Made by a program: the position numbers and the translations under genes. Shown in pieces: positions 1-64,000 of a stretch of DNA of 64,000 nucleotides. This DNA comes from Vicinamibacterales bacterium (GTDB lineage: Bacteria > Acidobacteriota > Vicinamibacteria > Vicinamibacterales > UBA8438). The notes under the pieces are model-generated. The model did not search any database. It was not told the DNA's origin and was given only the letters and a program-made list of their open reading frames with translations. The stretch is from NCBI GenBank assembly GCA_965217045.1, contig CBDCHF010000007.1, positions 211,825-275,824 of the forward strand. The letters are read 5' to 3'. How positions within the stretch are numbered: position 1 is the stretch's first letter; every line of letters begins with the position of its first letter.

Positions 1-1270
1 ACTAGTGTCCCACAGTCTCAGGCCCAAGCGAGCGCGAGTTGCGGACGGGCGCGGTCTGGTGGCGAATGGGTCGTGAAGAGGTCTTCGAGAGGCCGGCGTT
101 CGAAGACGTTGAGTTGAAGCACCTGCAGCATCTGGTTGAGGCTCCAGCACAACCGCAGGACGAACTTGAGGTAGGCCAGCAGCAGGTACATGCAGGTGGC
201 CACCCACAGTTGCGTCAAGACCGCGTTCTTCGACCGGCCCACGAAACGTTTCACTTTCAGATGCTGTTTGATCCACTTGAAGAACAGCTCGATCTGCCAC
301 CGGGACTTGTACAGGTCGGCGATCGTCTTGGCGACCCACGTGGTGTTGTTGGTCACGAACACGTAGCGATTTGTTGTCAGCTGGTCGCGGTAGACGACCC
401 GTCGCAGCCGGTGGGGATAGACCTTGCGGCTGCGGGCGCTGGTCAGTTCGATCGTCTGGTCGCTGAGAATACCGGTCCCGGCTCGGACGTCATGCTCGTG
501 GGTGACCCGGTACCGCACGCCGCGCTTGAGGCGTGTCACGAAGGTGACGCCACGGGCCTGCAACTGGTGAAACCACGCGAAATCGAGATAGGCGCGGTCG
601 GCGACGACCACGCTGCCGGCCTCGAACGTCCACGTGCGGGCCACGGTCACGTCGCCGGTCTTGCCATCGGTGACGCTGACGAAACTCGGCAGGTGGCCGG
701 CTTGGTCCAACCCGACGTGCAGCTTGATCGCGGCCTTCGTGCGGCGGAACGACGCCCACGGGAAAACCGCCAGACACAAGTCGATGGTCGACGCATCGAC
801 CGCATACAGCTTGTGCCTGAAGCGGAAACCGTGGCCCGGCGCCCGTTGCTGGCAACGACTCAGCAGACGGCCGAACAACGCTTCGTAGAGCGTGTAGGGC
901 TGCTCGGCGTTGACCCGCGCGAGCGACGAGCGGCTGACCGTCCCAACGCCCAGGTGATAGAGCTTGGCGGGTTGCGCGCGCAGATTGCTCACGATGTCGC
1001 GCAGGCTCTGCCGGCTGGCCAACTGGCCCAGCCCGAGGGCGACGAACTGCGCCCAGCGGCTCATGACGCGCAAACGCTGCCCGCGCTGATGGCCGCGCGC
1101 CTCGGCGTCGAATTCATGTCGCGGAAGCAACGTCAGAAGTTGCCCGAAGACTGTGTTACGATGGGCCACGGCTTGGATCTCCTGTGTTTTGAATGATTTG
1201 TGGCAAAACCATTCTAACAGACATAGAAGGTTCAAGCCGCCTCAATTAGAAGCTCTGTGGGACAGCAGTG
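1..1270 (-). mobile_element. IS4-family insertion sequence (left end at or just before window start)
   Basis: Terminal IRs (c)ACTAGTGTCCCACAG at 1-15 and CTGTGGGACAGCAGTG at 1255-1270; encloses a DDE transposase. Confidence 0.9.
18..1169 (-). CDS. IS4-family transposase (DUF4372 N-terminus + DDE_Tnp_1)
   Basis: Motifs DASTIDL, KLHVGLD, VADRAY, Y-K-S-RWQIELFFK (YREK); probable GTG start at 1169. Confidence 0.9.
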   Translation of the reverse strand: MAHRNTVFGQLLTLLPRHEFDAEARGHQRGQRLRVMSRWAQFVALGLGQLASRQSLRDIVSNLRAQPAKLYHLGVGTVSRSSLARVNAEQPYTLYEALFGRLLSRCQQRAPGHGFRFRHKLYAVDASTIDLCLAVFPWASFRRTKAAIKLHVGLDQAGHLPSFVSVTDGKTGDVTVARTWTFEAGSVVVADRAYLDFAWFHQLQARGVTFVTRLKRGVRYRVTHEHDVRAGTGILSDQTIELTSARSRKVYPHRLRRVVYRDQLTTNRYVFVTNNTTWVAKTIADLYKSRWQIELFFKWIKQHLKVKRFVGRSKNAVLTQLWVATCMYLLLAYLKFVLRLCWSLNQMLQVLQLNVFERRPLEDLFTTHSPPDRARPQLALAWA

Positions 1271-1503
1271 ACCTGAGAAGCAACTCACCAAAGGACCGAG
1301 GGATCTACGTCATCCTCACCCAGGACGGACTGGTGGTGAAGCGCGCCGTGCTCGACCAGAAAGCCGGCTGGCTCATCATGAGTGACAACCCGGACAAGAA
1401 CAGATTCCCCACACAGCCGTGGGGGGACGACGCGAAGATCATGGGCGAGGTGAAGTGGCACGGGCAGTCGATCAAGGTAACCGCCGTGGTCACGCGAGCG
1501 TGA
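1271..1503 (+). pseudogene. C-terminal S24 peptidase domain of a CI/LexA-like repressor, 5' part removed at the IS4 end
   Basis: GIYVI...LVVKR...MSDNPD...IMGEVKW matches the S24 C-terminus; begins at the IS4 IR. Confidence 0.65.
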
Positions 1504-1519
1504 CCGCGGGCCGTCTCTG

Positions 1520-1650
1520 ACCAACTCCTTCATCATGTCCCCAGCGACCCCGTCAGGGTGAGGTCGCCGGCGCGGGCATCCGGCCGACGTCAACGCACAG
1601 CACGTCGCCGCCGTCCACCCGAGCGCGACGGCGACGCCCGGCAAGCGCAT
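1520..1650 (-). pseudogene. Short Lon protease (S16) C-domain remnant, paralogous to ~2718-2855
   Basis: MRLPGVAVALG...GDMMKE; DNA similar to 2718-2855 (ACTCCTTCATCATGTC, CCAGCGACCCCGTCAGGGTGAGG shared). Confidence 0.6.
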
Positions 1651-1688
1651 GTCGCCGCCCCGGCGTAGGAAAAAACACCGGAGAGACG

Positions 1689-2120
1689 ATGGCAGGAAAA
1701 ACGGCGGCCGAGCGACTGCACGCGCTCTACGTCGACGAGCTGCACCAGTCGCTGCTGCCGCCGGTAGGGCCGATGGTGAACCGGCGGCGGACCGAAGCAC
1801 TGATCCAGCGGGCGCGCACGATCGGCCCGGCGGCGTGCACCGAACCCGACGCGACGACCTGAATCTGGTCGGACCTGCACTTGGGCCACGAGCACTCGCG
1901 CAGCGTCTGCGGAAGACCGTTCCCGACGGCTGCCGCGGCCGACGAGGCGATGATGGAGACCTGGTACAAAGAGGTGGCCGAGGGAGAGACCATCATCTGC
2001 TTGCGCGACGTCACCGTCGACGGCGAAGCCCCGGCACACCACCAGGAATGGTGGCGGCAGGCACTAGGCGCAAAGTGGCTCGTGCTCGGCAATCACGACG
2101 TCGACCCGGTCAACCGCGAG
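1689..2120 (+). pseudogene. Calcineurin-like metallophosphoesterase with premature stop
   Basis: In-frame IWSDLHLGH, ICLRDV (degenerate GD) and VLGNHD motifs; TGA at 1860-1862; truncated after GNHD. Confidence 0.75.
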
Positions 2121-2332
2121 CACCACCGCGCCGCCTCCCGCGGGCACGGTCACCATGTCGTAGACCCGCCACCGGCCGCCCCCATCGGAACGCGCCAGTC
2201 CCGCTGCGAGGCGGGCCGCCTCGGCGACACCGTCGCAGTGGTGGAGCTGCCAGCGGCGCCGGCTCGAACCGATCGGGCGTCGGCCGAGAGCGAAGACGGA
2301 CTTCTCCACGATGTCCCGTCGTTTCCGAACGG

Positions 2333-2905
2333 CTAGAGCCGCACCCGCGCGGGCTCAGGCAGGCGGTCGCCCGCCGCCGGGAGCAGGACCAGATCCAGCA
2401 CGTCGTCGACCCGACGCACGTAGTGCACCGTGACCCGGCGCCGGACGTCGTCACCGACGTCCGTTCGAAGTGCTTCTCGTTCTGCCGAGGCAGCACGGCG
2501 CGGGTCAACCCGCGCCGACACGCACCCACCACCTTCTCCTTGACGCCGGTGAACGACGACACCAGCGCGGCCACCAGCGCCACCCCGGCCGAGGCCCCGT
2601 CCTTGGTCTCCGCGGCCGACTGCGCGTGAACGTGCAGATCGGTCTCACGGAAGACCGCCGCGTCCGGGCCGTACCGCCCGGCGTTGGCCCGGACCCAGGA
2701 CACCGCCGCCCTGACCGACTCCTTCATCATGTCGCCCAGCGACCCCGTCAGGGTGAGGCCGCCGGCGCCGGGCATCCGGCCGACCTCGATGAACAGCACG
2801 TCGCCGCCGTACGGCGTCCGCCCCAGCACGACGGCGACGCCAGGCAGCCGCACGCGATCGGCAACGTCGGCTTCGACGAACGTCGGTGCGCCGAGCGTCT
2901 CGGCG
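2333..2905 (-). pseudogene. Lon protease C-terminal (S16) domain remnant
   Basis: GGDVLFIEV, LTLTGSLGDMMKES, DLHVH, KDGASAG (catalytic Ser), KEKV; internal deletion and frameshift, no ATPase domain. Confidence 0.8.
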
Positions 2906-3049
2906 ACGTCTCGGGCATCACGACGGCCTTCGACTCGTCTCCCTCGGTGCGGCGGCGCGCCACCTCCCGGCACAACATGTCGAGCGCAGACAGCAGAGTC
3001 GACAGCCCCGGTGTCCCAGGCGTAGCCGCGGACCGAAGGACCTGACGGT

Positions 3050-3981
3050 GTGGGGCCAAGGCGGCTGGAGACGCGGCGAGATGGCGCTGTCCGAGTCTCT
3101 GGAACGCACGGAGGGGACGGAGCAGGCCGGGGTGTACCGGGCCGGGAGCGGGCTGTCGATGCTGGCGGCAGGCGTCCGGGGCGGGCTGCCGGGGTGGGCG
3201 GCTTCGCTCTGGCGGTCAAGTCCGACGCGTTCCTGGTGCGGACGGTGTCGGACGCGGTCGTGTCGAGGGGCGCGGGCAACCTCGCGGCTGCCGAGGCGGG
3301 GGTGAGCCGGGTGCGGGCGGCGCTGGAGGGCTCGCGCGAGCTGCGCTTCGCGGGTGGCCGGTCGGTCACGCCGTCGGTCGAGCTGGAAGTGCGTCAGGAC
3401 GGGCGCGACACGGAGACCGGGGCGGGGCCGGACACGGGCTTCGGGGTGGTCTTTGCCGACCCGAACCTCGGGCTGATGGTGGACGCGGCGCTCAGCCTGC
3501 TGGTGGTGCACTAGGACAGCTGCTACGAGGAGTGGGGCTTCACGGGCTTGACAGTGCGCTTCGACCCTGGCCTGTCGGGCCGGGGCTGTCGCTGACGATG
3601 ACGCCGTCGTTCGGCTTGGCGTCGCAGGAGGCGGACCGGCTGTGGGCGATGCAGGACCTAGGCGGCCTGGTTCCGCACGGTGCGCTGCCGTTCGATATGG
3701 GCGGGCAGTTGGCGGCGGGCGTCGGCTACGGGATGGCCGGTCCGGGCGGTCGGGGCACGGGGACGCCGCATGCGGGCCTGACGCAATCGGGCGTGGGCTA
3801 CCGGGCGCTGCGCTACGGGTGGCGGTGGACGGTGGACCAACGGTTCAACGTGGGAGTCGAGGCGGCGCGACCGGACGGCCTCGGCAACGCGTTCGGCCAC
3901 CTCGGTAACGGCGCGACGGGCTTCGGCCGCACGGGCGAGCCGGCGCACTCGGTGCAGGTGCGCGCCGGCGTGACGTTCTGA
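3050..3981 (+). pseudogene. Autotransporter-type beta-barrel C-terminal remnant
   Basis: VSRVRAALEGS, TPSVELEVRQDGRDTETGAG, C-terminal VRAGVTF with terminal Phe; stop at 3512-3514 plus frameshift. Confidence 0.65.
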
Positions 3982-4057
3982 GAACGGCGAGGACCAGCGT
4001 CCCAACCGACCGGCACAGCACCGCCCGCACGGGACGATCGGCGACGCTCGGAGCGCA

Positions 4058-4087
4058 TTGACTCTGGAACGAGGGAGGGCCTACACT
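4058..4087 (+). promoter_or_regulatory. Sigma70-type promoter upstream of the NYN leader RNA
   Basis: TTGACT (4058-4063), 18-bp spacer, TACACT (4082-4087). Confidence 0.65.
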
Positions 4088-4093
4088 GGTCTT

Positions 4094-4170
4094 CTGTTAC
4101 GTCCCCCCGGTGGCATTCCCGCCGGGCGTTATAACCCCAGGGAGCCGGAAACGGCTCCCTGTTTTTTTTT
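4094..4170 (+). ncRNA. Putative ~75-nt structured leader/antitoxin-like RNA
   Basis: Lies between promoter and terminator; hairpin CCCGGTGG/CCGCCGGG (4106-4126) enclosed by GTTA/TAAC, then terminator hairpin. Confidence 0.45.
4138..4170 (+). terminator. Intrinsic terminator directly upstream of the NYN start codon
   Basis: Perfect 10-bp stem CAGGGAGCCG-GAAA-CGGCTCCCTG followed by T9; ATG is 9 nt further on. Confidence 0.85.
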
Positions 4171-4179
4171 GAGGCGGCC

Positions 4180-4785
4180 ATGCGCGTGCGAATCCTCGTG
4201 GATTTCTGGAATCTGCAGCTCGCCTGGAACAGCTTCCACGAGGGGCAGGGCAACGGGCGCCCGCGGATACCGTGGGAGGCCAGATTGCCGGATGTCCTCA
4301 CACGTCAAACGGATGCCGAAGCGATCTACACCGGCTGTCACGTCTACGCGTCAGTCGCGCCGCGCAACCAGGCGGACGCCGGACTCCGCCGCTTCCTCCA
4401 CGCGATGAACGGTTTTCCTGGCTATCGCGTGACCGTCAAGGAGCGAAAACCGCGCGGACCCTACACGTGCCAGCACCCCGATTGCCGCCGACCGTTGGTG
4501 ACGTGCCCGCATTGTCGACGGGCGCTGCAGGGCACGGTCGAGAAAGGCGTGGATACGGCGCTCGCCACGGACCTGATTCAAGGGGCACTCGATGACCTGT
4601 TCGACGCTGCGGTCCTCATCAGCGCCGACGCGGACTTCGTACCCGCGGTGGAACTGGTCCAGAATCGCACCGGCAAGCGGGTGATTCACGCGCACATCCG
4701 GCCGCAAGGGCAGGAACTGCGGAACGCCTGTTGGGCGCATATGTTCGTTGACGATCTGATGGGCGAACTGCTGAACACGACGTGA
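4180..4785 (+). CDS. NYN (LabA/DUF88, PIN-fold) ribonuclease with Zn-ribbon insert
   Basis: ILVDFWN, EKGVDTALATD, ISADADFVP motifs; insert CQHPDC...CPHC. Confidence 0.88.
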   Translation: MRVRILVDFWNLQLAWNSFHEGQGNGRPRIPWEARLPDVLTRQTDAEAIYTGCHVYASVAPRNQADAGLRRFLHAMNGFPGYRVTVKERKPRGPYTCQHPDCRRPLVTCPHCRRALQGTVEKGVDTALATDLIQGALDDLFDAAVLISADADFVPAVELVQNRTGKRVIHAHIRPQGQELRNACWAHMFVDDLMGELLNTT

Positions 4786-4869
4786 GGTGCACCGCCGGGC
4801 CGCGCCAAGCCACGGCCGCAGGCGACAGGACACGGACCGGAGACCAGCAGTACCAGAACGACGGATACG

Positions 4870-4995
4870 GCCGCTGACCGAAACTGACGCCAAGTGGTCA
4901 GCGCACACGAAACCCTCGACACGGCTGTAGTTGCTGCACACGGCCGGCCAGCAGACATCCCCGACGAGGATGCTCTGCCCGAGCTACTCCCACCG
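4870..4995 (+). pseudogene. Extreme C-terminal remnant of an MmeI/YeeA-like type IIL RM enzyme
   Basis: AHETLDTAVVAAHGRPADIPDEDALPELL resembles the AH..LD.AV..AYGW..D...L..LL tail of this family. Confidence 0.5.
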
Positions 4996-5215
4996 ACACG
5001 AGCCGAGCTGGCCGAAAGGGCTTGGGCCCAGAGACGCCTCATCCGTGAGCGGCCATTTTGCCGCTCTGGCAGATCAGTGATCCGAACCCCTCGACTTCAG
5101 CGAGTACACACGCAGGGGACTGGGAGAGCCCGGAAGGCTCCGAATCCCGTGCCACCCGCACGCAGCGGCTGAACGAATTTTCTCGCGGCGGGTCTCGTAC
5201 AAGAAACGCAGGTTC

Positions 5216-6685
5216 CTACGAGGGTCGGCTCGCGTCCGGTTGGAGTGCTTGCTCGAGGCGGGCTGCGTCCGCGACACCGAGGCGAACCAGTTCAGGAAGA
5301 AGCCGATCAACCTGGCTTCGCAAGGACTGACCCGACGTGAGCAGTGTCGGTTCCGTTTGGCGCACCGCATCGATGATCGCGCACACACGGCGCCCGATCC
5401 CGTGTCCAGTCCAGAAATCAGGCAAGTCGGGGAAAGCCGCCAGCCAGCCGGAGGCGGCCGCGAGCAGAAACGAAAGGTGGGCGGGTCGCGGCGCGACCTC
5501 AAGCAAGTTCAGGGTGACGATGGCGACGAAATGCGTCGCGCCTTCGACCGCGCATCGCTCAAGGGCCGGCAAGAACGGTGTCAGCCGCTCGATCAGCGCT
5601 GGCGGGAGGTAAGCCTTGGGCGGCTGCATCCAACCGTAGTCGTTCAAGAACAGCGTCGCGATCGCGGGTCCCAGATGCATCTCCACCCCCGACGACCGCC
5701 GCCTGACCATCCAGCGCCAGCTGTTGCTGGCGCGGACCCGCTCGGCAAGGCGCGCGCGGATGCGAACCGCGGTTGCCGTGTCCAGCCTATGATCGTTGAA
5801 GTGGACGACATCGACCGATCGCTGGAAACGCGTCAGGGCATCGAGGAACGATTCGTCGGGAAGCGATGCCAGAGGCTCCAGCGCGCGGCGATCGATTGCG
5901 GCATCGTCGGCTCCCGCAAGGTCGTGCGCAAGTAGGTCAAGGTACACATCGTTCCATTGATGCGGCTGATACGACAGATCTTCGGACGAATCCAGCCCCG
6001 CGCCGTTCGCCGCCCACGTCCAGTTGGCGCAGGCCCGAAGAGCTGCGGGTAGCCATGCGCGATCGCGTACAGCGTCCGCTCCGCGCAGCCAGACGCCAGC
6101 CGCCTGAGAGTCGAATCTGTCGATTTGGGCGTCGCGATCCGGCGCGTCGGCCGCGCGCCGGTCATGCCGACGGCCCGGAAGCCGGATGCTCCTTCTCGTT
6201 CGTAGACGAACACCAGGGAGGGCGGGCCACGGCGGCTCCGCGCCCCCGTCGTACAGCCAAGCCAGTTCTGCTTCTATGGCGGCATCCACGGCGCGGCGAT
6301 GTTGTTGCACCCGTGCCGCCCGATCTTCGTCGCGCTCGTCCCAGTGACGCGTGGCATGGATCGATGCGCGGAACGCGCAGCGCACAATCGCCCGCGGCAG
6401 CCGGTCATTTGCAGCCCGCACGGCAGACGCCGCTGCAGTGAACCCGTGGGCGGCGGCTGGCCGGCGGACGAGCGCCAGAAGCGCCGCAGCTTCCTCACGC
6501 GCGGCGCCGTCCGCCATCGCATAGGCGATGCCGGCGAACGCGATCGCGGTCGGATTGAATCTCAGGCCCTCGCGCGAACGCGTGACCGGGTTGTCCTCGC
6601 CCTGGGCGGCGGCGCTGAACACGCCCATCGCCCAGGCGCGATAGCGCGTCCGTTGTTCGCCCGTGAGGTCGCGCATCGCAATCAT
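5216..6685 (-). pseudogene. C-terminal ~490 aa of a large helical protein (possibly a STAND/NACHT-type defence ATPase), 5' part lost
   Basis: Long open frame with protein-like composition ending at 5216; joined directly to the IS4 fragment; family assignment tentative. Confidence 0.5.
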
Positions 6686-7142
6686 CTTGAAGAACAGCTC
6701 GATCTGCCACCGGGACTTGTACAGGTCGGCGATCGTCTTGGCGACCCACGTGGTGTTGTTGGTCACGAACACGTAGCGATTTGTTGTCAGCTGGTCGCGG
6801 TAGACGACCCGTCGCAGCCGGTGGGGATAGACCTTGCGGCTGCGGGCGCTGGTCAGTTCGATCGTCTGGTCGCTGAGAATACCGGTCCCGGCTCGGACGT
6901 CATGCTCGTGGGTGACCCGGTACCGCACGCCGCGCTTGAGGCGTGTCACGAAGGTGACGCCACGGGCCTGCAACTGGTGAAACCACGCGAAATCGAGATA
7001 GGCGCGGTCGGCGACGACCACGCTGCCGGCCTCGAACGTCCACGTGCGGGCCACGGTCACGTCGCCGGTCTTGCCATCGGTGACGCTGACGAAACTCGGC
7101 AGGTGGCCGGCTTGGTCCAACCCGACGTGCAGCTTGATCGCG

Positions 7143-8915
7143 GCGGGTTCCGGGGCAGGTGTCAAAGTTTTGACTTGTACAAATTTCGGAACTGTGGCAT
7201 AACCTTGGCGTGAAGGTCGGGGACCGCAATTCGCACGAGAACCTGCAGGCCGAGGTCGAACGGCTCCGCACGGAGTTGACGCGGCGCGAGCGCGACACCA
7301 AGAACCAGCAACGCGAGAACGGTCGCCAGCAGCGTCAGATCGACGGCCTGCAAGGCCAGATCGAGCGTCAGAAGCGGGAGATCGAGCAACTGAGGGGGCA
7401 GTTGGCCGCCGCGCGCCGGGCGGGGTTCCGACAAGCCGCCCCCTTCGCCAAGGACCGACCGCAAGGACGCGGCCGGCGTCCCGGTCGACGGGCTGGTACG
7501 CAGTATGGTCGGAAGGCGTGCCGCCCGCGCCCGGCACGGGTTGACCAGACCCTGGAAGCGCCGGTGCCGACGGCGTGTCCCGACTGCGGCGGGTCGGTCG
7601 AAGTGACCCACGTGGCGTCGCAGTATCAGGAAGAAATCCCCGAAGTGCGCCCGGTCGTGCGCCGCTTCGACATCGAAGTGGGCCGCTGCTCACAGTGTCG
7701 GCGGCGCGTGCAGGGCCGCCACGCGCTGCAGACCTCGGATGCGCTGGGAGCGGCCGGCGCGCAGCTCGGCCCCGGCGTCGTCGCGCTGGTCGTCGAGTTG
7801 CACACGGAGATGGGCGTACCGCTGGCGAAGGTCGCCCATGTGCTGCGGACCACGTTCGGCTTACACGTGACACCGGGCGGCCTCGCCCACCTGCTGCACC
7901 GCACGGCCCGCGACGCCGCGCCGACCTACACGGCGCTGTGCGAGCAGGTCCGCAACTCGCCCACGGTCACACCGGATGAAACCGGGTGGCGCGTCGGTGC
8001 CATCAGCCACTGGCTGTGGGCCTTCGTCACCCCGGAGACGACGGTCTACGCCATTTGCCCCGGCCGCGGGTTCGACGATGCCACCACGGTTCTGGGGGCC
8101 GACTTCGCCGGGGTGCTCGTGCGCGACGGGTGGGTGTCGTATCGCTGCTACCGAGCCGCGCTGCACCAATCCTGTCTGAATCACCTGCTCCGACGATGCA
8201 AGGAACTGCAGGAAGATCATCCGGACAGTCTCTGGGCCGGGCAGGTGCAAGCGGTCTTGCAGACGGGCCTTGCCGTGCGTGACCGCTGCACCGCCGGCGA
8301 GCTGAGCGAGCACGGTCTGGCATCGATCCGCGGCCGACTCGTAGCCCGGCTCGGTCGGCTCATTGACGCACCGCCACCGCTGGACGACGCCGAGCGCTTT
8401 GCCCGGCATCTGGCCACCGAATTCGCTGCCGTGTTTCTCTTCTTGTGGGACCTGTCGATCGACGCCACCAACTGGCGCGCCGAACAGGCCATCCGTCCCG
8501 CCGTCGTTATCCGAAAGGTCTGCGGTGGCAACCGCACCCGCCACGGCGCCGACACCCAGCAGGTGCTCGCCAGCGTCGTGCGCACCGCCCGCCAACGCGA
8601 CCTCGATCTACCTCCGCTGATCGCCACGATGTTGCGCGCCACCGGTCCCGTCGTCCCCGACGCCTTCGGGCTCCCCCCGCCGCCCGCCTGAGGGTGGGCG
8701 AGCATCGCTCCCTCGCGAGACGTGAAGATCGGCAACCCCGAGACGGTCGCTTCAACTGCGACCGACCCAGGCAGGTATCGTCACGCGCAGGGGTGAAGCA
8801 CCAATAGAACCGATGCAGCTCACAGCTCCGTTGCCGTTCGGAACTTCAAGAGTCCCCAACCCATTTCTGCTATTTATGCCCGTATTTGTTGAGGAATCAC
8901 CCGCTAAACGAATAC
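7143..8915 (+). mobile_element. IS66-family element (single-ORF, ISBst12-like), left IR clipped
   Basis: Right end CACCCGCTAAACGAATAC at 8898-8915; only GCGGGT of the matching left IR survives at 7143. Confidence 0.75.
7210..8691 (+). CDS. IS66-family transposase
   Basis: Coiled coil, CPDCG/CSQC zinc finger, DETGW, VRDGW, HQSCLNHLLR, TNWRAEQAIRP. Confidence 0.92.
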   Translation: MKVGDRNSHENLQAEVERLRTELTRRERDTKNQQRENGRQQRQIDGLQGQIERQKREIEQLRGQLAAARRAGFRQAAPFAKDRPQGRGRRPGRRAGTQYGRKACRPRPARVDQTLEAPVPTACPDCGGSVEVTHVASQYQEEIPEVRPVVRRFDIEVGRCSQCRRRVQGRHALQTSDALGAAGAQLGPGVVALVVELHTEMGVPLAKVAHVLRTTFGLHVTPGGLAHLLHRTARDAAPTYTALCEQVRNSPTVTPDETGWRVGAISHWLWAFVTPETTVYAICPGRGFDDATTVLGADFAGVLVRDGWVSYRCYRAALHQSCLNHLLRRCKELQEDHPDSLWAGQVQAVLQTGLAVRDRCTAGELSEHGLASIRGRLVARLGRLIDAPPPLDDAERFARHLATEFAAVFLFLWDLSIDATNWRAEQAIRPAVVIRKVCGGNRTRHGADTQQVLASVVRTARQRDLDLPPLIATMLRATGPVVPDAFGLPPPPA

Positions 8916-9047
8916 GTTGCCCGAAGACTGTGTTACGATGGGCCACGGCTTGGATCTCCTGTGTTTTGAATGATTTGCGGCAAAACCATTCTAACAGACA
9001 TAGAAGGTTCAAGCCGCCTCAATTAGAAGCTCTGTGGGACAGCAGTG

Positions 9048-9753
9048 ACGTGCGCCACACCTGCTCGCCGGTCTCCGGATCGTGGGCGGAGATGAAGCAG
9101 ACGTCGTTCTTGTAGTTCTGGCAGCCGGTCATGCCGGAGACGATGTTGCCGTTCACGACGATCGGCCCGCTGGTGTAGCGGTAGCCCAGCCGGTAGTCGG
9201 CGACGGTGTGATCCCAGACGACCTCGCCGGTGGCCGCGTCGAGGGCCACGATGTGGGCGTCGGACGTATTGACGAAGATCTTGTCGCCGTAGATCGCAAC
9301 CGACCGGGTCCGCATCCCGCTTCCGACCGACTCGAGATACTCGCTCACAGCCTCCAGCTCCCGGCGGTACTCCCAGATGCGGTCCCCGGTCACGGCGTCG
9401 AACGCCTGCACGACGCTGCGGGGACTGGGAACGAACATCATCCCGTCGTGCACCAGCGGCGCCGCCTGGCTGAACCCAAGGCCGATCGACGCGCCCCAGA
9501 CGAGCTGGAGCTGGTCGACGTTCTCCCGGTCGATCTGGTCCAGCGGGCTGTAGCCCCAGCCGTCGAGCGTGCGCCGCCAGTTCAGCCAGTCGGCGGGGTC
9601 GGGGTTCTGGAGCATCGCGTCCGTCACCGGTGTGAGATCGCGCGTCTGGGCGCCGGCCGCGGCGCAGCCGAGAAGCACGAGGAGCGCCGCTCCCGCGGCG
9701 CGGGCGATCTGCTTCGCCAACAGACTCGGAGCCGGTCCGTCCGTCGCGGTCAT
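9048..9753 (-). pseudogene. PQQ-dependent dehydrogenase (beta-propeller) N-terminal third, truncated by IS4
   Basis: Signal peptide, DWLNWRRTLDGWGYSPLDQI, APLVHDG, ALDAATGEVVW; RBS GGGAGG; ends at the IS4 IR. Confidence 0.85.
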
Positions 9754-9794
9754 CGGCAGCCTCCCGGTTGCACGTACCCGACCTTCAATCAAAC

Positions 9795-9913
9795 GGGGCT
9801 GCGCCCCGAACCCCCGGCGTCCGCTTGCGGGGACCCCTTCGCCCCGCGCCGCTCCCGCCGAGGCGCGCTGTGCGCGCCATGCGGAGTCTGCACCGTTCTA
9901 CGGCGCAGACTCC
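9795..9913. repeat. Cluster of GC-rich palindromes (REP-like)
   Basis: GGGGC-TGC-GCCCC, GCGGGG...CCCCGC, GGCGCGC-TGT-GCGCGCC and GGAGTCTGCACCGT-TCT-ACGGCGCAGACTCC hairpins. Confidence 0.45.
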
Positions 9914-9916
9914 TAG

Positions 9917-10074
9917 CAGCCCGTGGTGAAACCCCGCGTCGCACCGAGACGGGCGAGGCGCCCGGCTGACAAGGCGTGACGAGGGAGCATATTGGCCATA
10001 TTCGACCGAGGAACAACGCGGTCAGACGGGATGCATCGCCCATCGAATGCAGCGGGGCCTTTTGCCACGGGCTG
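9917..10074. mobile_element. 158-bp IS1182-type MITE
   Basis: IRs CAGCCCGTGGTGAAA / TTTTGCCACGGGCTG, flanked by CTAG on both sides; ends resemble the IS1182 at 32380-33870. Confidence 0.8.
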
Positions 10075-10214
10075 CTAGCGAGGCTTCGCCTCAGACCACC
10101 GAGCATGTGAATCGGGCGTGATCGCTGCCTCCCATTGAGAAGTGAGATAGCGAAGAAAAAAACGATCAAAACCTGAACTTGACTCAACTGTGAAGATCCC
10201 GGCCGTTCAAGGAA

Positions 10215-11345
10215 TCTAGATACGTGCCGCTGACACTGGCCGAATAGCCGATCGCGGCCAGCACCGAGCGAACCAGGTCGACGCGGCTTTCGGGACGAAT
10301 GTGGCCTGCGTCGGTCAGCTCATCGAGCGGCGGTCTGTTGAGGATGAGGATGTCCACCGTCTTCGCCACGCGCCAGGCGAACCGGGATGGATTCAGGTCC
10401 ACCGCCCATGGAGGAGCCGTACTCGGTGACGACCTCGATCCCGCTGGCTTGCCCGAATATCGGTCCGAGGAGGATGTCGAAGGCCGCCGTGAAGCCACCG
10501 GACGTGATCACCTTGACCCCGGGAGGTTCGTCGAGAGCGACGGGCATCAAACCCGTGGACTGAACGACCGTGGCGGCCGCATCGGAAGAGAGAAACTCGA
10601 CGAGCTTCCGGGCCGCTTCGGGATTTTCCATGTGCTCCGTCATGACGACGAGCACCGTCGCCACTTGTTGCAGCTCATCGGGTAACAGACCGGCCAACTC
10701 CGCGCCCTCGATCGGCAGGATCTCGCTCATCGCCTGAAAGCCGATCTCGGCCTCCCCACGTGCCACGACACTCGCGACCCGCTCGGTCACGACGCGTGTC
10801 GTCTTTGGCTGAATCTCTTCCCAGATCCCGAGCTCGGGCCATGCCACGGTCGACAGATACGTGCCGCTGACGCTTGCCGAATAGGCGATGGACTCCGCGG
10901 CCCGCAAGGTCTCGATGAACGCTTCGACGGTGCTAATATCCGGCTTCGGCGCGCCCGCCCGCACAGCCATGCCGGTGACGGAGCGCGCCAGGTCGACACG
11001 GGTCGCAGTTCGCAGATGCCCGGTGGCAGCCAGGTCATCGAATGCCCTGCCGTTGAAGATCAGCAGATCCGCCGTCTCACCGCGTTCCAGCCGAACCGGG
11101 ATGGATTCCGGTCCCCCGCCCATGGAGGAACCGTATTCGGTGATCACCTCGATTCCGGTGGCCTGCGCGAACATCGGCCCGAGGATGTTGAAGGCCGCCG
11201 TGAAACCGCCCGAGGTGATCACCTTGACTTGCTGGGTCTCCCGCGTTGTCGCGGTGCGCGCGACCGAGTCCTGCGCGGGGCTCGGGTACGCGACGACCAG
11301 GAGCACCGCCAGGGAGAACAAAACGGACACGGATGACTGTTTCAT
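10215..11345 (-). CDS. ModA-like (SBP_bac_11) substrate-binding protein with a second, degenerate tandem domain
   Basis: Signal peptide; VITSGGFTAAF, YGSSMG, IAYSASVSGTYL, GEAEIGFQ; motifs repeat from ~10515 but frameshift (~10362) and deletion follow. Confidence 0.8.
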
Positions 11346-11356
11346 TGCGTGCTGGG

Positions 11357-11839
11357 CTACTGCCCGTTGCCGAGGGGTCCGATGTGCTGGTTCTGGTCCG
11401 CGAACTCGAGGTGGATCGAGACGCGAGGTGCGTTGCCGACGTTCGCCGTCGTGTGCCCTTGGCCTGTCAGATCGTCGATGTATTCGACCGACCCTGCGGG
11501 CAAATCGACTTTGCCTTCCGCCACCTCGAGCTGTCCGCCACTCGTCAGATTGATGATGTATCGGCGCCCTGGAGCCACATGGTAGTCGCTGAAGCTCCCC
11601 GGCGGTGACACACGCACCCTCATGCCGGTGACCTCCTCCATCACCGACTCCGCGTTCAGCGCGATGTTTTCGACATGCGACTGTCCATCGGTGCCTGTAT
11701 AGATCCGCTGCATCAGGAACGGAGCGTCTGACGCCTGAGCCTCCACCACACCGTGACCGCCCTTGACCGCCCACCCAAGACCGAACCCGACCACAAAGGC
11801 TCCGGCCACGAATAACCTCGTCCTCGTCATGGACCTCAT
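11357..11839 (-). CDS. Exported cupin-fold protein
   Basis: N-terminal hydrophobic segment; RIYTGTDGQSH, YHVAPGRRY, DDLTGQGH; RBS GGGAGG. Confidence 0.75.
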   Translation of the reverse strand: MRSMTRTRLFVAGAFVVGFGLGWAVKGGHGVVEAQASDAPFLMQRIYTGTDGQSHVENIALNAESVMEEVTGMRVRVSPPGSFSDYHVAPGRRYIINLTSGGQLEVAEGKVDLPAGSVEYIDDLTGQGHTTANVGNAPRVSIHLEFADQNQHIGPLGNGQ

Positions 11840-11931
11840 CTGGACTTCCTCCCGCTGACAACCGACTAACAGGCACGGCGAATCCGCGTGCCGACGCATC
11901 CTCGTCACGCTCGCGTTTCGCGAATAATCGA

Positions 11932-11960
11932 ACTCTAGATGCCAACAGCAAGCCTGTCAA
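11932..11960 (-). promoter_or_regulatory. Sigma70-type promoter of the cupin-SBP operon
   Basis: Minus strand TTGACA, 17 bp, TAGAGT. Confidence 0.7.
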
Positions 11961-12084
11961 ACGTGACTCGATGGGCCTGGTGGCGCCGCAGCGACATCGA
12001 CCGTGAGTCGAGTATTCCGGCGCGGGGCTGTTCGAGGGCGCCCGGGGGGTCAGGATGGTCGGGAACGCGCTAATACGGACTATC

Positions 12085-12182
12085 GTCCCGTCGATCAGCG
12101 CCGGCTTGTCGGGCCAGCGGTCGGGCTCGTGCAGCGATATGACCGGGATCTCGATGTCGGGAAACGGGCTCCTGTAGACCAT
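12085..12182 (-). pseudogene. N-terminal stub of an acyl-CoA ligase (4-coumarate-CoA ligase-like)
   Basis: MVYRSPFPDIEIPVISLHE-PDRWPDKPALIDG with RBS GAGAGG. Confidence 0.5.
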
Positions 12183-12201
12183 CGTCCTCTCCGGCGCGGC
12201 C

Positions 12202-13028
12202 GTGGCCGGCGTGTCGCGTCTCGACGAGACGCTGAAGCGCCTGTCCGACCGCGCCGCGTCCGCGGTGGTCGCCCGCGGGCGGATCGCATCACCGGCGCTG
12301 AACGCTGCGCTCCTGCGCCGGCTGTCAGCCTCGCCCGGCGCGGCCGACGCGTTCCTGGCCGATCCGGTGTTCGAGGCCACCAGCACTTCGGAGTCGACGG
12401 ACCGCTAACTCGGAGGCCTCTCCGGCGAACTCCTGCAGCCGGAGCTCGTCGATGCGCTCGATAACGCCGGTGCGGCGCGGATGGCGCGCGACCTGCGGCC
12501 GTGGTCCCACCAGCTCGAGGCTTGGACCGCCGCGCGGGAAGGCCTGTCCTGCCTCGTCAGTTCCGGCACCGGTTCCGGCAAGACGGAGTGCTTCATGCTG
12601 CCGATGCTGGACGCGCTGCCGCGCGATCCCGCGGCGGGTCTCCTGACCGGCGTGCGCGCCATCGTGGTCTATCCCCTGAACGCGCTGATAGAGAGCCAGC
12701 GGGAGCGTCTCGCAGCCTAGACGGCGCCGCCAAAGGGGGCGGCTGCGCTTTGCGCTTTACAACGGCCTGACCCCCGAAACCAGTCGGAAGGAGGACCGGT
12801 CGCGGCTCGCCGACGCGGAGATCGGCAACCGGAAGGCCATCCGGGAGACGCCGCCCGCCATTCTCGTGACCAACATCACGATGCTGGTGTACCTGCTCCT
12901 GCGCGCCGAGGACCGTCCCATCCTTGAACACTCGCAGGGCCTGTTGCGCTGGATCGTGCTCGACGAAGCGCATGGCTTCATGGGCGCCAAAGCGGCCGAA
13001 ATGGCGCTGCTGCGGCGGCGGGTCGGAC
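12202..13028 (+). pseudogene. DEAD/DEAH helicase N-terminus, Druantia DruE-like
   Basis: FLADPVFE, PWSHQLEAW, SGTGSGKTECF, YPLNALIESQRERL, ALYNG, TNITML, WIVLDEAH; two in-frame stops, a frameshift, then truncation at an IS3 end. Confidence 0.8.
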
Positions 13029-13055
13029 TGAAGTTGACCCGATTCCGCGGAGAGG
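13029..13055. mobile_element. Orphan IS3-family terminal inverted repeat
   Basis: TGAAGTTGACCCGATTCCGCGGA resembles both ends of the IS3 at 28331-30069. Confidence 0.65.
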
Positions 13056-13374
13056 CAACGCTTTCGCCGCTGCCAGTGTCGTCAGCACGGTTCATCCCGT
13101 CGTGTGCGCGTTCGACGGGCGACGAGCCCCAAGATCTCGCGTTACCGCCAACGTCCCTCTGTTGCGCCGTTGGGGCGAGTTCGGCCGCAGTCGGTTCAGC
13201 TCGTCCTGTGAATCCAGTCCCGAGTGAGGGTGGGACATATAGGGGGGACTCACACGAGACCGCACTTTGCAAGCCGGACTTCCCGAAAAATGGGCGGCCG
13301 GCGATCTTCGCCCGCGCGGGCCCGGACGATGGCCAGCCGTGACGCCGCCACGTTCATCCGGCGGCGCCGGCTCA

Positions 13375-13596
13375 TCATGAGCCTCCCGTCTCCACGTACC
13401 GGCACGGAGCGCACCTGCCATCTAGCACCGCCAGACTCTCGAACCCGCAGACGGAGCACTTTCCCGACCTTCCCCGCGTCCCGTCCACGCCGTACCGCCA
13501 CGCCGCCTCCGAACCACTGTCCACGCCGAACGCGCCACCTGTCGGCTCCATGGCTGCACGCTTGCCACTTGGCAGTTCCGGCACATCTTCCGTCAT
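13375..13596 (-). CDS. Small hypothetical protein with CxxC...CxxC
   Basis: RBS GAGGGAG; CSVC and CAPC; stop overlaps the next ATG. Confidence 0.4.
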   Translation of the reverse strand: MTEDVPELPSGKRAAMEPTGGAFGVDSGSEAAWRYGVDGTRGRSGKCSVCGFESLAVLDGRCAPCRYVETGGS

Positions 13597-14125
13597 CGGC
13601 TCCCTCTTCCCGTCAGCCACTCACGTTCGCACAGATGCCGCGAACGATCCGGAGCATTCTTGACTTCCCATCGTCACTCGGTCGGTTCGAGACCGTCATC
13701 TTTTCGATCCGTCACGGTCGCGCGCGCCGACACGGCGGAGCGCCTTCGACCGTGACACCGGTAACCGTGGGGTCGAGCCGCCGTGGAGACGACACGCCCC
13801 GCTCGCGAGCCGGTAGCAGCTCGGCAGCCCGTCCGACGTCGGTCCAGCGCAGGGCGGCTCGCTACGAGGGACGCTGGCCAGTCGCTACCCCGCGTGTGAC
13901 GTGTAAAAGGACACGATCACGTCGACGGCGGCCGCGCCATGCCCCAGCCGCTTTCGCCCGGGCTGGTGAGCGGCGCCTTGAGGCGCGTTGGCCTCAGCTT
14001 CGCGTCTCGCTCAGCAACTCGCAGTGTCCCGCTGCTTCGTGCATGTCCTCTAAACTGACCTCGGCGTGTCCAGCTAAGTCGGTGATCGTCCGCCCACCTC
14101 CTCTTCCCGTACCATCCCATCCGAC

Positions 14126-16183
14126 ATGCCCACGACCGTTCCAAACAGATCCACCGCCCGGTACGACCATGAACAGCTCCTGGCCACGCTCAACGAACGC
14201 CAGCGCGAAGCGGTCACCGCCCCGGACGGACCGATCCTCGTCATCGCCGGCCCCGGGTCCGGAAAGACCCGCGTGATCTGCGCCCGCATCGCCCACCTCG
14301 TGCGCACCGGCCGTAGCGAGCCCGCCCGCATCGCGGCGCTCACCTTCACCCGCAAGGCGGCCAACGAGATGGCGCAACGGCTGCGCACGATGCTCCCCGC
14401 CGGCGACGCGCGAGCCGTGTGGATCTCCACCTTCCACCGCCTGTGCGGCAGCCTGCTCCGCGAGCACGGCACCGCCATCGGGGTGCCCGCCGATTTCCGG
14501 ATCGTCGACGAGACAGAACGGATGAACGTCATGCGCCAGTGCATGTTCGACGCCAACGTCGACACCCGGGTCCACAAGCCGCAGGCGCTGCTGCACCGGA
14601 TGAGCGTCATCAAGAACCGCATGCAGGTGGCCGCGACCCCCGACAACTGGGACGGGGACGAGTACGCCGTGCGCAACGCACGCCTCTGCGCCGCCTACCA
14701 GACCGTGCTCGCCGAGGCCAACGGGCTCGACTTCGACGACCTGCTGCTCGCCACGGTCCGCACGCTGCATGAGCACCCCGACGCGCGCCGCGCCGCCGGC
14801 GACCGCTTCCCGCGCGTGCTGGTCGACGAGTACCAGGACACGAACCTCCCGCAGTACGTCCTCGTGCGCCAGCTCGCCGAGGGACATAACGACGTGTTCG
14901 TGGTCGGGGACCCGGACCAGGCGATCTACGGCTGGCGGGGCGCCGAGCTGGCGAACATAATGAGCTTCCAGCGCGACTTCCCCGCCGCACGACGGATCGA
15001 CCTGCAGCTCGCCTACCGCTCGAGCGCGCGCCTGCTTGAGGCCGCCACCGCGATGATCCGCCACAACGCCGACCGCCTCGACCACCGCCTGCTCTCGGTC
15101 AACCTGTCGGGCCTGGCCCCGGCCGTCCACGACGCAGCCGACCCGACGGCCGAGGCGAGCTTCGCCGTCAGCCGCGCCGCCGCGCGGATCGTACGCGACA
15201 ACGGGTCGGTCGCGATCCTCTACCGCACCAACGCGCAGTCGAGAGCCTTCGAAACCGCCTTCAAGCGGGCCGGCATCCCGTACCGGATCACCGGCGACAA
15301 GAGCTTCTACGACCGGCCGGAGATCCGCGACGCACTCGCCTGCCTCCAGGCCGCCTCCGACCCCGACGCCGACGACGAGGCGATGCGCCGGTTCGTCGAC
15401 CTGCCGCCGCACCCGCGCACCGGCCAGAAGGCCGCCGCGCAGATCGACCGCATGCGCGCGCCCACGTTCTGGAGCCGCGCGGCACTCGCCGTACGGACCG
15501 GAACGCTGCCCGACCGCCACACCGCCAACCTGCGGCTGCGTTTCGAGCTCGCCACGGTACTCGCCGCCGCCGCCCGGCGGCTGCCGCTCGACGACCTCGT
15601 CGACACGGTGTTGCGCGAGACCGGATACCACCAGGCCGTCGGCGCCTCCGGCGACCCCGACGCGGCCGACCGGCTCGACAACCTGGCCGAGCTCGGCTTC
15701 GACGCCGCGGTCTTCCGCCGCGACGCCGGACAGACCGACACAGCAGCACCCGATGAGCGCCTGCAAGTGCTTGCGGAGTTCCTGGAACACTGCCGCTCGA
15801 TGCGCGCACCGAGGTTCGCCCGCGCGGCCGACATTCACGTGACGCTATCCACCCTCCACGGAGCCAAGGGGCTCGAGTTCGACACGGTCGTCATCGGCGG
15901 CTTCGACGCCGAGCACCTGCCGCACCGCGGCACACTCGCCTCCGCCGACGACAACCGGACCGCCGTGGAGGAAGAACGCCGGCTAGCGTATGTAGGCATG
16001 ACACGCGCCCGGTCCGAGCTGTACCTGAGCGTGCCAGCCGTCACCGGGCACGGCGCACGGCAGCGCCCCACCGAGCCATCGCCGTTCCTGACTGAAATTC
16101 CCGAGAACCTGAAAACCACCACGGACAACGCGGAAATGTCCGCAGGGCCGCTAGGACCCGAAAGGCCGGTGTTCGCAGTCTGA
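14126..16183 (+). CDS. UvrD/PcrA/Rep-family SF1 DNA helicase
   Basis: LNERQREAV, AGPGSGKT, TFTRKAA, VDEYQD, VGDPDQAIYGWRGA, YRS, LYRTNAQ, STLHGAKGLEF, EERRLAYVGMTRAR. Confidence 0.95.
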   Translation: MPTTVPNRSTARYDHEQLLATLNERQREAVTAPDGPILVIAGPGSGKTRVICARIAHLVRTGRSEPARIAALTFTRKAANEMAQRLRTMLPAGDARAVWISTFHRLCGSLLREHGTAIGVPADFRIVDETERMNVMRQCMFDANVDTRVHKPQALLHRMSVIKNRMQVAATPDNWDGDEYAVRNARLCAAYQTVLAEANGLDFDDLLLATVRTLHEHPDARRAAGDRFPRVLVDEYQDTNLPQYVLVRQLAEGHNDVFVVGDPDQAIYGWRGAELANIMSFQRDFPAARRIDLQLAYRSSARLLEAATAMIRHNADRLDHRLLSVNLSGLAPAVHDAADPTAEASFAVSRAAARIVRDNGSVAILYRTNAQSRAFETAFKRAGIPYRITGDKSFYDRPEIRDALACLQAASDPDADDEAMRRFVDLPPHPRTGQKAAAQIDRMRAPTFWSRAALAVRTGTLPDRHTANLRLRFELATVLAAAARRLPLDDLVDTVLRETGYHQAVGASGDPDAADRLDNLAELGFDAAVFRRDAGQTDTAAPDERLQVLAEFLEHCRSMRAPRFARAADIHVTLSTLHGAKGLEFDTVVIGGFDAEHLPHRGTLASADDNRTAVEEERRLAYVGMTRARSELYLSVPAVTGHGARQRPTEPSPFLTEIPENLKTTTDNAEMSAGPLGPERPVFAV

Positions 16184-16444
16184 ATACCCCACCGAAAGCG
16201 CCCTGGAACACCCCGCCACCGGCCTCACGGCCCCCCGCGCTCTCTCGAACCTCGGCGCGGGCACGACACAAACCACGGGAGGGGGAAGCGGACGGGCGAC
16301 AATGGTGGAGTCGGCTCGGCCCCGACGACGCCCCGAGCAGAGGCCACGCGGCTACTGCTGCGCAGCCCACGGCACCCCGCAAGCGTGGCTTGGCTCGTCC
16401 GGGCCGGTGCCCGGAGGCCTAACCCTAGCCTAACCCAAGGCTAA

Positions 16445-18137
16445 CCCGGATTATGCGTGAAGGTGCGGTTGAGGGGGAGACACAGGAGCCTCCGTGTGGT
16501 ACAAACGTAATGTACACAACGTTTTAGCCACAACGGAGATCCCTGCGTGACGCCTCACACGATGCCACAGACTGTTCTGTTCCCGGATCTGTTCGACAAG
16601 CCCCTCGTCGCCACGTTCAACCAGGAACACGCGAGTTCCGACGGCGGCGCCGTCCTGCTCAAGGCGGCCGAGCGCGTGTACGGCTTGGTCAAGGCGTTCG
16701 CCCGGTGTTTGGCCGACAAGCGCGCCGCGGAGAAGATTCGGCACACGTTCGCGGATCTGATCGGCCAGCGGATCTTCGGCATCGCGTGCGGTCATCCCGA
16801 TGGCAACGATGCCGACCACTTGGCCGACGACCCCATCCACAAGCTGCTGCTCGGGCGGGACCCGGTGTCCGGCGCGCCCTTGGCGTCGCAACCTACGATC
16901 TCGCGGTTCGAGAACGGCGCGACCCGCACCGCGCTCTACCGGATGGGGCGCGAGTTGGCGGCGTGCGTCATCGAGCGGCATCGGCGCCGCCTGCACGGTC
17001 GGGCGCGGCTCGTCACCATCGATCTGGATCCGACCGACGACCTGACGCACGGCGCCCAGCAGCTCACGTTCTTCAACGGGCACTATGGCGGCTGGTGTTA
17101 TCTGCCGCTGCTCGGGTTTCTGAGCTTCGACCGCGAGGCGGAGCAGTATCTGTGCGCGGCGGTGCTGCGGCCCGGCAACGCAGTGGCCGCCGACGGGACC
17201 CTCGGGCTGCTGTGTCGGCTGCTTCCGCTGCTGCGGGCGGCGTTTCCGCGGGCGCGGTTTCTCGTTCGGCTCGACGGGGGCTTTGCGACCCCGGAGGTCT
17301 TCGATTTCCTGGATGCGGAGCCCCGGCTCGACTACGTGGTGGCGATGGCGAAAAATGCGGTTTTGGAGCGGCATGCCGAATCCGCGATGCAGACGGCGCG
17401 CACGCAGAGCGAGGTCAGTGGCGAGACCGCACACGTCTATACCGACACTCGCTACGCCGCCCGCATCTGGGGCCATGAGCGCCGGGTGGTGATCAAAGCC
17501 GAAGTGGTCCGCCTCGGCGAACGTGCGCCGCGGGACAACCCGCGCTTCGTGGTGACGAACCTGCGCCAGACGCCGCGTTTCATCTACGAGAAGGTCTACT
17601 GTGCGCGGGGGGACATCGAGAACCGGATCAAGGAGTTGCTCGACGGCCTGCAGATCGACCGCACGAGCTGCTGCCGGTTCTGGGCCAACCAACTGCGCGT
17701 CTTGCTGACGGCCGCAGCCTACGTGCTGATGCAGGAGCTGCGGCTGCGGGCGGCGGGCACCGCGTGCGCCCGCACCCAGGTGACGTGGCTACGCGACCGA
17801 TTGCTCAAGCTCGGGGTCCAGGTCGTCCGCTCGGTCCGCCGGCTCGTTCTGCATCTGCCGCGGGCCACGCCGCAGCACGAGGCATGGCAGCGCATCGCCC
17901 TCGCACTCGGCGCACGTGCCGGATAGCCCATCCGTCCCGCCGCACCAAGCTCCCTCGGGGACGATACGGACCGTCTCCAGGAGAAGCTGTCGACACTCGG
18001 GCTCACCGCGCCCGGCCATCGCCCCATGGCTCGCCCCGCAACCCCCTCGCAGCCCCCAAATGACGATGGCGAAACCCTGTTCGTCGTCCCGCCACGCCCT
18101 GTCGATCCCGAATATCGAGCTTCAGGAATAATGCGGG
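16445..18137 (+). mobile_element. IS1380-family element
   Basis: IRs CCCGGATTAT / ATAATGCGGG; CTAA target duplication (16441-16444, 18138-18141). Confidence 0.92.
16547..17926 (+). CDS. IS1380-family transposase
   Basis: SSDGGAVLL, ASQPTISRFEN, IDLDPTDD, RLDGGF, YCARGDIENRIKE. Confidence 0.93.
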   Translation: MTPHTMPQTVLFPDLFDKPLVATFNQEHASSDGGAVLLKAAERVYGLVKAFARCLADKRAAEKIRHTFADLIGQRIFGIACGHPDGNDADHLADDPIHKLLLGRDPVSGAPLASQPTISRFENGATRTALYRMGRELAACVIERHRRRLHGRARLVTIDLDPTDDLTHGAQQLTFFNGHYGGWCYLPLLGFLSFDREAEQYLCAAVLRPGNAVAADGTLGLLCRLLPLLRAAFPRARFLVRLDGGFATPEVFDFLDAEPRLDYVVAMAKNAVLERHAESAMQTARTQSEVSGETAHVYTDTRYAARIWGHERRVVIKAEVVRLGERAPRDNPRFVVTNLRQTPRFIYEKVYCARGDIENRIKELLDGLQIDRTSCCRFWANQLRVLLTAAAYVLMQELRLRAAGTACARTQVTWLRDRLLKLGVQVVRSVRRLVLHLPRATPQHEAWQRIALALGARAG

Positions 18138-18141
18138 CTAA

Positions 18142-19436
18142 GGACAATGATCGATATAAAGTTATCAACTTCATCGGGGTAACAGTTTGTAATTCCATTC
18201 CCCATGGAACGTATCGCGGACCAGCGCGATTGCGTCCATCTGTTCCTTGGTCACCGTAACGCCCGTGGGATACTGCCCGGCGTCGAGTTCGGCCAGGACC
18301 CGGAGCCCGGTCGCCGTCCGGGTGTTCCCGATGCGGTCGACGATAGTCTCATGGGTCGTCAGCGGGGTGCCGCGCCAGTTCGCCGTGATGTGACAGAAGA
18401 GCCGGTGTTCGATCTTGTTCCACTTGCTGGTGCCGGGTGGAAAATGACTCACCTGGATGGTCAGTCCGGTCTCGTCGGCCAACTGTTGAAGCTCATGCTT
18501 CCAGGCGCGAGACCGATACCCGTTGCTCCCGCCCGCATCGGCCGTGACGAACAGGGCGGTGGCGTCGGGGTAGGCGCCGCAGCCCATCTGGCGCCACCAG
18601 TGGCGAATCGACGCCACCGCGAACGTCGGTGTGTCGTGGTCCCATCCCACGCTCACCCAGGCTTCGTTGCGCGCCATGTCGTAGACGCCGTACGGAATCG
18701 CCTTGCCCTCGGCGTCGGTTGGGAAATCATGGACCAACACCGCCGGCGGCGTGCCCTTCGGCTGCCATTCCCGCCCGCCGTTCTTGAAGTTTCCGACCAG
18801 CTCTTTCTTCTTCGTGTCGACCGAGATCACCGGCCGCCCCTTGGCCAGAAACGCGTCCGCGGTCGCGTTGATGTGCTCGAACTGCGCGTTACGGTCCGGG
18901 TGGCTCGCTCCCTCCTGGCGCTTGCGGGGCGATTGCAGCCGGTAGCCCAGTTGATGCAGCATCCGGCCGACGGTGGTCGAACTCACTCGCCACCCCTGTT
19001 GTGTCAGCGCCGCGGCCAGCTTCGCCCGACTCTTGCCTGTCCAGCGTAGCGGCGAGGTCGGGTCTCCGCGCGTCAGCGGGTCCACCAGCGCTTCGAGTGC
19101 GGCCAGCAGACCGGGCTGGCTCTGTTCGAGACGGGGCCGCCCGGCGCCCGGACGTCGTACCCGGTCTGTCGGCGTTTGGCCTTGCGAGATCTCCCGGCGA
19201 CCCTTCCGGATCGTCTCCCGGGCCAGACCCGTGGCCGACGAGACCAGCGCGTCCCCGCCATAGCCGATGAACAAAGACTCGGTGGCCGCCCACCGGCGGC
19301 GACTGCGCTCATCCAACACGGGCGAGACCACCGCGTACTTCGCGACGATGGTGGCTTCCAATTCCACGTTGCGCTGCATGCAACCGAAATAGACTACGAA
19401 ACCCAGAAGATAGCAAGTTAATTGCCGCCAGCGGCC
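18142..19436 (-). mobile_element. ISAzo13-family element
   Basis: Imperfect IRs GGACAATGATCG / TTGCCGCCAGCGGCC; TAA on both sides. Confidence 0.8.
18171..19379 (-). CDS. ISAzo13-family (Rhodopirellula-type) transposase
   Basis: TRGDPTSPLRWT, HPDRNAQFEHIN, ISVDTKKKE, DAGGSNG, PPGTSKWNKIEHRLF. Confidence 0.93.
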   Translation of the reverse strand: MQRNVELEATIVAKYAVVSPVLDERSRRRWAATESLFIGYGGDALVSSATGLARETIRKGRREISQGQTPTDRVRRPGAGRPRLEQSQPGLLAALEALVDPLTRGDPTSPLRWTGKSRAKLAAALTQQGWRVSSTTVGRMLHQLGYRLQSPRKRQEGASHPDRNAQFEHINATADAFLAKGRPVISVDTKKKELVGNFKNGGREWQPKGTPPAVLVHDFPTDAEGKAIPYGVYDMARNEAWVSVGWDHDTPTFAVASIRHWWRQMGCGAYPDATALFVTADAGGSNGYRSRAWKHELQQLADETGLTIQVSHFPPGTSKWNKIEHRLFCHITANWRGTPLTTHETIVDRIGNTRTATGLRVLAELDAGQYPTGVTVTKEQMDAIALVRDTFHGEWNYKLLPR

Positions 19437-19507
19437 TAACGGGATCCTCGCCGCCGATCTCTCTCACCGTGTCGAACGCTACGCGCAGAAGCTCTGGGAG
19501 CGTCGGC

Positions 19508-20724
19508 TCAGCCACGGCTGCCCTCCCCCGCCATCGCTGCCGCCATCGCCGCGCCTATCGCGCGCCGCGCGTCCGCGACTGGCGCACCGAGATCACGCAC
19601 GTAACGGTTTGCAGCCTGCTGGGAGCGATGACCCAATAACTGCTGGAGGATCGGCGCAGAGACGCCCGCGGCCGCTGCGCCGGTTGCCACGGTTCGGCGC
19701 AGATCATGCAACCTCATGTTCGACGAAACCCAGAAGATAGCAAGTTAATTGCCGCCAGCGGCCTCGACAACCCGGCCAGCTTCGCCGCCGTCATGAAGTG
19801 GGTTCGGACGGTGCGATAGGTCAGCGGCCCCCGGGCGTCGACGGAGAACACGAACGGCCTGCGGTTCACATGCGGCCGGTCCCGCAGCACGTCGAGCGCG
19901 GCGTCCGGGAAGTGATGCACCCGCCGGCCCGTCTTCGTCTCCGGCAGCGTCACCCGTCCGGTTTCGAAGTCGATATGCTCCCACCGAATCGAGCACACCT
20001 CAGAAATTCGCAGCCCGGTCAGCGTCGCGACGCGGATAGCCGCGACGCTCGCGGGAAACCGCTCGTCAAGCTGGTCAAGGGCCACCGAGAGCGCCGCCAG
20101 CTCGCCGGAATCGAGCACGCGGTCTCTCGCCTCTTCCCTCGCCCGCTCGACGCCCCGCACGGGGTTGGTGTGCTGCGGTCTCCACTCCCAGGTCTCGAAC
20201 AGGTTGAACAGCCGCGAGACGAGCGCCAGCACACGGTTGCGCGTCGCGTTCGGCAGCCGCCTGACTGCTCGTTCGACGTCCCGCCGCGTCACGTCAGCCA
20301 CGCGCCGCTTGCCGAGAGCCGGCCGGATGTAGAGCTTCGCCTGATTGCGGTAGGTCTGGAGCGTTCGCGGCGCGAGACGCCCGAGCCTGGTCCGCTCCGG
20401 GGCGTATTCCTCCAGGAACCGATCCAGCCCCTCGCCAACGTTCGGCGCTTCGCGCCCTTCGCGGCGACGCTCCAGTGGGTCAACCTCGCCCGCCCGGATG
20501 GCGACCAGCTCACGGCCCGCCCGCTCCCGAGCTTCCCGCAGCGACACCTCCGAACAACGGGCCAACGTCGCACGTCGCCGCCTGCCCTGGGTCCGGTAGT
20601 CGAGGATGAACGACTTCACGCCGGCTGGAGTCACCCGGAAACCGAGCCCCCGCACCTGCGTATCCCACACTGTGAACGTCGCCGCTCGCGGCTTCGCGTC
20701 GCGGATGATCCGTTCCGTCAGCAT
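19508..20724 (-). pseudogene. Tyrosine integrase with arm-binding domain, split by a 44-bp insertion
   Basis: N-terminal VWDTQVRGLGFRV; TGLRISE, TKTG, then in another frame RLHDLRRT, LLGH, NRY. Confidence 0.9.
19723..19763. mobile_element. 41-bp ISAzo13 terminal remnant inside the integrase
   Basis: Matches 19396-19436; flanked by TCG on both sides. Confidence 0.85.
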
Positions 20725-20785
20725 CTTCGCGCCCCCGTGCGCCGATGATGATGACGCGAATTCAGCAGGTCATCGGCGCAAGCCT

Positions 20786-20806
20786 GTGTCACCACAGTGT
20801 CACCAC
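20786..20806. promoter_or_regulatory. Probable integrase arm-type binding sites
   Basis: GTGTCACCAC x2 with 11-bp period between integrase start and att core. Confidence 0.55.
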
Positions 20807-20936
20807 GCCGACAGCATGACACGGCACGTGCCCGCATGCAAGCGCACGCTATTGTGTGTGTAAACCATTTACAGACTGGTACTTACTGGTATGCCAAGCA
20901 AGGACTCGCATTCGCCGGATGTTCGCGTGGCGCTTT

Positions 20937-20981
20937 TTCGTAATCAGCAGGTCAGCGGTTCGAGTCCGCTCGCCGGCTCCA
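20937..20981 (+). tRNA. 3' half of tRNA-Thr(CGT): island attachment-site duplicate, not a functional tRNA
   Basis: TTCGTAA anticodon loop, AGCGG-TTCGAGT-CCGCT T-arm, acceptor 3' strand and CCA; no 5' acceptor or D-arm upstream. Confidence 0.85.
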
Positions 20982-21050
20982 GATCTTCTCCTTAGTTATC
21001 AGAGACTTACGGGCGTACACCAACCTCGGCCTCCGTGGCGTCTGCTCGCG

Positions 21051-21070
21051 TAGGGTGCATATAGGGTGCA
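21051..21070. promoter_or_regulatory. Probable arm-type sites of a second, adjacent island
   Basis: TAGGGTGCA x2 with 11-bp period, 70 bp downstream of the att core. Confidence 0.45.
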
Positions 21071-21568
21071 GATCCCGATCCGTTCGCGTTTCAGCATCGG
21101 CCGCCTCCCTGCTTGCAAGCGCACACCAGTGTCCGTGCGGGCGAATGACGTGAACCGCCGCGCCCGACGTCTCATGGCCGGCATCGCGCCGGGCAAGCTC
21201 CTGAGAATCATGCAGGACGGTTGGTCGAGACGGCAGATCCCCGAAACGTACCCTGCGCGGCGTCCCGGAGACCGCGGCGGCAACCGGCTACCCGGACGAC
21301 GACGACCTTGCCCAAGCGACCATCTTGCCGAGGCGACCGAGCAGGGACCGCTCGACCCGGACTAGCTGGCGACGACGATCCTGGGCTGAGACGAACGGCC
21401 GCGGCATGGGCGGCCTGACCGACCACGTCCTGGAACCGCTAACAGCTAGATGCCCGGATCTGGAGCGCCAGGCAAGGCGCCGTTGACGCCCGGCGCACAC
21501 CGCTGCCTGACACCTCCGCCACCAAGGGCGGCGAGACCGCCTTCGGCGGTCGTGAAGCCGTCGTCATT

Positions 21569-21757
21569 GTGGCGCTCGATCCAGAAGGCCGCCGTTTCCG
21601 CTACATCCTGCTCGCGACGAACCAGACCGGAACGATGCAGAGCGAGATGAACGACGCTCCACCCAAGTACACCTTTGCCGGCATGACCGTGTTCTCCTCC
21701 ACGTTCGGCGGCAGGCCGGGCGCCGTCATCCTCGAAGCTGAGATCACCGACGACTGA
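21569..21757 (+). pseudogene. C-terminal remnant of a hypothetical protein
   Basis: Protein-like RYILLATNQTGTMQSEMN...; no convincing start. Confidence 0.35.
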
Positions 21758-22049
21758 CCGCCACCCAGCGGCAGGACGTGCACCCGGTGCGAGCGTCCTG
21801 CCGCGCCATACTCACCCATCGACGGCCAAGTCCGGCCGTCGTGGAGTTGATGACGCTCACGGCACGGACTTTTAATCCGTCCACGCGACACCCGGGATTC
21901 ACCAATTCATTCTACTGAGCCTCTTGCGAAACGCGTGATCGGCCGAGTTTTCCCTGCCGGAGGCGGCGGGGCGAGGGACGGTCAGCGGGCGGGATGCAGC
22001 ATTCGCAGGATGGCAGTGACCGCGCCCGGGAAGCCGGCGACACGGGGGT

Positions 22050-22397
22050 TCATGGAGCCTGCCTGCCGGTTATGAGGGCAAGCGCACGCGAAGAGAGGTG
22101 GCGCATTTCCTTCACGAGCCGTTCCAGTTTACGGTTGTTCTCGATCCACTCCCGGTAGAGGACGAGTTCGTCTTCGGTGAGCTTCAAGCCGACGGTCTTT
22201 CCGCGGGCCTTGCGCGTCCAGTAGTGGTAGGGGCCGTGACGGGCGTCCGGGTCGTCGTGGCAGCGACAGGTAGCCCTCCCACACGTTATCCGGCGGGTGT
22301 GAACGCCGCCCTGGCCTACGAACCCGAGCGTTTGCAGTTCCGCCTTGAGCGCGTCGTATTGCTCCTCATAGCGGCGTAACGCTGCGCTGTAGGCCAT
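22050..22397 (-). CDS. DUF6788-like IS accessory protein
   Basis: CGRATCRC...HGPYHYWTRKARGKTV; homologous to 61534-61962. Confidence 0.75.
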   Translation of the reverse strand: MAYSAALRRYEEQYDALKAELQTLGFVGQGGVHTRRITCGRATCRCHDDPDARHGPYHYWTRKARGKTVGLKLTEDELVLYREWIENNRKLERLVKEMRHLSSRALALITGRQAP

Positions 22398-22469
22398 CGA
22401 TTCGTTGTTTCACATCCTTGATGTTTGCTAATATACAGTAGTAGGCAGGAGTGGTCAATCAAACAAACC

Positions 22470-23609
22470 ATGAACTGCCTGCGTGGTTCCTTCGCCCCCT
22501 ATTGGCAGTCGATCCAGCGTGCGCTGTTCCCCCAGTTGGAGCCCGTGTTGGGTCCGCTGACCGGGAAACAGCAGCAGTTGGTGCAGACTCTCGAGGTCAT
22601 CCGTATCGAGCAGTGGATTCCCCGGTGCTTCCGGGTGCCGGGGCGTCCGCGCAAGGACCGCGCGGCACTGGCGCGAGCCTACGTGGCCAAGGCGGTCTAC
22701 GACATGCCGACGACGCGCGTGCTGTTGGACCGCTTGGTCACCGACGTGGCGCTGCGGCGGATCTGCGGCTGGGAGCGGAAGAGCGAGGTGCCGAGCGAGT
22801 CGGTCTTCTCACGCGCCTTCGTCGAGTTCTCCGACACACAGTTGCCCCAGCGCACGCATGCAGCGTTGATCCGCAACACCCACCACGACCGGTTGGTGGG
22901 TCACCTCTGCCGCGACTCGACGGCCATCGAGGCCCGCGAGAAGCCGGCCGCGAAGGAAAAGACGCCCCCGCTGCCCAAGCGCAAGCGGGGACGGCCGAAG
23001 AAGGGTGAGGAACGGCCGAAGGTCCTCAAGCGCCTCGACCGGCAGGCGGCCATGACCTTGCCGGCGATGCTCGACGACCTGCCGACCGACTGTGACGTGG
23101 GCATGAAAAAGGACAGCAAGGGCTACAAGTCGACCTGGGTCGGCTACAAGCTGCACCTCGACGTGGCCGACGGCCAGATTCCGATCAGTTGCCTGCTGAC
23201 GTCCGCCTCCCTGCACGACAGCCAAGCCGCCATTCCGCTGGCGACCTTGTCGGCCGAGCGAACGACCAATCTGTATGACCTGATGGACGCCGCCTACGAC
23301 GCGGAACCGATCCGCCAGCACAGCCGCTCACTCGGCCACGTCCCGTTGATTGACACCAACCCCCGCCGCGACAAGGCGCTGGCGGAGGAATTGCGAACCG
23401 AAGCCCGGCGCCTGCAGCGTATCGGCTTTCAGCTTCCCGAGCAGGCTCGCTACAACGAGCGTACGGCGGGTGAGCGCGTCAATGGCCGACTCAAGGACGA
23501 GTTCGGCGGTCGCCATGTCCGGGTCCGTGGCGCCTCGAAAGTGATGTGCCACTGCATGTTCGGCGTGCTCGCACTCACCGCCGACCAGCTCGTGCGCCTC
23601 GTGACATAA
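22470..23609 (+). CDS. DDE transposase (IS5/IS1182-like)
   Basis: PSESVFSRAF, DSTAIEARE, WVGYKLH, MDAAYD, YNERTAGERVNGRLK. Confidence 0.88.
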   Translation: MNCLRGSFAPYWQSIQRALFPQLEPVLGPLTGKQQQLVQTLEVIRIEQWIPRCFRVPGRPRKDRAALARAYVAKAVYDMPTTRVLLDRLVTDVALRRICGWERKSEVPSESVFSRAFVEFSDTQLPQRTHAALIRNTHHDRLVGHLCRDSTAIEAREKPAAKEKTPPLPKRKRGRPKKGEERPKVLKRLDRQAAMTLPAMLDDLPTDCDVGMKKDSKGYKSTWVGYKLHLDVADGQIPISCLLTSASLHDSQAAIPLATLSAERTTNLYDLMDAAYDAEPIRQHSRSLGHVPLIDTNPRRDKALAEELRTEARRLQRIGFQLPEQARYNERTAGERVNGRLKDEFGGRHVRVRGASKVMCHCMFGVLALTADQLVRLVT

Positions 23610-23867
23610 CCAGTGCACCGCCGGCAACGCCCCTCGGTGCCCGACGGGCGTCAGTCACCCACGGGTGTCCCAACGCGCGGTCGAGAACACGTCGAAACAT
23701 CCGACTTCTACCTCCGGCGTGCCGCCGGTTCTCCCGACAAGATATCCAGTCGGCGATCCAGGGCAATCGTGTTCACCAAGAGAGCTGAGGACTGCGCCCA
23801 GCCCCAATCCCCCGGGAGTTTTGTAAGCGGCTCCGGTGTCTGTTCTTTTCTCGTTGAAAAAGACAAC

Positions 23868-24639
23868 GGGTGCGGGTGCAGCGCCTGATGCGGTTGATGG
23901 GCATCGAGGCGGTGGGTCCGAAGCCGCGGTTGAGTCAGGCGCATCCCGGGCACCGGGTGTATCCGTATCTGCTGCGCGAGGTCGCGGTCGAGCGGGTCGA
24001 TCAGGTTTGGAGCTGCGACATCACGTACATTCGGCTCCGGTCGGGCTTCGTCTACCTGATGGCGGTCCTGGATTGGTTCAGCCGCTACGTCCTGGCCTGG
24101 GAGCTGTCGGTCACGCTGGACGGCCAATTCTGCCGAGACGCGCTCGAACGGGCGTTGGCCACCGGACGACCGGAGATCTTCACACCGACCAGGGTGCGCA
24201 GTTCACCAGCGATGCGTTCACGAGCCTGTTGCGTGCGGCCGAGGTGCAGATCAGCATGGACGGCCGCGGCCGGGCGCTCGACAACGTCTTCGTCGAACGG
24301 CTCTGGCGGTCGGTGAAGTACGAGGAGGTCTACCTGAAGGACTACGGGTCGGTGCCGGAGGTCCGCGCCGGGCTGGGGCGCTATTTCGCGTTCTACAATC
24401 AGGAGCGGCCGCACCAGGCGTTGGCGTATCGGACGCCGGCGGAGGTGTACGGCGAGGTTTGTGCGCTGGCCCTCACCGGCTCGCGGCTGGGATGCTGATG
24501 GGGGTGTGGGTCTGTGGAAATCTCGCAGACGAGATTCCCACAGACCCACACCCTTCATCGATCACGAAGACGGAGACGACGGGAACGACCCTAGCTTACT
24601 CGGCCCCGGAAACTGTCCAGCCAACGGGGTCCACCTCCA
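23868..24639 (+). mobile_element. IS3-family remnant (3' part of orfB with frameshift, right IR)
   Basis: QVWSCDITYI, DWFSRYV, TDQGAQFTS (frameshift ~24180), DNVFVERLWRSVKYE; end TGTCCAGCCAACGGGGTCCACCTCCA. Confidence 0.85.
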
Positions 24640-25062
24640 GAGCGTCTGCTGGCTGATCCGACCGACGAACTCGCACACGCCGCGGCGGAACGGCGTTCGG
24701 CCGATGTGGTGGATCGCCAGTACGCCGAGCCGTTGTTTGATCTGCGTGTTCCGCCGCGGCTGCGGCTGTCCGTCGCACTGCTCGGGCAGTAGCAGCCTCA
24801 GCGCCGCGCGCAGCAGATGCAGCCAGCCCGTCTCGCCGAGGCCCCAAGCCCTCGGCCGTGCCGATCAGCGTCAGCGGCCAGCGGCGCTGGGTCGGTGGGA
24901 TCTGGCCGTCCATCAGCGCGGCCAGGTCGTCACCGACAAGCTCCTCGAGCGTGGCGTCGGCGTTCTCGCGCTCGACGGATGCCGCCGGCACCATGAGCAC
25001 GAGCGCGACGGGCAGCCCCTTCATTACCCGTACCGCCACGTCGTCCGGATCTTGATGCGCAT
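24640..25062 (-). pseudogene. N-terminal remnant of a hypothetical protein truncated by IS3
   Basis: MRIKIRTTW start, internal stop and frameshift, protein-like ALVLMVPAAS...RWPLTLIGTAEG. Confidence 0.35.
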
Positions 25063-25097
25063 CCGGGCTGAGCCATTCCCGGTCCGTTGAACACGAA

Positions 25098-25538
25098 CTA
25101 CCAGCCGAACCGCCGCCGAACCGCGACCCGCGCCGGCGACACCTGCACGTCGAGATCCCGCGTCACGCGATTGTCCGGCAAGGTCAGCAGCACCGCCCCC
25201 AGGGCTATGGCGCCGAGGCCGGTCCAGGCGAGCTTGGGGTGCGAGAGCGTCGCTTCGGTCGTCGAGTCGCGGACGTCCGTATCAAACGGAGGAGTGGGGC
25301 TGACGTAGAAGCATTCCGTTGGCTGGTTCTGGTAGGTATGCGTGCTGTAGCCCTCGGGGCACACGTCGAACGTGAAGTCGAAAGCCGCAAATACGAGACC
25401 TACTCCGGCCGAAAGGGTCACGATGCCCGTCGTCTTGCGCGACCACTGTTGCGCCGAGGCCGGTGCCGCTGACACCAGGACGAAAACGCACGCCGCCGTA
25501 CCGATCTTCTTCATCGCCGCTGGAACGGTCCTCTTCAT
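25098..25538 (-). CDS. Hypothetical exported/membrane protein
   Basis: Signal peptide ending PASA-Q, two hydrophobic segments, Cys pair, C-terminal FGW. Confidence 0.65.
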   Translation of the reverse strand: MKRTVPAAMKKIGTAACVFVLVSAAPASAQQWSRKTTGIVTLSAGVGLVFAAFDFTFDVCPEGYSTHTYQNQPTECFYVSPTPPFDTDVRDSTTEATLSHPKLAWTGLGAIALGAVLLTLPDNRVTRDLDVQVSPARVAVRRRFGW

Positions 25539-25720
25539 CACCGCCACTTCCTTTGTGCGAAAGCTCCTGCCGGGCCCGGAGCCGAGTGTGACTGTTCTCA
25601 TTCTGACCGCAGGGCATCGTCGTCGTCGTCGGCCGAAACACGCGGCGAGCGTACCACGGAGAGCGGCCACGGAACCCTTCACCGGGACCAGAGTGGTAGC
25701 GGCAACATAAATAAGGACCC

Positions 25721-26449
25721 TGTGGCCACTTGAAATGGGACCCCCTGAGCACTCGGAAACAGCGATCGCCTGGCGATGATCGAAGTGGCGAGACACGGTC
25801 GTCTCGTCGACCAAGCCAGGAGGACGCGGAGGTGATCAAGATGTCCCAGTGGGTCGAGGTCCGCCACCTGCATCTGGTGGAGGGTGTGCCGAAGAAGGAG
25901 ATCGCCCGTCGGTTGAAGTTGGATGTCAAGACGGTGCGGCGGGCCATCGGCCGGCCGACGCCGCCGGTGCGGGTGTCGCCGCCGCGGCCCAGCACCCTGA
26001 CGCCGTGGCGGGAGCAGATCAAGCAGTGGCTGTGCGCGGAGCCGCGGTTGACCGCCAAACGGATTCGCCGGTTGCTGCTGCCGTTGGCCGGACCGCTCCC
26101 GGCTCGCACGGTGCGCCGCTACGTCGCGGGGCTGCGGGCAGCCGGCACCGCGAAGGAGGCTTTCGTGCACCGCAGCGTGCTCCCCGGCACGACGATGGAG
26201 GTCGACTTCGGCGAGTCGTGGGTCGACGTCGCCGGCGTGCCGTGCAAGGTGAAGCACCTGGTGGCGACGCTGCCGTTCTCGAACGCGTACTTCGCCAAGG
26301 CGTACCCGGTCGAGCGTCTCGAGTCGCTGCTCGACGGCATCGAGTCGGCGTTTTGGTACTTCGGGGGCGTCGTGAAACGCCTCGTCCTGGACAACACCTC
26401 GCTGGCGGTCAAGGAGGTGTTGGCGGGGCGGGACCGGGTGCAGACCGAC
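25721..26449 (+). mobile_element. istA: IS21-family remnant (left end + 5' istA from 25841)
   Basis: TGTGGCCACTTGAAATGGGACCCC end; HTH KKEIARRLKLDVKTVRR, EVDFGE, FGGVVKRLVLDN; truncated. Confidence 0.85.
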
Positions 26450-28330
26450 CTCCTCGATCATCGCCTGCCCGATGCCCTGCGCGAGCCCCCGTGAATCTGC
26501 CCCTCGACGATGAGCGGATTGATGAGGTGGCCGGCGTCGTCGACCGCCACCATCTTCAGCAGCCGCGGCTCGCCCGTCTCCCGGTCAATCTCCAGCATCG
26601 CGATGTGGCAGCCGAACAGATAGGTGTGGTTCTTCGGCTCGAAGAACGCCTCGTCGCTCAGCCCCGGCGTTAGCCCCTCGGGCAACCTGGTCGGCCTGTA
26701 AGCGTAGGCGGCCACCTCGGCGAACGACTTGGCCGATGCCGGCGTGCCCTTGACGGCGATGGTCCCGTTCTCGAAGACGAGATCGCTCTCGTGCGCCTCG
26801 AGTAGGGCCGCCCCGAACTTCGTCATCTTGGTCTTCACCTTCACGCCGGCAGCCTGCAGCGCCGCTCCGCCGACCGCCTGCGAGCGGCTGCCGAAGGTGC
26901 CGATGCCCTGCTTCACCACCGCCGTATCGCCGTGGTGGATCGTGACGTGGTCAAGCGGCACGCCAAACTGATCGGCCAGCATCTGCGCGAAGGTGGTCTC
27001 GTTACCCTGCCCGTGCGGCGACGCGCCCGTCGTTGCGCTGATCCGGCCGTCCCGCTCGACGGTGACCTGCGAGTGCTCCCAACCGCCGGGCGGCAACGTG
27101 GAGGAAGGTCCCAGGCCGCAGCTCTCGACGTACATCGACAGCCCCAGACCAACCAGCCGGCCGTCAGCCCGCGCCGCGTCCCGCTCGCGCTTGAGCTTCT
27201 CCCAGCCGGCGACGTTGAGGGCAAAATCCAGGGCCTTCTCGTAATCGCCAGAGTCGTAGACCGCCCCCATCTGGGTCCGGTAGGGGAACTGGTCGGGCTG
27301 GAGGAAGTTCTTCCGTCGCAACTCGGCCGGGTCCATCCCGAGCTCGCGGGCCAGCATGTCCATCGCGCGCTCGACAAAGCACGCGGCCTCCGCGCGTCCG
27401 GCGCCGCGATACGCGTCGGTCGGGGTCTTGTTGGTAAAGACCTCGGTCGGCGTCGCGCGGACGGCGGGAAACGCGTAGGTCGCGTTGGCCATCGTCATAC
27501 TGTGTGTCGGCACGCGCGCGGTGAGCAGCATGTTGTAGGCGCCGATGTCGGCGATGATCTACATCCGCAACCCGAGCACCTCGCCCTCCCGTGTGGCCGC
27601 CAGCTTGACGTAGGCGATGAGGTCGCGACCATGCACGGTGGCGAGAAACGCTTCCGAGCGGTCCTCGATCCACTTGACCGGCAGCCCGAGCCGCCTCGAC
27701 AGCGCGGTCGCGACGTACTCCTCGCCTTAGATGTTGATCTTGGCGCCGAAGCCGCCGCCCACCTCTGGAGCGATGGCCCGCACGCAGTCCTCGCCCAGGC
27801 CGAGCGTCTGCGCCACGAGGGTGCGCAGGATGTGGGGGTTCTGGGTCGACGACCAGATGGTCAACGCCTCCCGGCCCGGCTCGTAGTGCGCCACCACCCC
27901 GCGCGCCTCGATGGAGCACGGCGCCAGCCGCTGATTGACCATCCGCTGCGCGATCACGATGTCCGCCGCCTTGAAGGCCGTGTCGACGGCAGTGTCGTCG
28001 ATGTCCCCCTGGCGACCGACGCCGGTGCCGCTCGGCAGCGGGCCGAGGGCCACGTTGTTCGAGAAGGCGGCGTGCAGCACGGCCGGCTTTCCGGTCATCG
28101 CCGTCTCCGGATCCACCACCACCGGCAGGGTCTCGTAGTCGACGGCGATGGCGTCGGCCGCGTCGCGCGCCACATAGCGATCGCACGCCACCACCACCGC
28201 GACCGGGTCGCCAACGAAACGGACCGTGTCGACCGCCACGGCGCGGTGCTCGGGCGACGGGTACGGCGTCCCGATCGGCATCGGGGCGAGGAAGCCGGCG
28301 ATCTGCGCCCCGGTGAAGACCGCCTTCACT
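26447..28330 (-). pseudogene. Xanthine dehydrogenase-family / form II CoxL-like molybdopterin subunit, internal fragment
   Basis: VRFVGDPVA, STQNPH, VGGGFGAK, AYRGAGR, HGQGNET, GTFGSRS, INPLIVEGQIHGG; stops at ~27727 and ~27559; both ends cut at IS sequences. Confidence 0.88.
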
Positions 28331-28387
28331 TGGAGTTGACCCGGTTTCGTGGACACCCAATCCTGTTGCGAGGAGGAGGTATCCGCG

Positions 28388-28696
28388 ATGTCGAAAACCA
28401 GACCGCCGTACGCGGCGGCGTTCCGACAGCAGATGGTCGAACTGGTTCGGTCCGGCCGTACGCCCGGAGACTTGGCTCGGGAGTTCGAACCGTCGGCCCA
28501 GGCCATCCGGACCTGGGTTGCTCAGGCCGACCGCGACACCGGCACGCGCACCGACGGCCTGCGCACCGAAGAGCGTGAAGAGGTACGGCAGCTACGCCGG
28601 GAGGTCCGGCGGCTGCGCGAAGAGCGGGACATACTTGCAAAAGCGACGGCCTGGTTCGCGCGGGAGACCGGACCCGGGAGGTCTACCGGTTCATGA
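28388..28696 (+). CDS. IS3 OrfA
   Basis: RBS GGAGGAGG; HTH + coiled coil + EERDILAKA; ATGA overlap with orfB. Confidence 0.88.
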   Translation: MSKTRPPYAAAFRQQMVELVRSGRTPGDLAREFEPSAQAIRTWVAQADRDTGTRTDGLRTEEREEVRQLRREVRRLREERDILAKATAWFARETGPGRSTGS

Positions 28697-29685
28697 GCGC
28701 GAACCAGGCCCGTTTCCGCGTCGCCACGATGGCCCGTGTGCTCGGTGTCTCCCCGAGCGGGTACTACGCGTGGCGTCGACGTCCACCCTCGGCTCGTGCG
28801 CGGGCCGATTCGGAGCTGACGGCCCGCGTGCAGGAGATTCATGCCAACAGCCGGGGCACGTACGGCGCGCCGCGGATTCACGCCGAACTGGCCGAAGCCG
28901 GCGTCGCGGTCGGCCGCAAGCGGGTCGCGCGGGTGATGCGTGCCGCGGGCATCGCCGGGGTGAGCCGGCGCCGCGGCCCCCGCACGACGCGCCGGGAGGT
29001 GCAGGACCGGCCGGCGCCGGACCGGGTCGAGCGTCGCTTCGAGGCCGACGCGCCGAATCGCCTGTGGGTTGCCGACATAACCTGCATTCCGACCTTGGCG
29101 GGCTTCCTCTACTTGGCCATCGTCCTCGACGTGTTCAGCCGGCGGGTCGTGGGGTGGGCGATGGCGGCGCACCTGCGCACGGAGCTGGTGGTCGAGGCGC
29201 TGGAGATGGCCGTGGCGCAACGCCGGCCGGCTGCGGTCATCCATCATTCCGATCAGGGCTGCCAGTACACATCGCTGGCCTTCGGCGCCCGCTGCCGGGA
29301 ATGGGACGTGGCGCTGTCGATGGGTTCGGTGGGCGATTACTTCGATAACGCGATGGCCGAGAGCTTCTTCGCGACGCTCGAGTGCGAGCTGCTCGACCGC
29401 ACGACCTTGTCGACACACGCCGAGGCACGGGCGGCCGTGTTCGAGTTCGTGGAAGGGTGGTACAACACGCGGCGCCGCCACTCCGCGTTGGGCTACGTGT
29501 CGCCGCTCGAGTTCGAACGTCTGCATGCGGCAGGCCCCGTGGACGCCTTTCAGGCGCCCACGAGTCTGTTGGAGCCCGGATCGCCGGCGCCGACTCGCGT
29601 CGTCACCGGCGTTCTTCTGGAAACACACGGAGGGAAAGATGGCCTACAGACGCACGGCTCGCCTTCGGCTTCGCAAGCCGGATAG
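28693..29685 (+). CDS. IS3 OrfB (integrase core)
   Basis: YGAPRI, WVADIT, HHSDQGCQY, DNAMAESFF, YNTRRRHS. Confidence 0.9.
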   Translation: MSANQARFRVATMARVLGVSPSGYYAWRRRPPSARARADSELTARVQEIHANSRGTYGAPRIHAELAEAGVAVGRKRVARVMRAAGIAGVSRRRGPRTTRREVQDRPAPDRVERRFEADAPNRLWVADITCIPTLAGFLYLAIVLDVFSRRVVGWAMAAHLRTELVVEALEMAVAQRRPAAVIHHSDQGCQYTSLAFGARCREWDVALSMGSVGDYFDNAMAESFFATLECELLDRTTLSTHAEARAAVFEFVEGWYNTRRRHSALGYVSPLEFERLHAAGPVDAFQAPTSLLEPGSPAPTRVVTGVLLETHGGKDGLQTHGSPSASQAG

Positions 29686-30069
29686 CTGCTGCGAGACCTG
29701 CCGGCTCGTCGAGGAAACGAACGCGGGCCTGCTGGGCCGCCGAGCTTCTTTCGGCCCCGCTGGTTGCCGAAACGGTCGCCGCATTACCGGACTGCGCAGC
29801 TTATTCCCACGGGGCGCTGTGGAAGTGCCCGGGCTGTGGCCGCCCGGTCGGCGTCGTGCTGAATCTGAAGGTCGGCCAGGCGGGCGCCCACAGCCCGTTG
29901 GAAATCTCGCGGGCGACCGCCGCCGACCATGCCTGCGCCGGGGCCGCGAGATTCCCACACTTCCACAGCGCATCATCTTCGATACCGACACGGAAACCAC
30001 GTTCACCAAGCACGTGTCATGATGTGAACCCGAAAGCGTTAACCCGTCCGCGGGATCGGGGCAACCTCA

Positions 30070-30666
30070 GGCGGCGAGCTACCGCAAGGCGGTGCGGGCG
30101 CTGGTGCCGCAGGCCCGGGTGGTCTACGACCGGTTTCACGTCGAACGGCTGGCGGCCGACGCGGTCGACGCCGTCCGCCGGGCGGAGCAACACCGCCTGG
30201 GGACGACGGCGACCAAAGCCATCAAGGGGACGCGCTACGCGCTGCTGAAGCATCCGGCGCGCCTCAAGCCGAGCCAAGCGCGCCGGCTCGCCATACTGCG
30301 CCGGGACAACCGGGCCCTCGACCGCGCCTACGAGTTGAAGGAGTACCTGGCGACCATTCTCGAGCAGGCCAGACCCGACGAGGCCGACGAGCTACTCAAC
30401 CAGTGGCTGGAGTGGGCGGCGCGCTCGCGCTTGACGCCGTTCGTCAAGCTGGCGCGCACGATCCGCAAGCACGCGGCCGGGATCCTCGCCTACCTCGACA
30501 CCCGCATGACCAACGGGCCGGTCGAGGGGATCAACAACAAGCTGCGGGTCATCGCACGGCGCGCCTACGGCTTCCACTCCCACCGTCCGCTCATCTCGAT
30601 GCTCTTTCTCTGCTGTGGAGGCATTCAGCTGGCGCCACCGCTACCCACACGAATTTGAGGAGACTC
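30070..30666 (+). mobile_element. ISL3-family remnant (C-terminal transposase + right IR)
   Basis: VYDRFHV, AYELKE, TNGPVEGINNKLRVIARRAYGF; end CACACGAATTTGAGGAGACTC. Confidence 0.88.
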
Positions 30667-31111
30667 AGAAATACTCGCCGACGCAGCCGTTTCCGATGAA
30701 ACCGCCGCCCTTCGGGCGCACCGGCGTCTCGATAGACGACATCGCCAGGCGACCCCGGATACGCTATCACGGCCTCGCGTATCGAATGGGACATCTGGCG
30801 CTTCCGCCTGCGCGTCGACAAGCGGCCGGGCACTGTCCTCGGCTCCCCCAGCTCCGCTGGCCGCGACGGGGGTGACCACTTGGCGAGCGCGCGGGTTCGC
30901 ACTGACCGGTGCGGGCGCCTCGACCGCGACGGCCGGGCGTCAGTGACGCCCGATTCACCCCCGGGGTCGAGTCGAAGGGAATCCGGGCTGGAGGCGACGC
31001 CCCACCGAAAATCGACACGCCCAGTCGGCTGCTGCAGCCTCCGCGCTGAATCTTCCGTTCTCCTGCCGCGCGCACCTGACCCGGGTGATCTGCGCCGCCG
31101 ACGTGTTTGCA

Positions 31112-31163
31112 GACGATTGCTGACAATTCACCCGTTGCACCCGGCCTGGAGAGTTTCTAGGAT
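31112..31163 (+). promoter_or_regulatory. Direct-repeat operator + sigma70 promoter (probably leaderless mRNA)
   Basis: GACGAT-N4-GACAAT, 7 bp, TTGCAC, 17 bp, TAGGAT, 6 nt, ATG at 31170. Confidence 0.65.
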
Positions 31164-31169
31164 TGCAGC

Positions 31170-32129
31170 ATGCTGACCAGACGACAGGCCCTGCTCAACA
31201 TGGCGGCCGCCGCAACGGCAGCAGCGTTGCCGCATGACGGTGAAGCCGCTACCGCCGTTCCTCAGCCCGCCACGCCGGTAACATTCCGTGTGCCCGCGGG
31301 GGCATGCGACACCCACACGCACGTATTCTGCGATCCTGAGCAATTTCCGTATGCGTCGACGAGCAGGTACAGACACATGCCGGCAACACCCGGCGACCTG
31401 TGCATGCTGCATCGCGCGCTCCACGTCGATCGAGTCGTCATTATTCAACCGAGTGCGTACGGCACCGACAATCGGTGCACGATCGACGGGGTGACGCAGC
31501 TCGGCTCGCGGGCACGAGGGGTTGTCGCTATCGATGACAATACGCCCGACGCGGCCCTCGATGAAATGGCCGCCGCGGGTGTTCGCGGCATACGCGTCAA
31601 CCTCGGCCGGTCGCTTGCCGCGGCGCAGCCTCGCCTGGACGCGGCGGCGCGACGCGTGGCCGGCCGCGGCTGGCATGTCAATACCGCCGTGAGCTTGTCG
31701 CTGCTGGAAGGCTTGTCGGAGCAGCTCTCCGGCTCGCCGACACCCATCGTCATCGACCATTTCGCCGGAGCGGAAGCAGCACGCGGTACGCAACAACCGG
31801 GCTTCGATGTGCTGCTGGATCTTCTGCGAACGGGAGCGATCCACGTCAAGCTGTCGAGAATCCATAACGTGTCGAAGGAAGCGCCAGACTACGGGGACGT
31901 CGCGCCGCTCGCCCAGGCGCTCATTGCGGCAAACCCGGAGCGTATTCTGTGGGGTACGGACTGGCCGCATGCGGGGATTCGTCCGCCTGGATACTCGGCG
32001 ACCGACGTGTCGCCGTATCTTCCGATCGATGACGGACGCGTATTCAACCAGCTCGCAGTGTGGGCCCCCGATCCCGGATTGCGCCGGACGATTCTGGTTG
32101 ACAATCCGGCGCGGCTCTACGGTTTCTGA
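31170..32129 (+). CDS. Tat-exported amidohydrolase_2 (LigI/lactonase-like)
   Basis: TRRQAL twin-arginine leader; CDTHTHVF, QPSAYGTDN, IDHF, WGTDWPH, DNPARLYGF. Confidence 0.88.
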   Translation: MLTRRQALLNMAAAATAAALPHDGEAATAVPQPATPVTFRVPAGACDTHTHVFCDPEQFPYASTSRYRHMPATPGDLCMLHRALHVDRVVIIQPSAYGTDNRCTIDGVTQLGSRARGVVAIDDNTPDAALDEMAAAGVRGIRVNLGRSLAAAQPRLDAAARRVAGRGWHVNTAVSLSLLEGLSEQLSGSPTPIVIDHFAGAEAARGTQQPGFDVLLDLLRTGAIHVKLSRIHNVSKEAPDYGDVAPLAQALIAANPERILWGTDWPHAGIRPPGYSATDVSPYLPIDDGRVFNQLAVWAPDPGLRRTILVDNPARLYGF

Positions 32130-32379
32130 GAGGGATCGAGGGACAGATGGCAGTGAGACGATTGCCCGGCATCGCGGGAGTGGTCGCGCTTTCCGCCGCC
32201 GGCCTGCTCTTGGCCACGACCCCGGCCAAGGGGCAGCTGGGGGCGGCGAACGGCGAGTGGCGTTACTGGGGCGGTGACGGCGGCACGACGCATTATTCTG
32301 CCCTCGCCCAGATCGACCGTGACAACGTCAAGGATCTCGTCGTGGCCTGGCGCTGGAAGTCCGAGAACTTCGGCCCAAG

Positions 32380-33870
32380 CAGCCTGTGGCGAAAGTCGCG
32401 GATCCGGCCTGGCCCCGGCGCGATCGAGCCCGTACACTGAACGGCCATGGCGATGGGCAAGAAACCGGCGGCGCGCCAGGCGTCGCCGATGTGGGTGGAC
32501 ACGGCGGACCTTCCGACGAGCGACGGGCATCCTTACTTCGAGCGGCTGAACCGGGTCCTGGCGGATTCCGGATTCGATGCGTTCGTCGAGGAGTTGTGCG
32601 CGGCTTTCTACGCGGACAGGCTGGGCCGTCCGAGTCTGCGTCCGGGTCGGTATTTCCGGATGCTGTTCATCGGCTATTTCGAGGGGTTGTCGTCGGAGCG
32701 GGGGATTGCGTGGCGGGTGGCCGATTCGCTGAGTCTGCGGTCGTTCCTGGACCTGGAGTTGACCGCGGCGGCGCCGGATCACTCGACGCTGTCGCGCACG
32801 CGGCGGCGGATCGACGTAGAGACCCATGAGGCAGTGTTCACGTGGGTTCTGGAGCGGCTGTCCGCAGCGGGTCTGGTTCGGGGGAAGACGGTCGGCATTG
32901 ACGCGACGACGCTGGAAGCGAACGCGGCGATGCGGAGTATCGAGCGGCGGGACACGGGAGAATCCCACGAGGCGTTCATTCGGCGGTTGGCGGAGGCGTC
33001 GGGTGTTGAGACGCCGACGCGGGCGGAGCTGGCTCGGTTCGACCGTTCGCGGAAGAACAAGAAAACGTCGAACAAGGAGTGGAAATCGCCGCAGGACCCG
33101 GACGCGAAGATCGCGAAGATGAAGGACGGTCGGACGCACCTGGCCCACAACGCCGAGCACGGGGTCGACATGGACACGGGGGCCATCGTCGCGGTGACGG
33201 TGCAGGATGCATCGGATGGTGACACGGCGACGCTGCCGGAGACGCTGATCATGGCGGCCGAGCAGGTTGAAGCGGTGCAGCCGAACGGCGTGGGGGTCGA
33301 AGAGGTGGTGGCCGACAAGGGCTATCACAGCGACGCGACGCTGGTGGCGCTCGACACGATAGGGGTTCGGAGTCACGTATCGGAGCCGGAGCGCGGCCGG
33401 CGCTGCTGGCAGGACAAGAAGACGGGAGAGAAGCCGCCGGAGAAGGCTGCGGCACAGAAGGCTCTGTATGGGAACCGGCGGCGTGTGCGGGGGCGGCGGG
33501 GTCGTCGCCTGCAACGGTGCCGGGGCGAGGTGGTGGAGCGGACTTTCGCGCACCTGTATGAGACGGGCGGTATGCGTCGCGTGTGGGTGCGCGGTCACGA
33601 GAATGTCCGCAAGCGCGTGCTGATCCAGGCGGCCGCCTGCAACATCGGACTGCTCCTGCGCCGCCAGACCGGCGTCGGTACGCCCCGGAGCCTGCAGGGG
33701 CGGGCTGTTTCGGCGATTTGCCGCTTGATCGGGCGTCTGATCGACCGCTGGGGGCGTCTGAGGCGCGCTTGGGGGTTAAAATGGACCCCGACGGCGCTCG
33801 TCGGCTCAATCGCTCATCGCCAAGTTGCCTGAACAGCGGGGCTCAGCGAACAGACTTCTTCCACGGGCTG
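32380..33870 (+). mobile_element. IS1182-family element
   Basis: IRs CAGCCTGTGGCGAAAGTC / GACTTCTTCCACGGGCTG; CAAG duplication. Confidence 0.92.
32447..33832 (+). CDS. IS1182-family transposase
   Basis: GRPSLRP, PDHSTLSRTR, IDATTLEANA, ADKGY, VERTFAH. Confidence 0.92.
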   Translation: MAMGKKPAARQASPMWVDTADLPTSDGHPYFERLNRVLADSGFDAFVEELCAAFYADRLGRPSLRPGRYFRMLFIGYFEGLSSERGIAWRVADSLSLRSFLDLELTAAAPDHSTLSRTRRRIDVETHEAVFTWVLERLSAAGLVRGKTVGIDATTLEANAAMRSIERRDTGESHEAFIRRLAEASGVETPTRAELARFDRSRKNKKTSNKEWKSPQDPDAKIAKMKDGRTHLAHNAEHGVDMDTGAIVAVTVQDASDGDTATLPETLIMAAEQVEAVQPNGVGVEEVVADKGYHSDATLVALDTIGVRSHVSEPERGRRCWQDKKTGEKPPEKAAAQKALYGNRRRVRGRRGRRLQRCRGEVVERTFAHLYETGGMRRVWVRGHENVRKRVLIQAAACNIGLLLRRQTGVGTPRSLQGRAVSAICRLIGRLIDRWGRLRRAWGLKWTPTALVGSIAHRQVA

Positions 33871-35632
33871 CAAGGCCAAACTTCGACTGGAAGGCCACGC
33901 CGCTGATGATCGACGGCGTCCTCTACGTTACAGCGGGCTCGCGACGCGTGGCCGCCGCGATCGATGCCGCCACCGGTGAAACCTTATGGGTGTTTCGGTA
34001 CGATGAAGGGAGCCGGGGACAGCGGGCACCAAACCGCGGGGCATCCGGCCGCGGTTTGGCGTACTGGACCGACGGCCAGGGAGACGAGCGCCTCTTCTAC
34101 GTCTCGCTGGGCTATCGCCTCATTGCGCTCAATGCAAAGACCGGCCAACCGATCGATTCGTTTGGCAGGGACGGTGTCATCGATCTCTTCGAGGGCCTCG
34201 ATCAAGAGAAGCCGGTGCAGGAAGGCGACATGGCATTAACGTCGCCGCCGGCGGTCGTTGGGGATGTGGTCGTCGTTGGAGCCGCACTGCGTGCGCTGGC
34301 GCCCAGCGAGGAGTTCGTCGCGGGGTTCCCGCGCGGCTTCGACGCGCGCACCGGCGAGCGGATGTGGGTCTTCCGTACCCTTCCACGGCCGGGTGAGGTT
34401 GGCAACGACACCTGGGAGAACGACTCGTGGGCCTATACCGGCAACACCGGCGTGTGGGCGCCCGTCTCTGTCGATGAAGAATTAGGGTACGTCTACCTCG
34501 GCGTCGAAACGCCGACGAACGACTGGTACGGCGGGCACCGGCCTGGCGACAACTTGTTCGGCAACAGCCTTGTGTGCCTGGACGCGAGGACCGGGCAACG
34601 GATCTGGCACTTTCAATTGACGCATCATGACATCTGGGACTATGACATTCCGGCCGCGGCGAACCTGGTCGACATTACGGTCGGCGGCCGGCGGATCAAG
34701 GCCGTTGCGCAGGTAACCAAACAGGGCTTCACTTTTGTCTTCGACCGTGTGACGGGTGAGCCGGTTTGGCCCATTTAAGGAGCGACCGGCCGTGCAGTCA
34801 GACGTGCCGGGCGAGAAAACGTCGCCGACGCAGCCGTTCCCGACCAGGCCTGCGCCGTTCGAGCGGCAAGGGGTGGCACTGGATGATCTCATCGACTTGA
34901 CGCCGGAGCTGAAAGCCGAGGCGCTGGAGATCGTGAAAGGCTATCGCCTGGGTCCCCTCTATACGCCGGCTTCCATCACCGGACCGACGTTGATGTTGCC
35001 GTCGCCCAACGGGGGCGCCAGTTGGCAGGGCGCCGCCGTCGACCCCGAAACGGGATACCTGTACATAGGATCGGCGACGACCCCGCGCGTGCTCACGCTG
35101 AGGAACGATCCGGGCCGCAACGCGATGGACTACATCGGTTCGGCGCGCTGGAGGCCCGAGATCTTCCCCCAGGGCCTGTCGCTCGTGAAGCCGCCGTGGG
35201 GACGGATCACCGCGATCGATCTGAACACTGGCGACCATGTGTGGATGATTCCGAACGGGGATACGCCCGCAGCCGTCAAGAATCATCCGGGACTGGAGGG
35301 CGTGGACATCGAGAGAACCGGATCGGCTGACGCATCCGGGCTGCTGGTGACGGCGACGTTGCTCTTTTCCGGCAGTTCTGGATTACACGCCTCGCTGCCG
35401 CCTGGTCAAGGCTCCACGAGTCTTCTCGCGATCGACAAGGGGACGGGATCGGTCATCTTCGAGTACGAACTGCCGGATGGACTCCGGCCGACAGCAGTGC
35501 CGATGACGTATCTCGTTGACGACCGGCAGTTCATAGTGGTTGCAGCGGGAGCCTCACCGCCCGGGGCGAGGTTGAGCGTGCCGGCGGAGCTGCTGGCGCT
35601 CACCTTGCCCTGACGCCGATCGAGAGTGGCCG

Positions 35633-36634
35633 ATGAAGACCGGTGGTGCGTTGCGGCGCCCACGTCACGCGGGTGGCGGGTGCCGTCGATTCCGGTTTAG
35701 CACGGCACTGATAGGCATCGCCGCCGTGCTGGCGTCATGCCAGCGAGTGCAACCCGAGCAACCAGCGGAGCTCGAGCTCGTGCGCTTCCTGGAGCCGTCG
35801 CCGATTCCGAGCTCTTTCGCCGCTGACCTCGTCGCGCGCTTCGATGCGGCGCTTCCGGGCGCGCGAGTGTCGCTGAACGGGACATCTGGCTCGCTATCAC
35901 TGGTGTCGGCCTTGGAGCGCGGCCGTGGGGACATCGGCATCGCGCAATCCGACATCGTATACCTCGCGTACCGCCGGGGTCTGGAAAGCTACAAGGTTCC
36001 GCACACGAACCTGCGGGGCATCGCGGTTCTGTGGGTGAACGCCGTGCAGATCATGGTCCGTGGCGACAGCACGTTGCAATCCCTCAAGGATTTCCGCGGC
36101 CAACGCGTCGGTGTCGGTCCAGTCGGCAGCGCCGGCGAATTCTTTGCGCGTACCGTCCTGGAGGCGTACGGCCTAGGTTATTCCGATATAGAAGAACGCC
36201 ATCACCCGGTTTCCAGGATGCCGATGGCGCTCCTGCACGGAGCCCTCGACGGGGCAATAGCCGTGTCGCTCGTCGATCGATCGTCGCTGGCGACGTCGTC
36301 ACGATTGCGGCTGCTGTCGATTGACCCGAACGTGATCAGCCAACTGCGCTCCCGGTATCTGTTCGCCAAGCCGCTTTTCTTGCCGGCGCACATGTCCGAC
36401 GCCAATATCTCCGATGTTCATACCGTTGGCATCGATGCGCTGCTGGTATGCCACAGAAATTTGGAAGAGGATGTAGTTTATCGGCTGGTCAGAGAATTCT
36501 TCGCCATGCTGCCGGATCTCGCACTCAGCCACGCCGCCGCGTCCCTCGTGGACCCGGACCTGGGTCCTACGACACCCATTCCCCTGCATCCCGGCGCGGC
36601 CCGCTACTATCGCGAACGAGAAATTCTGGGGTAG
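35633..36634 (+). CDS. TAXI-family TRAP solute-binding protein
   Basis: TSGSL, DIGIAQSD, RVGVGPVGSA, PLHPGAARYYRE; possible lipobox LASC. Confidence 0.88.
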   Translation: MKTGGALRRPRHAGGGCRRFRFSTALIGIAAVLASCQRVQPEQPAELELVRFLEPSPIPSSFAADLVARFDAALPGARVSLNGTSGSLSLVSALERGRGDIGIAQSDIVYLAYRRGLESYKVPHTNLRGIAVLWVNAVQIMVRGDSTLQSLKDFRGQRVGVGPVGSAGEFFARTVLEAYGLGYSDIEERHHPVSRMPMALLHGALDGAIAVSLVDRSSLATSSRLRLLSIDPNVISQLRSRYLFAKPLFLPAHMSDANISDVHTVGIDALLVCHRNLEEDVVYRLVREFFAMLPDLALSHAAASLVDPDLGPTTPIPLHPGAARYYREREILG

Positions 36635-36654
36635 GCGAAACGCTGGTGTCATCC

Positions 36655-38370
36655 ATGTTTTCTGGTTGGTTTGCGCGCCGCCGCGATCTGGACCGAGAGT
36701 TGGTGCATTGGGGCGTCGTGTTCGCTGTGGCGACGGTGCTCTGCGGCGTGGTGGGTGCACTGGTGTGGTTCGGATACGTCGCACTTCGGGAGTGGGAGCG
36801 CGGCGCCGACCTGCTACTCGATCGACGCCAGGCCGAGGCCGTCGCCCTCACCACAACGGCGTTGAACCGTGACATGGAAGGCGCCTGGTCAAGAGTGCTT
36901 GTGCCCATCAACCGAGTCGCGGTCGAGGAGGATCCCCCGTACGACCTCATTCAGCGTACGGCGCAGGCTTTCGCCAGGTTCCCGTATCCGGAGTCGTTTT
37001 TCATTTGGCGCCACACCGAGTCCGAACCGCGCGGGGAAGTGACGTACGTATTCAACCGGGCTGAGCGGCGACCGCATTGGGACCATGCGACCGAATCGGA
37101 CGACCCGTTTCCCGTGGTCGTGCTCCGCGACCCGCCTGCGATGCGGGCGGTCGTCACCGCCGTCAGTCGCCGCGCCGAACCTACCAATCCGTTCATCGTC
37201 ATCGAGGTGGATATCGGAGGCGTTCCCTACCAAGTGGTTGCGCATCTGCTGTTTTCGCCAACCGAGTCGCGCCTGTCGAGCGTGGCTGGGTTCACCGTGA
37301 ACTTGGGTTGGATACGGCGAGAGTACTTTGGACCCTTGCTGCAGGAAGTCGCCAGAATTGGCGGTCATCAGGACGTATTGTCGTTTTCGGTCACCGACGA
37401 CTACGGGACGCTCGTGACGATCACTCAACCTCCGCAACAGGGCGCACCCGGTGTCCAGCGGCTGTTTCCACTGCTCTTCCTCGGCTCGGCGCTGGTTTCT
37501 TCCTCTTCCACACCGAAGCCAGCAATTCGCGAATGGACGGTTCACGTCACGCTCGGTGACGATCAGGCGCTGCCGGGGACGCAGCAAGGCATGCGGGAAA
37601 CATTCGCGGCTCTGGTAATCGCCAGCGCGGTCAGCGCGGTTGCGCTGCTGCTGGCGGTCAGGTTCGCCCGCGCAAGTGCCAGGCTCGCGTCCGTGAAATC
37701 CGACTTCGTGTCGGCGGTGACGCACGAACTCAAGACGCCTGTCGCACTGATTCGCCTTGTCGGCGACACTTTGGGCGCCGGTCATCCCGTTGCTCCGGGG
37801 ACCGTCAAGGAGTACTCCCGCCTCCTGTCTCGCGAGGCTTCTCGGCTGAGTCGGGCAATCGAGAACCTGTTGACGTATGCTCGCTATGAGGGCTCGCGCA
37901 GGCATCAGCCAATCGAGCTTGTGCCGGCCGACGTATGGGATCTGGTGGAACAGGCCCTCAAGGCGTTTCGGCCGACACTCGAACAGCTGGAATTCGAAGT
38001 CGTGGTCGACGTTCCGCACGATCTGCCACCGGTGCTAGCCGACCGTGCAGCGATGATTCAAGTCCTGGAAAACGTGGTCGCGAACGCGATCAAGTACTCG
38101 GAACAAGTACGCGCGCTCAGCATCGTCGGTCGTGTCCGGGCACGCCACGTACATCTGAAGATTTCCGATCAAGGGACAGGCATCGTCAACGACGATATCG
38201 CGCGCGTGTTCGATCGCTTCTATCGTGGTCGAAATGCGAAGCAGGGCGGCAGCGGCCTGGGGTTGACGATTGCGCGGCGGATCATTCGTCATCATGGAGG
38301 CGACATCACCCTCCGCAGCACTCTCGGCAGGGGGACCGACGTCGAACTCCTGCTGGCCGTCGCGGCCTAA
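36655..38370 (+). CDS. Sensor histidine kinase (2 TM, large periplasmic domain)
   Basis: FVSAVTHELKTP H-box, NAIKYS, DQGTGI, FDRFYR, GSGLGL. Confidence 0.93.
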   Translation: MFSGWFARRRDLDRELVHWGVVFAVATVLCGVVGALVWFGYVALREWERGADLLLDRRQAEAVALTTTALNRDMEGAWSRVLVPINRVAVEEDPPYDLIQRTAQAFARFPYPESFFIWRHTESEPRGEVTYVFNRAERRPHWDHATESDDPFPVVVLRDPPAMRAVVTAVSRRAEPTNPFIVIEVDIGGVPYQVVAHLLFSPTESRLSSVAGFTVNLGWIRREYFGPLLQEVARIGGHQDVLSFSVTDDYGTLVTITQPPQQGAPGVQRLFPLLFLGSALVSSSSTPKPAIREWTVHVTLGDDQALPGTQQGMRETFAALVIASAVSAVALLLAVRFARASARLASVKSDFVSAVTHELKTPVALIRLVGDTLGAGHPVAPGTVKEYSRLLSREASRLSRAIENLLTYARYEGSRRHQPIELVPADVWDLVEQALKAFRPTLEQLEFEVVVDVPHDLPPVLADRAAMIQVLENVVANAIKYSEQVRALSIVGRVRARHVHLKISDQGTGIVNDDIARVFDRFYRGRNAKQGGSGLGLTIARRIIRHHGGDITLRSTLGRGTDVELLLAVAA

Positions 38371-38371
38371 T

Positions 38372-39082
38372 CAGCCTGTGGTAAAACCGCCGGATAGGGA
38401 TCGACAGGACGGATCGTGCCCTCTACACTGGTGCCGATGTCGATGGGTAAACGCTAGGTGGACGGCAACGGCTGATGTGGGTGGCCAGCGCGGCGACGGA
38501 TCGACATCGAGACGCACCAGGCGGTTTTCACGTGGGTTCTGCGGTGGTCGAGACGTTGATCACGGCGGCCGAGCTGGTCGAAGTGGTGCTGCCGACCGGC
38601 GGTGGGCTCGCCGAGGTGGTTGGCGACAAGGTATCACTGGTGCTCCCGGCGGCCTGCCCGACTCCACGAGATTACCCGCGTGAAGTCGTTGGGAAGGTAC
38701 AGGGGTATCACAGCAATGCCCGTGGATTGCGCCTGCTCCGGCAACGCGGCGAACGCCTCGAACGCCCTACCGCTCGTCTCTACGAGACCGGCCGACTGAG
38801 TCGCGTGCATCTGCGGGGCCATGCCAACATCCTCAAGCGCCTGCACGTACACGTCTGCGGTTTGAATCTGGGCCTGCTCATGCGCCGACTGACGGGCGTT
38901 GGGACCCCTCGAGGCCTCCAGGGCCGCGCCTGGACGCTCATCGACGCCGTCAGCTGCTTCTGGAGCTCTGTGCCCCGTTACTGGACCGCCGGTTCGTCCG
39001 ATCCAGCGTGGATCGACCGCTCGGCACGGGGCTACCAACCCGCATTCCTCACGCCACAAACAGGTGGTTCTGCCACGGGCTG
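38372..39082 (+). mobile_element. Internally deleted IS1182 derivative between kinase and regulator
   Basis: IRs CAGCCTGTGGTAAAACC / GGTTCTGCCACGGGCTG; patches homologous to 32447-33832 (LYETG, VGTPRGLQGR). Confidence 0.85.
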
Positions 39083-39090
39083 CTAGCGAC

Positions 39091-39798
39091 ATGGCCAAGC
39101 GCATCCTTCTCATCGAGGACGACGACGCAATCGGCCGCCTGCTGGGCGACAACCTGCGGCGCGAGCGATTCGACGTCGAGTGGTCCCGCACCGGACCCGA
39201 AGGCCTGGAAAAACTCAAGGTATTCATACCGGACCTAATCATCCTCGATTTGATGCTGCCGGGCGGCATGGATGGATTCGAACTCTGTCAGCTCCTGAGC
39301 CGTCAGTCGCCGGGTCCGGCGCGCGAGCAGGTGCCCATCATCATCTTGAGCGCACGCGGTCAGCAGGCGGATCGGGTGCGGGGATTGAACGTCGGTGCTG
39401 ACGACTATGTCGTCAAACCGTTCGATCTGGAGGAGTTGTTGGCCCGCATCAGAGCCGTCTTGAGGCGGACGAAACGTACCGAGCCGCCGATCAGCAGGCT
39501 GCAGCTGGGCAAGACGTTCATCGATTTCCGGAAGCTGCGTGCATCGAGAGGCCGGGAGGAGTTGGTGCTCACCGATCGGCAGTTTGAAGTCCTGCGCTAT
39601 CTGGCGGAGCGGGCCGGCAGCATCGTCACACGTGAAGAACTGCTTTGTCTGGTCTGGGGATACTCGCAAGTGCCGCAGACCCGGACGGTCGACAATTTCA
39701 TCTTCAGGCTTCGACAAAAGATCGAGCAGGATCCGCACGATCCCACGTATATCCGAACTGTCTATGGTGACGGCTATCGATTGATCGTCCACGGTTGA
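39091..39798 (+). CDS. OmpR-family response regulator
   Basis: IEDD, LDLMLP, GADDYVVKPF, RTVDNFIFRLRQKIE, TVYGDGY. Confidence 0.95.
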   Translation: MAKRILLIEDDDAIGRLLGDNLRRERFDVEWSRTGPEGLEKLKVFIPDLIILDLMLPGGMDGFELCQLLSRQSPGPAREQVPIIILSARGQQADRVRGLNVGADDYVVKPFDLEELLARIRAVLRRTKRTEPPISRLQLGKTFIDFRKLRASRGREELVLTDRQFEVLRYLAERAGSIVTREELLCLVWGYSQVPQTRTVDNFIFRLRQKIEQDPHDPTYIRTVYGDGYRLIVHG

Positions 39799-39899
39799 CG
39801 CAGCGACGGATGGACGCGCCACGGGTCACCACGCTGGTGATTGTGCTCGTGCATCTGACGCTGGTAGACTCTGGAAACGGCCGGACGCACATCTTGTTC

Positions 39900-42065
39900 A
39901 TGACGAAGCACGGTCACGCGTCGGGGCTACTGCTCATGACGGTCGCGGTGGGATGGCTTCTAGCGCTGCCGCCCGCTGTTTCTGCCGCTGCCGCGCAGCC
40001 CGTCACGTTCAACGACGATATCGCGCCGATCCTCTTCCGCCGTTGCGGTCCCTGCCACCGCCCCGGCGGGTGGGCACCGTTCAGCCTGCTCACCTATTCT
40101 GCGGCACGGGAGCGGGCGGACCGAATTGCGGCAGTCACGAAGAGTCGCCGGATGCCGCCGTGGAAGACGGAACCTGGATACGGCCCTTTCGTCGGGCTGC
40201 AGGCCCTCGGTGAAGTCGAGATAGACCTGATACAACGCTGGGTGCGCGATGGAAGGCGTGAAGGAGCCCCGCGGGATCTTGCTGCGCTTCGCCCGCCGGC
40301 TCGAGAGTGGCGACTCGGCACGCCCGACCTGGTCGTCACGTTCCCGCAGGCGTACACGGTGCCGGCTGGCGGGCCGGATGTGTTCCGGGTTTTCGTCGTC
40401 CAGCTTCCGACGAGCACGACGCGCCATGTCAGAGGGCTGGAGTTTCTGCCCGGCAATCCCCGGGTTGTACACCATGCCAACCTGCTCCTCGATCCCACGC
40501 CGAGATCACGCGCGCTCGATGCGGCAGATCCCAAACCGGGCTATGAAGGCGCGACGCCGCGCTCGGCCGGTTTTCCCCAAGGACACTTCCTGGGTTGGGT
40601 GCCTGGACTACCGGCTCCCCTGCTTCCCGAGTCGCTCTCGTGGCCTCTCGAGCCGGGCACCGATCTCGTCGTCCAACTCCATTTTCTCCCGAGCGGCCGG
40701 CCGGAAACGGTGCAACCCTTAATCGGGTTCTACTTCGCGGATGTGCCACCCGCGCGAATTCCGAGTCTGCTCAAGCTTGGCCGGCAGGACATCGACATCG
40801 CGCCCGGAGACGGCAACCATACGATCAGCGACTCGTATGCGCTTCCCGTTGACGCCGGGATTCTGGCTATCAAGCCGCACGCGCACTACCGGGCACGTGA
40901 GATTCGAGCGACCGCTACGCTTCCCGACGGCACGACTAGGCGGCTTCTGCACATCAAGGACTGGGATTTCAAGTGGCAGCACACCTATCGCTTCGTCGAG
41001 CCGCTCGATTTTCCCAAGGCGACGACGCTACGCATGCAGTACACGTATGACAACTCGGCCGACAACCCACGGAACCCACAGTTGCCGCCCCGGCGAGTGC
41101 GCTGGGGCCCGAGCTCCTTCGATGAGATGGGAGATCTGTGGATTCAGGTGCTCACGAAGGAAGAGAGCGACAGAATCACGCTGGAGCGGGATTTCAGACG
41201 CCAAGCGGCCGCGGCTGAGATCGTTGGCTACCAGGCATTGCTCGAGAACGAACCGGCCAACTCGGCCCTCCACGACGAAATCGCCATGCTGTTCCTGGAG
41301 CTTGGCAGGCCGAGCGGCGCCGTGAGCCACTTCGAGGCTTCCCTCCGGCTGCAACCGGATTCGGCTGCAAGCCACTTCAACCTCGGAACGGCCCTGACGA
41401 TGGCTGGCGATCTCGACGAAGCGATCCGTCGGTACCGGAAGGCGCTACGGCTCGATCCAGATCGCGCTCACGTGCATTTGAATCTCGGCAACGCACTCGC
41501 TTCACAAGGCCGAACGGAAGACGCCCTGAACCACTACCGTAGCGCCCTGCGGCTGGAGCCCGAATATGCCCGAGCCCGGAACAACGTCGGCAACGTACTG
41601 ATGGGGCTAGGCCGGCTGGAGGAAGCGGCGTCTCATCTTCGCGAAGCACTTCGAATCGACGCCGAGTTGCCGGACGCTCATTTCAACCTGGCGCTGATGC
41701 TTCTGGGGCGGCGTGAACTGCCCGAGGCCGTCGACCACCTGCGTATTGCCGTTCGCTTGCGGTCCGACTGGACGGCCGCCCTCACCCGACTGGCGTGGGT
41801 GCTTGCCACCGCGTCCGATGGCCGCGTGCGCGATGCGGCCGAGGCGGTGCGTCTCGCCGAGCATGCCGCGCGCCTGACCCGCCGGCGGGACGCACAGACG
41901 CTGGACGTCCTCGCGGCCGCCCATGCGGCGGCGGGTCGGTTCGATCGCGCGCTCCGAATCATTCAGGAAGCCGTCGCTCTCGACCCTTCGGCGTCGAGCC
42001 TTTCCGGGATGCTCGCACGCCGCGAGCTCTATGCCGCACGGCAGCCGTACCGCGAGATCCCCTGA
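39900..42065 (+). CDS. Cytochrome c + PHM-like copper monooxygenase + TPR fusion
   Basis: Signal peptide, CGPCH, MPPW, VVHHAN, QLHF, PHAH, DEMG, multiple TPRs. Confidence 0.8.
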   Translation: MTKHGHASGLLLMTVAVGWLLALPPAVSAAAAQPVTFNDDIAPILFRRCGPCHRPGGWAPFSLLTYSAARERADRIAAVTKSRRMPPWKTEPGYGPFVGLQALGEVEIDLIQRWVRDGRREGAPRDLAALRPPAREWRLGTPDLVVTFPQAYTVPAGGPDVFRVFVVQLPTSTTRHVRGLEFLPGNPRVVHHANLLLDPTPRSRALDAADPKPGYEGATPRSAGFPQGHFLGWVPGLPAPLLPESLSWPLEPGTDLVVQLHFLPSGRPETVQPLIGFYFADVPPARIPSLLKLGRQDIDIAPGDGNHTISDSYALPVDAGILAIKPHAHYRAREIRATATLPDGTTRRLLHIKDWDFKWQHTYRFVEPLDFPKATTLRMQYTYDNSADNPRNPQLPPRRVRWGPSSFDEMGDLWIQVLTKEESDRITLERDFRRQAAAAEIVGYQALLENEPANSALHDEIAMLFLELGRPSGAVSHFEASLRLQPDSAASHFNLGTALTMAGDLDEAIRRYRKALRLDPDRAHVHLNLGNALASQGRTEDALNHYRSALRLEPEYARARNNVGNVLMGLGRLEEAASHLREALRIDAELPDAHFNLALMLLGRRELPEAVDHLRIAVRLRSDWTAALTRLAWVLATASDGRVRDAAEAVRLAEHAARLTRRRDAQTLDVLAAAHAAAGRFDRALRIIQEAVALDPSASSLSGMLARRELYAARQPYREIP

Positions 42066-42144
42066 TAGCCACATGTCGATAGCTTGTGCCGGGACGCCGG
42101 AACAAGAAGATGGGGCGCCCCCAGTTTTCTTGGACACGGATTAG

Positions 42145-44110
42145 GCGGAAGTTTCGGTGCTGATCGCGTGTAAGTCCCTGTTGTTGTGGTAGTTGTCTGG
42201 TTTCATGGGGTGTCGGTGGTGGCTACATTCGCGGTGTCACCCCCAGGAGCTCGAAGCAGCGCTGCTGGAGCGGCGTGGGCTTGGTCTGCAGCGTGAAGGT
42301 GGCGCCGCCGCTGGCGACCTGCATCGTGTTGGCCGCCAGCGTCCCGAGGTCGGCGAGCAGCGTCCGGAAGCTGTGCCCCGGCAGGTCGTCGTCGGTGCGT
42401 TTGCGGCGGGCCTTGGCCAGGGCCGCGGGCGAGCGGCGGGCGGGGGCGACCACGGAAGTGCGTTGCTGCTCGGCCGCGGCCGGGTCGTGGTCGTCGAAGA
42501 GCAGCGGTGCGAGGGCCCGGCGCATGTGCCACTCGACGTAGTAGGCCAGCATGCACAGCAGGACGTGGGCGCGCACCCGGTCCGCTCGCCGGTGGTGGAG
42601 CGGCCGCACCTTCAGGTCCACCGACTTGAAGCAGCGAAACGCGCGCTCGACCTTCGACAGGTCCTTGTAGGCACGGACCGTCTGCGTTGCGTCGAATTGC
42701 TCCGGCTCGACGTTGGACCGGACGATGTAGATCCCGTCGAGCTGTTTCTCGGTCGCGATCTTGTCCTCGTTCCGGCGAAACGTGAAGCGCTCGTCGGTGA
42801 TCTCGGTCACGAAGTGCTTGGCCATCTTGTAGCGGTTGATCACCTTCCCGACGCGCACGCCGATGGCCGCCGCGCCGCGTAGCGGTTTGTTCTCGCGCCG
42901 GGTCGCGGCCGCGATGGTCTCGAGGTCCTTCTCGGTGGCCGCCAGCAGCTCGTGGCGCTTGCGCTGGCGTTCGGCGGCCAGCAGCGGATTGCGGCACACG
43001 ATGAGCCGCTCGCCGGGGAACTCCTCGCTGGTGACCTCGGCCAGGTCCCGCTCGTCGAACAGTGACGGCGTCACCGTGCCGGCATTGACGAGTTTGCGGA
43101 TGGTCGGTGCGCGCAGCGTGGTGATCCAGCGCAAGCCGTCGACGCCTTGCAGGTCCTCGCGGATACGCGCCGCCGTCAGCATCCCCCGGTCGCCCACCAG
43201 CACCACCCGCTCGAGTCCGAACCGCTCGCGCAGCTTCGCCACCTGACTGGCCACCGTCTTCGGGTCGCTCGTCGAGCCCTCGAAGACCTCGACCGCGACG
43301 GGACAGCCTTCGGCCGTGCACAACAGCCCGAAGACGATCTGCAACGTGCCCTTCTTGCCGTCGCGGCTGTGCCCGCGTTGGGCCAACGGGCAGTGGGTGC
43401 CCTCCACATAGCTCGACGTCAGGTCGTAGAGCACCAGCGTGTGCTCCTGCAGGTGCCGTTTCGCCAAGCGCTGCTCGATGCCCGCCTGCCGCTGCACGAG
43501 CCAGTCCATCGCCGCGTACAGCTCATGTTGATCCACGTCGCCGAGCCCGAGCGCCTCGCCCAGGGTTGAGACGGCGCTCTCGGGCGTCAGCGCACGGGCG
43601 GTGGCCAACTTCGACTGCGCGTCGATGACGCGCGCCACAATCAGCGCCATGACGAGGTCGCGGACACGACTGCCGCCGCGGGCGATCAGGGTGTCGAGTT
43701 CGAGTTGCTTGAGCACGCCGAGCACGGCGGCGATGTGACCGTGGGGCAGGCTGCGAACGCAGGTGAAGACCTCCTCCGGGGCGACGAGGCGTTCGCCGCG
43801 CAGGACTCGACGCACCGCTTCGACGGCGGCGGCCGGCAGCTTGGACAGGTTGGCGAGGGTGCGTTTCTTGACCCGCCCGCGGTCGCGGTAGGACTCGCGC
43901 AAGAGCACGGCTGGCGGTGAGGAGCGATTGGGTACGCTCTCAACATACATGGTTACACATAATACAAACAATATCCTTTATACAGCAACACTACTCACAT
44001 GGAAGCCGCTATATACATGGCTACAACTCATCACGCACACCATGCCCCTGCGCTCATAAACCCCTTTAGAAACTAGAGGTTAAGACAGACTGGGCCGCTG
44101 AAACTTCCGA
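42145..44110 (-). mobile_element. IS1634-family element
   Basis: IR cores CGGAAGTTTC / GAAACTTCCG; TTAG at both flanks. Confidence 0.85.
42223..43950 (-). CDS. IS1634-family transposase
   Basis: LLRESYR..KRTLANLS, YDLTSSY, GHSRD, VGDRGM, YKDLSKVERAFR. Confidence 0.93.
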   Translation of the reverse strand: MYVESVPNRSSPPAVLLRESYRDRGRVKKRTLANLSKLPAAAVEAVRRVLRGERLVAPEEVFTCVRSLPHGHIAAVLGVLKQLELDTLIARGGSRVRDLVMALIVARVIDAQSKLATARALTPESAVSTLGEALGLGDVDQHELYAAMDWLVQRQAGIEQRLAKRHLQEHTLVLYDLTSSYVEGTHCPLAQRGHSRDGKKGTLQIVFGLLCTAEGCPVAVEVFEGSTSDPKTVASQVAKLRERFGLERVVLVGDRGMLTAARIREDLQGVDGLRWITTLRAPTIRKLVNAGTVTPSLFDERDLAEVTSEEFPGERLIVCRNPLLAAERQRKRHELLAATEKDLETIAAATRRENKPLRGAAAIGVRVGKVINRYKMAKHFVTEITDERFTFRRNEDKIATEKQLDGIYIVRSNVEPEQFDATQTVRAYKDLSKVERAFRCFKSVDLKVRPLHHRRADRVRAHVLLCMLAYYVEWHMRRALAPLLFDDHDPAAAEQQRTSVVAPARRSPAALAKARRKRTDDDLPGHSFRTLLADLGTLAANTMQVASGGATFTLQTKPTPLQQRCFELLGVTPRM

Positions 44111-45505
44111 TTAGGGGAGAATTCGAATGTCGAAGGAGGTAGGGGACATGGTTCGGTCGAGGCGTGTGACGTGTGAAGGGAGCTGGGTCGGCGCGGACGG
44201 AGGGAGCCCGCAGGGCGCCCGGAGTCGGCGCCGACCCAGCTGCGGTTGGCGCGGGGGCCTTGGCGCCCGGGCAACGGTGGAGCGCGAGCCGCAAACGGGA
44301 CGTGGCTGTGCAGGCTGCTGCGCGGCGAGTCGCTGGACACGGTCTCGCGTGAAGTCGGGGTAGAGCTCTATCGCCTGGAGGCGTGGAAGACCCGGGCGCT
44401 GGCCGGTCTCGAGCTCAGTCTGAAGGCGCAGGCCGGTGAGCCGCTGGCCGCCGAGCTGGATGCTGCCAAGCGACACATTGGCGAGCTGTCGATGGAGAAC
44501 GAGCTGTTGCGCGAGCGTGCCCGTGCAGCGGAGCGTCGCCTCCCTTTGACGTCGCGGAGGTCGCAACGATGAGCGCAACGACCTCCGCGACGTCGGGGCG
44601 GCGCTATGGTCTCGAGCGGGTGTGTCGACTGTGGGAACGGTCGCGCTCGGCGCTCTACGCGCGGGGTGCTGGCCCGGGGCGCCGCGGGCCAACGCCCGCG
44701 CTGTCGGATGCGCAGTTGCTGGCGGCCATTCGCAGCGACCTGGCCCGCTCCCCGTTCCAGGGCGAGGGGCATCGCAAGGTCCACGCGCGGCCGCGGATCC
44801 TCGACGGGGTGCGGGTCTCCCGGACGCGGGTGTTGCGCGTGATGCGCGGGCAGGGGCTGCTCTCGCCCCACCGCGGCCGGCAGGGTGACCCCAAAGCGCA
44901 CGACGGGACGATTGTCACCACGGCGCCCGACGTCATGTGGGGCACCGACGGCGTGCGGGTGTTCACGGCCGACGAGGGCTGGGTCTGGACCTTCGCGGCG
45001 GTGGACCACTGCAACGCCGAGTGCGTGGGCTGGCATGTGTGCAAGGTGGGGAGCCGTTTCGCGGCCCTCGAACCGGTCGCGCAAGGGCTCCGGCGACTCT
45101 ACGGTTCGGTCGAGGCGGACGTGGTGCGCGGGCTGGCGCTACGGTATGGACCACGGCAGCCAGTACCTGTCGGACCACTTCCTCAACCAGCTTCGGTACT
45201 GGGGCATCCACCCCAGCTTCGGCTTCCTCGAAGAGCCGGAAACCAACGGGGTCGTCGAGCGCTGGAGCCGTCGCCGCGGCCGATCGCACGCTCAAGGAGC
45301 AAGCTGTCTACGGCCGGGTCTTCCGAAACCTGGCCGAAGTGCGCGCCGCCGTCGCCGGGTTCGTCGAACGCTACAATCGGTCCTGGCGCCTCGAGAAGCT
45401 GGCGTACCGCACGCCGCTCGAAGCGCGCGAGGAACACGAGCTGCGTCAAGCCGCGTAGCGTAAACGGGTGTCCAAGAAACCGGGTGCGGTACACCGGAAC
45501 AAGAC

Positions 45506-45557
45506 GACAATGTATGACAATTTGCAACTTGTTGCGAAATAGGTAGTGTGCCAAGCT
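45506..45557 (+). promoter_or_regulatory. Direct-repeat operator + putative promoter
   Basis: GACAAT-GTAT-GACAAT, 7 bp, TTGTTG, 17 bp, (TGc)CAAGCT. Confidence 0.55.
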
Positions 45558-45654
45558 GTAAACTGGACCGGAAAGTGTGAATGGCACGCGCGCCTGCGGT
45601 TGGGTTTCGCGCGCCTGGAATCGAAGTCGGTCGGCAGACGGAGGAGAAAGAGCC

Positions 45655-47139
45655 ATGGCGTGTGATACTCGATGGAAGCTGATCTCGCATGGCGTACTGG
45701 CAGCGGTCGTCGCGGCTATTATCCTGGCGGTGCAGGCCCCCGCGTTCGCGGGGCAGACCGCGCCGCATGAGGAGGCTACGGTTACCGAGGAAGTCACGTT
45801 CACCAAGGACATCGTGCCCATTCTGCAGCGAAGCTGCCAGAATTGCCATCGGCCGAACGCGATCGCGCCGATGTCGCTGATCAACTACTCGGAAGTACGT
45901 CCGTGGGCGAGAGCCATAAAGTACCGGACCGCGCTTCGGGGGCAGCCGGGGGCGATGCCGCCGTGGTTCGTCGAAAAGGACATCGGCATTCAGCAGTTTC
46001 AGAACGATCCTTCCTTGAGCGAGGAAGAGATAGTGAAAATTGGCACGTGGGTCGACAACGGCATGCCGCGAGGCAATCCGACCGACATGCCGCCGCCTAT
46101 CGACTTTCTTGACGCTGACGAATGGGAAATCGGGGAGCCCGATCTCATCATTCAGACCGCGAGCGTCAAGCTCGCGGCCAACGATCCCGATTGGTGGGGA
46201 CCGATCGGTGAAGTACCGTTCAATCTGACGGAGGAGCGCTATGTCGCCGCGGTCGAGGCGAAGGAAGTGAGCGACCTGCCGGGCGTGATCGGTACCAAGG
46301 GCGGTGGCAAAATCGTGGGCGGCCGTTTCATTTTCCACCACCTCTGTTGGGGCGCGATCCTGGGTGACGGAGAAACGCGTACAGGGTTCCCTTGTCACGA
46401 AGTCGGGCGGAACGCCGATGTTTTCCCCCCCGAGGTCGGGCGGCGTCTGGATCCAGGGGCGAAGGCCGTCTTTTCTTCCACGCATCTGCACGCCACGACC
46501 GAAGATGCGAGAGCGCACGTCAAGCTTGGCTTCAGGTTGCACCCGAGAGGGTACAAGCCAACGGTCGAGGCACGGTATGCCGGGCTCTTTGGAAACAGCA
46601 TGAACCTGGACGTGCGCCCACTCGAGGCGAACCAGATGTTCGAGGCCTTCCAGGTGCTTGAGGACAACGCGAAGATCGTGTCGTTCGAGCCCCACATGCA
46701 TGCGGCCGGAGTGAGAATGTGCCTCGATGCGATCTCCGGGCGGACGACCCGAATCGAGACGCTGAGCTGCGTGGGGTATGACCACAGCTGGGTCAGGATC
46801 TACAACTACGCCGACGATCACGCGCCGTTGCTGCCGAAAGGCACCATCCTGCGCATGAGGGGCTACTTCGACAATTCGCCGACCAACAGGAACGTCGCCG
46901 ATCCGCGAAACTGGTCGGGGCTGGGCCACCGTTCCATAGACAACATGATGAATCACCTTGGTGAAATCCTCTACATGAACGATGAGGACTTCTCCCAGGA
47001 GATGGTCGAGCGACGCGAAAGACTCGGCATCGAAGACGGGGCCCTAGTGCCCGGGTGCCCGCTGTGCGGCGCGCCCGAGCGGTTGATGACCGCGGATGGA
47101 CCCGCAGAGGCAGTCGCAGAGGCAGGGGCTCAGCAGTGA
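45655..47139 (+). CDS. Cytochrome c + PHM-like copper monooxygenase fusion
   Basis: Signal peptide, CQNCH, MPPW, FHHL, HLH, PHMH, DNMM, C-terminal CPLC. Confidence 0.8.
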   Translation: MACDTRWKLISHGVLAAVVAAIILAVQAPAFAGQTAPHEEATVTEEVTFTKDIVPILQRSCQNCHRPNAIAPMSLINYSEVRPWARAIKYRTALRGQPGAMPPWFVEKDIGIQQFQNDPSLSEEEIVKIGTWVDNGMPRGNPTDMPPPIDFLDADEWEIGEPDLIIQTASVKLAANDPDWWGPIGEVPFNLTEERYVAAVEAKEVSDLPGVIGTKGGGKIVGGRFIFHHLCWGAILGDGETRTGFPCHEVGRNADVFPPEVGRRLDPGAKAVFSSTHLHATTEDARAHVKLGFRLHPRGYKPTVEARYAGLFGNSMNLDVRPLEANQMFEAFQVLEDNAKIVSFEPHMHAAGVRMCLDAISGRTTRIETLSCVGYDHSWVRIYNYADDHAPLLPKGTILRMRGYFDNSPTNRNVADPRNWSGLGHRSIDNMMNHLGEILYMNDEDFSQEMVERRERLGIEDGALVPGCPLCGAPERLMTADGPAEAVAEAGAQQ

Positions 47140-47186
47140 TCCCGTCCCTGGTGCGAGTTCCGAAATCTGACGGAGGAGCCAAGAGA

Positions 47187-48115
47187 ATGGTCATCAAGGG
47201 CAGGCGGATTCTGCGAGCCGCGATCATGGCAGGAGCAACGGTGGCGGCGATGGTTGCCGTCGTGGCTGCCCTGTCATCCGGAATGAGCGCCCAGATCATG
47301 CGCTTCAAGGGGCAGAACGTCGTGCCCGTGTACGAAGGGTGGGAACAGAACCCAGACGGATCTCTCAACCTCCTGTTCGGGTACTACAACCGGAACCATC
47401 TTGAGGAGTTGGATGTCCCGGTGGGTGCGGCGAACCACTTCTCGCCGGGTGAGCCCGATCGGGGACAGCCGACCCACTTCTTGCCGCAGCGGAGCCGGTT
47501 TCTGTTCCGGATTCGTGTCCCAGGTGACTTCGGCGGCAAGGAGCTGGTCTGGACCCTCACGAGCAACGGGAAGACCGACAAGGCGTACGGAACCGTCAAC
47601 GCCGGTTATTTCATCGATGACATTGTCCTCATGAACAACAGCGGCGCCGGCGGCTCTGGCGGCGGCGCCAATGATCTTGAGGGCAACAAGGTCCCGACGC
47701 TGACGATCGAGGGGGAAATGGTTCGGCACGTCGCGGTCGGACAACCCGTCATCCTGACGGCGGTCGCCACTGACGACGGTGTACCGAGCGCGGGCTGGTT
47801 CAACTCTTTGGACGGGGGCACAATCTTGGGGTGCGGTGTTGTCCAGATGCCGCGAGAGGTTTAAGGCTGTCCTGGTTCGTGTATCGAGGTCCCAACACGA
47901 TGGCATTCGAGCCCAAGCAGTTCGACGCCTGGGAGAACTACAGAGACGGGGGGAATTCCCCTTATTCTGCGGGTTGGGAAGTGCCGCCTGTGCCTGCGGG
48001 CAACAGGTGGGTGACCACGACAGTCTTCAGTGAGCCGGGCGAATACGTGTTGCGCTGCTTGGCCCACGATGGTGGCCTCTTCGCATGGGAGGACGTGACC
48101 GTCGTAGTCGGGTAG
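47187..48115 (+). pseudogene. Exported hypothetical protein (Ig/PKD-like C-terminus), one frameshift
   Basis: RBS GGAGGAG, signal peptide, PVYEGW..FGYYNRN; frame switches near the G-run at ~47827 into WFVYRG...FSEPGEYVLR; could be a sequencing indel. Confidence 0.7.
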
Positions 48116-48128
48116 GCAGCAAGCGCGT

Positions 48129-48162
48129 TGTCGGACGCGCGCGCCGGAGCGCGCGTCCGACA
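48129..48162. terminator. Hairpin between convergent operons
   Basis: Perfect 14-bp stem TGTCGGACGCGCGC / GCGCGCGTCCGACA; no clear U-tract. Confidence 0.6.
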
Positions 48163-48199
48163 CTCCACCTCGTCGTGGCGATGCGATCTCATCAACCAC

Positions 48200-49840
48200 T
48201 CAGTCGGGCAGGCCGAACGTGAACAGCGCATTGCCCGCTGCCGCCGCTATGTACTGGCGTCCGTCCACTTCGTATGAGATCGGCCCGTTGACGATTTGAC
48301 CGCCCAGGCTGGCTTTCCACAACTCCGCTCCATCCGCCGCGTCGAGGGCCACGAAATGTCCTTCGCGCCCCCCGGTAAACAGCAGGTTCGTTGCCGTGGT
48401 CAGAATGCCGCTCGTGGTCATGTCGACCATCGTGTGTTTCCACACGATTTGCCCCGTGTGCGGGTCGATAGCGATGGTCGCCCCATTGCCCGTGGCTCCG
48501 ACGAAGTCATTGATGGGGCTGCCCTTCAGGAACGGGGGCATTGGCACGTTCAAGACGGGCGACGACACGCCGCCGCCCGTGAAACTCTGACCGGCCGTAT
48601 ACGCCTGCTCGACTGGGCGGACGATGACCGCGTAGTCTTCCCACACCGAGACGTAGAAAAGCCCGGTCCGCGGACTGTACGATGGGGAGTACCAATTCGT
48701 GCCCCCGAACGAGCCGGGAAACGTAGGAGTCCCCGGCGGCTGGGGGGTTGGAACGGGTCGTCCGTTCTCGTCCAATCCAGCGGCCCAATTCAGATCGACG
48801 AAGGGAGAACCGGCCAGAAACTCGCCGGTCAACCGATCCAGCACGTAGAAGAATCCGTTGCGGTTGGCCCACATCATCAGCTTGCGTGGCGCGCCGTTCC
48901 ACGTGGTGTCCACCAGGACCGGCACTTGCGTTGCGTCGTAATCGTACGGATCGTTAGGGGTGAACTGAAAGTACCATTCGAGCGCCCCGGTATCCGCGTC
49001 GAGCGCAACGACCGAGTCGGAGTACAGATTGTCTCCGGGTCGTTGGTCCGGGTTCCAATCCGGTCCCGGGTTGCCGACTCCCCAGTACGTGAGATTCGAG
49101 GCGGCATCGTAGGAACCGGTCACCCAGACCGGAGCCCCACCGGTTCTCCAGTCGTTGCCGCGCCACGTGCTGTGGCCCGGGTCGTCCGGGCCGGGCACTG
49201 TGTAGAAGCGCCACACTTCATTGCCCGTCGTCGGATCGTGCGCCGCGATGAAGCCGCGAATCCCGAACTCTCCTCCGGCGACTCCCACGACGACCTTGTC
49301 GTTGATCACGAGCGGCGCCAGAGTCATCGCATAGCCTTCCTCGGGATCGGCGACTGGAACCTCCCACAAGGGGTTCCCATCCCTCGCATCGACTGCGACC
49401 AGCCGCGCATCAATCGTGGCCATGAACAGCGTGTGGCCCAGCATGGCCAGGCCTCGATTTATTCGCCCGCAGCAGGGCCGGGCGGTCGGGAGCGGCTCGT
49501 AGGAATAGATCCAGAAAAGCCGGCCGGTCTTCGCGTCAAGCGCCACGACGTCGTTCGGCGGTTGGGTCAGATACATGATGCCGTCGACCACGAGCGGCGA
49601 CGCCTCGAAGCTTTGCAGAGACTGGGCCTGAAACACCCACTTCAATTGCAACCGCTCGACGTTCGACTTGTCGACCGCCGTCAACCGGCTGTGCCGTTGG
49701 CTCATGTAAGTGCCGGAGTAGCTGAGCCAGCTCTCAGGTTCGTCGGCGGCATCAAGGAGACGCTCGGCAGTGACCTGGGCCAAGCCGTGCAGCGAAAATA
49801 CAAACAAGAGGCACACCGCAATTAGCATGCGGATGACCAT
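48200..49840 (-). CDS. PQQ-dependent alcohol dehydrogenase (methanol/ethanol family)
   Basis: Signal peptide, PCCGRINRG vicinal Cys, GGEFG, GNPGP, DPYDYD, NRNGFFY, GGTNW. Confidence 0.92.
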   Translation of the reverse strand: MVIRMLIAVCLLFVFSLHGLAQVTAERLLDAADEPESWLSYSGTYMSQRHSRLTAVDKSNVERLQLKWVFQAQSLQSFEASPLVVDGIMYLTQPPNDVVALDAKTGRLFWIYSYEPLPTARPCCGRINRGLAMLGHTLFMATIDARLVAVDARDGNPLWEVPVADPEEGYAMTLAPLVINDKVVVGVAGGEFGIRGFIAAHDPTTGNEVWRFYTVPGPDDPGHSTWRGNDWRTGGAPVWVTGSYDAASNLTYWGVGNPGPDWNPDQRPGDNLYSDSVVALDADTGALEWYFQFTPNDPYDYDATQVPVLVDTTWNGAPRKLMMWANRNGFFYVLDRLTGEFLAGSPFVDLNWAAGLDENGRPVPTPQPPGTPTFPGSFGGTNWYSPSYSPRTGLFYVSVWEDYAVIVRPVEQAYTAGQSFTGGGVSSPVLNVPMPPFLKGSPINDFVGATGNGATIAIDPHTGQIVWKHTMVDMTTSGILTTATNLLFTGGREGHFVALDAADGAELWKASLGGQIVNGPISYEVDGRQYIAAAAGNALFTFGLPD

Positions 49841-49905
49841 GAGCCGTCCTTTCCTTCAAACTGTCTTTTCGGTTCCCGGTCGCGCTGCGTTCCTCAGCGC
49901 CGTAC

Positions 49906-50718
49906 TCAGCGGACGGCGTTCAACGACTGCAGGTACGCGACGATGTCCGCGAGCTCGGTAGCCGTCAGGCGGTCTCCATAAGGGGGCATTGACGAGCGTT
50001 CGAGCACGGTCATGTCCCGCAGATCGGCCTTCATCAACGAGATGAGACGTCCCTCTTCGCCCATGAGCTGGATCGAGTAGGTGTCTTCATTCAGGCGCCT
50101 GCCGGTTATGGTGCCGCCGTCTCTTGTGACCGCACGGATCTCGCGGTTCAGAGGAACGATCGCGGCAGAGGGGTTCAGGAGCGACGCCAGCAGCGCGGAT
50201 CCGGATCGCATCGCCCCGATGCGGGACAGATTTGGTCCTTGAAATCCCCCCACGCCGCGGACCCGGTGACATCCGCCGCAGTCGGCTTTTCCGTGAAACA
50301 GCGCGCTCCCTCGCTTGGCATCGCCGATTGAGAGCGGAGCGGAGTCGCTGCTCGTCGTCGGATCCAGCGGCGCCGACCGCAGGTACGCGACAAAGGCGGT
50401 CAGCTCATCCATGCCGTAGTCGCCCTGAGGCATGCCGACCTCGGGAATTCCGTTCCTGATCAGACCGGCCAACTCTTCGTCTGAGCCTGCCCGGCTGAAT
50501 CGACCGCTGAGCAGATTGACACCAGGCACCTGGTTGCCGGCGTTCCCGTGGCAGCCGGTACATTGCGTGTTGAAGAGTCGGGCTCCCCGCTGGACGTCGG
50601 CGAGCGCGTACTCACCGACATGAGGCTGTGCGGCCGACAAACCGCCGGCTGCGATCGCGGAGAAGAGGAACAGGGCAGCGAACCAGATCGAGGCGCTTTT
50701 TTTCCAGCCGGTCGTCAT
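49906..50718 (-). CDS. Dihaem c-type cytochrome
   Basis: Signal peptide, CTGCH and CGGCH, GPNLS, SMP, IVAYLQSL. Confidence 0.88.
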   Translation of the reverse strand: MTTGWKKSASIWFAALFLFSAIAAGGLSAAQPHVGEYALADVQRGARLFNTQCTGCHGNAGNQVPGVNLLSGRFSRAGSDEELAGLIRNGIPEVGMPQGDYGMDELTAFVAYLRSAPLDPTTSSDSAPLSIGDAKRGSALFHGKADCGGCHRVRGVGGFQGPNLSRIGAMRSGSALLASLLNPSAAIVPLNREIRAVTRDGGTITGRRLNEDTYSIQLMGEEGRLISLMKADLRDMTVLERSSMPPYGDRLTATELADIVAYLQSLNAVR

Positions 50719-50796
50719 CGCTGCGACCTCATGATTAAAGGTCGTGAACGGCCCCGGGGCTCCCTTCCGGAAAACACCGGGGCGGTTCTGGTACTC

Positions 50797-53706
50797 CTAC
50801 CAGTCGAACTGGAATGCGAACTTCGCCATTCGGCCGGTCAGAATCGTGATTGGCCTTTGCCAGGCCGACCCGTACACGTTGTTTTGGACCAACACGGGAT
50901 TCGTGTTGAACACGTTGTACAGGTCAAAGATTGCCTGGAGGCGAGCCTGATCGACCTGAAAGATCTTGGCGACGCGAACATCGACCTGATGCACCCGGTC
51001 GCCGTACTCGGTACCGGGCAGGACGAGGGGTATCTCCGGCGCCGTCGGCGTCTTCCCCAGCGCCGGGACAACTCCTGGGATCGTCCAGTTGGCGAGAATT
51101 TCCGTTCCGGCAAGAGTCTGGTATGTCGCGCTGGTGGTTACACCGCCCCAGGGGAGCGGGTAGACCCCGGCGAGCTTCACCTGCGTTTGGAACGGCGGTG
51201 TGACTTCGCAGAACCGCAGCGCCTGTGGCGAGTCTACGACGAAGCAGGTGCTCGTCTTGAGGCGTCCGGTACTGCTGCCTCCTTGCAGCACTGCTCCATT
51301 CGGAAATCGCAGGTTCACTCCCGTGTCAATTCCATCGTAGATCTGTGACTGGTCGCCGAACATCCCCTGCCGGGTAATCGTCGTATCGGCAAGTAGCGCC
51401 GTGGAGTTGATATCGAAGAGGCCCATGACCAGCTGGCCGCCGCCACCGGGCAACCGCGGATCCGCAGGCCCCATGACACTGTACTCCGTATAGTCGGCCG
51501 GCGTTGCCAGGGTCAGGTCGTCGACCCGGAAGTTGCCGAACCAGCGCCGATGGTACGACGCCTCAACCGACAGCCCGTCCATCACCTGCTGCTCGATACC
51601 GGCCATCGTTTCCCAGTTATACCCGCGCGTGCCCCATCCTGTGACCGCATCGCGGTTGTAACGAATGGGGGGGGTACCGGCCGCGCCGAACGCTGGGTTG
51701 AGCATCGCTCCGCACTCACCGTTCATGCCTCGCAGAGTCAAATCGCAATCGGGCATGTAGTTCCCGTTCGCGTCGGACCAGTCGCGATCGGTCTGCGCCA
51801 CCGCGGTCGCCCGCGTCGGATTGACCGCCTGGATGAAATTGGCGGCCTGCGCTTCGGAGTACCGGCCCAGGTTCCACTTGATGGCGGTGCGGCCATCGCC
51901 GAACAGATCGTAGCTGGCCCCCAGTCTGGGCGAGATATCCTTCCAGTTCACGATGTCGGGGATCGCGTCGAAGCTGCGCGCCCCGACGAATCTCCGTGCG
52001 GGTTCATTTTGCGCCGGGATGTCCATATTCAGGTAGTCAAACCGCACGCCGGCGTTCACGGTAAGCCGGTCGATCGTATATTGCTCCTGGGCATAAAGCC
52101 CGAGGTTCATGTCGAGATCTTCCAGGGACGTAGACGGGCTGTTGAGCTGCCTGATTCTATAAGGGGTGCCGGAGATGAACTGCCACCATTGGTCCTGCAC
52201 CACACCATGGTTCGACAAGCCGGTGCGCGACCCGTGGAACCACAAGGCCCCCACCTTGAGGGTGTGCGACCCGGTGACGTACGTCACACTCGCCTTGCCG
52301 TTCCACTGCTGGCTGTCCTGACGGATGGTGAAGATCGTGCTCCGGTACCGTGCGCCGGTGCCGAAATCGAATATCGCCGGGAGATCCAGGCGATTCTCCT
52401 CCTGCCGTCTGAACTGCCAGGAGTCGGGCTTGTAGGTTTCCCCGACTTCAATGAGCAACTGGTTGCTGAGCGTCCAGGTCCAGGTCGCTTGCATAATCCG
52501 GTCGACGGGGTCGTCAAAGACCGTGGTTGCCTCGAACGCCACGTTCGAGGCGAGTGCGTTGGCGGAGAGGTTGCGGCGCATGTCATCTCCGTAGATCGCC
52601 ACCTTGTGATTCTGCGCGACCTGCCAAGTCAGCCTGAGGTTGCCCCCTACGATCCGGTTCCGGTTGATGGCGCTCCGGCCCGGGTCGGGCGTGTAGAGCG
52701 CGTCGAATGGGTCGAGGTCGAAGCGGGCGCCCGAGGGTGCGTCGTCGATCCCGTAGCGTCGGAACGAACCGTAGAACCAGAGGCGGTCACGCTTGATCGG
52801 CCCGCCTATTCCCACGTTGACGTCGAACGTCTTCTCGATCACCGAGGCTGTGGTCGCCCCCCGCCCCCGCAGTTCACCATCCAGGTTGTCTGCTTGCAGT
52901 TCGTCCGAGTTGAAGTTGGCGAAGAAGTAGGCCGAAAAGTCGTTCCCGCCCTGCTTCGGAATGATGTTTGCCACGATGCCGCTCACCTCCTGCTCGGCCG
53001 AGCCGCCGGAGGTGTTGACGGCGATCTCTTCAACCATCCCGTTGTTGACGATGTACGGACCGGAGGAGGCGCCACCTACCCCGTAAATATTGGAGTAGCG
53101 CATGCCATCGAAGACCAGGGGCATCTCGGCCGCGGTGCTGCCGTGGATTCCCATCGCAGGGTTCGGCGTCGACATCTCGGAACTGCCGCCGACATCGTGC
53201 CGACTGGTCTGAACGCCCGGAATGAGGGCGACATAGTTGGCCCAATGCCGTCCCGTCGGGAGGTCGTCAAGGATGTCGCGGTTGATCTCCCGGTGCTGAG
53301 TAGAGCTTTGCACGTCGACCAGCGGCGACTGCCCGGATACCGTGATCGTTTCCTCGACGGAGCCGACCGCCATTTGGGCGTCGACGTCCACCGTGACCCC
53401 GGCGCTCATTATGATCCCTTCGCGCACGTGCGTGCTGAATCCCGGAAGCGTGAACGTGACGGTATAGGTGCCGCCCCGCAGGTCGATAATTCGGAACAAA
53501 CCCTGACCGTCGGTCACGGCGACCCGTGTACCTTCAATCAGCGCAGGGCTGGATGCTTCCACGGTCGTGCCGGGCAGCACCCCACCGGTCGTGTCCGTGA
53601 CCGCGCCGGCAATGGCGCCGGTTTGAGCGGACGCGATGCCCGGAAACAACATGACCGCCACCGCTGTTACTATCCACCAACTCCCAGATTTACACCAGAC
53701 TGACAT
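50797..53706 (-). CDS. TonB-dependent receptor (carboxypeptidase-regulatory N-domain, Oar-like)
   Basis: GAVTDTTGGVLPGTTV, YTVTFTLPGF, GGPIKRDRLWF, SPRLGASYD, NVFN, C-terminal FQFDW; RBS AGGAG. Confidence 0.9.
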   Translation of the reverse strand: MSVWCKSGSWWIVTAVAVMLFPGIASAQTGAIAGAVTDTTGGVLPGTTVEASSPALIEGTRVAVTDGQGLFRIIDLRGGTYTVTFTLPGFSTHVREGIIMSAGVTVDVDAQMAVGSVEETITVSGQSPLVDVQSSTQHREINRDILDDLPTGRHWANYVALIPGVQTSRHDVGGSSEMSTPNPAMGIHGSTAAEMPLVFDGMRYSNIYGVGGASSGPYIVNNGMVEEIAVNTSGGSAEQEVSGIVANIIPKQGGNDFSAYFFANFNSDELQADNLDGELRGRGATTASVIEKTFDVNVGIGGPIKRDRLWFYGSFRRYGIDDAPSGARFDLDPFDALYTPDPGRSAINRNRIVGGNLRLTWQVAQNHKVAIYGDDMRRNLSANALASNVAFEATTVFDDPVDRIMQATWTWTLSNQLLIEVGETYKPDSWQFRRQEENRLDLPAIFDFGTGARYRSTIFTIRQDSQQWNGKASVTYVTGSHTLKVGALWFHGSRTGLSNHGVVQDQWWQFISGTPYRIRQLNSPSTSLEDLDMNLGLYAQEQYTIDRLTVNAGVRFDYLNMDIPAQNEPARRFVGARSFDAIPDIVNWKDISPRLGASYDLFGDGRTAIKWNLGRYSEAQAANFIQAVNPTRATAVAQTDRDWSDANGNYMPDCDLTLRGMNGECGAMLNPAFGAAGTPPIRYNRDAVTGWGTRGYNWETMAGIEQQVMDGLSVEASYHRRWFGNFRVDDLTLATPADYTEYSVMGPADPRLPGGGGQLVMGLFDINSTALLADTTITRQGMFGDQSQIYDGIDTGVNLRFPNGAVLQGGSSTGRLKTSTCFVVDSPQALRFCEVTPPFQTQVKLAGVYPLPWGGVTTSATYQTLAGTEILANWTIPGVVPALGKTPTAPEIPLVLPGTEYGDRVHQVDVRVAKIFQVDQARLQAIFDLYNVFNTNPVLVQNNVYGSAWQRPITILTGRMAKFAFQFDW

Positions 53707-53765
53707 AGCTAGAACTCCTATCGATTCAACGGGCAGTACGCACGATAAGACCGACGCCGGCTGTT

Positions 53766-55688
53766 TCAGCGCGTCCTCCCGCTGGCGAGAAGACAGCGTG
53801 TTTCTTCCATCTTGACCACTTCTCCGGGCTTGAGGACGACCGTTTCCCGAGCACCGCACGGCCAGCGAACCTCCGCATCGACGGCGCCAACCACGCCCGG
53901 CAGCCCGATCAGTATCCGTCGGTCGTGCTCGGACAGATAGCTGCCTCCCGACGTCACATGGCGGGTCTGGGTGATATCACCGGTCACAACTTGCACGCGG
54001 GCGCCGATCGCATCGCGGTTACACCCCTTGCCCTGGAGCTCCAGCCGCGCCCACCTGTTCCGATGAGCGGTATCATTTCGAAGCAGCACCGCCGGCTCAT
54101 CGTTGTTCAGGACGACGACATCCCAATCGCCGTCGTTGTCGTAATCGCCAAACGCCGCCCCCCGTCCCACGTGCTCTTCCAGGAAGTACGAGCCCACCGG
54201 CGGCCCCAACGTGACATCGGTAAAGTGTCCCCGCCGGCCATCGTTGCGGTAGACCTGCGCGCGCTGCGCATACCCTTTCCGCAAACGGGACCGCGGATGC
54301 TTCTCCAGGTTGTCGTTGACGTGGCCGTTCGCGACGAACAGATCCAGATGGCCGTCGAGGTCGAGATCGACGAAGCGGGCGCCCCACTTGAGAAACGCGA
54401 GGCTGTAGCTCCAGATACCCGACGGCACGCTTTCATCGGTAAATGTCAGACCTTCACGATTCCTGTAGAGCGAACTGGGTTCCCCTTCGTAGTTCGTGAC
54501 GAAGAGATCGATCCATCCGTCGTTGTCGTAATCGGCCGCGTCGACACCCATGCCCGCATAGGCCTTCCCGTGCGACCCCACCGCCACACCCGCCTGCAGG
54601 GCCCGCTCGTGGAAAGTTCCGTCGCGGCGGTTCATGAACAGCAGATCCGGCAGCATGTCCGATGCGACGAAGATGTCCGGATACCGGTCGTTATCGAAAT
54701 CGGCGACGGCGACACCTAGACCGTGGCCGGTGCTGCCGGCGATGCCGGAAGATTCCGTCACGTCCGTGAACGTGCCGTCGCGCGCATTCCGATAGAGGCG
54801 ATTCACCGCGCCGCCGTATGCCGGCGGTCCGCAATACGCCAACCGGAGATTGTCGTCCGCTGGAAGCGGAGCAGTCCGGGGCTGGGCAACCAGGACTGGC
54901 TCGCGGACGCTCGTCGGGTCGATGCACCGCACGTCGTCTTCCAACGAATAGTCCGTGTAACGAGCGACGAACAGATCCAGCCATCCGTCATTGTCGTAGT
55001 CGAGAAACGCGGCGCCCGCAGACATTGGCGGCGCCCCGACACCAGCTTCCAGTGTGGCATCGGTGTAGCGCCCCTGGCCGTCGTTGCTGAAAAGAGCGTT
55101 CCCCTGCAGGTTCGTGACGAACAGATCGGTGTCTCCGTCGTTGTCGTAGTCGGCGGCCGCCACACCCAACCCGTAACGCTGGTCAGTCAGTCCTGCCTCA
55201 ACGGTGACATCGGTGAACGTGCCATCCCCGTTGTTTCCATAAAGGACGTTCCCCGACAGCGGCGGACCCTGGTATCCGGGCAGTGCTGCGCCCTGAACGA
55301 AGAAGAGGTCGAGAAACCCGTCCCGATTGTAGTCGAGAAAGGCCGCCGTTCCGCCAAACTGCTCGGGATAGTAATGCCGCCCGCTCGCGCCCCGGGCATG
55401 CCGGAACTTCAACCCGGATGCTTCGGTGACGTTGCGCAGCCGTATCGCCGGCGGGCGCCCGGCAGCTGACGACCGGGTCTGGGTATTTCCCGAAGGCTGC
55501 CAGTAGCCGAGCAGCGATACAATGCAGCCGAGAGTCGTGAGAGTGGCGAGGTAACGCGTCCGGCGGGATCGACCGTGTTTCATGACAGCACGCAGCCCGG
55601 GTCCGGCGCCGACCTTCGCCGAGCCCCCGGACGACCCGGGAGACGATTCACAACTGACAATTGCGGGGCGCCGGCGTCCATGATTCAT
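53766..55688 (-). CDS. CRTAC1-family FG-GAP/VCBS repeat protein with ASPIC/UnbV domain (start may be 55583)
   Basis: Repeated DYDNDG.DLF motifs; NRDAIGARV, GGSYLS, VRWP. Confidence 0.88.
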   Translation of the reverse strand: MNHGRRRPAIVSCESSPGSSGGSAKVGAGPGLRAVMKHGRSRRTRYLATLTTLGCIVSLLGYWQPSGNTQTRSSAAGRPPAIRLRNVTEASGLKFRHARGASGRHYYPEQFGGTAAFLDYNRDGFLDLFFVQGAALPGYQGPPLSGNVLYGNNGDGTFTDVTVEAGLTDQRYGLGVAAADYDNDGDTDLFVTNLQGNALFSNDGQGRYTDATLEAGVGAPPMSAGAAFLDYDNDGWLDLFVARYTDYSLEDDVRCIDPTSVREPVLVAQPRTAPLPADDNLRLAYCGPPAYGGAVNRLYRNARDGTFTDVTESSGIAGSTGHGLGVAVADFDNDRYPDIFVASDMLPDLLFMNRRDGTFHERALQAGVAVGSHGKAYAGMGVDAADYDNDGWIDLFVTNYEGEPSSLYRNREGLTFTDESVPSGIWSYSLAFLKWGARFVDLDLDGHLDLFVANGHVNDNLEKHPRSRLRKGYAQRAQVYRNDGRRGHFTDVTLGPPVGSYFLEEHVGRGAAFGDYDNDGDWDVVVLNNDEPAVLLRNDTAHRNRWARLELQGKGCNRDAIGARVQVVTGDITQTRHVTSGGSYLSEHDRRILIGLPGVVGAVDAEVRWPCGARETVVLKPGEVVKMEETRCLLASGRTR

Positions 55689-55714
55689 TCGTTCGATTCC
55701 GTTGCCTACCCGTC

Positions 55715-57067
55715 CTACACTTCGGAGAGGCCCCGCAGCTTGCCGGTGCTGTCGGCGAACCGTTCCAGGGGAAGACCGAGCTTGTCCAGCAGTGTCACGT
55801 GCAGATTGGCAATGGGCACGCCGGGATACCGAACGTGGCGGCCACCCTGCAACCGCCCGGCCCCGCCACCGAGCAGCGCGACAGGCAGATCCTCATGCGA
55901 GTGCACGTTGGCATTGCTGAGGCCTGAACCATAGAGGATGATTGAATGGTCCAGCAACGAGCCGTCCCCGTCCGGCGTTGCCCTCAATTTCTCCACGAAC
56001 TCGGCAAACAGCGTCGTCATGAAGATGTTGATCTTTGTCACCTTGTTGACAGGCTCGGGATCAGTATTGTGAGTCAACGGGTGATGCGCGTCGGAGACGC
56101 CAATTTCAGGGTACGGACGGTCGCTGCCTTCGTGATTGAGCATGAAGGTGAAGACGCGCGTGAGATCGCTCTGAAGCGCCAGCGCCTGCAGGTCGAACAG
56201 CAGCCGGGCATGATCGTCATACCGCTCCGGAATGCCACCACTGGGACGCTCGACAAGAGGGAACTCGCGGTCGCTTTGCTCTTCCGCCTTTTGAATCCGC
56301 CACTCGATGTCGCGAACCGACGTGAGATACTCGTGAAGCTTGGCCCGATCGCCGGAGCCGAGCTCCCTTTGGAATCGAGCCACCTCCTCGGCCACCGAGT
56401 CGAGGACGCTGCGCTGCTTTTCGATTCGGGCCAGCCTGACCGCCGGGTCCGTACTCGTGACGTCGCCGAAAAGACGCTCGAAAACGACGCGCGGGTCGGT
56501 CTCCATTTGCAGCGGTGTCGTGGGAGTGCGCCACGAGATCGTGCGACTGTACGGGCACGCGTAACCGGGGTCGCAACCGCCCACCTGAACGTTCGAGCCC
56601 AACGTCAGCTCGAGCGAGCGCAACTGAGTGTGTTTGCCAAAATCATCCGCCACGATCTGATCGATCGACGTCCCCAATTGCATGTCGGCGCCGTCTGTCT
56701 TCCTGGCATGTGCCGACGTCAGGAACGCGGCAGCAGCGCGGGAATGGTCTCCGGTGCCCTCGCCCGGGCGCGGGTCCGCAATCGGGTTGCAGAGGCCGCC
56801 CAACACGAGCATGCGATCCTTGAACGGTTGGAGTGGTTCCAGAATCCGAGGGAACTCGAAGTCGGCGCCGACCGAGGTCGGCCGCCAGTTCGCCATGATC
56901 ATCCCGGTCGGAGCGTAGACCGTGCCGAAACGGACGAGCGGCCTGGCCGCCGTGTTGCGCAGCGCAGCGAACGCCGGCACCATGCCGTCCAGCAGTGGCA
57001 GAGCCAACGATGCGCCCAAGCCACGCAGGATCGTTCGGCGCGGGATGGCCTTCTTGAAGGCAATCAT
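55715..57067 (-). CDS. DUF1552 (HXXSHH) protein
   Basis: RRTILRG Tat-like leader, LPLLDGM, SIDQ, PRVVFERLFG, HHPLTH, YGSGL..H; ATGA-coupled to the upstream gene. Confidence 0.88.
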   Translation of the reverse strand: MIAFKKAIPRRTILRGLGASLALPLLDGMVPAFAALRNTAARPLVRFGTVYAPTGMIMANWRPTSVGADFEFPRILEPLQPFKDRMLVLGGLCNPIADPRPGEGTGDHSRAAAAFLTSAHARKTDGADMQLGTSIDQIVADDFGKHTQLRSLELTLGSNVQVGGCDPGYACPYSRTISWRTPTTPLQMETDPRVVFERLFGDVTSTDPAVRLARIEKQRSVLDSVAEEVARFQRELGSGDRAKLHEYLTSVRDIEWRIQKAEEQSDREFPLVERPSGGIPERYDDHARLLFDLQALALQSDLTRVFTFMLNHEGSDRPYPEIGVSDAHHPLTHNTDPEPVNKVTKINIFMTTLFAEFVEKLRATPDGDGSLLDHSIILYGSGLSNANVHSHEDLPVALLGGGAGRLQGGRHVRYPGVPIANLHVTLLDKLGLPLERFADSTGKLRGLSEV

Positions 57068-59490
57068 GATTCCGACCTCCTCATCTGAAACGGAACGCTC
57101 TTGACTACCTCCAGGATGATCGAAGACCACCGGTAGTCGTTTCGGGCGCTCTGCCGAATGATCCGCCGAATTGCCGGCATATCGTAATAGTCGATTCCGC
57201 GACCCAGCGCATACGTCAGAAGCTTTCCGGCAACCGCAGCGACAAATTCCTCGTCGCGATTCACCAACATCGCGCGCAGCTCGGACACGCCGTCGAACGT
57301 GGTTCCATCGAGCATGCCCGATGCGTCGATCGGCGCGCGGCCCTGGTGCGTACGCCACTGCCCGACCCCATCGAAGTTCTCCAGCGCGAAACCCAGCGGG
57401 TCGATCCGCGCATGACACGCCGCGCAGGCCGGATTCCGCCGGTGTTGCTCCAGTCTCTGCCGCATGGTGCGAAACTTGACGCCCGGCCGCTCCTCAAGCG
57501 CGGGCACGTCAGGAGGAGGAGCAGGCGGCGGCGCACCGAGAATATTCTCCAGCACCCATTTGCCCCGCAGGGTCGGGGACGTCCGATTGGCGTACGACGT
57601 CACCGTGAGAATGCTTGCCTGGCCAAGCAAGCCGCCCCGCGCCGCGTCCTCCAGTTCGACACGCCTGAAATGAGCACCGTACACCTTCGGAATGCCGTAG
57701 TGCCGAGCCAGTCGTTCGTTGAGGAACGTATAATCCGCCTGCAGCAGGTCAACCACGCTCCGGTCGTCGCGCAGCTGGCTTTCGAAGAACAGCTCGGTCT
57801 CCCGACGGAATGCTTCGCGCAGTTCGTCGTCGAAGTCCGGAAATGTTTTCGGATCCGGCCGCACGACCTGCAGATCGCGCAGCCGCAGCCACTGCCCCAC
57901 GAAATTGCTGGCGAGCGCTCTGGACTTGAGATCGCTGATCATGCGGCGAACCTGCTGCTCCAGAATCACCGAGTCCTTGAGCCTGCCGGCCATCGCGAGG
58001 TCAAGCAATTCCCGATCCGGGATGCTGCTCCAGAGAAAAAACGACAGCCGGGACGCCAATTCCACGTCGTCAACGCGATAGGCGATCCCCGGCTCGACAG
58101 CGGGCGGATCACGTTCGGCGCGGAACAGGAACCGAGGACTCACCAGGATTCGCTCGAGCGCCAGTTGGATGCCCCCTTCGAAGCTGCGCTCCCGCCGGCC
58201 CTTTTCGTAGAAGGCGAGCAATGTCTCGACATCTGCATCCGTCACAGGCCGGCGATAGGCGCGCGCAGCCAAGCCGGACAGTATCTCTCTGGCACATGCA
58301 CCCGCGTGCAGGTCGCTGGTCGGATAACAGACGAAAATGTTCCGCCGACTGGGGCTCTCCCGAGGCGTCGTGGCGTTGTAGGGACCACCGAGCTCCACAC
58401 GATCGATGCGCGGTGGTGCGTCCCTATCGTTTTGAAACGAGTAGTTCGACGTCGGAAAACGCGGCGCCAGGTCTTCCCGCTCCAACGTTGCATCGTGAAA
58501 AGCCACACCGACGACATGGGTGCCCGCCGCAATCGGAAATCTGACCTCGTACGTATCGGGAAACTCGAATTGCCTGGTATAGATGTCGTTGGCTTGGCGC
58601 CGAGTCGGAAGGTCGGCCTCCAGACCATCGGCACGCGGGTCGAAACCGAATGGGATCTTCTCGACCGGAACACCGTCCACCCGCACATCGATGACGCTTC
58701 GATGCGTGACACCCATCAGGGAATCCTGACCGACCGCGTACTTCATGTGGATCTTCAGGATGTACTCGCCGTCCACCGGAAAATAGCGGCGAAACGAGAT
58801 CCCGCCGCGGGTGCCCCAGGGCAAATCGTCACTCGCCCGAGCTTCCTGCCTCACGTTATGGGGCACCCGGTAGACATCAACGATCGGACGAATAGCCACC
58901 GCATCGCCAACGGCGAGACGGCTGATCTTTTCCGCCGCTGCCAGGTAGCGTTCCAGCAGCGCCGGCGAAACCGTAAGAATATCGGCGATATTGTCGAAAC
59001 CGAACGCCGAATCGTCGGGTGGCAGCAGTGACGTGCCATCGATCGCGAGCGACAGCAGGTCGCGAACCGCGTTCACATATTCGGCACGGTTGAGGCGATG
59101 CAGAACCGCCCGCCCGGGATTGGGTCTGGCGGCGGCCGCCTGATCGATTTCCGTTTCCAACCAGGCGACGAGGTTGTGCACCGCCGCGCCGTCCGGGCGC
59201 GGCCGGCCGACCGGGGGCATCGCGCCGGTCCGCAGCTTGGCCACCACCTTCTCCCATACTGCGGCGTCGCCCGGAACATGTTCGACGTCCAGCCTGTCGA
59301 GCATCAGTCCGGCTGTCTCGAGCTGCTCGTTATGACATGTTATGCAGTAGCGATCGAGCAGCGCCTGATAGGTTGCCACCGGGGATCGCTCCCGGCTCCG
59401 GGTGCTCGACGCGCCCAGATCGGCGGCACTCGCCGCGACCAGCACGGTCAAGACGCAACCCAAGGCGAATCGGCGCGGGTTCCTGGTCAT
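57064..59490 (-). CDS. DUF1587/1595/1592/1588/1585 protein with c-type haem motifs
   Basis: CITCH, RLNRAEY, GFDN, ASRLSFFLWSS, TSPTLRGKW, CAACH, DPLGFALENFD. Confidence 0.9.
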   Translation of the reverse strand: MTRNPRRFALGCVLTVLVAASAADLGASSTRSRERSPVATYQALLDRYCITCHNEQLETAGLMLDRLDVEHVPGDAAVWEKVVAKLRTGAMPPVGRPRPDGAAVHNLVAWLETEIDQAAAARPNPGRAVLHRLNRAEYVNAVRDLLSLAIDGTSLLPPDDSAFGFDNIADILTVSPALLERYLAAAEKISRLAVGDAVAIRPIVDVYRVPHNVRQEARASDDLPWGTRGGISFRRYFPVDGEYILKIHMKYAVGQDSLMGVTHRSVIDVRVDGVPVEKIPFGFDPRADGLEADLPTRRQANDIYTRQFEFPDTYEVRFPIAAGTHVVGVAFHDATLEREDLAPRFPTSNYSFQNDRDAPPRIDRVELGGPYNATTPRESPSRRNIFVCYPTSDLHAGACAREILSGLAARAYRRPVTDADVETLLAFYEKGRRERSFEGGIQLALERILVSPRFLFRAERDPPAVEPGIAYRVDDVELASRLSFFLWSSIPDRELLDLAMAGRLKDSVILEQQVRRMISDLKSRALASNFVGQWLRLRDLQVVRPDPKTFPDFDDELREAFRRETELFFESQLRDDRSVVDLLQADYTFLNERLARHYGIPKVYGAHFRRVELEDAARGGLLGQASILTVTSYANRTSPTLRGKWVLENILGAPPPAPPPDVPALEERPGVKFRTMRQRLEQHRRNPACAACHARIDPLGFALENFDGVGQWRTHQGRAPIDASGMLDGTTFDGVSELRAMLVNRDEEFVAAVAGKLLTYALGRGIDYYDMPAIRRIIRQSARNDYRWSSIILEVVKSVPFQMRRSES

Positions 59491-59564
59491 GTCGAATATC
59501 ACCTTGATCCGCTCGACCAGAATCGTGGCGGCGCGGCGAAATAATCTGCCAGCAAAGGACCAGT

Positions 59565-61283
59565 CTATCTGGAGACCTCCACCCTGGACGCATCCACCGA
59601 GCCGTCCCACGGTTGGCCGTTCTCATCGAGAAGGTGGCCAAGACGCGTGGCTGTCACGTGGACCGTGGCTCCGACTGCGAGCTCCGCGCAGCTTCCGGCG
59701 CCGTATTCTGTCTCTGCGGTCGTGTTGAGTCGAATGCCGGCGCCGTAACCCCTGAATTCCACCGTGCCGGCGACGATAATCGCAGGCGTGGGGCAGGATG
59801 CCTCAAGCGACCTGATCGTGCCCGAGAATCTCATGACATTACTGCCGCCGGCCGCTCGCAACAGCTCCGCCGTGCTTTCCGAATAGAAGGTGTTGCCGCC
59901 AGTGTCGGGACCGGTGAAGCCTTCCGCGATAACCAGGGGCGTTTCACCGGCCTTGTTCCTCGCGTTCACCGCGGCGCCGCTGTCGAGCAGGAACCGCACC
60001 ACGGGGTCCGACTGAAAGTAGGCGGCACCATGGAGGGCGGTGTCACCGACCGCGTTGGCATCATTGATGTCGATGCCGGCGTCTAGCGCCACCTGGACGG
60101 CCTCCAGTGCTTCCCTGTTCTGAACGCGGCTCTCCCCGTGGATTCGACCGTATCCCGCCGCGGCCATAAGGGCAGTGGACCCGTTTGTCGTGGTCAACGA
60201 CGGGTCGGCGCCGGCGGCCAGCAGCTCGCGCATGATGTCCGGAAGCCCTCCCAGCGCCGCCAGCACGAACGGTGTCGCGCCGGAGAAATTTCCCAACCGG
60301 GATCCGCTTCCATAGCCGAAGCGAGGCGGCCGCCGCTCAATCGTTGCATTGGGGTCCGCACCGTGATCGAGGAGAGCCTTCGCGAGCGCCAGTTTTCCCG
60401 GACCTCTGGCCCCGATCCATTCGTACCCGTCCGGGCCCAGGGCGCCACTGATGTCGTTTTCCCACGATCCGGCGGCCCAGTGCAGAGCGGTGAAACCGGT
60501 GGCGTTCTCGTTCGGGTTCGCGCCTTGCTCGAGCAGAAATCCGGCGAGATCCCAGTGACCAGTGTAGGTTGCCGCCACGAGCGCCCCGGTACCGTCCGAT
60601 GCAAGCCCGTTGACGTCGGCTCCGTCGGCAAGCAGGACCCGCACCGCATCGGCGGCGCCTGCGCGGGCCGCGAACAAGAGCGGCGTGAATTTCGCGTTCG
60701 CCGTCGCGGTCTGGACATCGGCGCCTTGCTCGATGAGCAGGCGGGCAACGTCCGCGTGATTCTGCGCGGCGGCCCACATCAGCGCAGTCTGCCCTTGCAC
60801 GCCTTCTTTGGCGTTCACGTCCGCGTCACGCGACAGGAAGGCCTTCACGGCGTCGATATTCCCCGTTCGCGCGCAGGTCATCAGAGCGGTTTCGCCGGTA
60901 GAACGCGTCACGTTCACATCGGCGCCAGCGTTCAACAGCTTCCCGACCAGCGTGGCGTTCCCGTTGGTACAGGCCAGCGACAGAGGCGTCACACCGAGAT
61001 CGGTCGCGACGTTCACGGCCGCTCCCGCATCGAGCAGCATTCCCACCGCTTCCAAGTCGCTCCACTGGACCGCCCAATGCAGGGCGCTCGTACCGTCGGC
61101 CCACTGCGCGTTTACGTCGATGTTCCGACTCAGCAGCGCACGAAACGTCTCGCGATCCCGCTCCTTCACCGCTTTCAGCAGCGCAGGCTCGCCGGGGCCG
61201 GCGGCCAAGCTCGTCGTCAGAGCCAGCAGGGCGATGAGCGCATACGCAAGAACCGCAACTTCAACCCTGGATCCGTTCGACAT
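59565..61283 (-). CDS. Exported ankyrin-repeat protein
   Basis: Signal peptide; repeated G.TALHWA / TPL..A motifs; C-terminal small beta domain with Cys pair. Confidence 0.9.
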   Translation of the reverse strand: MSNGSRVEVAVLAYALIALLALTTSLAAGPGEPALLKAVKERDRETFRALLSRNIDVNAQWADGTSALHWAVQWSDLEAVGMLLDAGAAVNVATDLGVTPLSLACTNGNATLVGKLLNAGADVNVTRSTGETALMTCARTGNIDAVKAFLSRDADVNAKEGVQGQTALMWAAAQNHADVARLLIEQGADVQTATANAKFTPLLFAARAGAADAVRVLLADGADVNGLASDGTGALVAATYTGHWDLAGFLLEQGANPNENATGFTALHWAAGSWENDISGALGPDGYEWIGARGPGKLALAKALLDHGADPNATIERRPPRFGYGSGSRLGNFSGATPFVLAALGGLPDIMRELLAAGADPSLTTTNGSTALMAAAGYGRIHGESRVQNREALEAVQVALDAGIDINDANAVGDTALHGAAYFQSDPVVRFLLDSGAAVNARNKAGETPLVIAEGFTGPDTGGNTFYSESTAELLRAAGGSNVMRFSGTIRSLEASCPTPAIIVAGTVEFRGYGAGIRLNTTAETEYGAGSCAELAVGATVHVTATRLGHLLDENGQPWDGSVDASRVEVSR

Positions 61284-61368
61284 CCGGCAACTCCCGACAG
61301 CAGCCCACCCGCAACGGGTTGGCACGCCAGCACCCGCCACGGACTCATCATTTCACCACCAAGACCCC

Positions 61369-61420
61369 ATGCTAAGGCGTCCGAGAGCCCTTCTCAACAG
61401 GTGAATTGTTATAGATTGTC
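61369..61420 (-). promoter_or_regulatory. Direct-repeat operator + sigma70 promoter
   Basis: Minus strand GACAAT-CTAT-AACAAT, 7 bp, TTGAGA, 17 bp, TAGCAT. Confidence 0.65.
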
Positions 61421-61434
61421 AAAGCGTTCAGGCT

Positions 61435-62066
61435 GAGAGGGTGCACGTCAGGATCGTGCCCTGGTCCGGATCCGTACGGAGGCATGGTATCCTGCTGACA
61501 GCTTATAGCGCTGTCAGCAGGAGGGAGGCCCCCATGCCCACGACATCCGATCTCCGGGAGGAACTCGAGAAACGGCGCGACGACCTGCGCGAGCAACTGT
61601 CGTCGCTCGGTGACCTGCGCCCCGGGTCCCTGGTGGCGCGGTACCGAAAGTGCGGGAAACCTTATTGCCGCTGCGCGAACGACGGGTCTCAAGGGCACGG
61701 CCCGAGTTGGTCTCTGACGCGCCAGGTGGGCGGCAAGACGGTGACGCGCATCATTCCGTTGGACGCCGTGGCGCAAACCCAGGCGCAGATCGCCGAGTGT
61801 CAACGCTTGCGCCGCCTCACCGGGGAGTTGATCGAGGTCAGCGACGCGCTGTGCCAGACTCGACTGTCGGACCGGCGCGGGGGTGGAGCTGAGGCGGAGA
61901 AAAAAGGGGCTTTGAGGAAGAGGTCGCGGCCGAAGTCGATGCCGAAATCGAAGCGCTTGTAGGGTCCGGTGCATCCGACGGTCTGGACTTCGAGACCATC
62001 GAGCAGGCCGCCCGCCGGCAGGCGCTCGGCGTCGCTGCCCGGGCGGTGGAGCGCCGGCTGAATGCG
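61435..62066 (+). mobile_element. ISKra4-family remnant (left end, DUF6788 ORF 61534-61962, start of transposase)
   Basis: GAGAGGGTGCACG end; CGKPYCRC..HGP; A6G slippery site at 61900; LDFETIEQAARRQAL..AVERRLN then truncation. Confidence 0.8.
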
Positions 62067-62648
62067 GTAGGCGTGGAGGACGCGCTCCCGGAACGCGCGC
62101 TGGTGGAGCCGCTGGCGAACCGCGGCCGTCACATACTGCCGGCGGCCGCTCTCGAGGTCGTCTCGCACTGCCACGCCCTGCTCCCGGATCGCCGGCCAGA
62201 GGTGCCTCGCGTCGTCGACCGCGATGGTGAAGGTCAACCCGGGGCGGTCGTCGCCGACGACGAACACCGGCCAGGCCGCGAGGTATTTTCCCGGGACCAC
62301 CCCGTGGAAGTAGACCAGCGGCAGGCGCTCCCGCATGGCGACACGGACGCGCTGGTTGTCCGGGTGGTCTGGATCCGTGCCGCGGTAGTGATAGCGCAGG
62401 AGATCGTTGGGACCGAAGGCATCGTCGTACGGTCCGTCGGGGGCGGTCGTGATGGAGAGCGGCGCGGCGGACAGCACCTTCGGCTTGAAGATGCCCTGCG
62501 GCCCGAGCAGGGGGACGCGGACTCCGTCGAGCGTGAACCCGGCGGCGAGCAGCGTCCGCGGCAGCACGTCGCCCGGGAGATCGGCCCGCGCTCGCAGCCA
62601 GTCGAAGGCGGCGTTCCGAACCGCTGCATCGTGCGCCCGATCGAGCAT
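62066..62648 (-). pseudogene. Putative restriction endonuclease (SRA-like + HNH type) lacking the HNH domain
   Basis: GPQGIFKP, LSITT, PYDD, YRGTDP, RLHQRAFRERVLHAY; cut just before the expected CxxC-HNH region. Confidence 0.75.
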
Positions 62649-62649
62649 C

Positions 62650-63504
62650 TCAATTGCCCATCTTGCCACGCGCGGCCGCCGATGCGCCGCGCTGCCAGTA
62701 GCCCTCCATCAGCATGGCGGACGGGCCGACCAGGAACAGCGCGTAGAACGGCGCGTAGACCACCTCCGCCAGCCTGAGCGCGGCCTCGACCAGCGCCACC
62801 GCCATCACCACCACGCACTGCGCCGGCCTGGAGCGCACGGTCGTCCGCGGGTCGGTGATCATGAAGAAGACGAACAGTTGATACATCGGCCCGGTTATGG
62901 GCGCCGCCTCTGCCAGCCACGGGCCGTCTCCGATCCAGCTTCGGGCGAGCGACAGCGCGAGAAACGCGGCGACGTAGGTGGCGCAGATGTGCAGGCGTCC
63001 GACGCGCCAGACCGTCACGGCGCCCAGCACCCAGATGATCGCCATGGCCCACAGCGTGTTACCCCACTGGATGCTCAGCACAGCGATGGTCGACGGCGCG
63101 AGCCAGAGCATCGCGCACACCCCGAAGTTCGACGGGTTCCAGATGTGGCGCCCCCGGACCCGCAGGACGTACTTGGAGGCGATGGACAGCAGGCTGCAAG
63201 CGACGTAGGGCCACACGAGCGGCGAGCGGATCAGGATGCCGACGCTGATGCCGGTGATGTACGCGCTGGCCAGGTGCGGCCAGCGCCCGTAGGTCAGGCG
63301 GCCCAGGATGGCCTCGGCGAGCAGGCTCGTGACGATGGCGAGCAGCGTCCGGTCGTAGCTCTCAAGAATCCCGAACGAGAGCTGCCCGCCCGCCAGGATC
63401 GCGGTGATCAACACGGGAGGCAGGAAGCGGTTCTCGATCCAGCGGCGCTCGCCTACGCTCGCGGCGGCGCCCTCCGGCGGCGGGGCCGCGGGAACCCGAA
63501 TCAT
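62650..63504 (-). CDS. RnfD/NqrB-like membrane protein (UnbU-like)
   Basis: Multiple TM segments; SAYITGIS, SKY, HIWNPSNFG, FFMITDPRT; ATGA-coupled. Confidence 0.85.
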   Translation of the reverse strand: MIRVPAAPPPEGAAASVGERRWIENRFLPPVLITAILAGGQLSFGILESYDRTLLAIVTSLLAEAILGRLTYGRWPHLASAYITGISVGILIRSPLVWPYVACSLLSIASKYVLRVRGRHIWNPSNFGVCAMLWLAPSTIAVLSIQWGNTLWAMAIIWVLGAVTVWRVGRLHICATYVAAFLALSLARSWIGDGPWLAEAAPITGPMYQLFVFFMITDPRTTVRSRPAQCVVVMAVALVEAALRLAEVVYAPFYALFLVGPSAMLMEGYWQRGASAAARGKMGN

Positions 63505-64000
63505 TGCGGCTCGACGATCAGGTGCACCCGGTCGACGCCGGGCGCCTCGATGACCTGCCGCCGGCCGGACGGCCAGCGGATGACGAGCTGCTCGACGGTT
63601 GCGTGCGCTCCCAGACCGTAGTGCAGCCGCCGTTGATTCTGCGCGCTGAAGCCGCTCCCGCCGCTCACCACCTGACGCTGTCGCGCGCCGCTCCACGCGA
63701 GCTCGACGACCGCTCCGATCGCACTGGCGTTGCCCGCCGTGCCCCGCAGCTCGACCCCCAGCCAGTGCCGATCCGGACTGACCGTGTTCCGGTACACCAG
63801 CAACGGACCGCGCTGGTTGGCGACAATCACGTCGAGCGCGCCGCGGTTCCACAGGTCGGCCAGCGCCACGGCCCGCCCGTCGTGGCGGTCGGTCGCGCCG
63901 ACGACCCGGCCCACCTCGACGAACCGGCCGCGTCCGTCGTTCAGCCACACACGCGGGGGCTGGAATCCGGAGAGGCTGCGCCCCCGCATCGGCGGCCAGT
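63501..64000 (-). CDS. CRTAC1/ASPIC-UnbV protein, C-terminal part (runs off window)
   Basis: SLSG, DGRAVALADL, NASAIGA, GSGFSAQN, HYGLG, IRWPSG. Confidence 0.88.
   Translation of the reverse strand, partial: WPPMRGRSLSGFQPPRVWLNDGRGRFVEVGRVVGATDRHDGRAVALADLWNRGALDVIVANQRGPLLVYRNTVSPDRHWLGVELRGTAGNASAIGAVVELAWSGARQRQVVSGGSGFSAQNQRRLHYGLGAHATVEQLVIRWPSGRRQVIEAPGVDRVHLIVEPQ

Follow-up and report, generated by a model that had tools for sequence, protein, structure and literature searches.

The window analysed here is a stretch of 64,000 nt from a Vicinamibacterales bacterium (assembly GCA_965217045.1, contig CBDCHF010000007.1, positions 211,825-275,824), and all coordinates given below are positions in this window. 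Between 4058 and 4785, a promoter, a small structured RNA and an intrinsic terminator precede a gene encoding an NYN-domain nuclease, within decayed surroundings. The features of the locus are as follows:

18-1235, minus strand: IS4-type transposase, in the decayed, IS-rich surroundings
2110-3369, minus strand: open reading frame containing a Lon_C fragment, in the decayed surroundings
4058-4087, plus strand: sigma-70-like promoter of the small RNA (TTGACT-N18-TACACT; -35 at 4058-4063, -10 at 4082-4087)
4097-4105, plus strand: box 1, a single-stranded 9-nt motif (UUAnAnYCC, from column counts) directly abutting hairpin 1
4106-4126, plus strand: hairpin 1, with an 8-bp stem and a 5-nt loop in the MFE fold
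4129-4137, plus strand: box 2, with the same consensus as box 1 (UUAnAnYCC, from column counts)
4138-4170, plus strand: hairpin 2 and T9, intrinsic terminator and 3' end of the small RNA (10-bp stem with GAAA loop at 4138-4161, T9 at 4162-4170; terminator scan)
4171-4174, plus strand: Shine-Dalgarno-like GAGG, 5 nt 5' of the ATG (sequence inspection)
4180-4785, plus strand: NYN-domain nuclease gene, 201 aa (Pfam NYN), with a four-Cys zinc-ribbon-like insert at codons 97-112 (bases 4468-4515)
5216-7873, minus strand: open reading frame disrupted by an IS, in the decayed surroundings
7210-8691: IS66 transposase, in the surroundings

A preliminary description of this DNA had placed the nuclease gene among pseudogenes, and the decayed, IS-rich neighbourhood bears this out, with IS elements and dispersed repeats being abundant across the window. 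Positions 1-6686, and with them the RNA and the NYN gene, occur a second time at 99.9% identity on another contig, in the opposite strand (C1:877793-884478).

Promoter, terminator and probable read-through

The small RNA has its own promoter and its own terminator. The TTGACT-N18-TACACT promoter proposed earlier was recovered at 4058-4087 as the sole sigma-70-like site within 3000-6000, where shuffled sequences gave a mean of 0.1, and the pattern TTGACN-N16-18-TNNNNT occurred in 43 of 72 distinct regions upstream of homologous loci, versus 14 of 1106 background windows. The RNA core follows the -10 element after 6-9 nt in two-unit loci and after 36-41 nt in three-unit loci, and transcription of the small RNA probably starts near 4094. 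The GNRA-capped terminator with T9, which had been called perfect, is likewise present, its T-run stopping 9 nt before the ATG (4180).

Since the interval from the T-run to the start codon is too short for another promoter, the NYN mRNA of the window would have to arise by read-through. In this context, two RNA-library studies yielded assembled contigs that span the terminator into the coding sequence, one (record 3 of X18) covering 4123-4173 followed by the start region of a variant and the other (record 6 of X20) covering 4142-4491 of a relative with 27 differences; these bridging contigs are a weak hint of read-through, being of depth 3-5, with strand and ends not resolvable and DNA carry-over possible. 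No RNA-library contig lay over 4058-4122 and no transcript starts or ends were recovered from these libraries, in which short RNAs are unlikely to be captured, so that the absent cover says nothing about the small transcript.

Structure and conservation of the small RNA

The roughly 75-nt transcript with a hairpin that had been anticipated corresponds to a predicted RNA at 4095-4170 with two hairpins, which ends in a hairpin followed by T9. Folding of 4090-4172 gave two hairpins at -39 kcal/mol (z = -4.81), a result equalled by none of 200 shuffles. Two tandem units make up the RNA, both with a conserved 9-nt box that directly abuts a hairpin, and some relatives carry three such units. Among 75 distinct model matches, the conserved U, U and A of box 1 are present in 62, 70 and 72 sequences, and its two C residues in 74 and 73 of 74 lettered rows; the corresponding counts for box 2 (n = 75) are 67, 72 and 73, and 74 and 72. 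Helix 1 of the model displays compensatory changes in all seven of its pairs (92.4% of cells paired) and helix 2 in all nine (97.8%); moreover, the fifth pair of helix 2 is G-C in 74/75 sequences, and the four positions 3' of its stem are T in 67-71 of 75. The loops are either short stable tetraloops or variable in length, and the RNA holds no variable single-stranded segment of a guide-like kind.

The leader had also been described as lacking tandem repeats, which is correct for the sequence itself (Tandem Repeats Finder reported none in the leader) and incorrect at the level of motifs, where the box-hairpin units recur. A scan for a third unit flagged 34 of 83 upstream regions, of which about 20 were judged real by inspection, with a conserved first hairpin; the other flagged candidates were weak hairpins overlapping the promoter and were rejected.

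Covariation among homologues, which the preliminary description had put forward as a check on the leader, was positive, and the leader is kept among homologues ranging from 93% to about 32% protein identity. With RNAalifold, 40 sequences supported 16 pairs, and compensatory changes were seen in 15. In this alignment 91.4% of cells pair, a percentage inflated by selection because the seed was picked by a script that requires hairpins, versus 54.8% after shuffling and at most 50.4% in slid controls; its covariation score was 0.853 versus 0.224 for shuffled alignments, and none of 500 shuffles reached it. In the larger set of 75 distinct matches, whose alignment is fitted to the covariance model, 95.4% of cells pair and all 16 modelled pairs carry compensatory changes. 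Folded singly, all 75 sequences formed two or more hairpins, with z < -2 in every case (median -4.84). These data establish the existence of the RNA and its structure. Searches of Rfam 15 returned chance-level PreQ1 and SAH matches only for positions 3500-5500 of the window (E <= 10) and, for 12 homologous loci (E <= 1), only tRNA and a chance-level miRNA match, both elsewhere in those loci.

Linkage to the nuclease gene and distribution

The RNA is obligately linked to the NYN subfamily that bears the four-Cys insert, for which metagenomes offer at least 409 loci. Covariance model R1 matched 81 of 87 homologue-bearing sources (372,741 bases), once in each and always beside the NYN gene; in the 6.45-Mb genome to which the window belongs it matched just the two NYN copies, and in 150 other genomes of the same order it matched nothing at E <= 0.1. 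A search of that same genome with the leader DNA found the second copy only, the remaining matches being at chance level; a single box-hairpin unit carries too little information for a search of a genome of this size. In a sample of the phylum, the sole strong RNA match (genome G338, 6.1e-13) stops 9 nt short of the single close NYN homologue. Ten further genomes of this sample, with RNA matches at E 0.0014-0.093, were set aside as chance because about 15 matches are expected at that threshold over 150 genomes, and none of the ten matches the NYN profile at E <= 1e-15. Among such weak matches, one (L108) is a possible exception that is motif-like and lies 90 nt from a contig end. Beside a distant homologue (G334, E 1.7e-33), no RNA was detectable within 3.5 kb.

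The order promoter, units, terminator and gene is kept on the same strand in 75 of the 81 loci, with a conserved T-rich tail and a gap of 2-118 nt (median 37) between the end of the match and the start codon. In the other six the RNA is either convergent (L043, L045, L046) or divergent (L080-L082) to the gene, and it is also divergent on two of five small proteobacterial plasmids, from Aeromonas and Cobetia (L103, L106). The convergent and divergent variants that were inspected carry a promoter-like site of their own for the RNA. Accordingly, the earlier view of the RNA as a cis-encoded leader holds for the 75 loci where it lies 5' of the gene on the same strand and fails for these convergent and divergent arrangements, where the RNA cannot belong to the leader of the NYN mRNA. 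As far as sequence can tell, the convergent and divergent loci speak for an RNA that would serve the protein in trans rather than for self-attenuation through cleavage of a leader.

The module is mobile. The gene occurs sporadically (3/201 genomes of the order, and none of four genomes of the same genus), full-length homologues are carried by five plasmids of 6.3-12.4 kb, and the module was found in Acidobacteriota, Nitrospirota, Gemmatimonadota and Pseudomonadota. Across 32 loci no protein neighbour was conserved, and the recurrent neighbours were genes for integrases, transposases, HsdM, ResIII, DNA methylase, AbiV and PIN proteins, while some loci lie in housekeeping surroundings (NusA-RimP, an H+-PPase gene, an Nramp gene). 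An IS1-like gene adjoins the module in 17/86 loci; the reading that the module travels as a passenger of this IS was not borne out, no convincing terminal inverted repeats being seen around the IS1-like gene, RNA and NYN gene in five loci. No homologues were found in viral contigs and phage genomes. A sporadic and mobile gene, often near integrase, restriction and defence genes and present on plasmids, would fit a role in addiction or defence.

The NYN protein

The nuclease had been presented as intact and equipped with a zinc ribbon, and both points stand: PF01936 matches at 5.9e-11 (43.5 bits, cutoff 24.2) and the four-Cys insert is present. At E <= 1, Pfam reported NYN, Rhodanese_C and FeoA only, with no match of the ToxN type. 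Residues D8, D125, D150 and D152, as well as C97, C102, C109 and C112, are invariant in 51 aligned homologues. The AlphaFold2 model reached a mean pLDDT of 93.4, and its best matches among solved folds were 2qip (E 3.7e-10), followed by the MARF1 NYN domains 5yaa and 6fdl. The invariant catalytic aspartates and the NYN fold suggest that the nuclease is probably catalytically competent.

Structure prediction also supports a homodimer of the NYN protein, formed through the Cys-rich insert. The predicted pair scored an ipSAE of 0.45, versus 0.00 for the best of three controls, on a scale where 20 of 30 proteins with a solved pair structure pass the dimer mark, as does 1 of 23 solved as single chains; contact agreement across runs was at least 93% and partner pLDDT at least 89. 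A dimeric protein would agree with the presence of two invariant units in the RNA.

Interpretation of the module

The explanation that we place ahead of the others, with a confidence slightly short of even, is that the locus encodes an RNA-protein pair resembling type III toxin-antitoxin systems, with an NYN protein as the toxin. A strong promoter would drive a ~75-nt RNA that ends at its own intrinsic terminator and comprises two box-hairpin units here and three in some relatives. Its partner would be a metal-dependent NYN (PIN-like) ribonuclease of ~200 aa with a zinc-ribbon-like insert, probably a dimer. As the nuclease in the window would be made only by terminator read-through, the RNA should greatly exceed the protein. 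Each box-hairpin unit would be bound by the NYN protein, perhaps by a single protomer, and the protein may cleave the RNA within the boxes; the bound RNA would silence the nuclease in the manner of type III antitoxins. Once the RNA is no longer made, through loss of the plasmid or element or through shut-off by a phage, the nuclease would be released and would degrade cellular or phage RNA. RNA binding and cleavage by the NYN protein, its toxicity and the biological role of the pair are what we infer. One point against this type III-like reading comes from the convergent and divergent variants, which have no read-through logic to set the ratio of RNA to protein. The differing nuclease fold, the missing repeat array, the lack of homologues in viral contigs and phage genomes, the housekeeping setting of some loci, the G334 homologue with no detectable RNA within 3.5 kb and the negative phage tests of HEC-09 (see below) also weigh against it.

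Two other explanations accept the RNA and its partner and dispense with the toxin. The RNA might serve autoregulation as a leader or attenuator, its terminator limiting expression of the nuclease gene while the NYN protein binds or cuts the boxes of its own leader, with no toxin-antitoxin logic; its position on the same strand directly 5' of the start codon in 75/81 loci and the lack of room for a second promoter in the window speak for it. We consider it unlikely, although it deserves to be taken seriously, given that the RNA is convergent or divergent in 6/81 loci and on 2/5 plasmids, that no alternative antiterminator pairing was seen (by inspection only), and that the precisely placed, consensus-like promoter together with the terminator marks a separate transcription unit. 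A non-toxic ribonucleoprotein, in which the NYN dimer would carry the RNA as a stable cofactor, as a scaffold or as a decoy substrate and the particle would have a specific function in RNA processing, defence or maintenance of the element without release of a toxin, is improbable in our judgement. The linkage of RNA and gene whatever their orientation, the conserved boxes and invariant G-C pair of hairpin 2, which suggest sequence-specific recognition, the modelled dimer and the housekeeping surroundings of some loci would all agree with it; yet the RNA offers no variable single-stranded segment usable as a guide, and a sporadic, mobile distribution that includes small plasmids fits a selfish or defensive module more readily than a core role.

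Coincidental adjacency, in which the hairpins would be the ordinary terminator of an upstream gene or a mobile palindromic element, draws some plausibility from a window full of IS elements and dispersed repeats. Nevertheless, it is contradicted by the 81/87 linked loci, by a genome with just two motif copies, both beside an NYN gene, and by the 0/150 other genomes of the order; furthermore, the motif is kept beside homologues across phyla and plasmids despite changing flanks, and the RNA has its own promoter, so that we regard this explanation as scarcely credible.

If the type III-like reading is extended to its full form, the module would represent a new class of toxin-antitoxin or abortive-infection system, horizontally spread, with a dimeric NYN-fold RNase as toxin and a box-hairpin RNA antitoxin docking one protomer per unit, a proposal that we make tentatively from sequence patterns and to which we assign clearly less than even probability. 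To our knowledge, toxin-binding RNA antitoxins are known for one toxin fold only. If true, RNA antitoxins would extend to the PIN-like superfamily, with a new protein-binding RNA motif, and a second, unrelated nuclease fold in the same gene layout would imply that this solution evolved more than once. Since LabA-like NYN proteins are widespread and of obscure function, a conserved RNA partner would provide their first testable ligand. The RNA motif, absent from Rfam 15 and strongly backed by covariation, can be tested as a ~75-nt RNA and a 200-aa protein, and should the module prove to stabilise small plasmids or to block phages, it would be a compact two-part addition to the defence and addiction repertoire. 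Our literature search found no description of an NYN nuclease paired with a small RNA, including NYN with type III toxin-antitoxin systems or RNA antitoxins. The terms NYN, DUF88, LabA and PF01936 are absent from the main texts of PMC5737381 and PMC2864571, whose supplementary motif lists could still hold the motif.

Comparison with known systems

In type III toxin-antitoxin systems (ToxIN, CptIN, TenpIN), a promoter and an RNA of tandem units of ~30-40 nt are followed by an intrinsic terminator and by an endoribonuclease gene expressed by read-through, and the known antitoxins are arrays of near-identical repeats. The module described here shares the order of promoter, RNA, terminator and RNase gene, with an intrinsic terminator present, and it is likewise small, mobile and plasmid-borne without a protein partner. 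It differs in that its nuclease has the NYN (PIN-like) fold and not the ToxN/AbiQ type, according to Pfam and the fold search; in that there are only two or three units, which have the 9-nt box alone in common and differ in their stems, with no repeat array by Tandem Repeats Finder; and in that the RNA gene may be convergent or divergent to the nuclease gene.

Ribonucleases are also known to regulate their own synthesis, as through the E. coli rne and rnc leaders or by Regnase-1 acting on its own mRNA. Here too a conserved stem-loop RNA precedes a nuclease gene and may be recognised by the nuclease itself; unlike in those cases, the RNA ends at a terminator of its own and may be encoded on the opposite strand or 3' of the gene. 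RNAs of the CsrB/RsmZ type sequester a protein by means of repeated short binding motifs, and the repeated short motifs beside hairpins in our RNA could similarly titrate a dimeric protein, although the motif is 5' of the stems rather than in loops and the partner, a nuclease, has its gene beside that of the RNA.

With regard to the protein, the comparators are LabA-like NYN proteins (PF01936), among them VPA0982 of Vibrio parahaemolyticus (2qip) and the NYN domain of MARF1, with which the fold and the catalytic aspartates are common. In contrast to these, the subfamily studied here carries the four-Cys zinc-ribbon-like insert, placed after the third strand and ahead of the EKGVD helix, and its neighbouring small RNA is obligate. 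We know of no LabA-like NYN protein that acts as a toxin.

The nearest relative by domain that has been tested for defence, as far as the available text of its source goes, is HEC-09 (PADLOC PDLC04163), an NYN and zinc-ribbon candidate defence gene within Hma systems, for which that text gives no protection against the phages tried (10.1101/2024.01.29.577857). Like the protein of the window, HEC-09 is a small NYN protein (~200 aa) that includes a zinc-ribbon element, and it occurs in defence islands. The portion of the source available to us places the zinc-related part of HEC-09 N-terminally and mentions no RNA partner for it, unlike the module described here (10.1101/2024.01.29.577857). The protein of the window matches the HEC-09 profile at E 7.3e-14, a partial match over positions 89-172 of 203 (the C-terminal half), and nine of its relatives match at 5.7e-13 to 1.5e-6, eight of them over a partial range of about 75-165 of 203.

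Organization of the module in the window

The preliminary description had proposed a candidate type III-like RNA-antitoxin system, with a promoter, a structured small RNA and a GNRA-capped terminator preceding an NYN RNase, and all elements of this layout were found in the window sequence. TTGACT-N18-TACACT is the sole sigma-70-like site within 3 kb (shuffles gave 0.1), the fold of 4090-4172 comprises two hairpins (-39 kcal/mol, z = -4.81), and the ATG of the 201-codon ORF lies nine bases past the T-run. The decayed surroundings reported with it were likewise borne out, with IS transposases, a Lon fragment and an IS-interrupted ORF around the gene; the 419-codon ORF at 2110-3369 holds only part of the Lon C-terminal domain and is therefore considered a gene remnant.

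Features of the module and its surroundings (window positions)
18-1235 (-): IS4-type transposase (DDE_Tnp_1 and DUF4372; Pfam)
2110-3369 (-): ORF with partial Lon protease C-terminal domain (Pfam, profile positions 4-126 of 205)
3532-3981 (+): 149-codon ORF, 5' of the promoter, no Pfam match
4058-4087 (+): sigma-70-like promoter, TTGACT-N18-TACACT (promoter scan)
4138-4161 (+): terminator hairpin of 10 bp with GAAA cap, then T9 (sequence and terminator scan)
4180-4785 (+): NYN domain ORF (PF01936 at 5.9e-11, above cutoff; Pfam)
5216-7873 (-): ORF broken by an IS piece
7210-8691: IS66 transposase

A new structured RNA conserved among homologues

At an E-value of 0.001 or below, 147 of 345 candidate proteins matched the NYN protein, the named matches among them belonging to Acidobacteriota, Bryobacterales, Gemmatimonadaceae, Nitrospirota and Ignavibacteria. 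Three close loci were taken from genome records, and a metagenome scan gave 409 stretches encoding a relative, of which the best 80 were kept. When the 270 bases 5' of the start codon were aligned for the three closest loci, the two promoter hexamers, the pair of hairpins and the T-run proved conserved, and sequence farther upstream did not. The 160 bases 5' of every start codon were further parsed by script for boxes and hairpins, revealing a common plan of two or three tandem units, each a 9-nt single-stranded box immediately abutting a hairpin, with the final hairpin leading into a T-rich tail. By inspection, about 20 loci carry a third, upstream unit with a well-conserved first hairpin (the script flagged 34/83). 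Consequently, the earlier remark that the leader has no tandem repeats does not hold at the motif level.

The seed alignment comprised 40 distinct two-unit sequences, a biased selection, since the script demanded box and hairpin twice. RNAalifold recovered two helices of 16 pairs, with compensatory changes in 15; pairing reached 91.4% of cells against 54.8% in shuffled alignments, in a selection biased towards hairpins, and fell to 34-50% when the 3' partners were slid one to three columns. The covariation score was 0.853 versus 0.224 (0/500 shuffles as high). Among 75 distinct matches of R1, the covariance model of the two-unit core, 95.4% of cells were paired and all 16 pairs showed compensatory changes, in an alignment fitted to the model and leaning its way. 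Single folding, which is model-free, gave z < -2 for 75/75 sequences (median -4.84), with at least two hairpin loops each.

Column counts in the same 75 sequences showed an identical consensus box, U-U-A-n-A-n-Y-C-C, 5' of both hairpins (UUA in 62-73 sequences, CC in 72-74), a G-C fifth pair of hairpin 2 in 74, T at the four positions 3' of hairpin 2 in 67-71, and loops without conserved sequence. One locus, L023, has an NYN frame broken into two ORFs (349-624 and 679-930, within 349-930) and a mismatch in hairpin 2 of its RNA (259-339); the module there may be decaying as a whole.

Rfam 15 held no family matching the RNA, either for the window region or for homologous loci. We regard it as secure that this is a structured small RNA new relative to Rfam 15, with a promoter and terminator of its own.

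Specificity of the RNA-gene link

Conservation of the leader, on which the initial proposal depended, was found together with covariation: R1, run on both strands of 87 sources (372,741 bases), matched 81 of them exactly once each, at E-values from 5e-16 to 0.005. The six misses were L017, a partial match confined to a middle section of the protein (37% identity); L018 and L019, homologues at 36-38%; L028, with only 118 bases upstream; and the family members L093 and L098. With speed filters off in ten sources, L017 not included, matches appeared in L093 (7.9e-5), L018 (6.6e-4), L098 (0.013) and L019 (0.13), and none in L028.

In the window's own genome R1 matched two copies only, each adjoining an NYN gene, and at E <= 0.1 it matched nothing in 150 further genomes from that genome's order. 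A phylum sample of 150 genomes yielded one strong match (6.1e-13), ending 9 nt 5' of the sole close NYN homologue. Ten more genomes, without an NYN gene, matched at E 0.0014-0.093; roughly that number is expected by chance at the threshold, and they are treated as chance matches. A possible exception is L108, whose motif-like two-unit RNA (1501-1573, 29.3 bits) is 90 nt away from a contig end; no NYN gene was found in that genome, and the contig may stop short of it. No RNA was matched within 3.5 kb of a more distant homologue (1.7e-33), which sets a limit to the association in the wider family.

Full-length homologues with merely 32-38% identity were also located on five small proteobacterial plasmids (6.3-12.4 kb) of Novacetimonas, Pararoseomonas, Aeromonas, Paracoccus and Cobetia. 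Their RNAs lie upstream on the same strand on two (2.3e-7, 0.0084) and are divergent on two (7.9e-5, 0.003), the fifth giving a weak match (E 1.3). Chance adjacency of RNA and gene is ruled out; the RNA is strictly paired with one NYN nuclease subfamily across several phyla and plasmids.

Orientation and promoters

The RNA lies directly upstream on the gene's strand in 75/81 loci, with 2-118 nt (median 37) between match end and start codon in same-strand loci. In L043, L045 and L046 it closely follows the gene on the opposite strand (convergent), and in L080-L082 it is upstream on the other strand, divergent. Two inverted variants were inspected, and both have a TTGAC-type promoter before the first box and a T-rich tail past the last hairpin. 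Overall, TTGACN-N16-18-TNNNNT occurred within 100 nt 5' of the two-unit core in 43/72 distinct regions, compared with 14/1106 background windows of the same loci. The -10 ends 6-9 nt before the core where a locus has two units and 36-41 nt before it where there are three, so transcription should start right at the first box.

On the divergent Aeromonas (L103, 2903-3001) and Cobetia (L106, 635-732) plasmids, the -35 region of the RNA promoter overlaps the NYN start codon; by inspection, this means that the NYN mRNA leader would cross the RNA gene in antisense, possibly adding a further layer of control.

The NYN protein

The AlphaFold2 model of the protein (mean pLDDT 93.4) found its best solved structural matches in the LabA-like protein 2qip (E 3.7e-10) and the NYN domains of MARF1. 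Cys 97, 102, 109 and 112 and Asp 8, 125, 150 and 152 are invariant in 51 aligned homologues. Folding two copies gave an ipSAE of 0.45 against 0.00 for the best of three controls, with contact agreement of at least 93% across runs and partner pLDDT of at least 89; 20/30 proteins solved as pairs and 1/23 solved as single chains reached the pass mark. This model supports a dimer, with a predicted interface formed by the Cys-rich insert and helices adjoining the active site, which would fit the two RNA units present in every case.

The PADLOC HEC-09 profile matched the C-terminal half of the protein (7.3e-14, profile positions 89-172 of 203), and nine relatives, over a similar partial range in 8/9. 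The preprint defining HEC-09 describes it as an NYN protein whose N-terminal part is zinc-related; it is found embedded within Hma defence systems and reportedly gave no protection against any phage tested (10.1101/2024.01.29.577857). The two are relatives at the domain level, but the families differ.

Neighborhood and mobility

No conserved protein partner was found by Pfam among 134 flanking ORFs of 32 loci. Recurrent neighbors were phage-type integrases, IS1-like and IS1595 transposases, HsdM with a Schlafen/AlbA_2 protein, ResIII, DNA methylase, AbiV-type HEPN, PIN and HTH-P63C proteins; housekeeping genes were also present. All-against-all ORF clustering recovered one recurrent neighbor, a divergent IS1-like protein in 17/86 loci, and no convincing inverted repeats enclosing its gene and the module were found in five loci. 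The NYN gene is sporadic by protein search (3/201 genomes of the order, this one counted; 0/4 of the same genus), and viral contigs and phage records held no homologue.

At L034 (330-2297), L046 (404-2371) and L082 (356-2295), an HTH/P63C-domain protein and the divergent IS1-like protein adjoin the RNA-NYN pair. In L046, where the RNA is convergent, P63C and NYN appear to be co-transcribed. At L029 (3761-4629), the module is closely followed by genes for a phage-type integrase and a tRNA, like an integrated-island edge.

Interpretation

The module was compared with ToxIN, CptIN and TenpIN, with the rne and rnc leaders, and with Regnase-1 and CsrB. From its layout, tandem units, mobility and intact active site, a type III-like toxin-antitoxin or abortive-infection module is the best single reading, which we hold tentatively, at slightly under even chances. 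Two defining features of the known type III families, their toxin fold and their near-identical repeats, are missing here; the module may therefore work like type III without being a member.

An autoregulatory leader would account for most loci, where the RNA immediately precedes the gene, but leaves the inverted loci unexplained, and we regard it as rather unlikely. Linkage in three orientations argues that RNA and protein act together in trans and that the RNA is more than a mere attenuator. A non-toxic RNP of RNA and NYN protein is unlikelier still. We found no description in the literature of an RNA partner for NYN proteins, and term look-up in the body text of two large surveys of RNA motifs found none either.

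Expression

Expression data were assembled contigs of public runs only, uninformative on the short RNA. Four metatranscriptome runs from three studies gave contigs at depth 3-5 over parts of the NYN gene, and two contigs, one a variant and one a relative with 27 differences, extend from the terminator hairpin or T-run into coding sequence. They hint weakly at terminator read-through into the gene, DNA carry-over being another possible source of the contigs.

Repeats and duplication around the window module

The window's genome is unusually IS-ridden. The IS4-type element (1-1271, with a 459-bp piece at 6686-7144) has more than 50 near-identical copies across 12 contigs, and the IS66-family element (7143-8915) several dozen genome copies, of which some carry about 2 kb of inserted sequence at 8518. 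A dispersed repeat of about 166 bp (about 9913-10078) has at least 40 copies at 85-99% identity on many contigs and looks like a MITE or IS end. Window 1-6686, with the RNA and NYN gene inside, has a second copy of 99.9% identity on another contig of the same genome (C1, 877793-884478, opposite strand) with IS copies at its bounds; a composite transposon or a recent duplication mediated by IS elements could account for it.

Follow-up and report, generated by a model that had tools for sequence, protein, structure and literature searches.

A GACAAT direct repeat ahead of three gene clusters and its probable OmpR/PhoB-family regulator in a Vicinamibacterales bacterium

Three groups of genes in a 64,000-nucleotide stretch of contig C9 of a Vicinamibacterales bacterium (the window) begin behind the same short direct repeat, which raises the question of what protein acts through it. 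The repeat, GACRAT-N4-RACAAT, was read in the window at 31112 (+), 45506 (+) and 61420 (-), here called S1, S2 and S3 (Table 1). We consider it likely that S1-S3 serve as operators for the OmpR/PhoB-family response regulator at 39091-39798, which forms the output of a conserved sensor cassette of three genes. A search of the literature for this repeat or regulon found nothing, and the word "undescribed" used in the preliminary description holds within that limited search.

Table 1. Positions of repeats, promoter-like parts and genes in the window
Feature	Position	Strand	Details
S1 operator	31112..31127	+	GACGAT-tgct-GACAAT; letters GACGATtgctGACAAT
S1 promoter-like parts	31135-31140, 31158-31163, 31170		7 bp, TTGCAC, 17 bp, TAGGAT, 6 bp, ATG
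Exported Amidohydro_2 protein, first gene past S1	31170..32129	+	Pfam PF04909, 3.5e-37
PQQ dehydrogenase pseudogene, three pieces	32147..35613 (32147-32440, 33825-34778, 34756-35613)	+	
TAXI-family periplasmic binding protein	35633..36634	+	lipobox LASC; TIGR02122 175.6 bits vs cut-off 84.35
Sensor histidine kinase	36655..38370	+	HisKA, HATPase_c (Pfam); translation
Transposase fragment (gene ~475 aa)	38475..39087	+	between kinase and regulator
OmpR/PhoB-family response regulator	39091..39798	+	Response_reg 3.3e-26, Trans_reg_C 8.7e-25 (Pfam)
Exported CxxCH haem / PHM-like / C-terminal TPR protein	39795..42065	+	TPR families (Pfam)
Insertion sequence	42111..45493	+	NCBIfam IS3 family (below cut-off); Blast against genome
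S2 operator	45506..45521	+	GACAAT-gtat-GACAAT; letters GACAATgtatGACAAT
S2 promoter-like parts	45529-45534, 45552-45557		7 bp, TTGTTG, 17 bp, weak CAAGCT
Exported haem c (CQNCH) + PHM/DBH-like two-domain fusion	45655..47139	+	
Conserved partner of PHM-like gene	47055..48115	+	two frames here: 47055-47864, 47831-48115
PQQ-dependent alcohol dehydrogenase, last gene of S3 cluster	48200..49840	-	TIGR03075 538.6 bits vs 480.05 cut-off
c-type cytochrome	49906..50718	-	Pfam Cytochrom_C 5.1e-20
Outer-membrane beta-barrel, TonB-dependent-receptor-like, CarboxypepD_reg domain	50797..53859	-	Pfam
FG-GAP / ASPIC-UnbV protein	53766..55688	-	Pfam
DUF1552 (HXXSHH) protein	55715..57418	-	Pfam 2e-93
DUF1592/DUF1588/DUF1585/DUF1587/DUF1595 protein, cytochrome c motif	57064..59610	-	Pfam + translation; likely start near 59490
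Exported ankyrin-repeat protein, first gene past S3	59565..61283	-	Pfam + translation
S3 promoter-like parts	61397-61392, 61374-61369		7 bp, TTGAGA, 17 bp, TAGCAT
S3 operator	61405..61420 (read 61420-61405)	-	GACAAT-ctat-AACAAT; letters GACAATctatAACAAT

All three repeats lie exactly where the preliminary description had placed them, in its order of hexamer repeat, 7 bp, -35, 17 bp and -10. As promoter geometry the arrangement holds in its spacing at every site, but the -10 at S2 is poor (CAAGCT agrees with TATAAT at 2 of 6 positions) and a sigma-70 promoter scan accepted only S3, with 9 of 12 matches, giving 0 hits at S1 and S2. S2, the sole perfect copy of the motif genome-wide, has alternative -10 candidates in TAGGTA and TAGTGT, 18 and 22 nt past the repeat. 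TAGGAT at S1 begins 30 nt past the repeat, matching related promoters; it occupies the position of the AGGAGGA ribosome-binding site in homologous amidohydrolase genes and could alternatively be a Shine-Dalgarno element. Only under the shared promoter geometry would the S1 transcript be leaderless.

Both strands of the 6.45-Mb source genome together have four occurrences of the degenerate pattern, three inside the window and one (C2:14191) in GC-rich, coding-like DNA. With at most one mismatch, GACAAT-N4-GACAAT has nine matches genome-wide versus 0 for the pattern read backwards. If TTG is also required 7 bp downstream, S1-S3 are the only sites in the 6.45 Mb at up to one mismatch, and up to three mismatches yield 10 hits (one with 0, two with 1, none with 2 and seven with 3), of which S1-S3 are the best three. 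In shuffles of the window with one mismatch allowed, 0.43 occurrences were expected versus three observed and 1 of 100 shuffles reached three, figures which, like those for the genome, overstate the significance because the pattern was defined post hoc from S1-S3; the independent test is therefore conservation in other genomes.

A sample of 401 genomes of the order has its best regulator homologues (59-67% identity) in other families. Loci were taken for 13 of the 14 closest homologues, and 20 loci (374 kb) in all. The repeat recurs with at most one mismatch in nine of the 13 closest loci and with two mismatches in two more, while the stretches examined in L311 and L315 have no repeat at up to two mismatches. 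Over the 20 loci, 18 sites with at most one mismatch fall in 11 loci versus 0 for each of five composition-matched control hexamers, a count that includes two loci chosen for an already-seen repeat; without them 18 loci remain, of which 9 carry 16 sites. With two mismatches allowed, one control hexamer reaches 15 sites to the motif's 30, too small a margin to set the motif clearly apart. Five whole genomes with a close homologue contain 10, 18, 11, 4 and 27 sites (backwards control 1, 0, 2, 1 and 0), and five genomes of the source genus that yielded no regulator match at E<=1e-55 contain 0, 3, 0, 2 and 2 (controls 2, 0, 0, 0 and 1). All sites outside the source genome were located with the motif taken from the window, and related genomes are non-independent samples.

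Sites with at most one mismatch mostly occupy gaps ahead of the same kinds of genes as in the window. They precede haem-PHM-like genes (L304:6209, L323:7506), DUF1592-DUF1552-ankyrin genes (L304:19993), an ankyrin gene (L323:632), TonB-receptor-like genes (L307:15235, L316, L273) and a group of NHL, TonB-receptor-like, PQQ and DUF1592 genes (L310:9780); L323 is almost syntenic with the island in the window. A -10-like hexamer stands 29-31 nt past the repeat in 10 of the 15 close-homologue sites scored, and a sixteenth agrees by eye. At positions outside the search pattern, T10 and T17 are each present in 14 of these 16 sites, and T24 and T25 in 11 each. Not all sites have one architecture: with the 46-57% homologues the repeat is found 18-20 nt ahead of TATAnT.

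These data bear on an alternative in which coincidence or mobile DNA accounts for the similarity. The pattern was drawn up post hoc, and the presence of three of the nine one-mismatch hits within 30 kb is by itself only moderately unlikely, with an estimated probability of ~0.006 before correction for the many other hexamers open to choice. A duplicated segment of 241 bp lies 19 bp from S3, and S2 is 12 bp from the end of the insertion sequence that separates it from the regulator operon, an element that carries a second one (42142-44109) nested within it and creates 14-bp target duplications, the local one reaching 2 nt into S2. Other copies of this element, however, stop at the equivalent of 45493, without the repeat, and the flanks of S1-S3 have nothing in common beyond the motif. 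Given the motif at the same kinds of promoter with 60-67% regulators, and 0 sites for the control hexamers, we regard this explanation as very unlikely.

The regulator has RpaA, MtrA and RegX3 as its best solved relatives and scores below the NCBIfam cut-offs for both OmpR (155.6 bits versus 331) and PhoB (189.3 versus 296.2). A Pfam search of the ORFs of 31-62 kb found no transcription-factor family besides its own, and it alone of the six Trans_reg_C genes in the source genome is on contig C9. The recognition helix, TRTVDNFIFRLR, has at most one change in all eight 60-67% homologues aligned; the helix TRTVDNF[IV]FRLR is retained in seven of them, with one change in the eighth. That a local regulator acts through the repeat on three units, as first proposed, is supported by this co-conservation beyond mere proximity.

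The repeat might instead be a real, conserved cis-element bound by some other protein, for instance another of the genome's OmpR-type regulators, of which there are five, or a small protein that binds head to tail, such as a BldC-like relative of MerR, the regulator being a co-inherited passenger. Genome G673 has 27 sites over many contigs, and a binder need not be encoded beside each. BldC binds head to tail to 9-bp direct repeats in which GGACAATTC is present (PMC5859096). This sequence resembles GACAATTC at S1 and S3; the period here is 10 bp, however, and none of the 10 HTH_17 matches in the source genome is on contig C9. We find another binder unlikely, since the repeat tracks the cassette (nine of the 13 closest loci), the five same-genus genomes that yielded no regulator match are at background counts, and conservation of the recognition helix coincides exactly with that of the motif.

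If the regulator is indeed the binder, its signal would come from its neighbours: judging by gene order, it is part of a conserved cassette of TAXI binding protein, histidine kinase and regulator. In 18 of the 20 loci a kinase homologue (35-53% identity) immediately precedes the regulator gene and is read in the same direction, and in 13 of the 20 a TAXI homologue adjoins the kinase (tblastn). The kinase and regulator matches in L323 are only 11 bp apart; in the window the transposase fragment, whose ORF has 67 matches in the source genome, mostly 475-aa frames (extents by Blast), ends just before the regulator start codon. The kinase has two transmembrane segments and a periplasmic domain of ~283 aa. 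A predicted TAXI-kinase complex scored 0.80 (runs 0.80, 0.84 and 0.79) versus 0.00 for the best control. Among solved complexes 58 of 80 attain this mark, and among mismatched pairs 2 of 110, counts that are a rough guide as own alignments were used. The runs share at least 95% of contacts with partner pLDDT of at least 85, and the predicted interface includes invariant columns of both alignments. The TAXI protein is thus a predicted co-sensor of the kinase.

Binding-protein-dependent sensor kinases are known in LuxP-LuxQ, TorT-TorS, XylFII-LytS and HptA-HptS (PMC8050422). As there, the binding-protein gene is beside a signalling gene and not a transporter gene (PMC8050422), and the TAXI protein is predicted to dock on the periplasmic domain of the kinase. 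The differences are that the binding protein here is of the TAXI/NMT1_3 family and that the interaction is only predicted. In that review (PMC8050422) "NMT1" has 0 occurrences, and the one match shown for "taxi" is the word "taxis."

The operon behind S1 has been damaged. Its first product begins with a Tat-type N-terminus, MLTRRQ, and matches the NCBIfam 4-sulfomuconolactone hydrolase at 199 bits, under the 500-bit cut-off. The PQQ dehydrogenase pseudogene that follows carries a WDYD motif; its three pieces cover Pfam profile positions 1-42, 43-338 and 337-595, and it is broken by a frameshift plus a DUF772/DDE_Tnp_1 insertion sequence (transposase 32447-33832; repeat ~32369-33884) with other copies that are 94-99.8% identical. 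The preliminary description had the regulator activating its own operon, which is doubtful today: because the insertion sequence and frameshift lie between S1 and the cassette, and the transposase fragment before the regulator, autoregulation and even normal regulator expression are uncertain in the source genome. The next ORF shares its first 4 bases with the end of the regulator gene; its product has a 53% homologue in L323 and is 28% identical over 428 aa (E 4e-27) to the 45655 protein behind S2.

The 45655 protein has no match in Pfam or NCBIfam. Residues C61, C64, H65, H228, H229, H277, H347 and H349 are invariant, and there are ~40 paralogues per genome in the source genus. Foldseek with the predicted model (pLDDT 62) gave as best matches dopamine beta-hydroxylase 4zel (E 4.4e-8) and PHM 1phm, so that the earlier label of Cu-monooxygenase is upheld at the level of fold. 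Homologues of the partner gene come after the PHM-like gene in L323, L304 and L322; DNA run X10 and RNA-library run X18 have one extra C after 47783. Contigs from RNA-library run X20 are identical to 45578-45728, three more pieces of the S2 operon and two of the barrel gene, a weak hint of expression, as such libraries may hold DNA.

The third cluster, behind S3, covers 13 kb of the minus strand. The ankyrin gene likely starts at ATG 61283, followed by a signal peptide. Homologues of the barrel gene are downstream of the repeat in L307, L316, L273 and L310, and the terminal dehydrogenase, with a YDYD motif, has a 74% homologue in L323.

In E. coli, OmpR at ompF and ompC occupies the promoter-proximal sites F3/C3, about -60 to -41, with a half-site of the GTTACA type. 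The window is similar in that a winged-helix dimer would bind tandem 10-bp units at about -58 to -43, immediately ahead of a weak -35, in an activator-dependent class I mode; it differs in its half-site, GACAAT, and in having one dimer site per promoter where ompF/ompC has three. The half-site core of PhoB is TGTCA, which is contained in the other strand of our repeat (ATTGTCA), and the regulators are of the same family. Near the 46-57% homologues, and in a closer genome at L304:9852, the distance from the repeat to TATAnT is 18-20 nt, which is the place in which a pho box would stand in for the -35 in class II activation. The window sites lie a further helical turn upstream, their period is 10 bp rather than 11, and the targets are non-phosphate. 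The OmpR-family regulator RR2 of Sulfurospirillum binds a CTATW-N17-CTATW repeat by EMSA (PMC7755780). Like ours it is inside a respiratory/redox island with a short direct repeat at several island promoters, its sites lying over the -35 or further upstream, but repeat, organism and targets are others, and binding was demonstrated there by EMSA and is inferred here (PMC7755780).

It is the position of the sites that points to activation rather than repression. The regulator could instead bind the repeat and repress, or have a dual role, rather than simply activate all three units. In seven relatives (L304, L305, L306, L307, L309, L313 and L323) a repeat adjoining the TAXI gene faces away from the cassette, ~25-290 bp 5′ of the TAXI start (tblastn estimate) or of its expected place, which fits repression of its own operon; the two spacings to the -10, 18-20 and 29-31 nt, would fit as well, and for an OmpR-family regulator, sites over the -35 or 50 bp upstream were read as different mechanisms (PMC7755780). 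S1-S3, however, all lie upstream of a weak -35/-10, facing genes, which is the usual activator-dependent layout, and overlap no -10 or start site. We therefore hold a repressing or dual role to be rather improbable.

Under activation, the TAXI protein with its ligand would dock onto the periplasmic domain of the kinase, which would then phosphorylate the regulator. A head-to-tail regulator dimer on GACAAT-N4-GACAAT, a single turn of the helix ahead of a weak TTGnnn -35, would aid RNA polymerase in starting transcription. Three sets would be co-induced: the now damaged amidohydrolase / PQQ dehydrogenase / sensor operon, the haem-PHM-like gene pair, and the cluster of ankyrin, DUF1592, DUF1552, ASPIC, outer-membrane barrel, cytochrome c and PQQ alcohol dehydrogenase genes. 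The system is of a known kind, an OmpR/PhoB-type direct-repeat regulon. If this reading is true, one switch would govern several exported oxidising enzymes together with proteins of unknown function.

Three GACAAT-type tandem repeats, S1, S2 and S3, lead three transcription units in the window and are proposed here as operators. A check of the sequence found them exactly where the preliminary description had located them.

Positions of the three proposed operator sites in the window
Site	Position	Strand	Repeat
S1	31112-31127	+	GACGATtgctGACAAT
S2	45506-45521	+	GACAATgtatGACAAT
S3	61420-61405	-	GACAATctatAACAAT

The spacing reported for them was also confirmed: 7 bp separate each repeat from TTGnnn, and a further 17 bp separate TTGnnn from TAGGAT (S1), CAAGCT (S2) or TAGCAT (S3). 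All three are tandem direct repeats by the usual measure (half-sites of 6-7 bp, period of 10-11 bp), and a sigma-70 consensus scan accepted S3 only, not S1 or S2. The genome scan envisaged in the preliminary description bore out the motif. In the assembly scanned, G000, the window takes up positions 211825-275824 of contig C9. With a pattern defined after the sites had been seen, GACRAT-N4-RACAAT gave four matches on both strands of the assembly (6.45 Mb, 12 contigs), three of them S1-S3, and GACAAT-N4-GACAAT with at most one mismatch gave nine, versus none for the backwards pattern; when TTG was also placed at +7, there were ten matches with up to three mismatches (1, 2, 0 and 7 at 0, 1, 2 and 3 mismatches), S1-S3 being the three best. 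Shuffling the window gave an expectation of 0.43 sites at one mismatch, and one of 100 shuffles reached three. Clustering by itself would lose its significance once corrected for the many hexamers open to a reader's choice; it is the constant TTG offset, the T shared behind each hexamer and, most of all, the comparison across genomes that make the case for an operator. Among gap variants of 2-7 nt scanned in the window, a gap of 4 returned S1-S3 only, and a gap of 7 returned a single one-mismatch match, at 32087 within the amidohydrolase ORF, the remaining matches having two mismatches. The motif scan of the genome also brought up, as two-mismatch matches, the string CGTCCGACAGTGCGCGACGATATCATCCGC, common to a highly repeated element found in about 30 places in the genome (e.g. 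C1:4189, C2:253244, C9:119030), which is probably the end of another abundant IS.

Useful homologues of the regulator, the OmpR/PhoB-family gene of the window, were found only in an order-wide sample of 400 genomes, where they are 59-67% identical and belong to other families. Within the window's own family, a match at E<=1e-66 came from just one of the 49 genomes sampled; in its genus, 12 of 13 genomes lacked a counterpart at E<=1e-55. Searches of 400 genomes of the phylum and of the genome contig set gave best identities of only 55% and 46%; eight loci of distant homologues (+/-1.5 kb) held motif matches only at three mismatches. We fetched 20 loci of 13-20 kb each, representing 18 of the best 19 homologues plus two lower-ranked ones in which the repeat had already been seen, and annotated them by tblastn with the proteins of the window. 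In 18 of the 20 the gene immediately upstream of the regulator encodes a kinase homologue, so the window's histidine kinase and regulator are read as a cognate pair split by a transposase fragment. A TAXI binding protein homologue was detected in 13 of the 20, and its gene adjoins the kinase gene in the window as in those 13.

With at most one mismatch, GACAAT-N4-GACAAT has 18 sites spread over 11 of the 20 loci (16 sites over 9 of 18 if the two pre-selected loci are set aside), and five composition-matched control hexamers have none in the 20. The contrast fades at two mismatches (30 motif sites versus up to 15 for one control hexamer). For 13 of the 14 closest homologues a locus was fetched; nine of these loci carry a site with at most one mismatch, the controls again giving none, and two more carry one at two mismatches; in L311 and L315 the repeat was not found at up to two mismatches. 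This co-conservation with the regulator argues for the earlier proposal that the shared repeat is the regulator's operator. Whole-genome counts at one mismatch or fewer point the same way: five genomes with a close homologue hold 10, 18, 11, 4 and 27 sites (backwards control 1, 0, 2, 1 and 0), and five same-genus genomes without a regulator match hold 0, 3, 0, 2 and 2 (controls 2, 0, 0, 0 and 1), the genomes being related, hence non-independent, and their sites having been sought with the window's own motif. A cluster of three hits in a further genome, G015, was rejected as repeated coding sequence of paralogous genes, not promoters. Across 16 sites from nine genomes, A2, C3, T6, A12, C13, A14 and A15 are present in all, A4 and A5 in 15, and G1 and G11 in 14. 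Positions outside the search pattern are conserved too (T10 and T17 in 14 of the 16, T24 and T25 in 11 each), and these count for the motif despite kinship and scanning with our own motif.

Many genes behind the repeat in these loci resemble those of the window. They include haem-PHM-like genes (L304:6209, L323:7506), DUF1592-DUF1552-ankyrin genes (L304:19993), an ankyrin gene (L323:632), TonB-receptor-like genes (L307:15235, L316, L273), NHL propeller, receptor, PQQ and DUF1592 genes (L310:9780) and, divergent from the TAXI gene, cupin and NHL genes (L305, L306, L307, L309). L323, from genome G716, is almost syntenic with the window island (PQQ dehydrogenase 74%, ASPIC 62% and PHM-like protein 60% identity). 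In the same locus a perfect repeat between the PQQ and TAXI genes faces an 82-codon ORF with two CxxC pairs (L323:10164-10412, minus strand), which by eye resembles an FmdB-like zinc ribbon; it may be a small member of the regulon that the window lacks.

Other comparisons did not show the repeat. Orthologues of the 45655 gene (66-70% identity) in eight genomes of the genus have none, and seven of the eight have a common promoter-like stretch, ..CTTGTnTTCTC..CAGAATGG; being other paralogues, they are uninformative on the island. For the paralogue-rich target families, orthologous promoters were not obtained. Upstream of amidohydrolase homologues from metagenomes (50-62% identity) the best match had three mismatches, and the repeat was not found in the intergenic regions beside the 46-48% regulator homologues of G030 and G013, the former having a near-palindrome.

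By sequence the regulator itself is an OmpR/PhoB-family response regulator. Its receiver domain (Response_reg, 3.3e-26) has the acidic pocket, phospho-acceptor Asp and conserved Lys, with D10, D11, D53 and K109 invariant across 17 aligned homologues, and its C-terminal winged helix matches Trans_reg_C (PF00486, 8.7e-25); full-length matches were found to the structures of RpaA, MtrA, RegX3 and KdpE. It falls outside every named regulator equivalog (PhoB, MtrA, OmpR, CopR etc.), since all 25 NCBIfam models listed score below their cut-offs, the best being MtrA with 201.3 bits versus a cut-off of 300. Other transcription-factor families were not found among the ORFs of 31-62 kb, and of the six Trans_reg_C genes in the genome it is the sole one on its contig, C9. 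Although the motif resembles a BldC site, a BldC-like binder was rejected, as contig C9 has no HTH_17 gene. CusR/CopR-type sites are palindromes, and such a binder was likewise rejected because the sites here are direct, not inverted, repeats.

The recognition helix is TRTVDNF[IV]FRLR in seven of eight aligned homologues of 60-67% identity, with one change in the eighth, and TR[SA][VT]D[HNQ][AT]x[AGN]R[LI]R in the more distant group (46-57%). Promoter geometry follows the same division. In the close group, 10 of 15 scored sites have a -10-like hexamer 29-31 nt behind the repeat, and a sixteenth, at a locus end, has TTGCGA-N18-GAGAAT. In the distant group, together with L304:9852 of a closer genome, a GACAAnTTGCGACAAn-type repeat lies 18-20 nt before TATAnT in seven of seven cases; the sites compared for the two spacings include L304:9852, L316, L317, L318, L271, L273 and L270 versus the window sites. 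The spacings differ by one helical turn, and genome G764 has both. Motif, geometry and helix thus change together between the two regulator groups, and the distant-group repeat, one turn closer to the -10, appears to stand in place of the -35. The "-10" of S1 is open to a second reading as a Shine-Dalgarno sequence, because the metagenome amidohydrolase homologues carry AGGAGGA in the place of the window's TAGGAT; the spacing of the close group favours, though it does not prove, TAGGAT as the -10, in which case the amidohydrolase mRNA would be leaderless.

The first gene after S1 is a Tat-signal Amidohydro_2 gene; behind it lie a PQQ dehydrogenase in three pieces, the TAXI binding protein and the histidine kinase. 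The dehydrogenase is split by a DUF772/DDE_Tnp_1 IS and a frameshift, and a 203-codon ORF behind the kinase is a transposase fragment with 67 matches in the genome. On the 3' side of this fragment comes the regulator, with 4 nt between IS-derived sequence and its start codon. The next ORF, for a haem-PHM-like/TPR protein, shares 4 bases with the regulator end. With the S1 operon damaged and IS-derived sequence just before the regulator, its activation of its own operon, as first proposed, is doubtful in this genome. An IS at 42111-45493, with 14-bp target duplications and 16 paired copies in the genome, separates the regulator operon from S2. Its IS3 label (NCBIfam) scores 64 bits, below the 160-bit cut-off, and for an element so labelled the duplications are unusually long. 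A second IS (42142-44109), 99% identical to C12:801486-803453, is nested 31 bp inside its left end. The first two bases of S2 form the end of the 14-bp duplication, from which it follows that S2 lay about 45 bp behind the stop codon of the TPR gene before the insertion. S2 as an IS end was rejected, as other copies of the IS terminate at 45493, outside the repeat. In the first part of the window (1-30700), nine or more genes or gene fragments code for transposases (DDE_Tnp_1, IS66, DDE_Tnp_1_4, ISAZ013, ISL3, rve); a phage-type integrase (19714-20724) and fragments of split molybdopterin-enzyme and PQQ genes also lie there. The G+C content of the window is 65.8%, versus 67.6-70.8% for the contigs.

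S2 precedes an exported CxxCH protein and a conserved partner gene, and S3 a tightly packed 13-kb minus-strand cluster in the order ankyrin, DUF1592 family, DUF1552, FG-GAP/ASPIC, outer-membrane barrel, cytochrome c and PQQ alcohol dehydrogenase. Exported ankyrin proteins like that of 59565-61283 have 3-10 matches at E<=1e-80 in 22 of 40 related genomes searched, including 21 of 24 genomes of the window's family, of which even the best shares no more than about 52% identity with the window's copy. A short out-of-frame ORF (61351-61280, minus strand) lies upstream of the ankyrin start, after the proposed -10 of S3. It starts ATGATG after a GGTGGTG stretch and resembles a lipoprotein signal (..GVAGC), and may represent a leader peptide, a remnant or a chance ORF. 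A 241-bp stretch (61439-61679), its left edge 19 bp from S3, spans the upstream region and first codons of a DUF6788 gene and is duplicated with 98.3% identity at G000:C9:280707-280947, 7.4 kb apart; FG-GAP/ASPIC genes sit between the two copies.

The sequencing runs, compared with 45450-61700 of the window, consist of contigs, from which transcription start, strand and expression level are unreadable and in which parts without RNA cover are uninformative. The RNA library X20 has contigs identical to 45578-45728, to three more pieces of the S2 operon and to two of the barrel gene, though DNA may be present in RNA libraries. One extra C after 47783, found in the DNA run X10 and the RNA library X18, would fuse the frames 47055-47864 and 47831-48115 into one gene, so that the split of the partner gene into two frames may reflect an assembly error or strain variation.

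The CxxCH protein behind S2 (45655-47139) matches no Pfam or NCBIfam model, the Pfam Cu-monooxygenase families included, and a sequence search against solved structures gave nothing below E 0.13. Its haem c motif (C61/C64/H65) is invariant, as are H228, H229, H277, H347 and H349, with M355 nearly so. The copper ligands of PHM and DBH are arranged HH...H and HxH...M, to which these residues may correspond. A Foldseek search with its predicted model (mean pLDDT only 62) placed dopamine beta-hydroxylase 4zel first (E 4.4e-8), followed by about 20 PHM entries; the DBH/PHM matches range from E 4.4e-8 to 1e-4 at probability 1.00, with TM-scores to the target of 0.43-0.50. Given these best folds, the "Cu-monooxygenase" label of the preliminary description holds at the level of the predicted two-domain beta-sandwich fold. 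The protein is 28% identical over 428 residues to the N-terminal part of the TPR protein. Its family has 37-44 six-frame matches per genome in 13 genomes of the genus and 40 in the window's own, the paralogues being mostly 53-61% identical to the query.

The gene at 48200-49840 encodes a PQQ alcohol dehydrogenase (TIGR03075, 538.6 bits versus a cut-off of 480.05). An extra Asp two residues after the catalytic Asp (DYD) is the mark of lanthanide-dependent PQQ dehydrogenases. This enzyme has YDYD at residues 299-302, the extra Asp lying two residues past the catalytic one, and both PQQ enzymes of the window have the DYD motif; by family and motif, 48200-49840 is classed as a lanthanide-type enzyme.

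No TRAP membrane-subunit families were found among the ORFs of 31-62 kb. The predicted complex of the TAXI protein with the kinase scored 0.80 (runs 0.80, 0.84 and 0.79) versus 0.00 for the best control; 58 of 80 solved complexes and 2 of 110 mismatched pairs attained that mark, counts that apply here only roughly since our own alignments were used. Contacts agree to at least 95% between runs, partner pLDDT is at least 85, and the predicted interface includes residues invariant in both alignments; an invariant PIPLHP loop lies there as well. The TAXI protein is thus predicted to dock on the periplasmic domain of the kinase. Binding-protein-dependent receptors named in the consulted part of a review include LuxP, TorT, XylFII and HptA (PMC8050422); in that part "NMT1" is absent and the lone match to "taxi" is the word "taxis" (PMC8050422). 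With the predicted pair, the binding-protein families known to serve sensor kinases would gain a new one.

In the mechanism we propose, the TAXI protein, carrying an unspecified ligand, would dock on the periplasmic domain of the kinase, which would phosphorylate the regulator; a head-to-tail regulator dimer would then occupy the repeat at about -58 to -43 and activate three weak promoters. Activation rather than repression is inferred because the sites lie upstream of poor -35 and -10 hexamers. OmpR acts at promoter-proximal sites and PhoB at pho boxes; by analogy, the window system may work like the former and the distant-group promoters like the latter. The pho box has an 11-bp period and a CTGTCAT half-site, and its target genes serve phosphate acquisition. 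Here, in contrast, the period is 10 bp, the half-site is GACAAT and the targets are redox and envelope genes, and identity with the Pho regulon or pho box was rejected on all three counts. A literature search on half-site, direct repeat and response regulator found no account of the system in titles and abstract starts, in keeping with its description as undescribed. The closest documented parallel, from the part of the source consulted, is the Sulfurospirillum RR2 island regulon (PMC7755780).

We regard S1-S3, on the sequence comparisons, as a real, conserved operator, and the regulon prediction as a sound one of a familiar type. A wider reading is possible, if somewhat unlikely: that a TAXI protein without its own transporter is the ligand-sensing partner of the kinase, a new sensor type, switching on a periplasmic oxidation system order-wide through one GACAAT-repeat code. 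This system would comprise lanthanide-type PQQ dehydrogenases, a TonB-receptor-like barrel, haem-fused PHM/DBH-like copper enzymes and the DUF1592/DUF1552/ASPIC/ankyrin proteins, with the same regulator family using two promoter architectures one helical turn apart.

The motif GACAATtnaTGACAAtTg can be used to rebuild the regulon in related genomes (4-27 sites versus 0-2 for the control), and the ligand of the TAXI protein would be a handle on the inducing signal. In the literature searched, just five papers mention DUF1592 and DUF1552. A shared operator and one sensor cassette offer a testable grouping of such families with PQQ dehydrogenases, a c-type cytochrome and an outer-membrane receptor. 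The finding is of value because it would place DUF1592, DUF1552, ASPIC, ankyrin and haem-PHM-like proteins and the PQQ dehydrogenases under the control of one sensor, and also for the possible TAXI-dependent kinase. If the wider reading is true, this would be the first regulatory evidence that the DUF1592, DUF1552, ASPIC and ankyrin families share one pathway.
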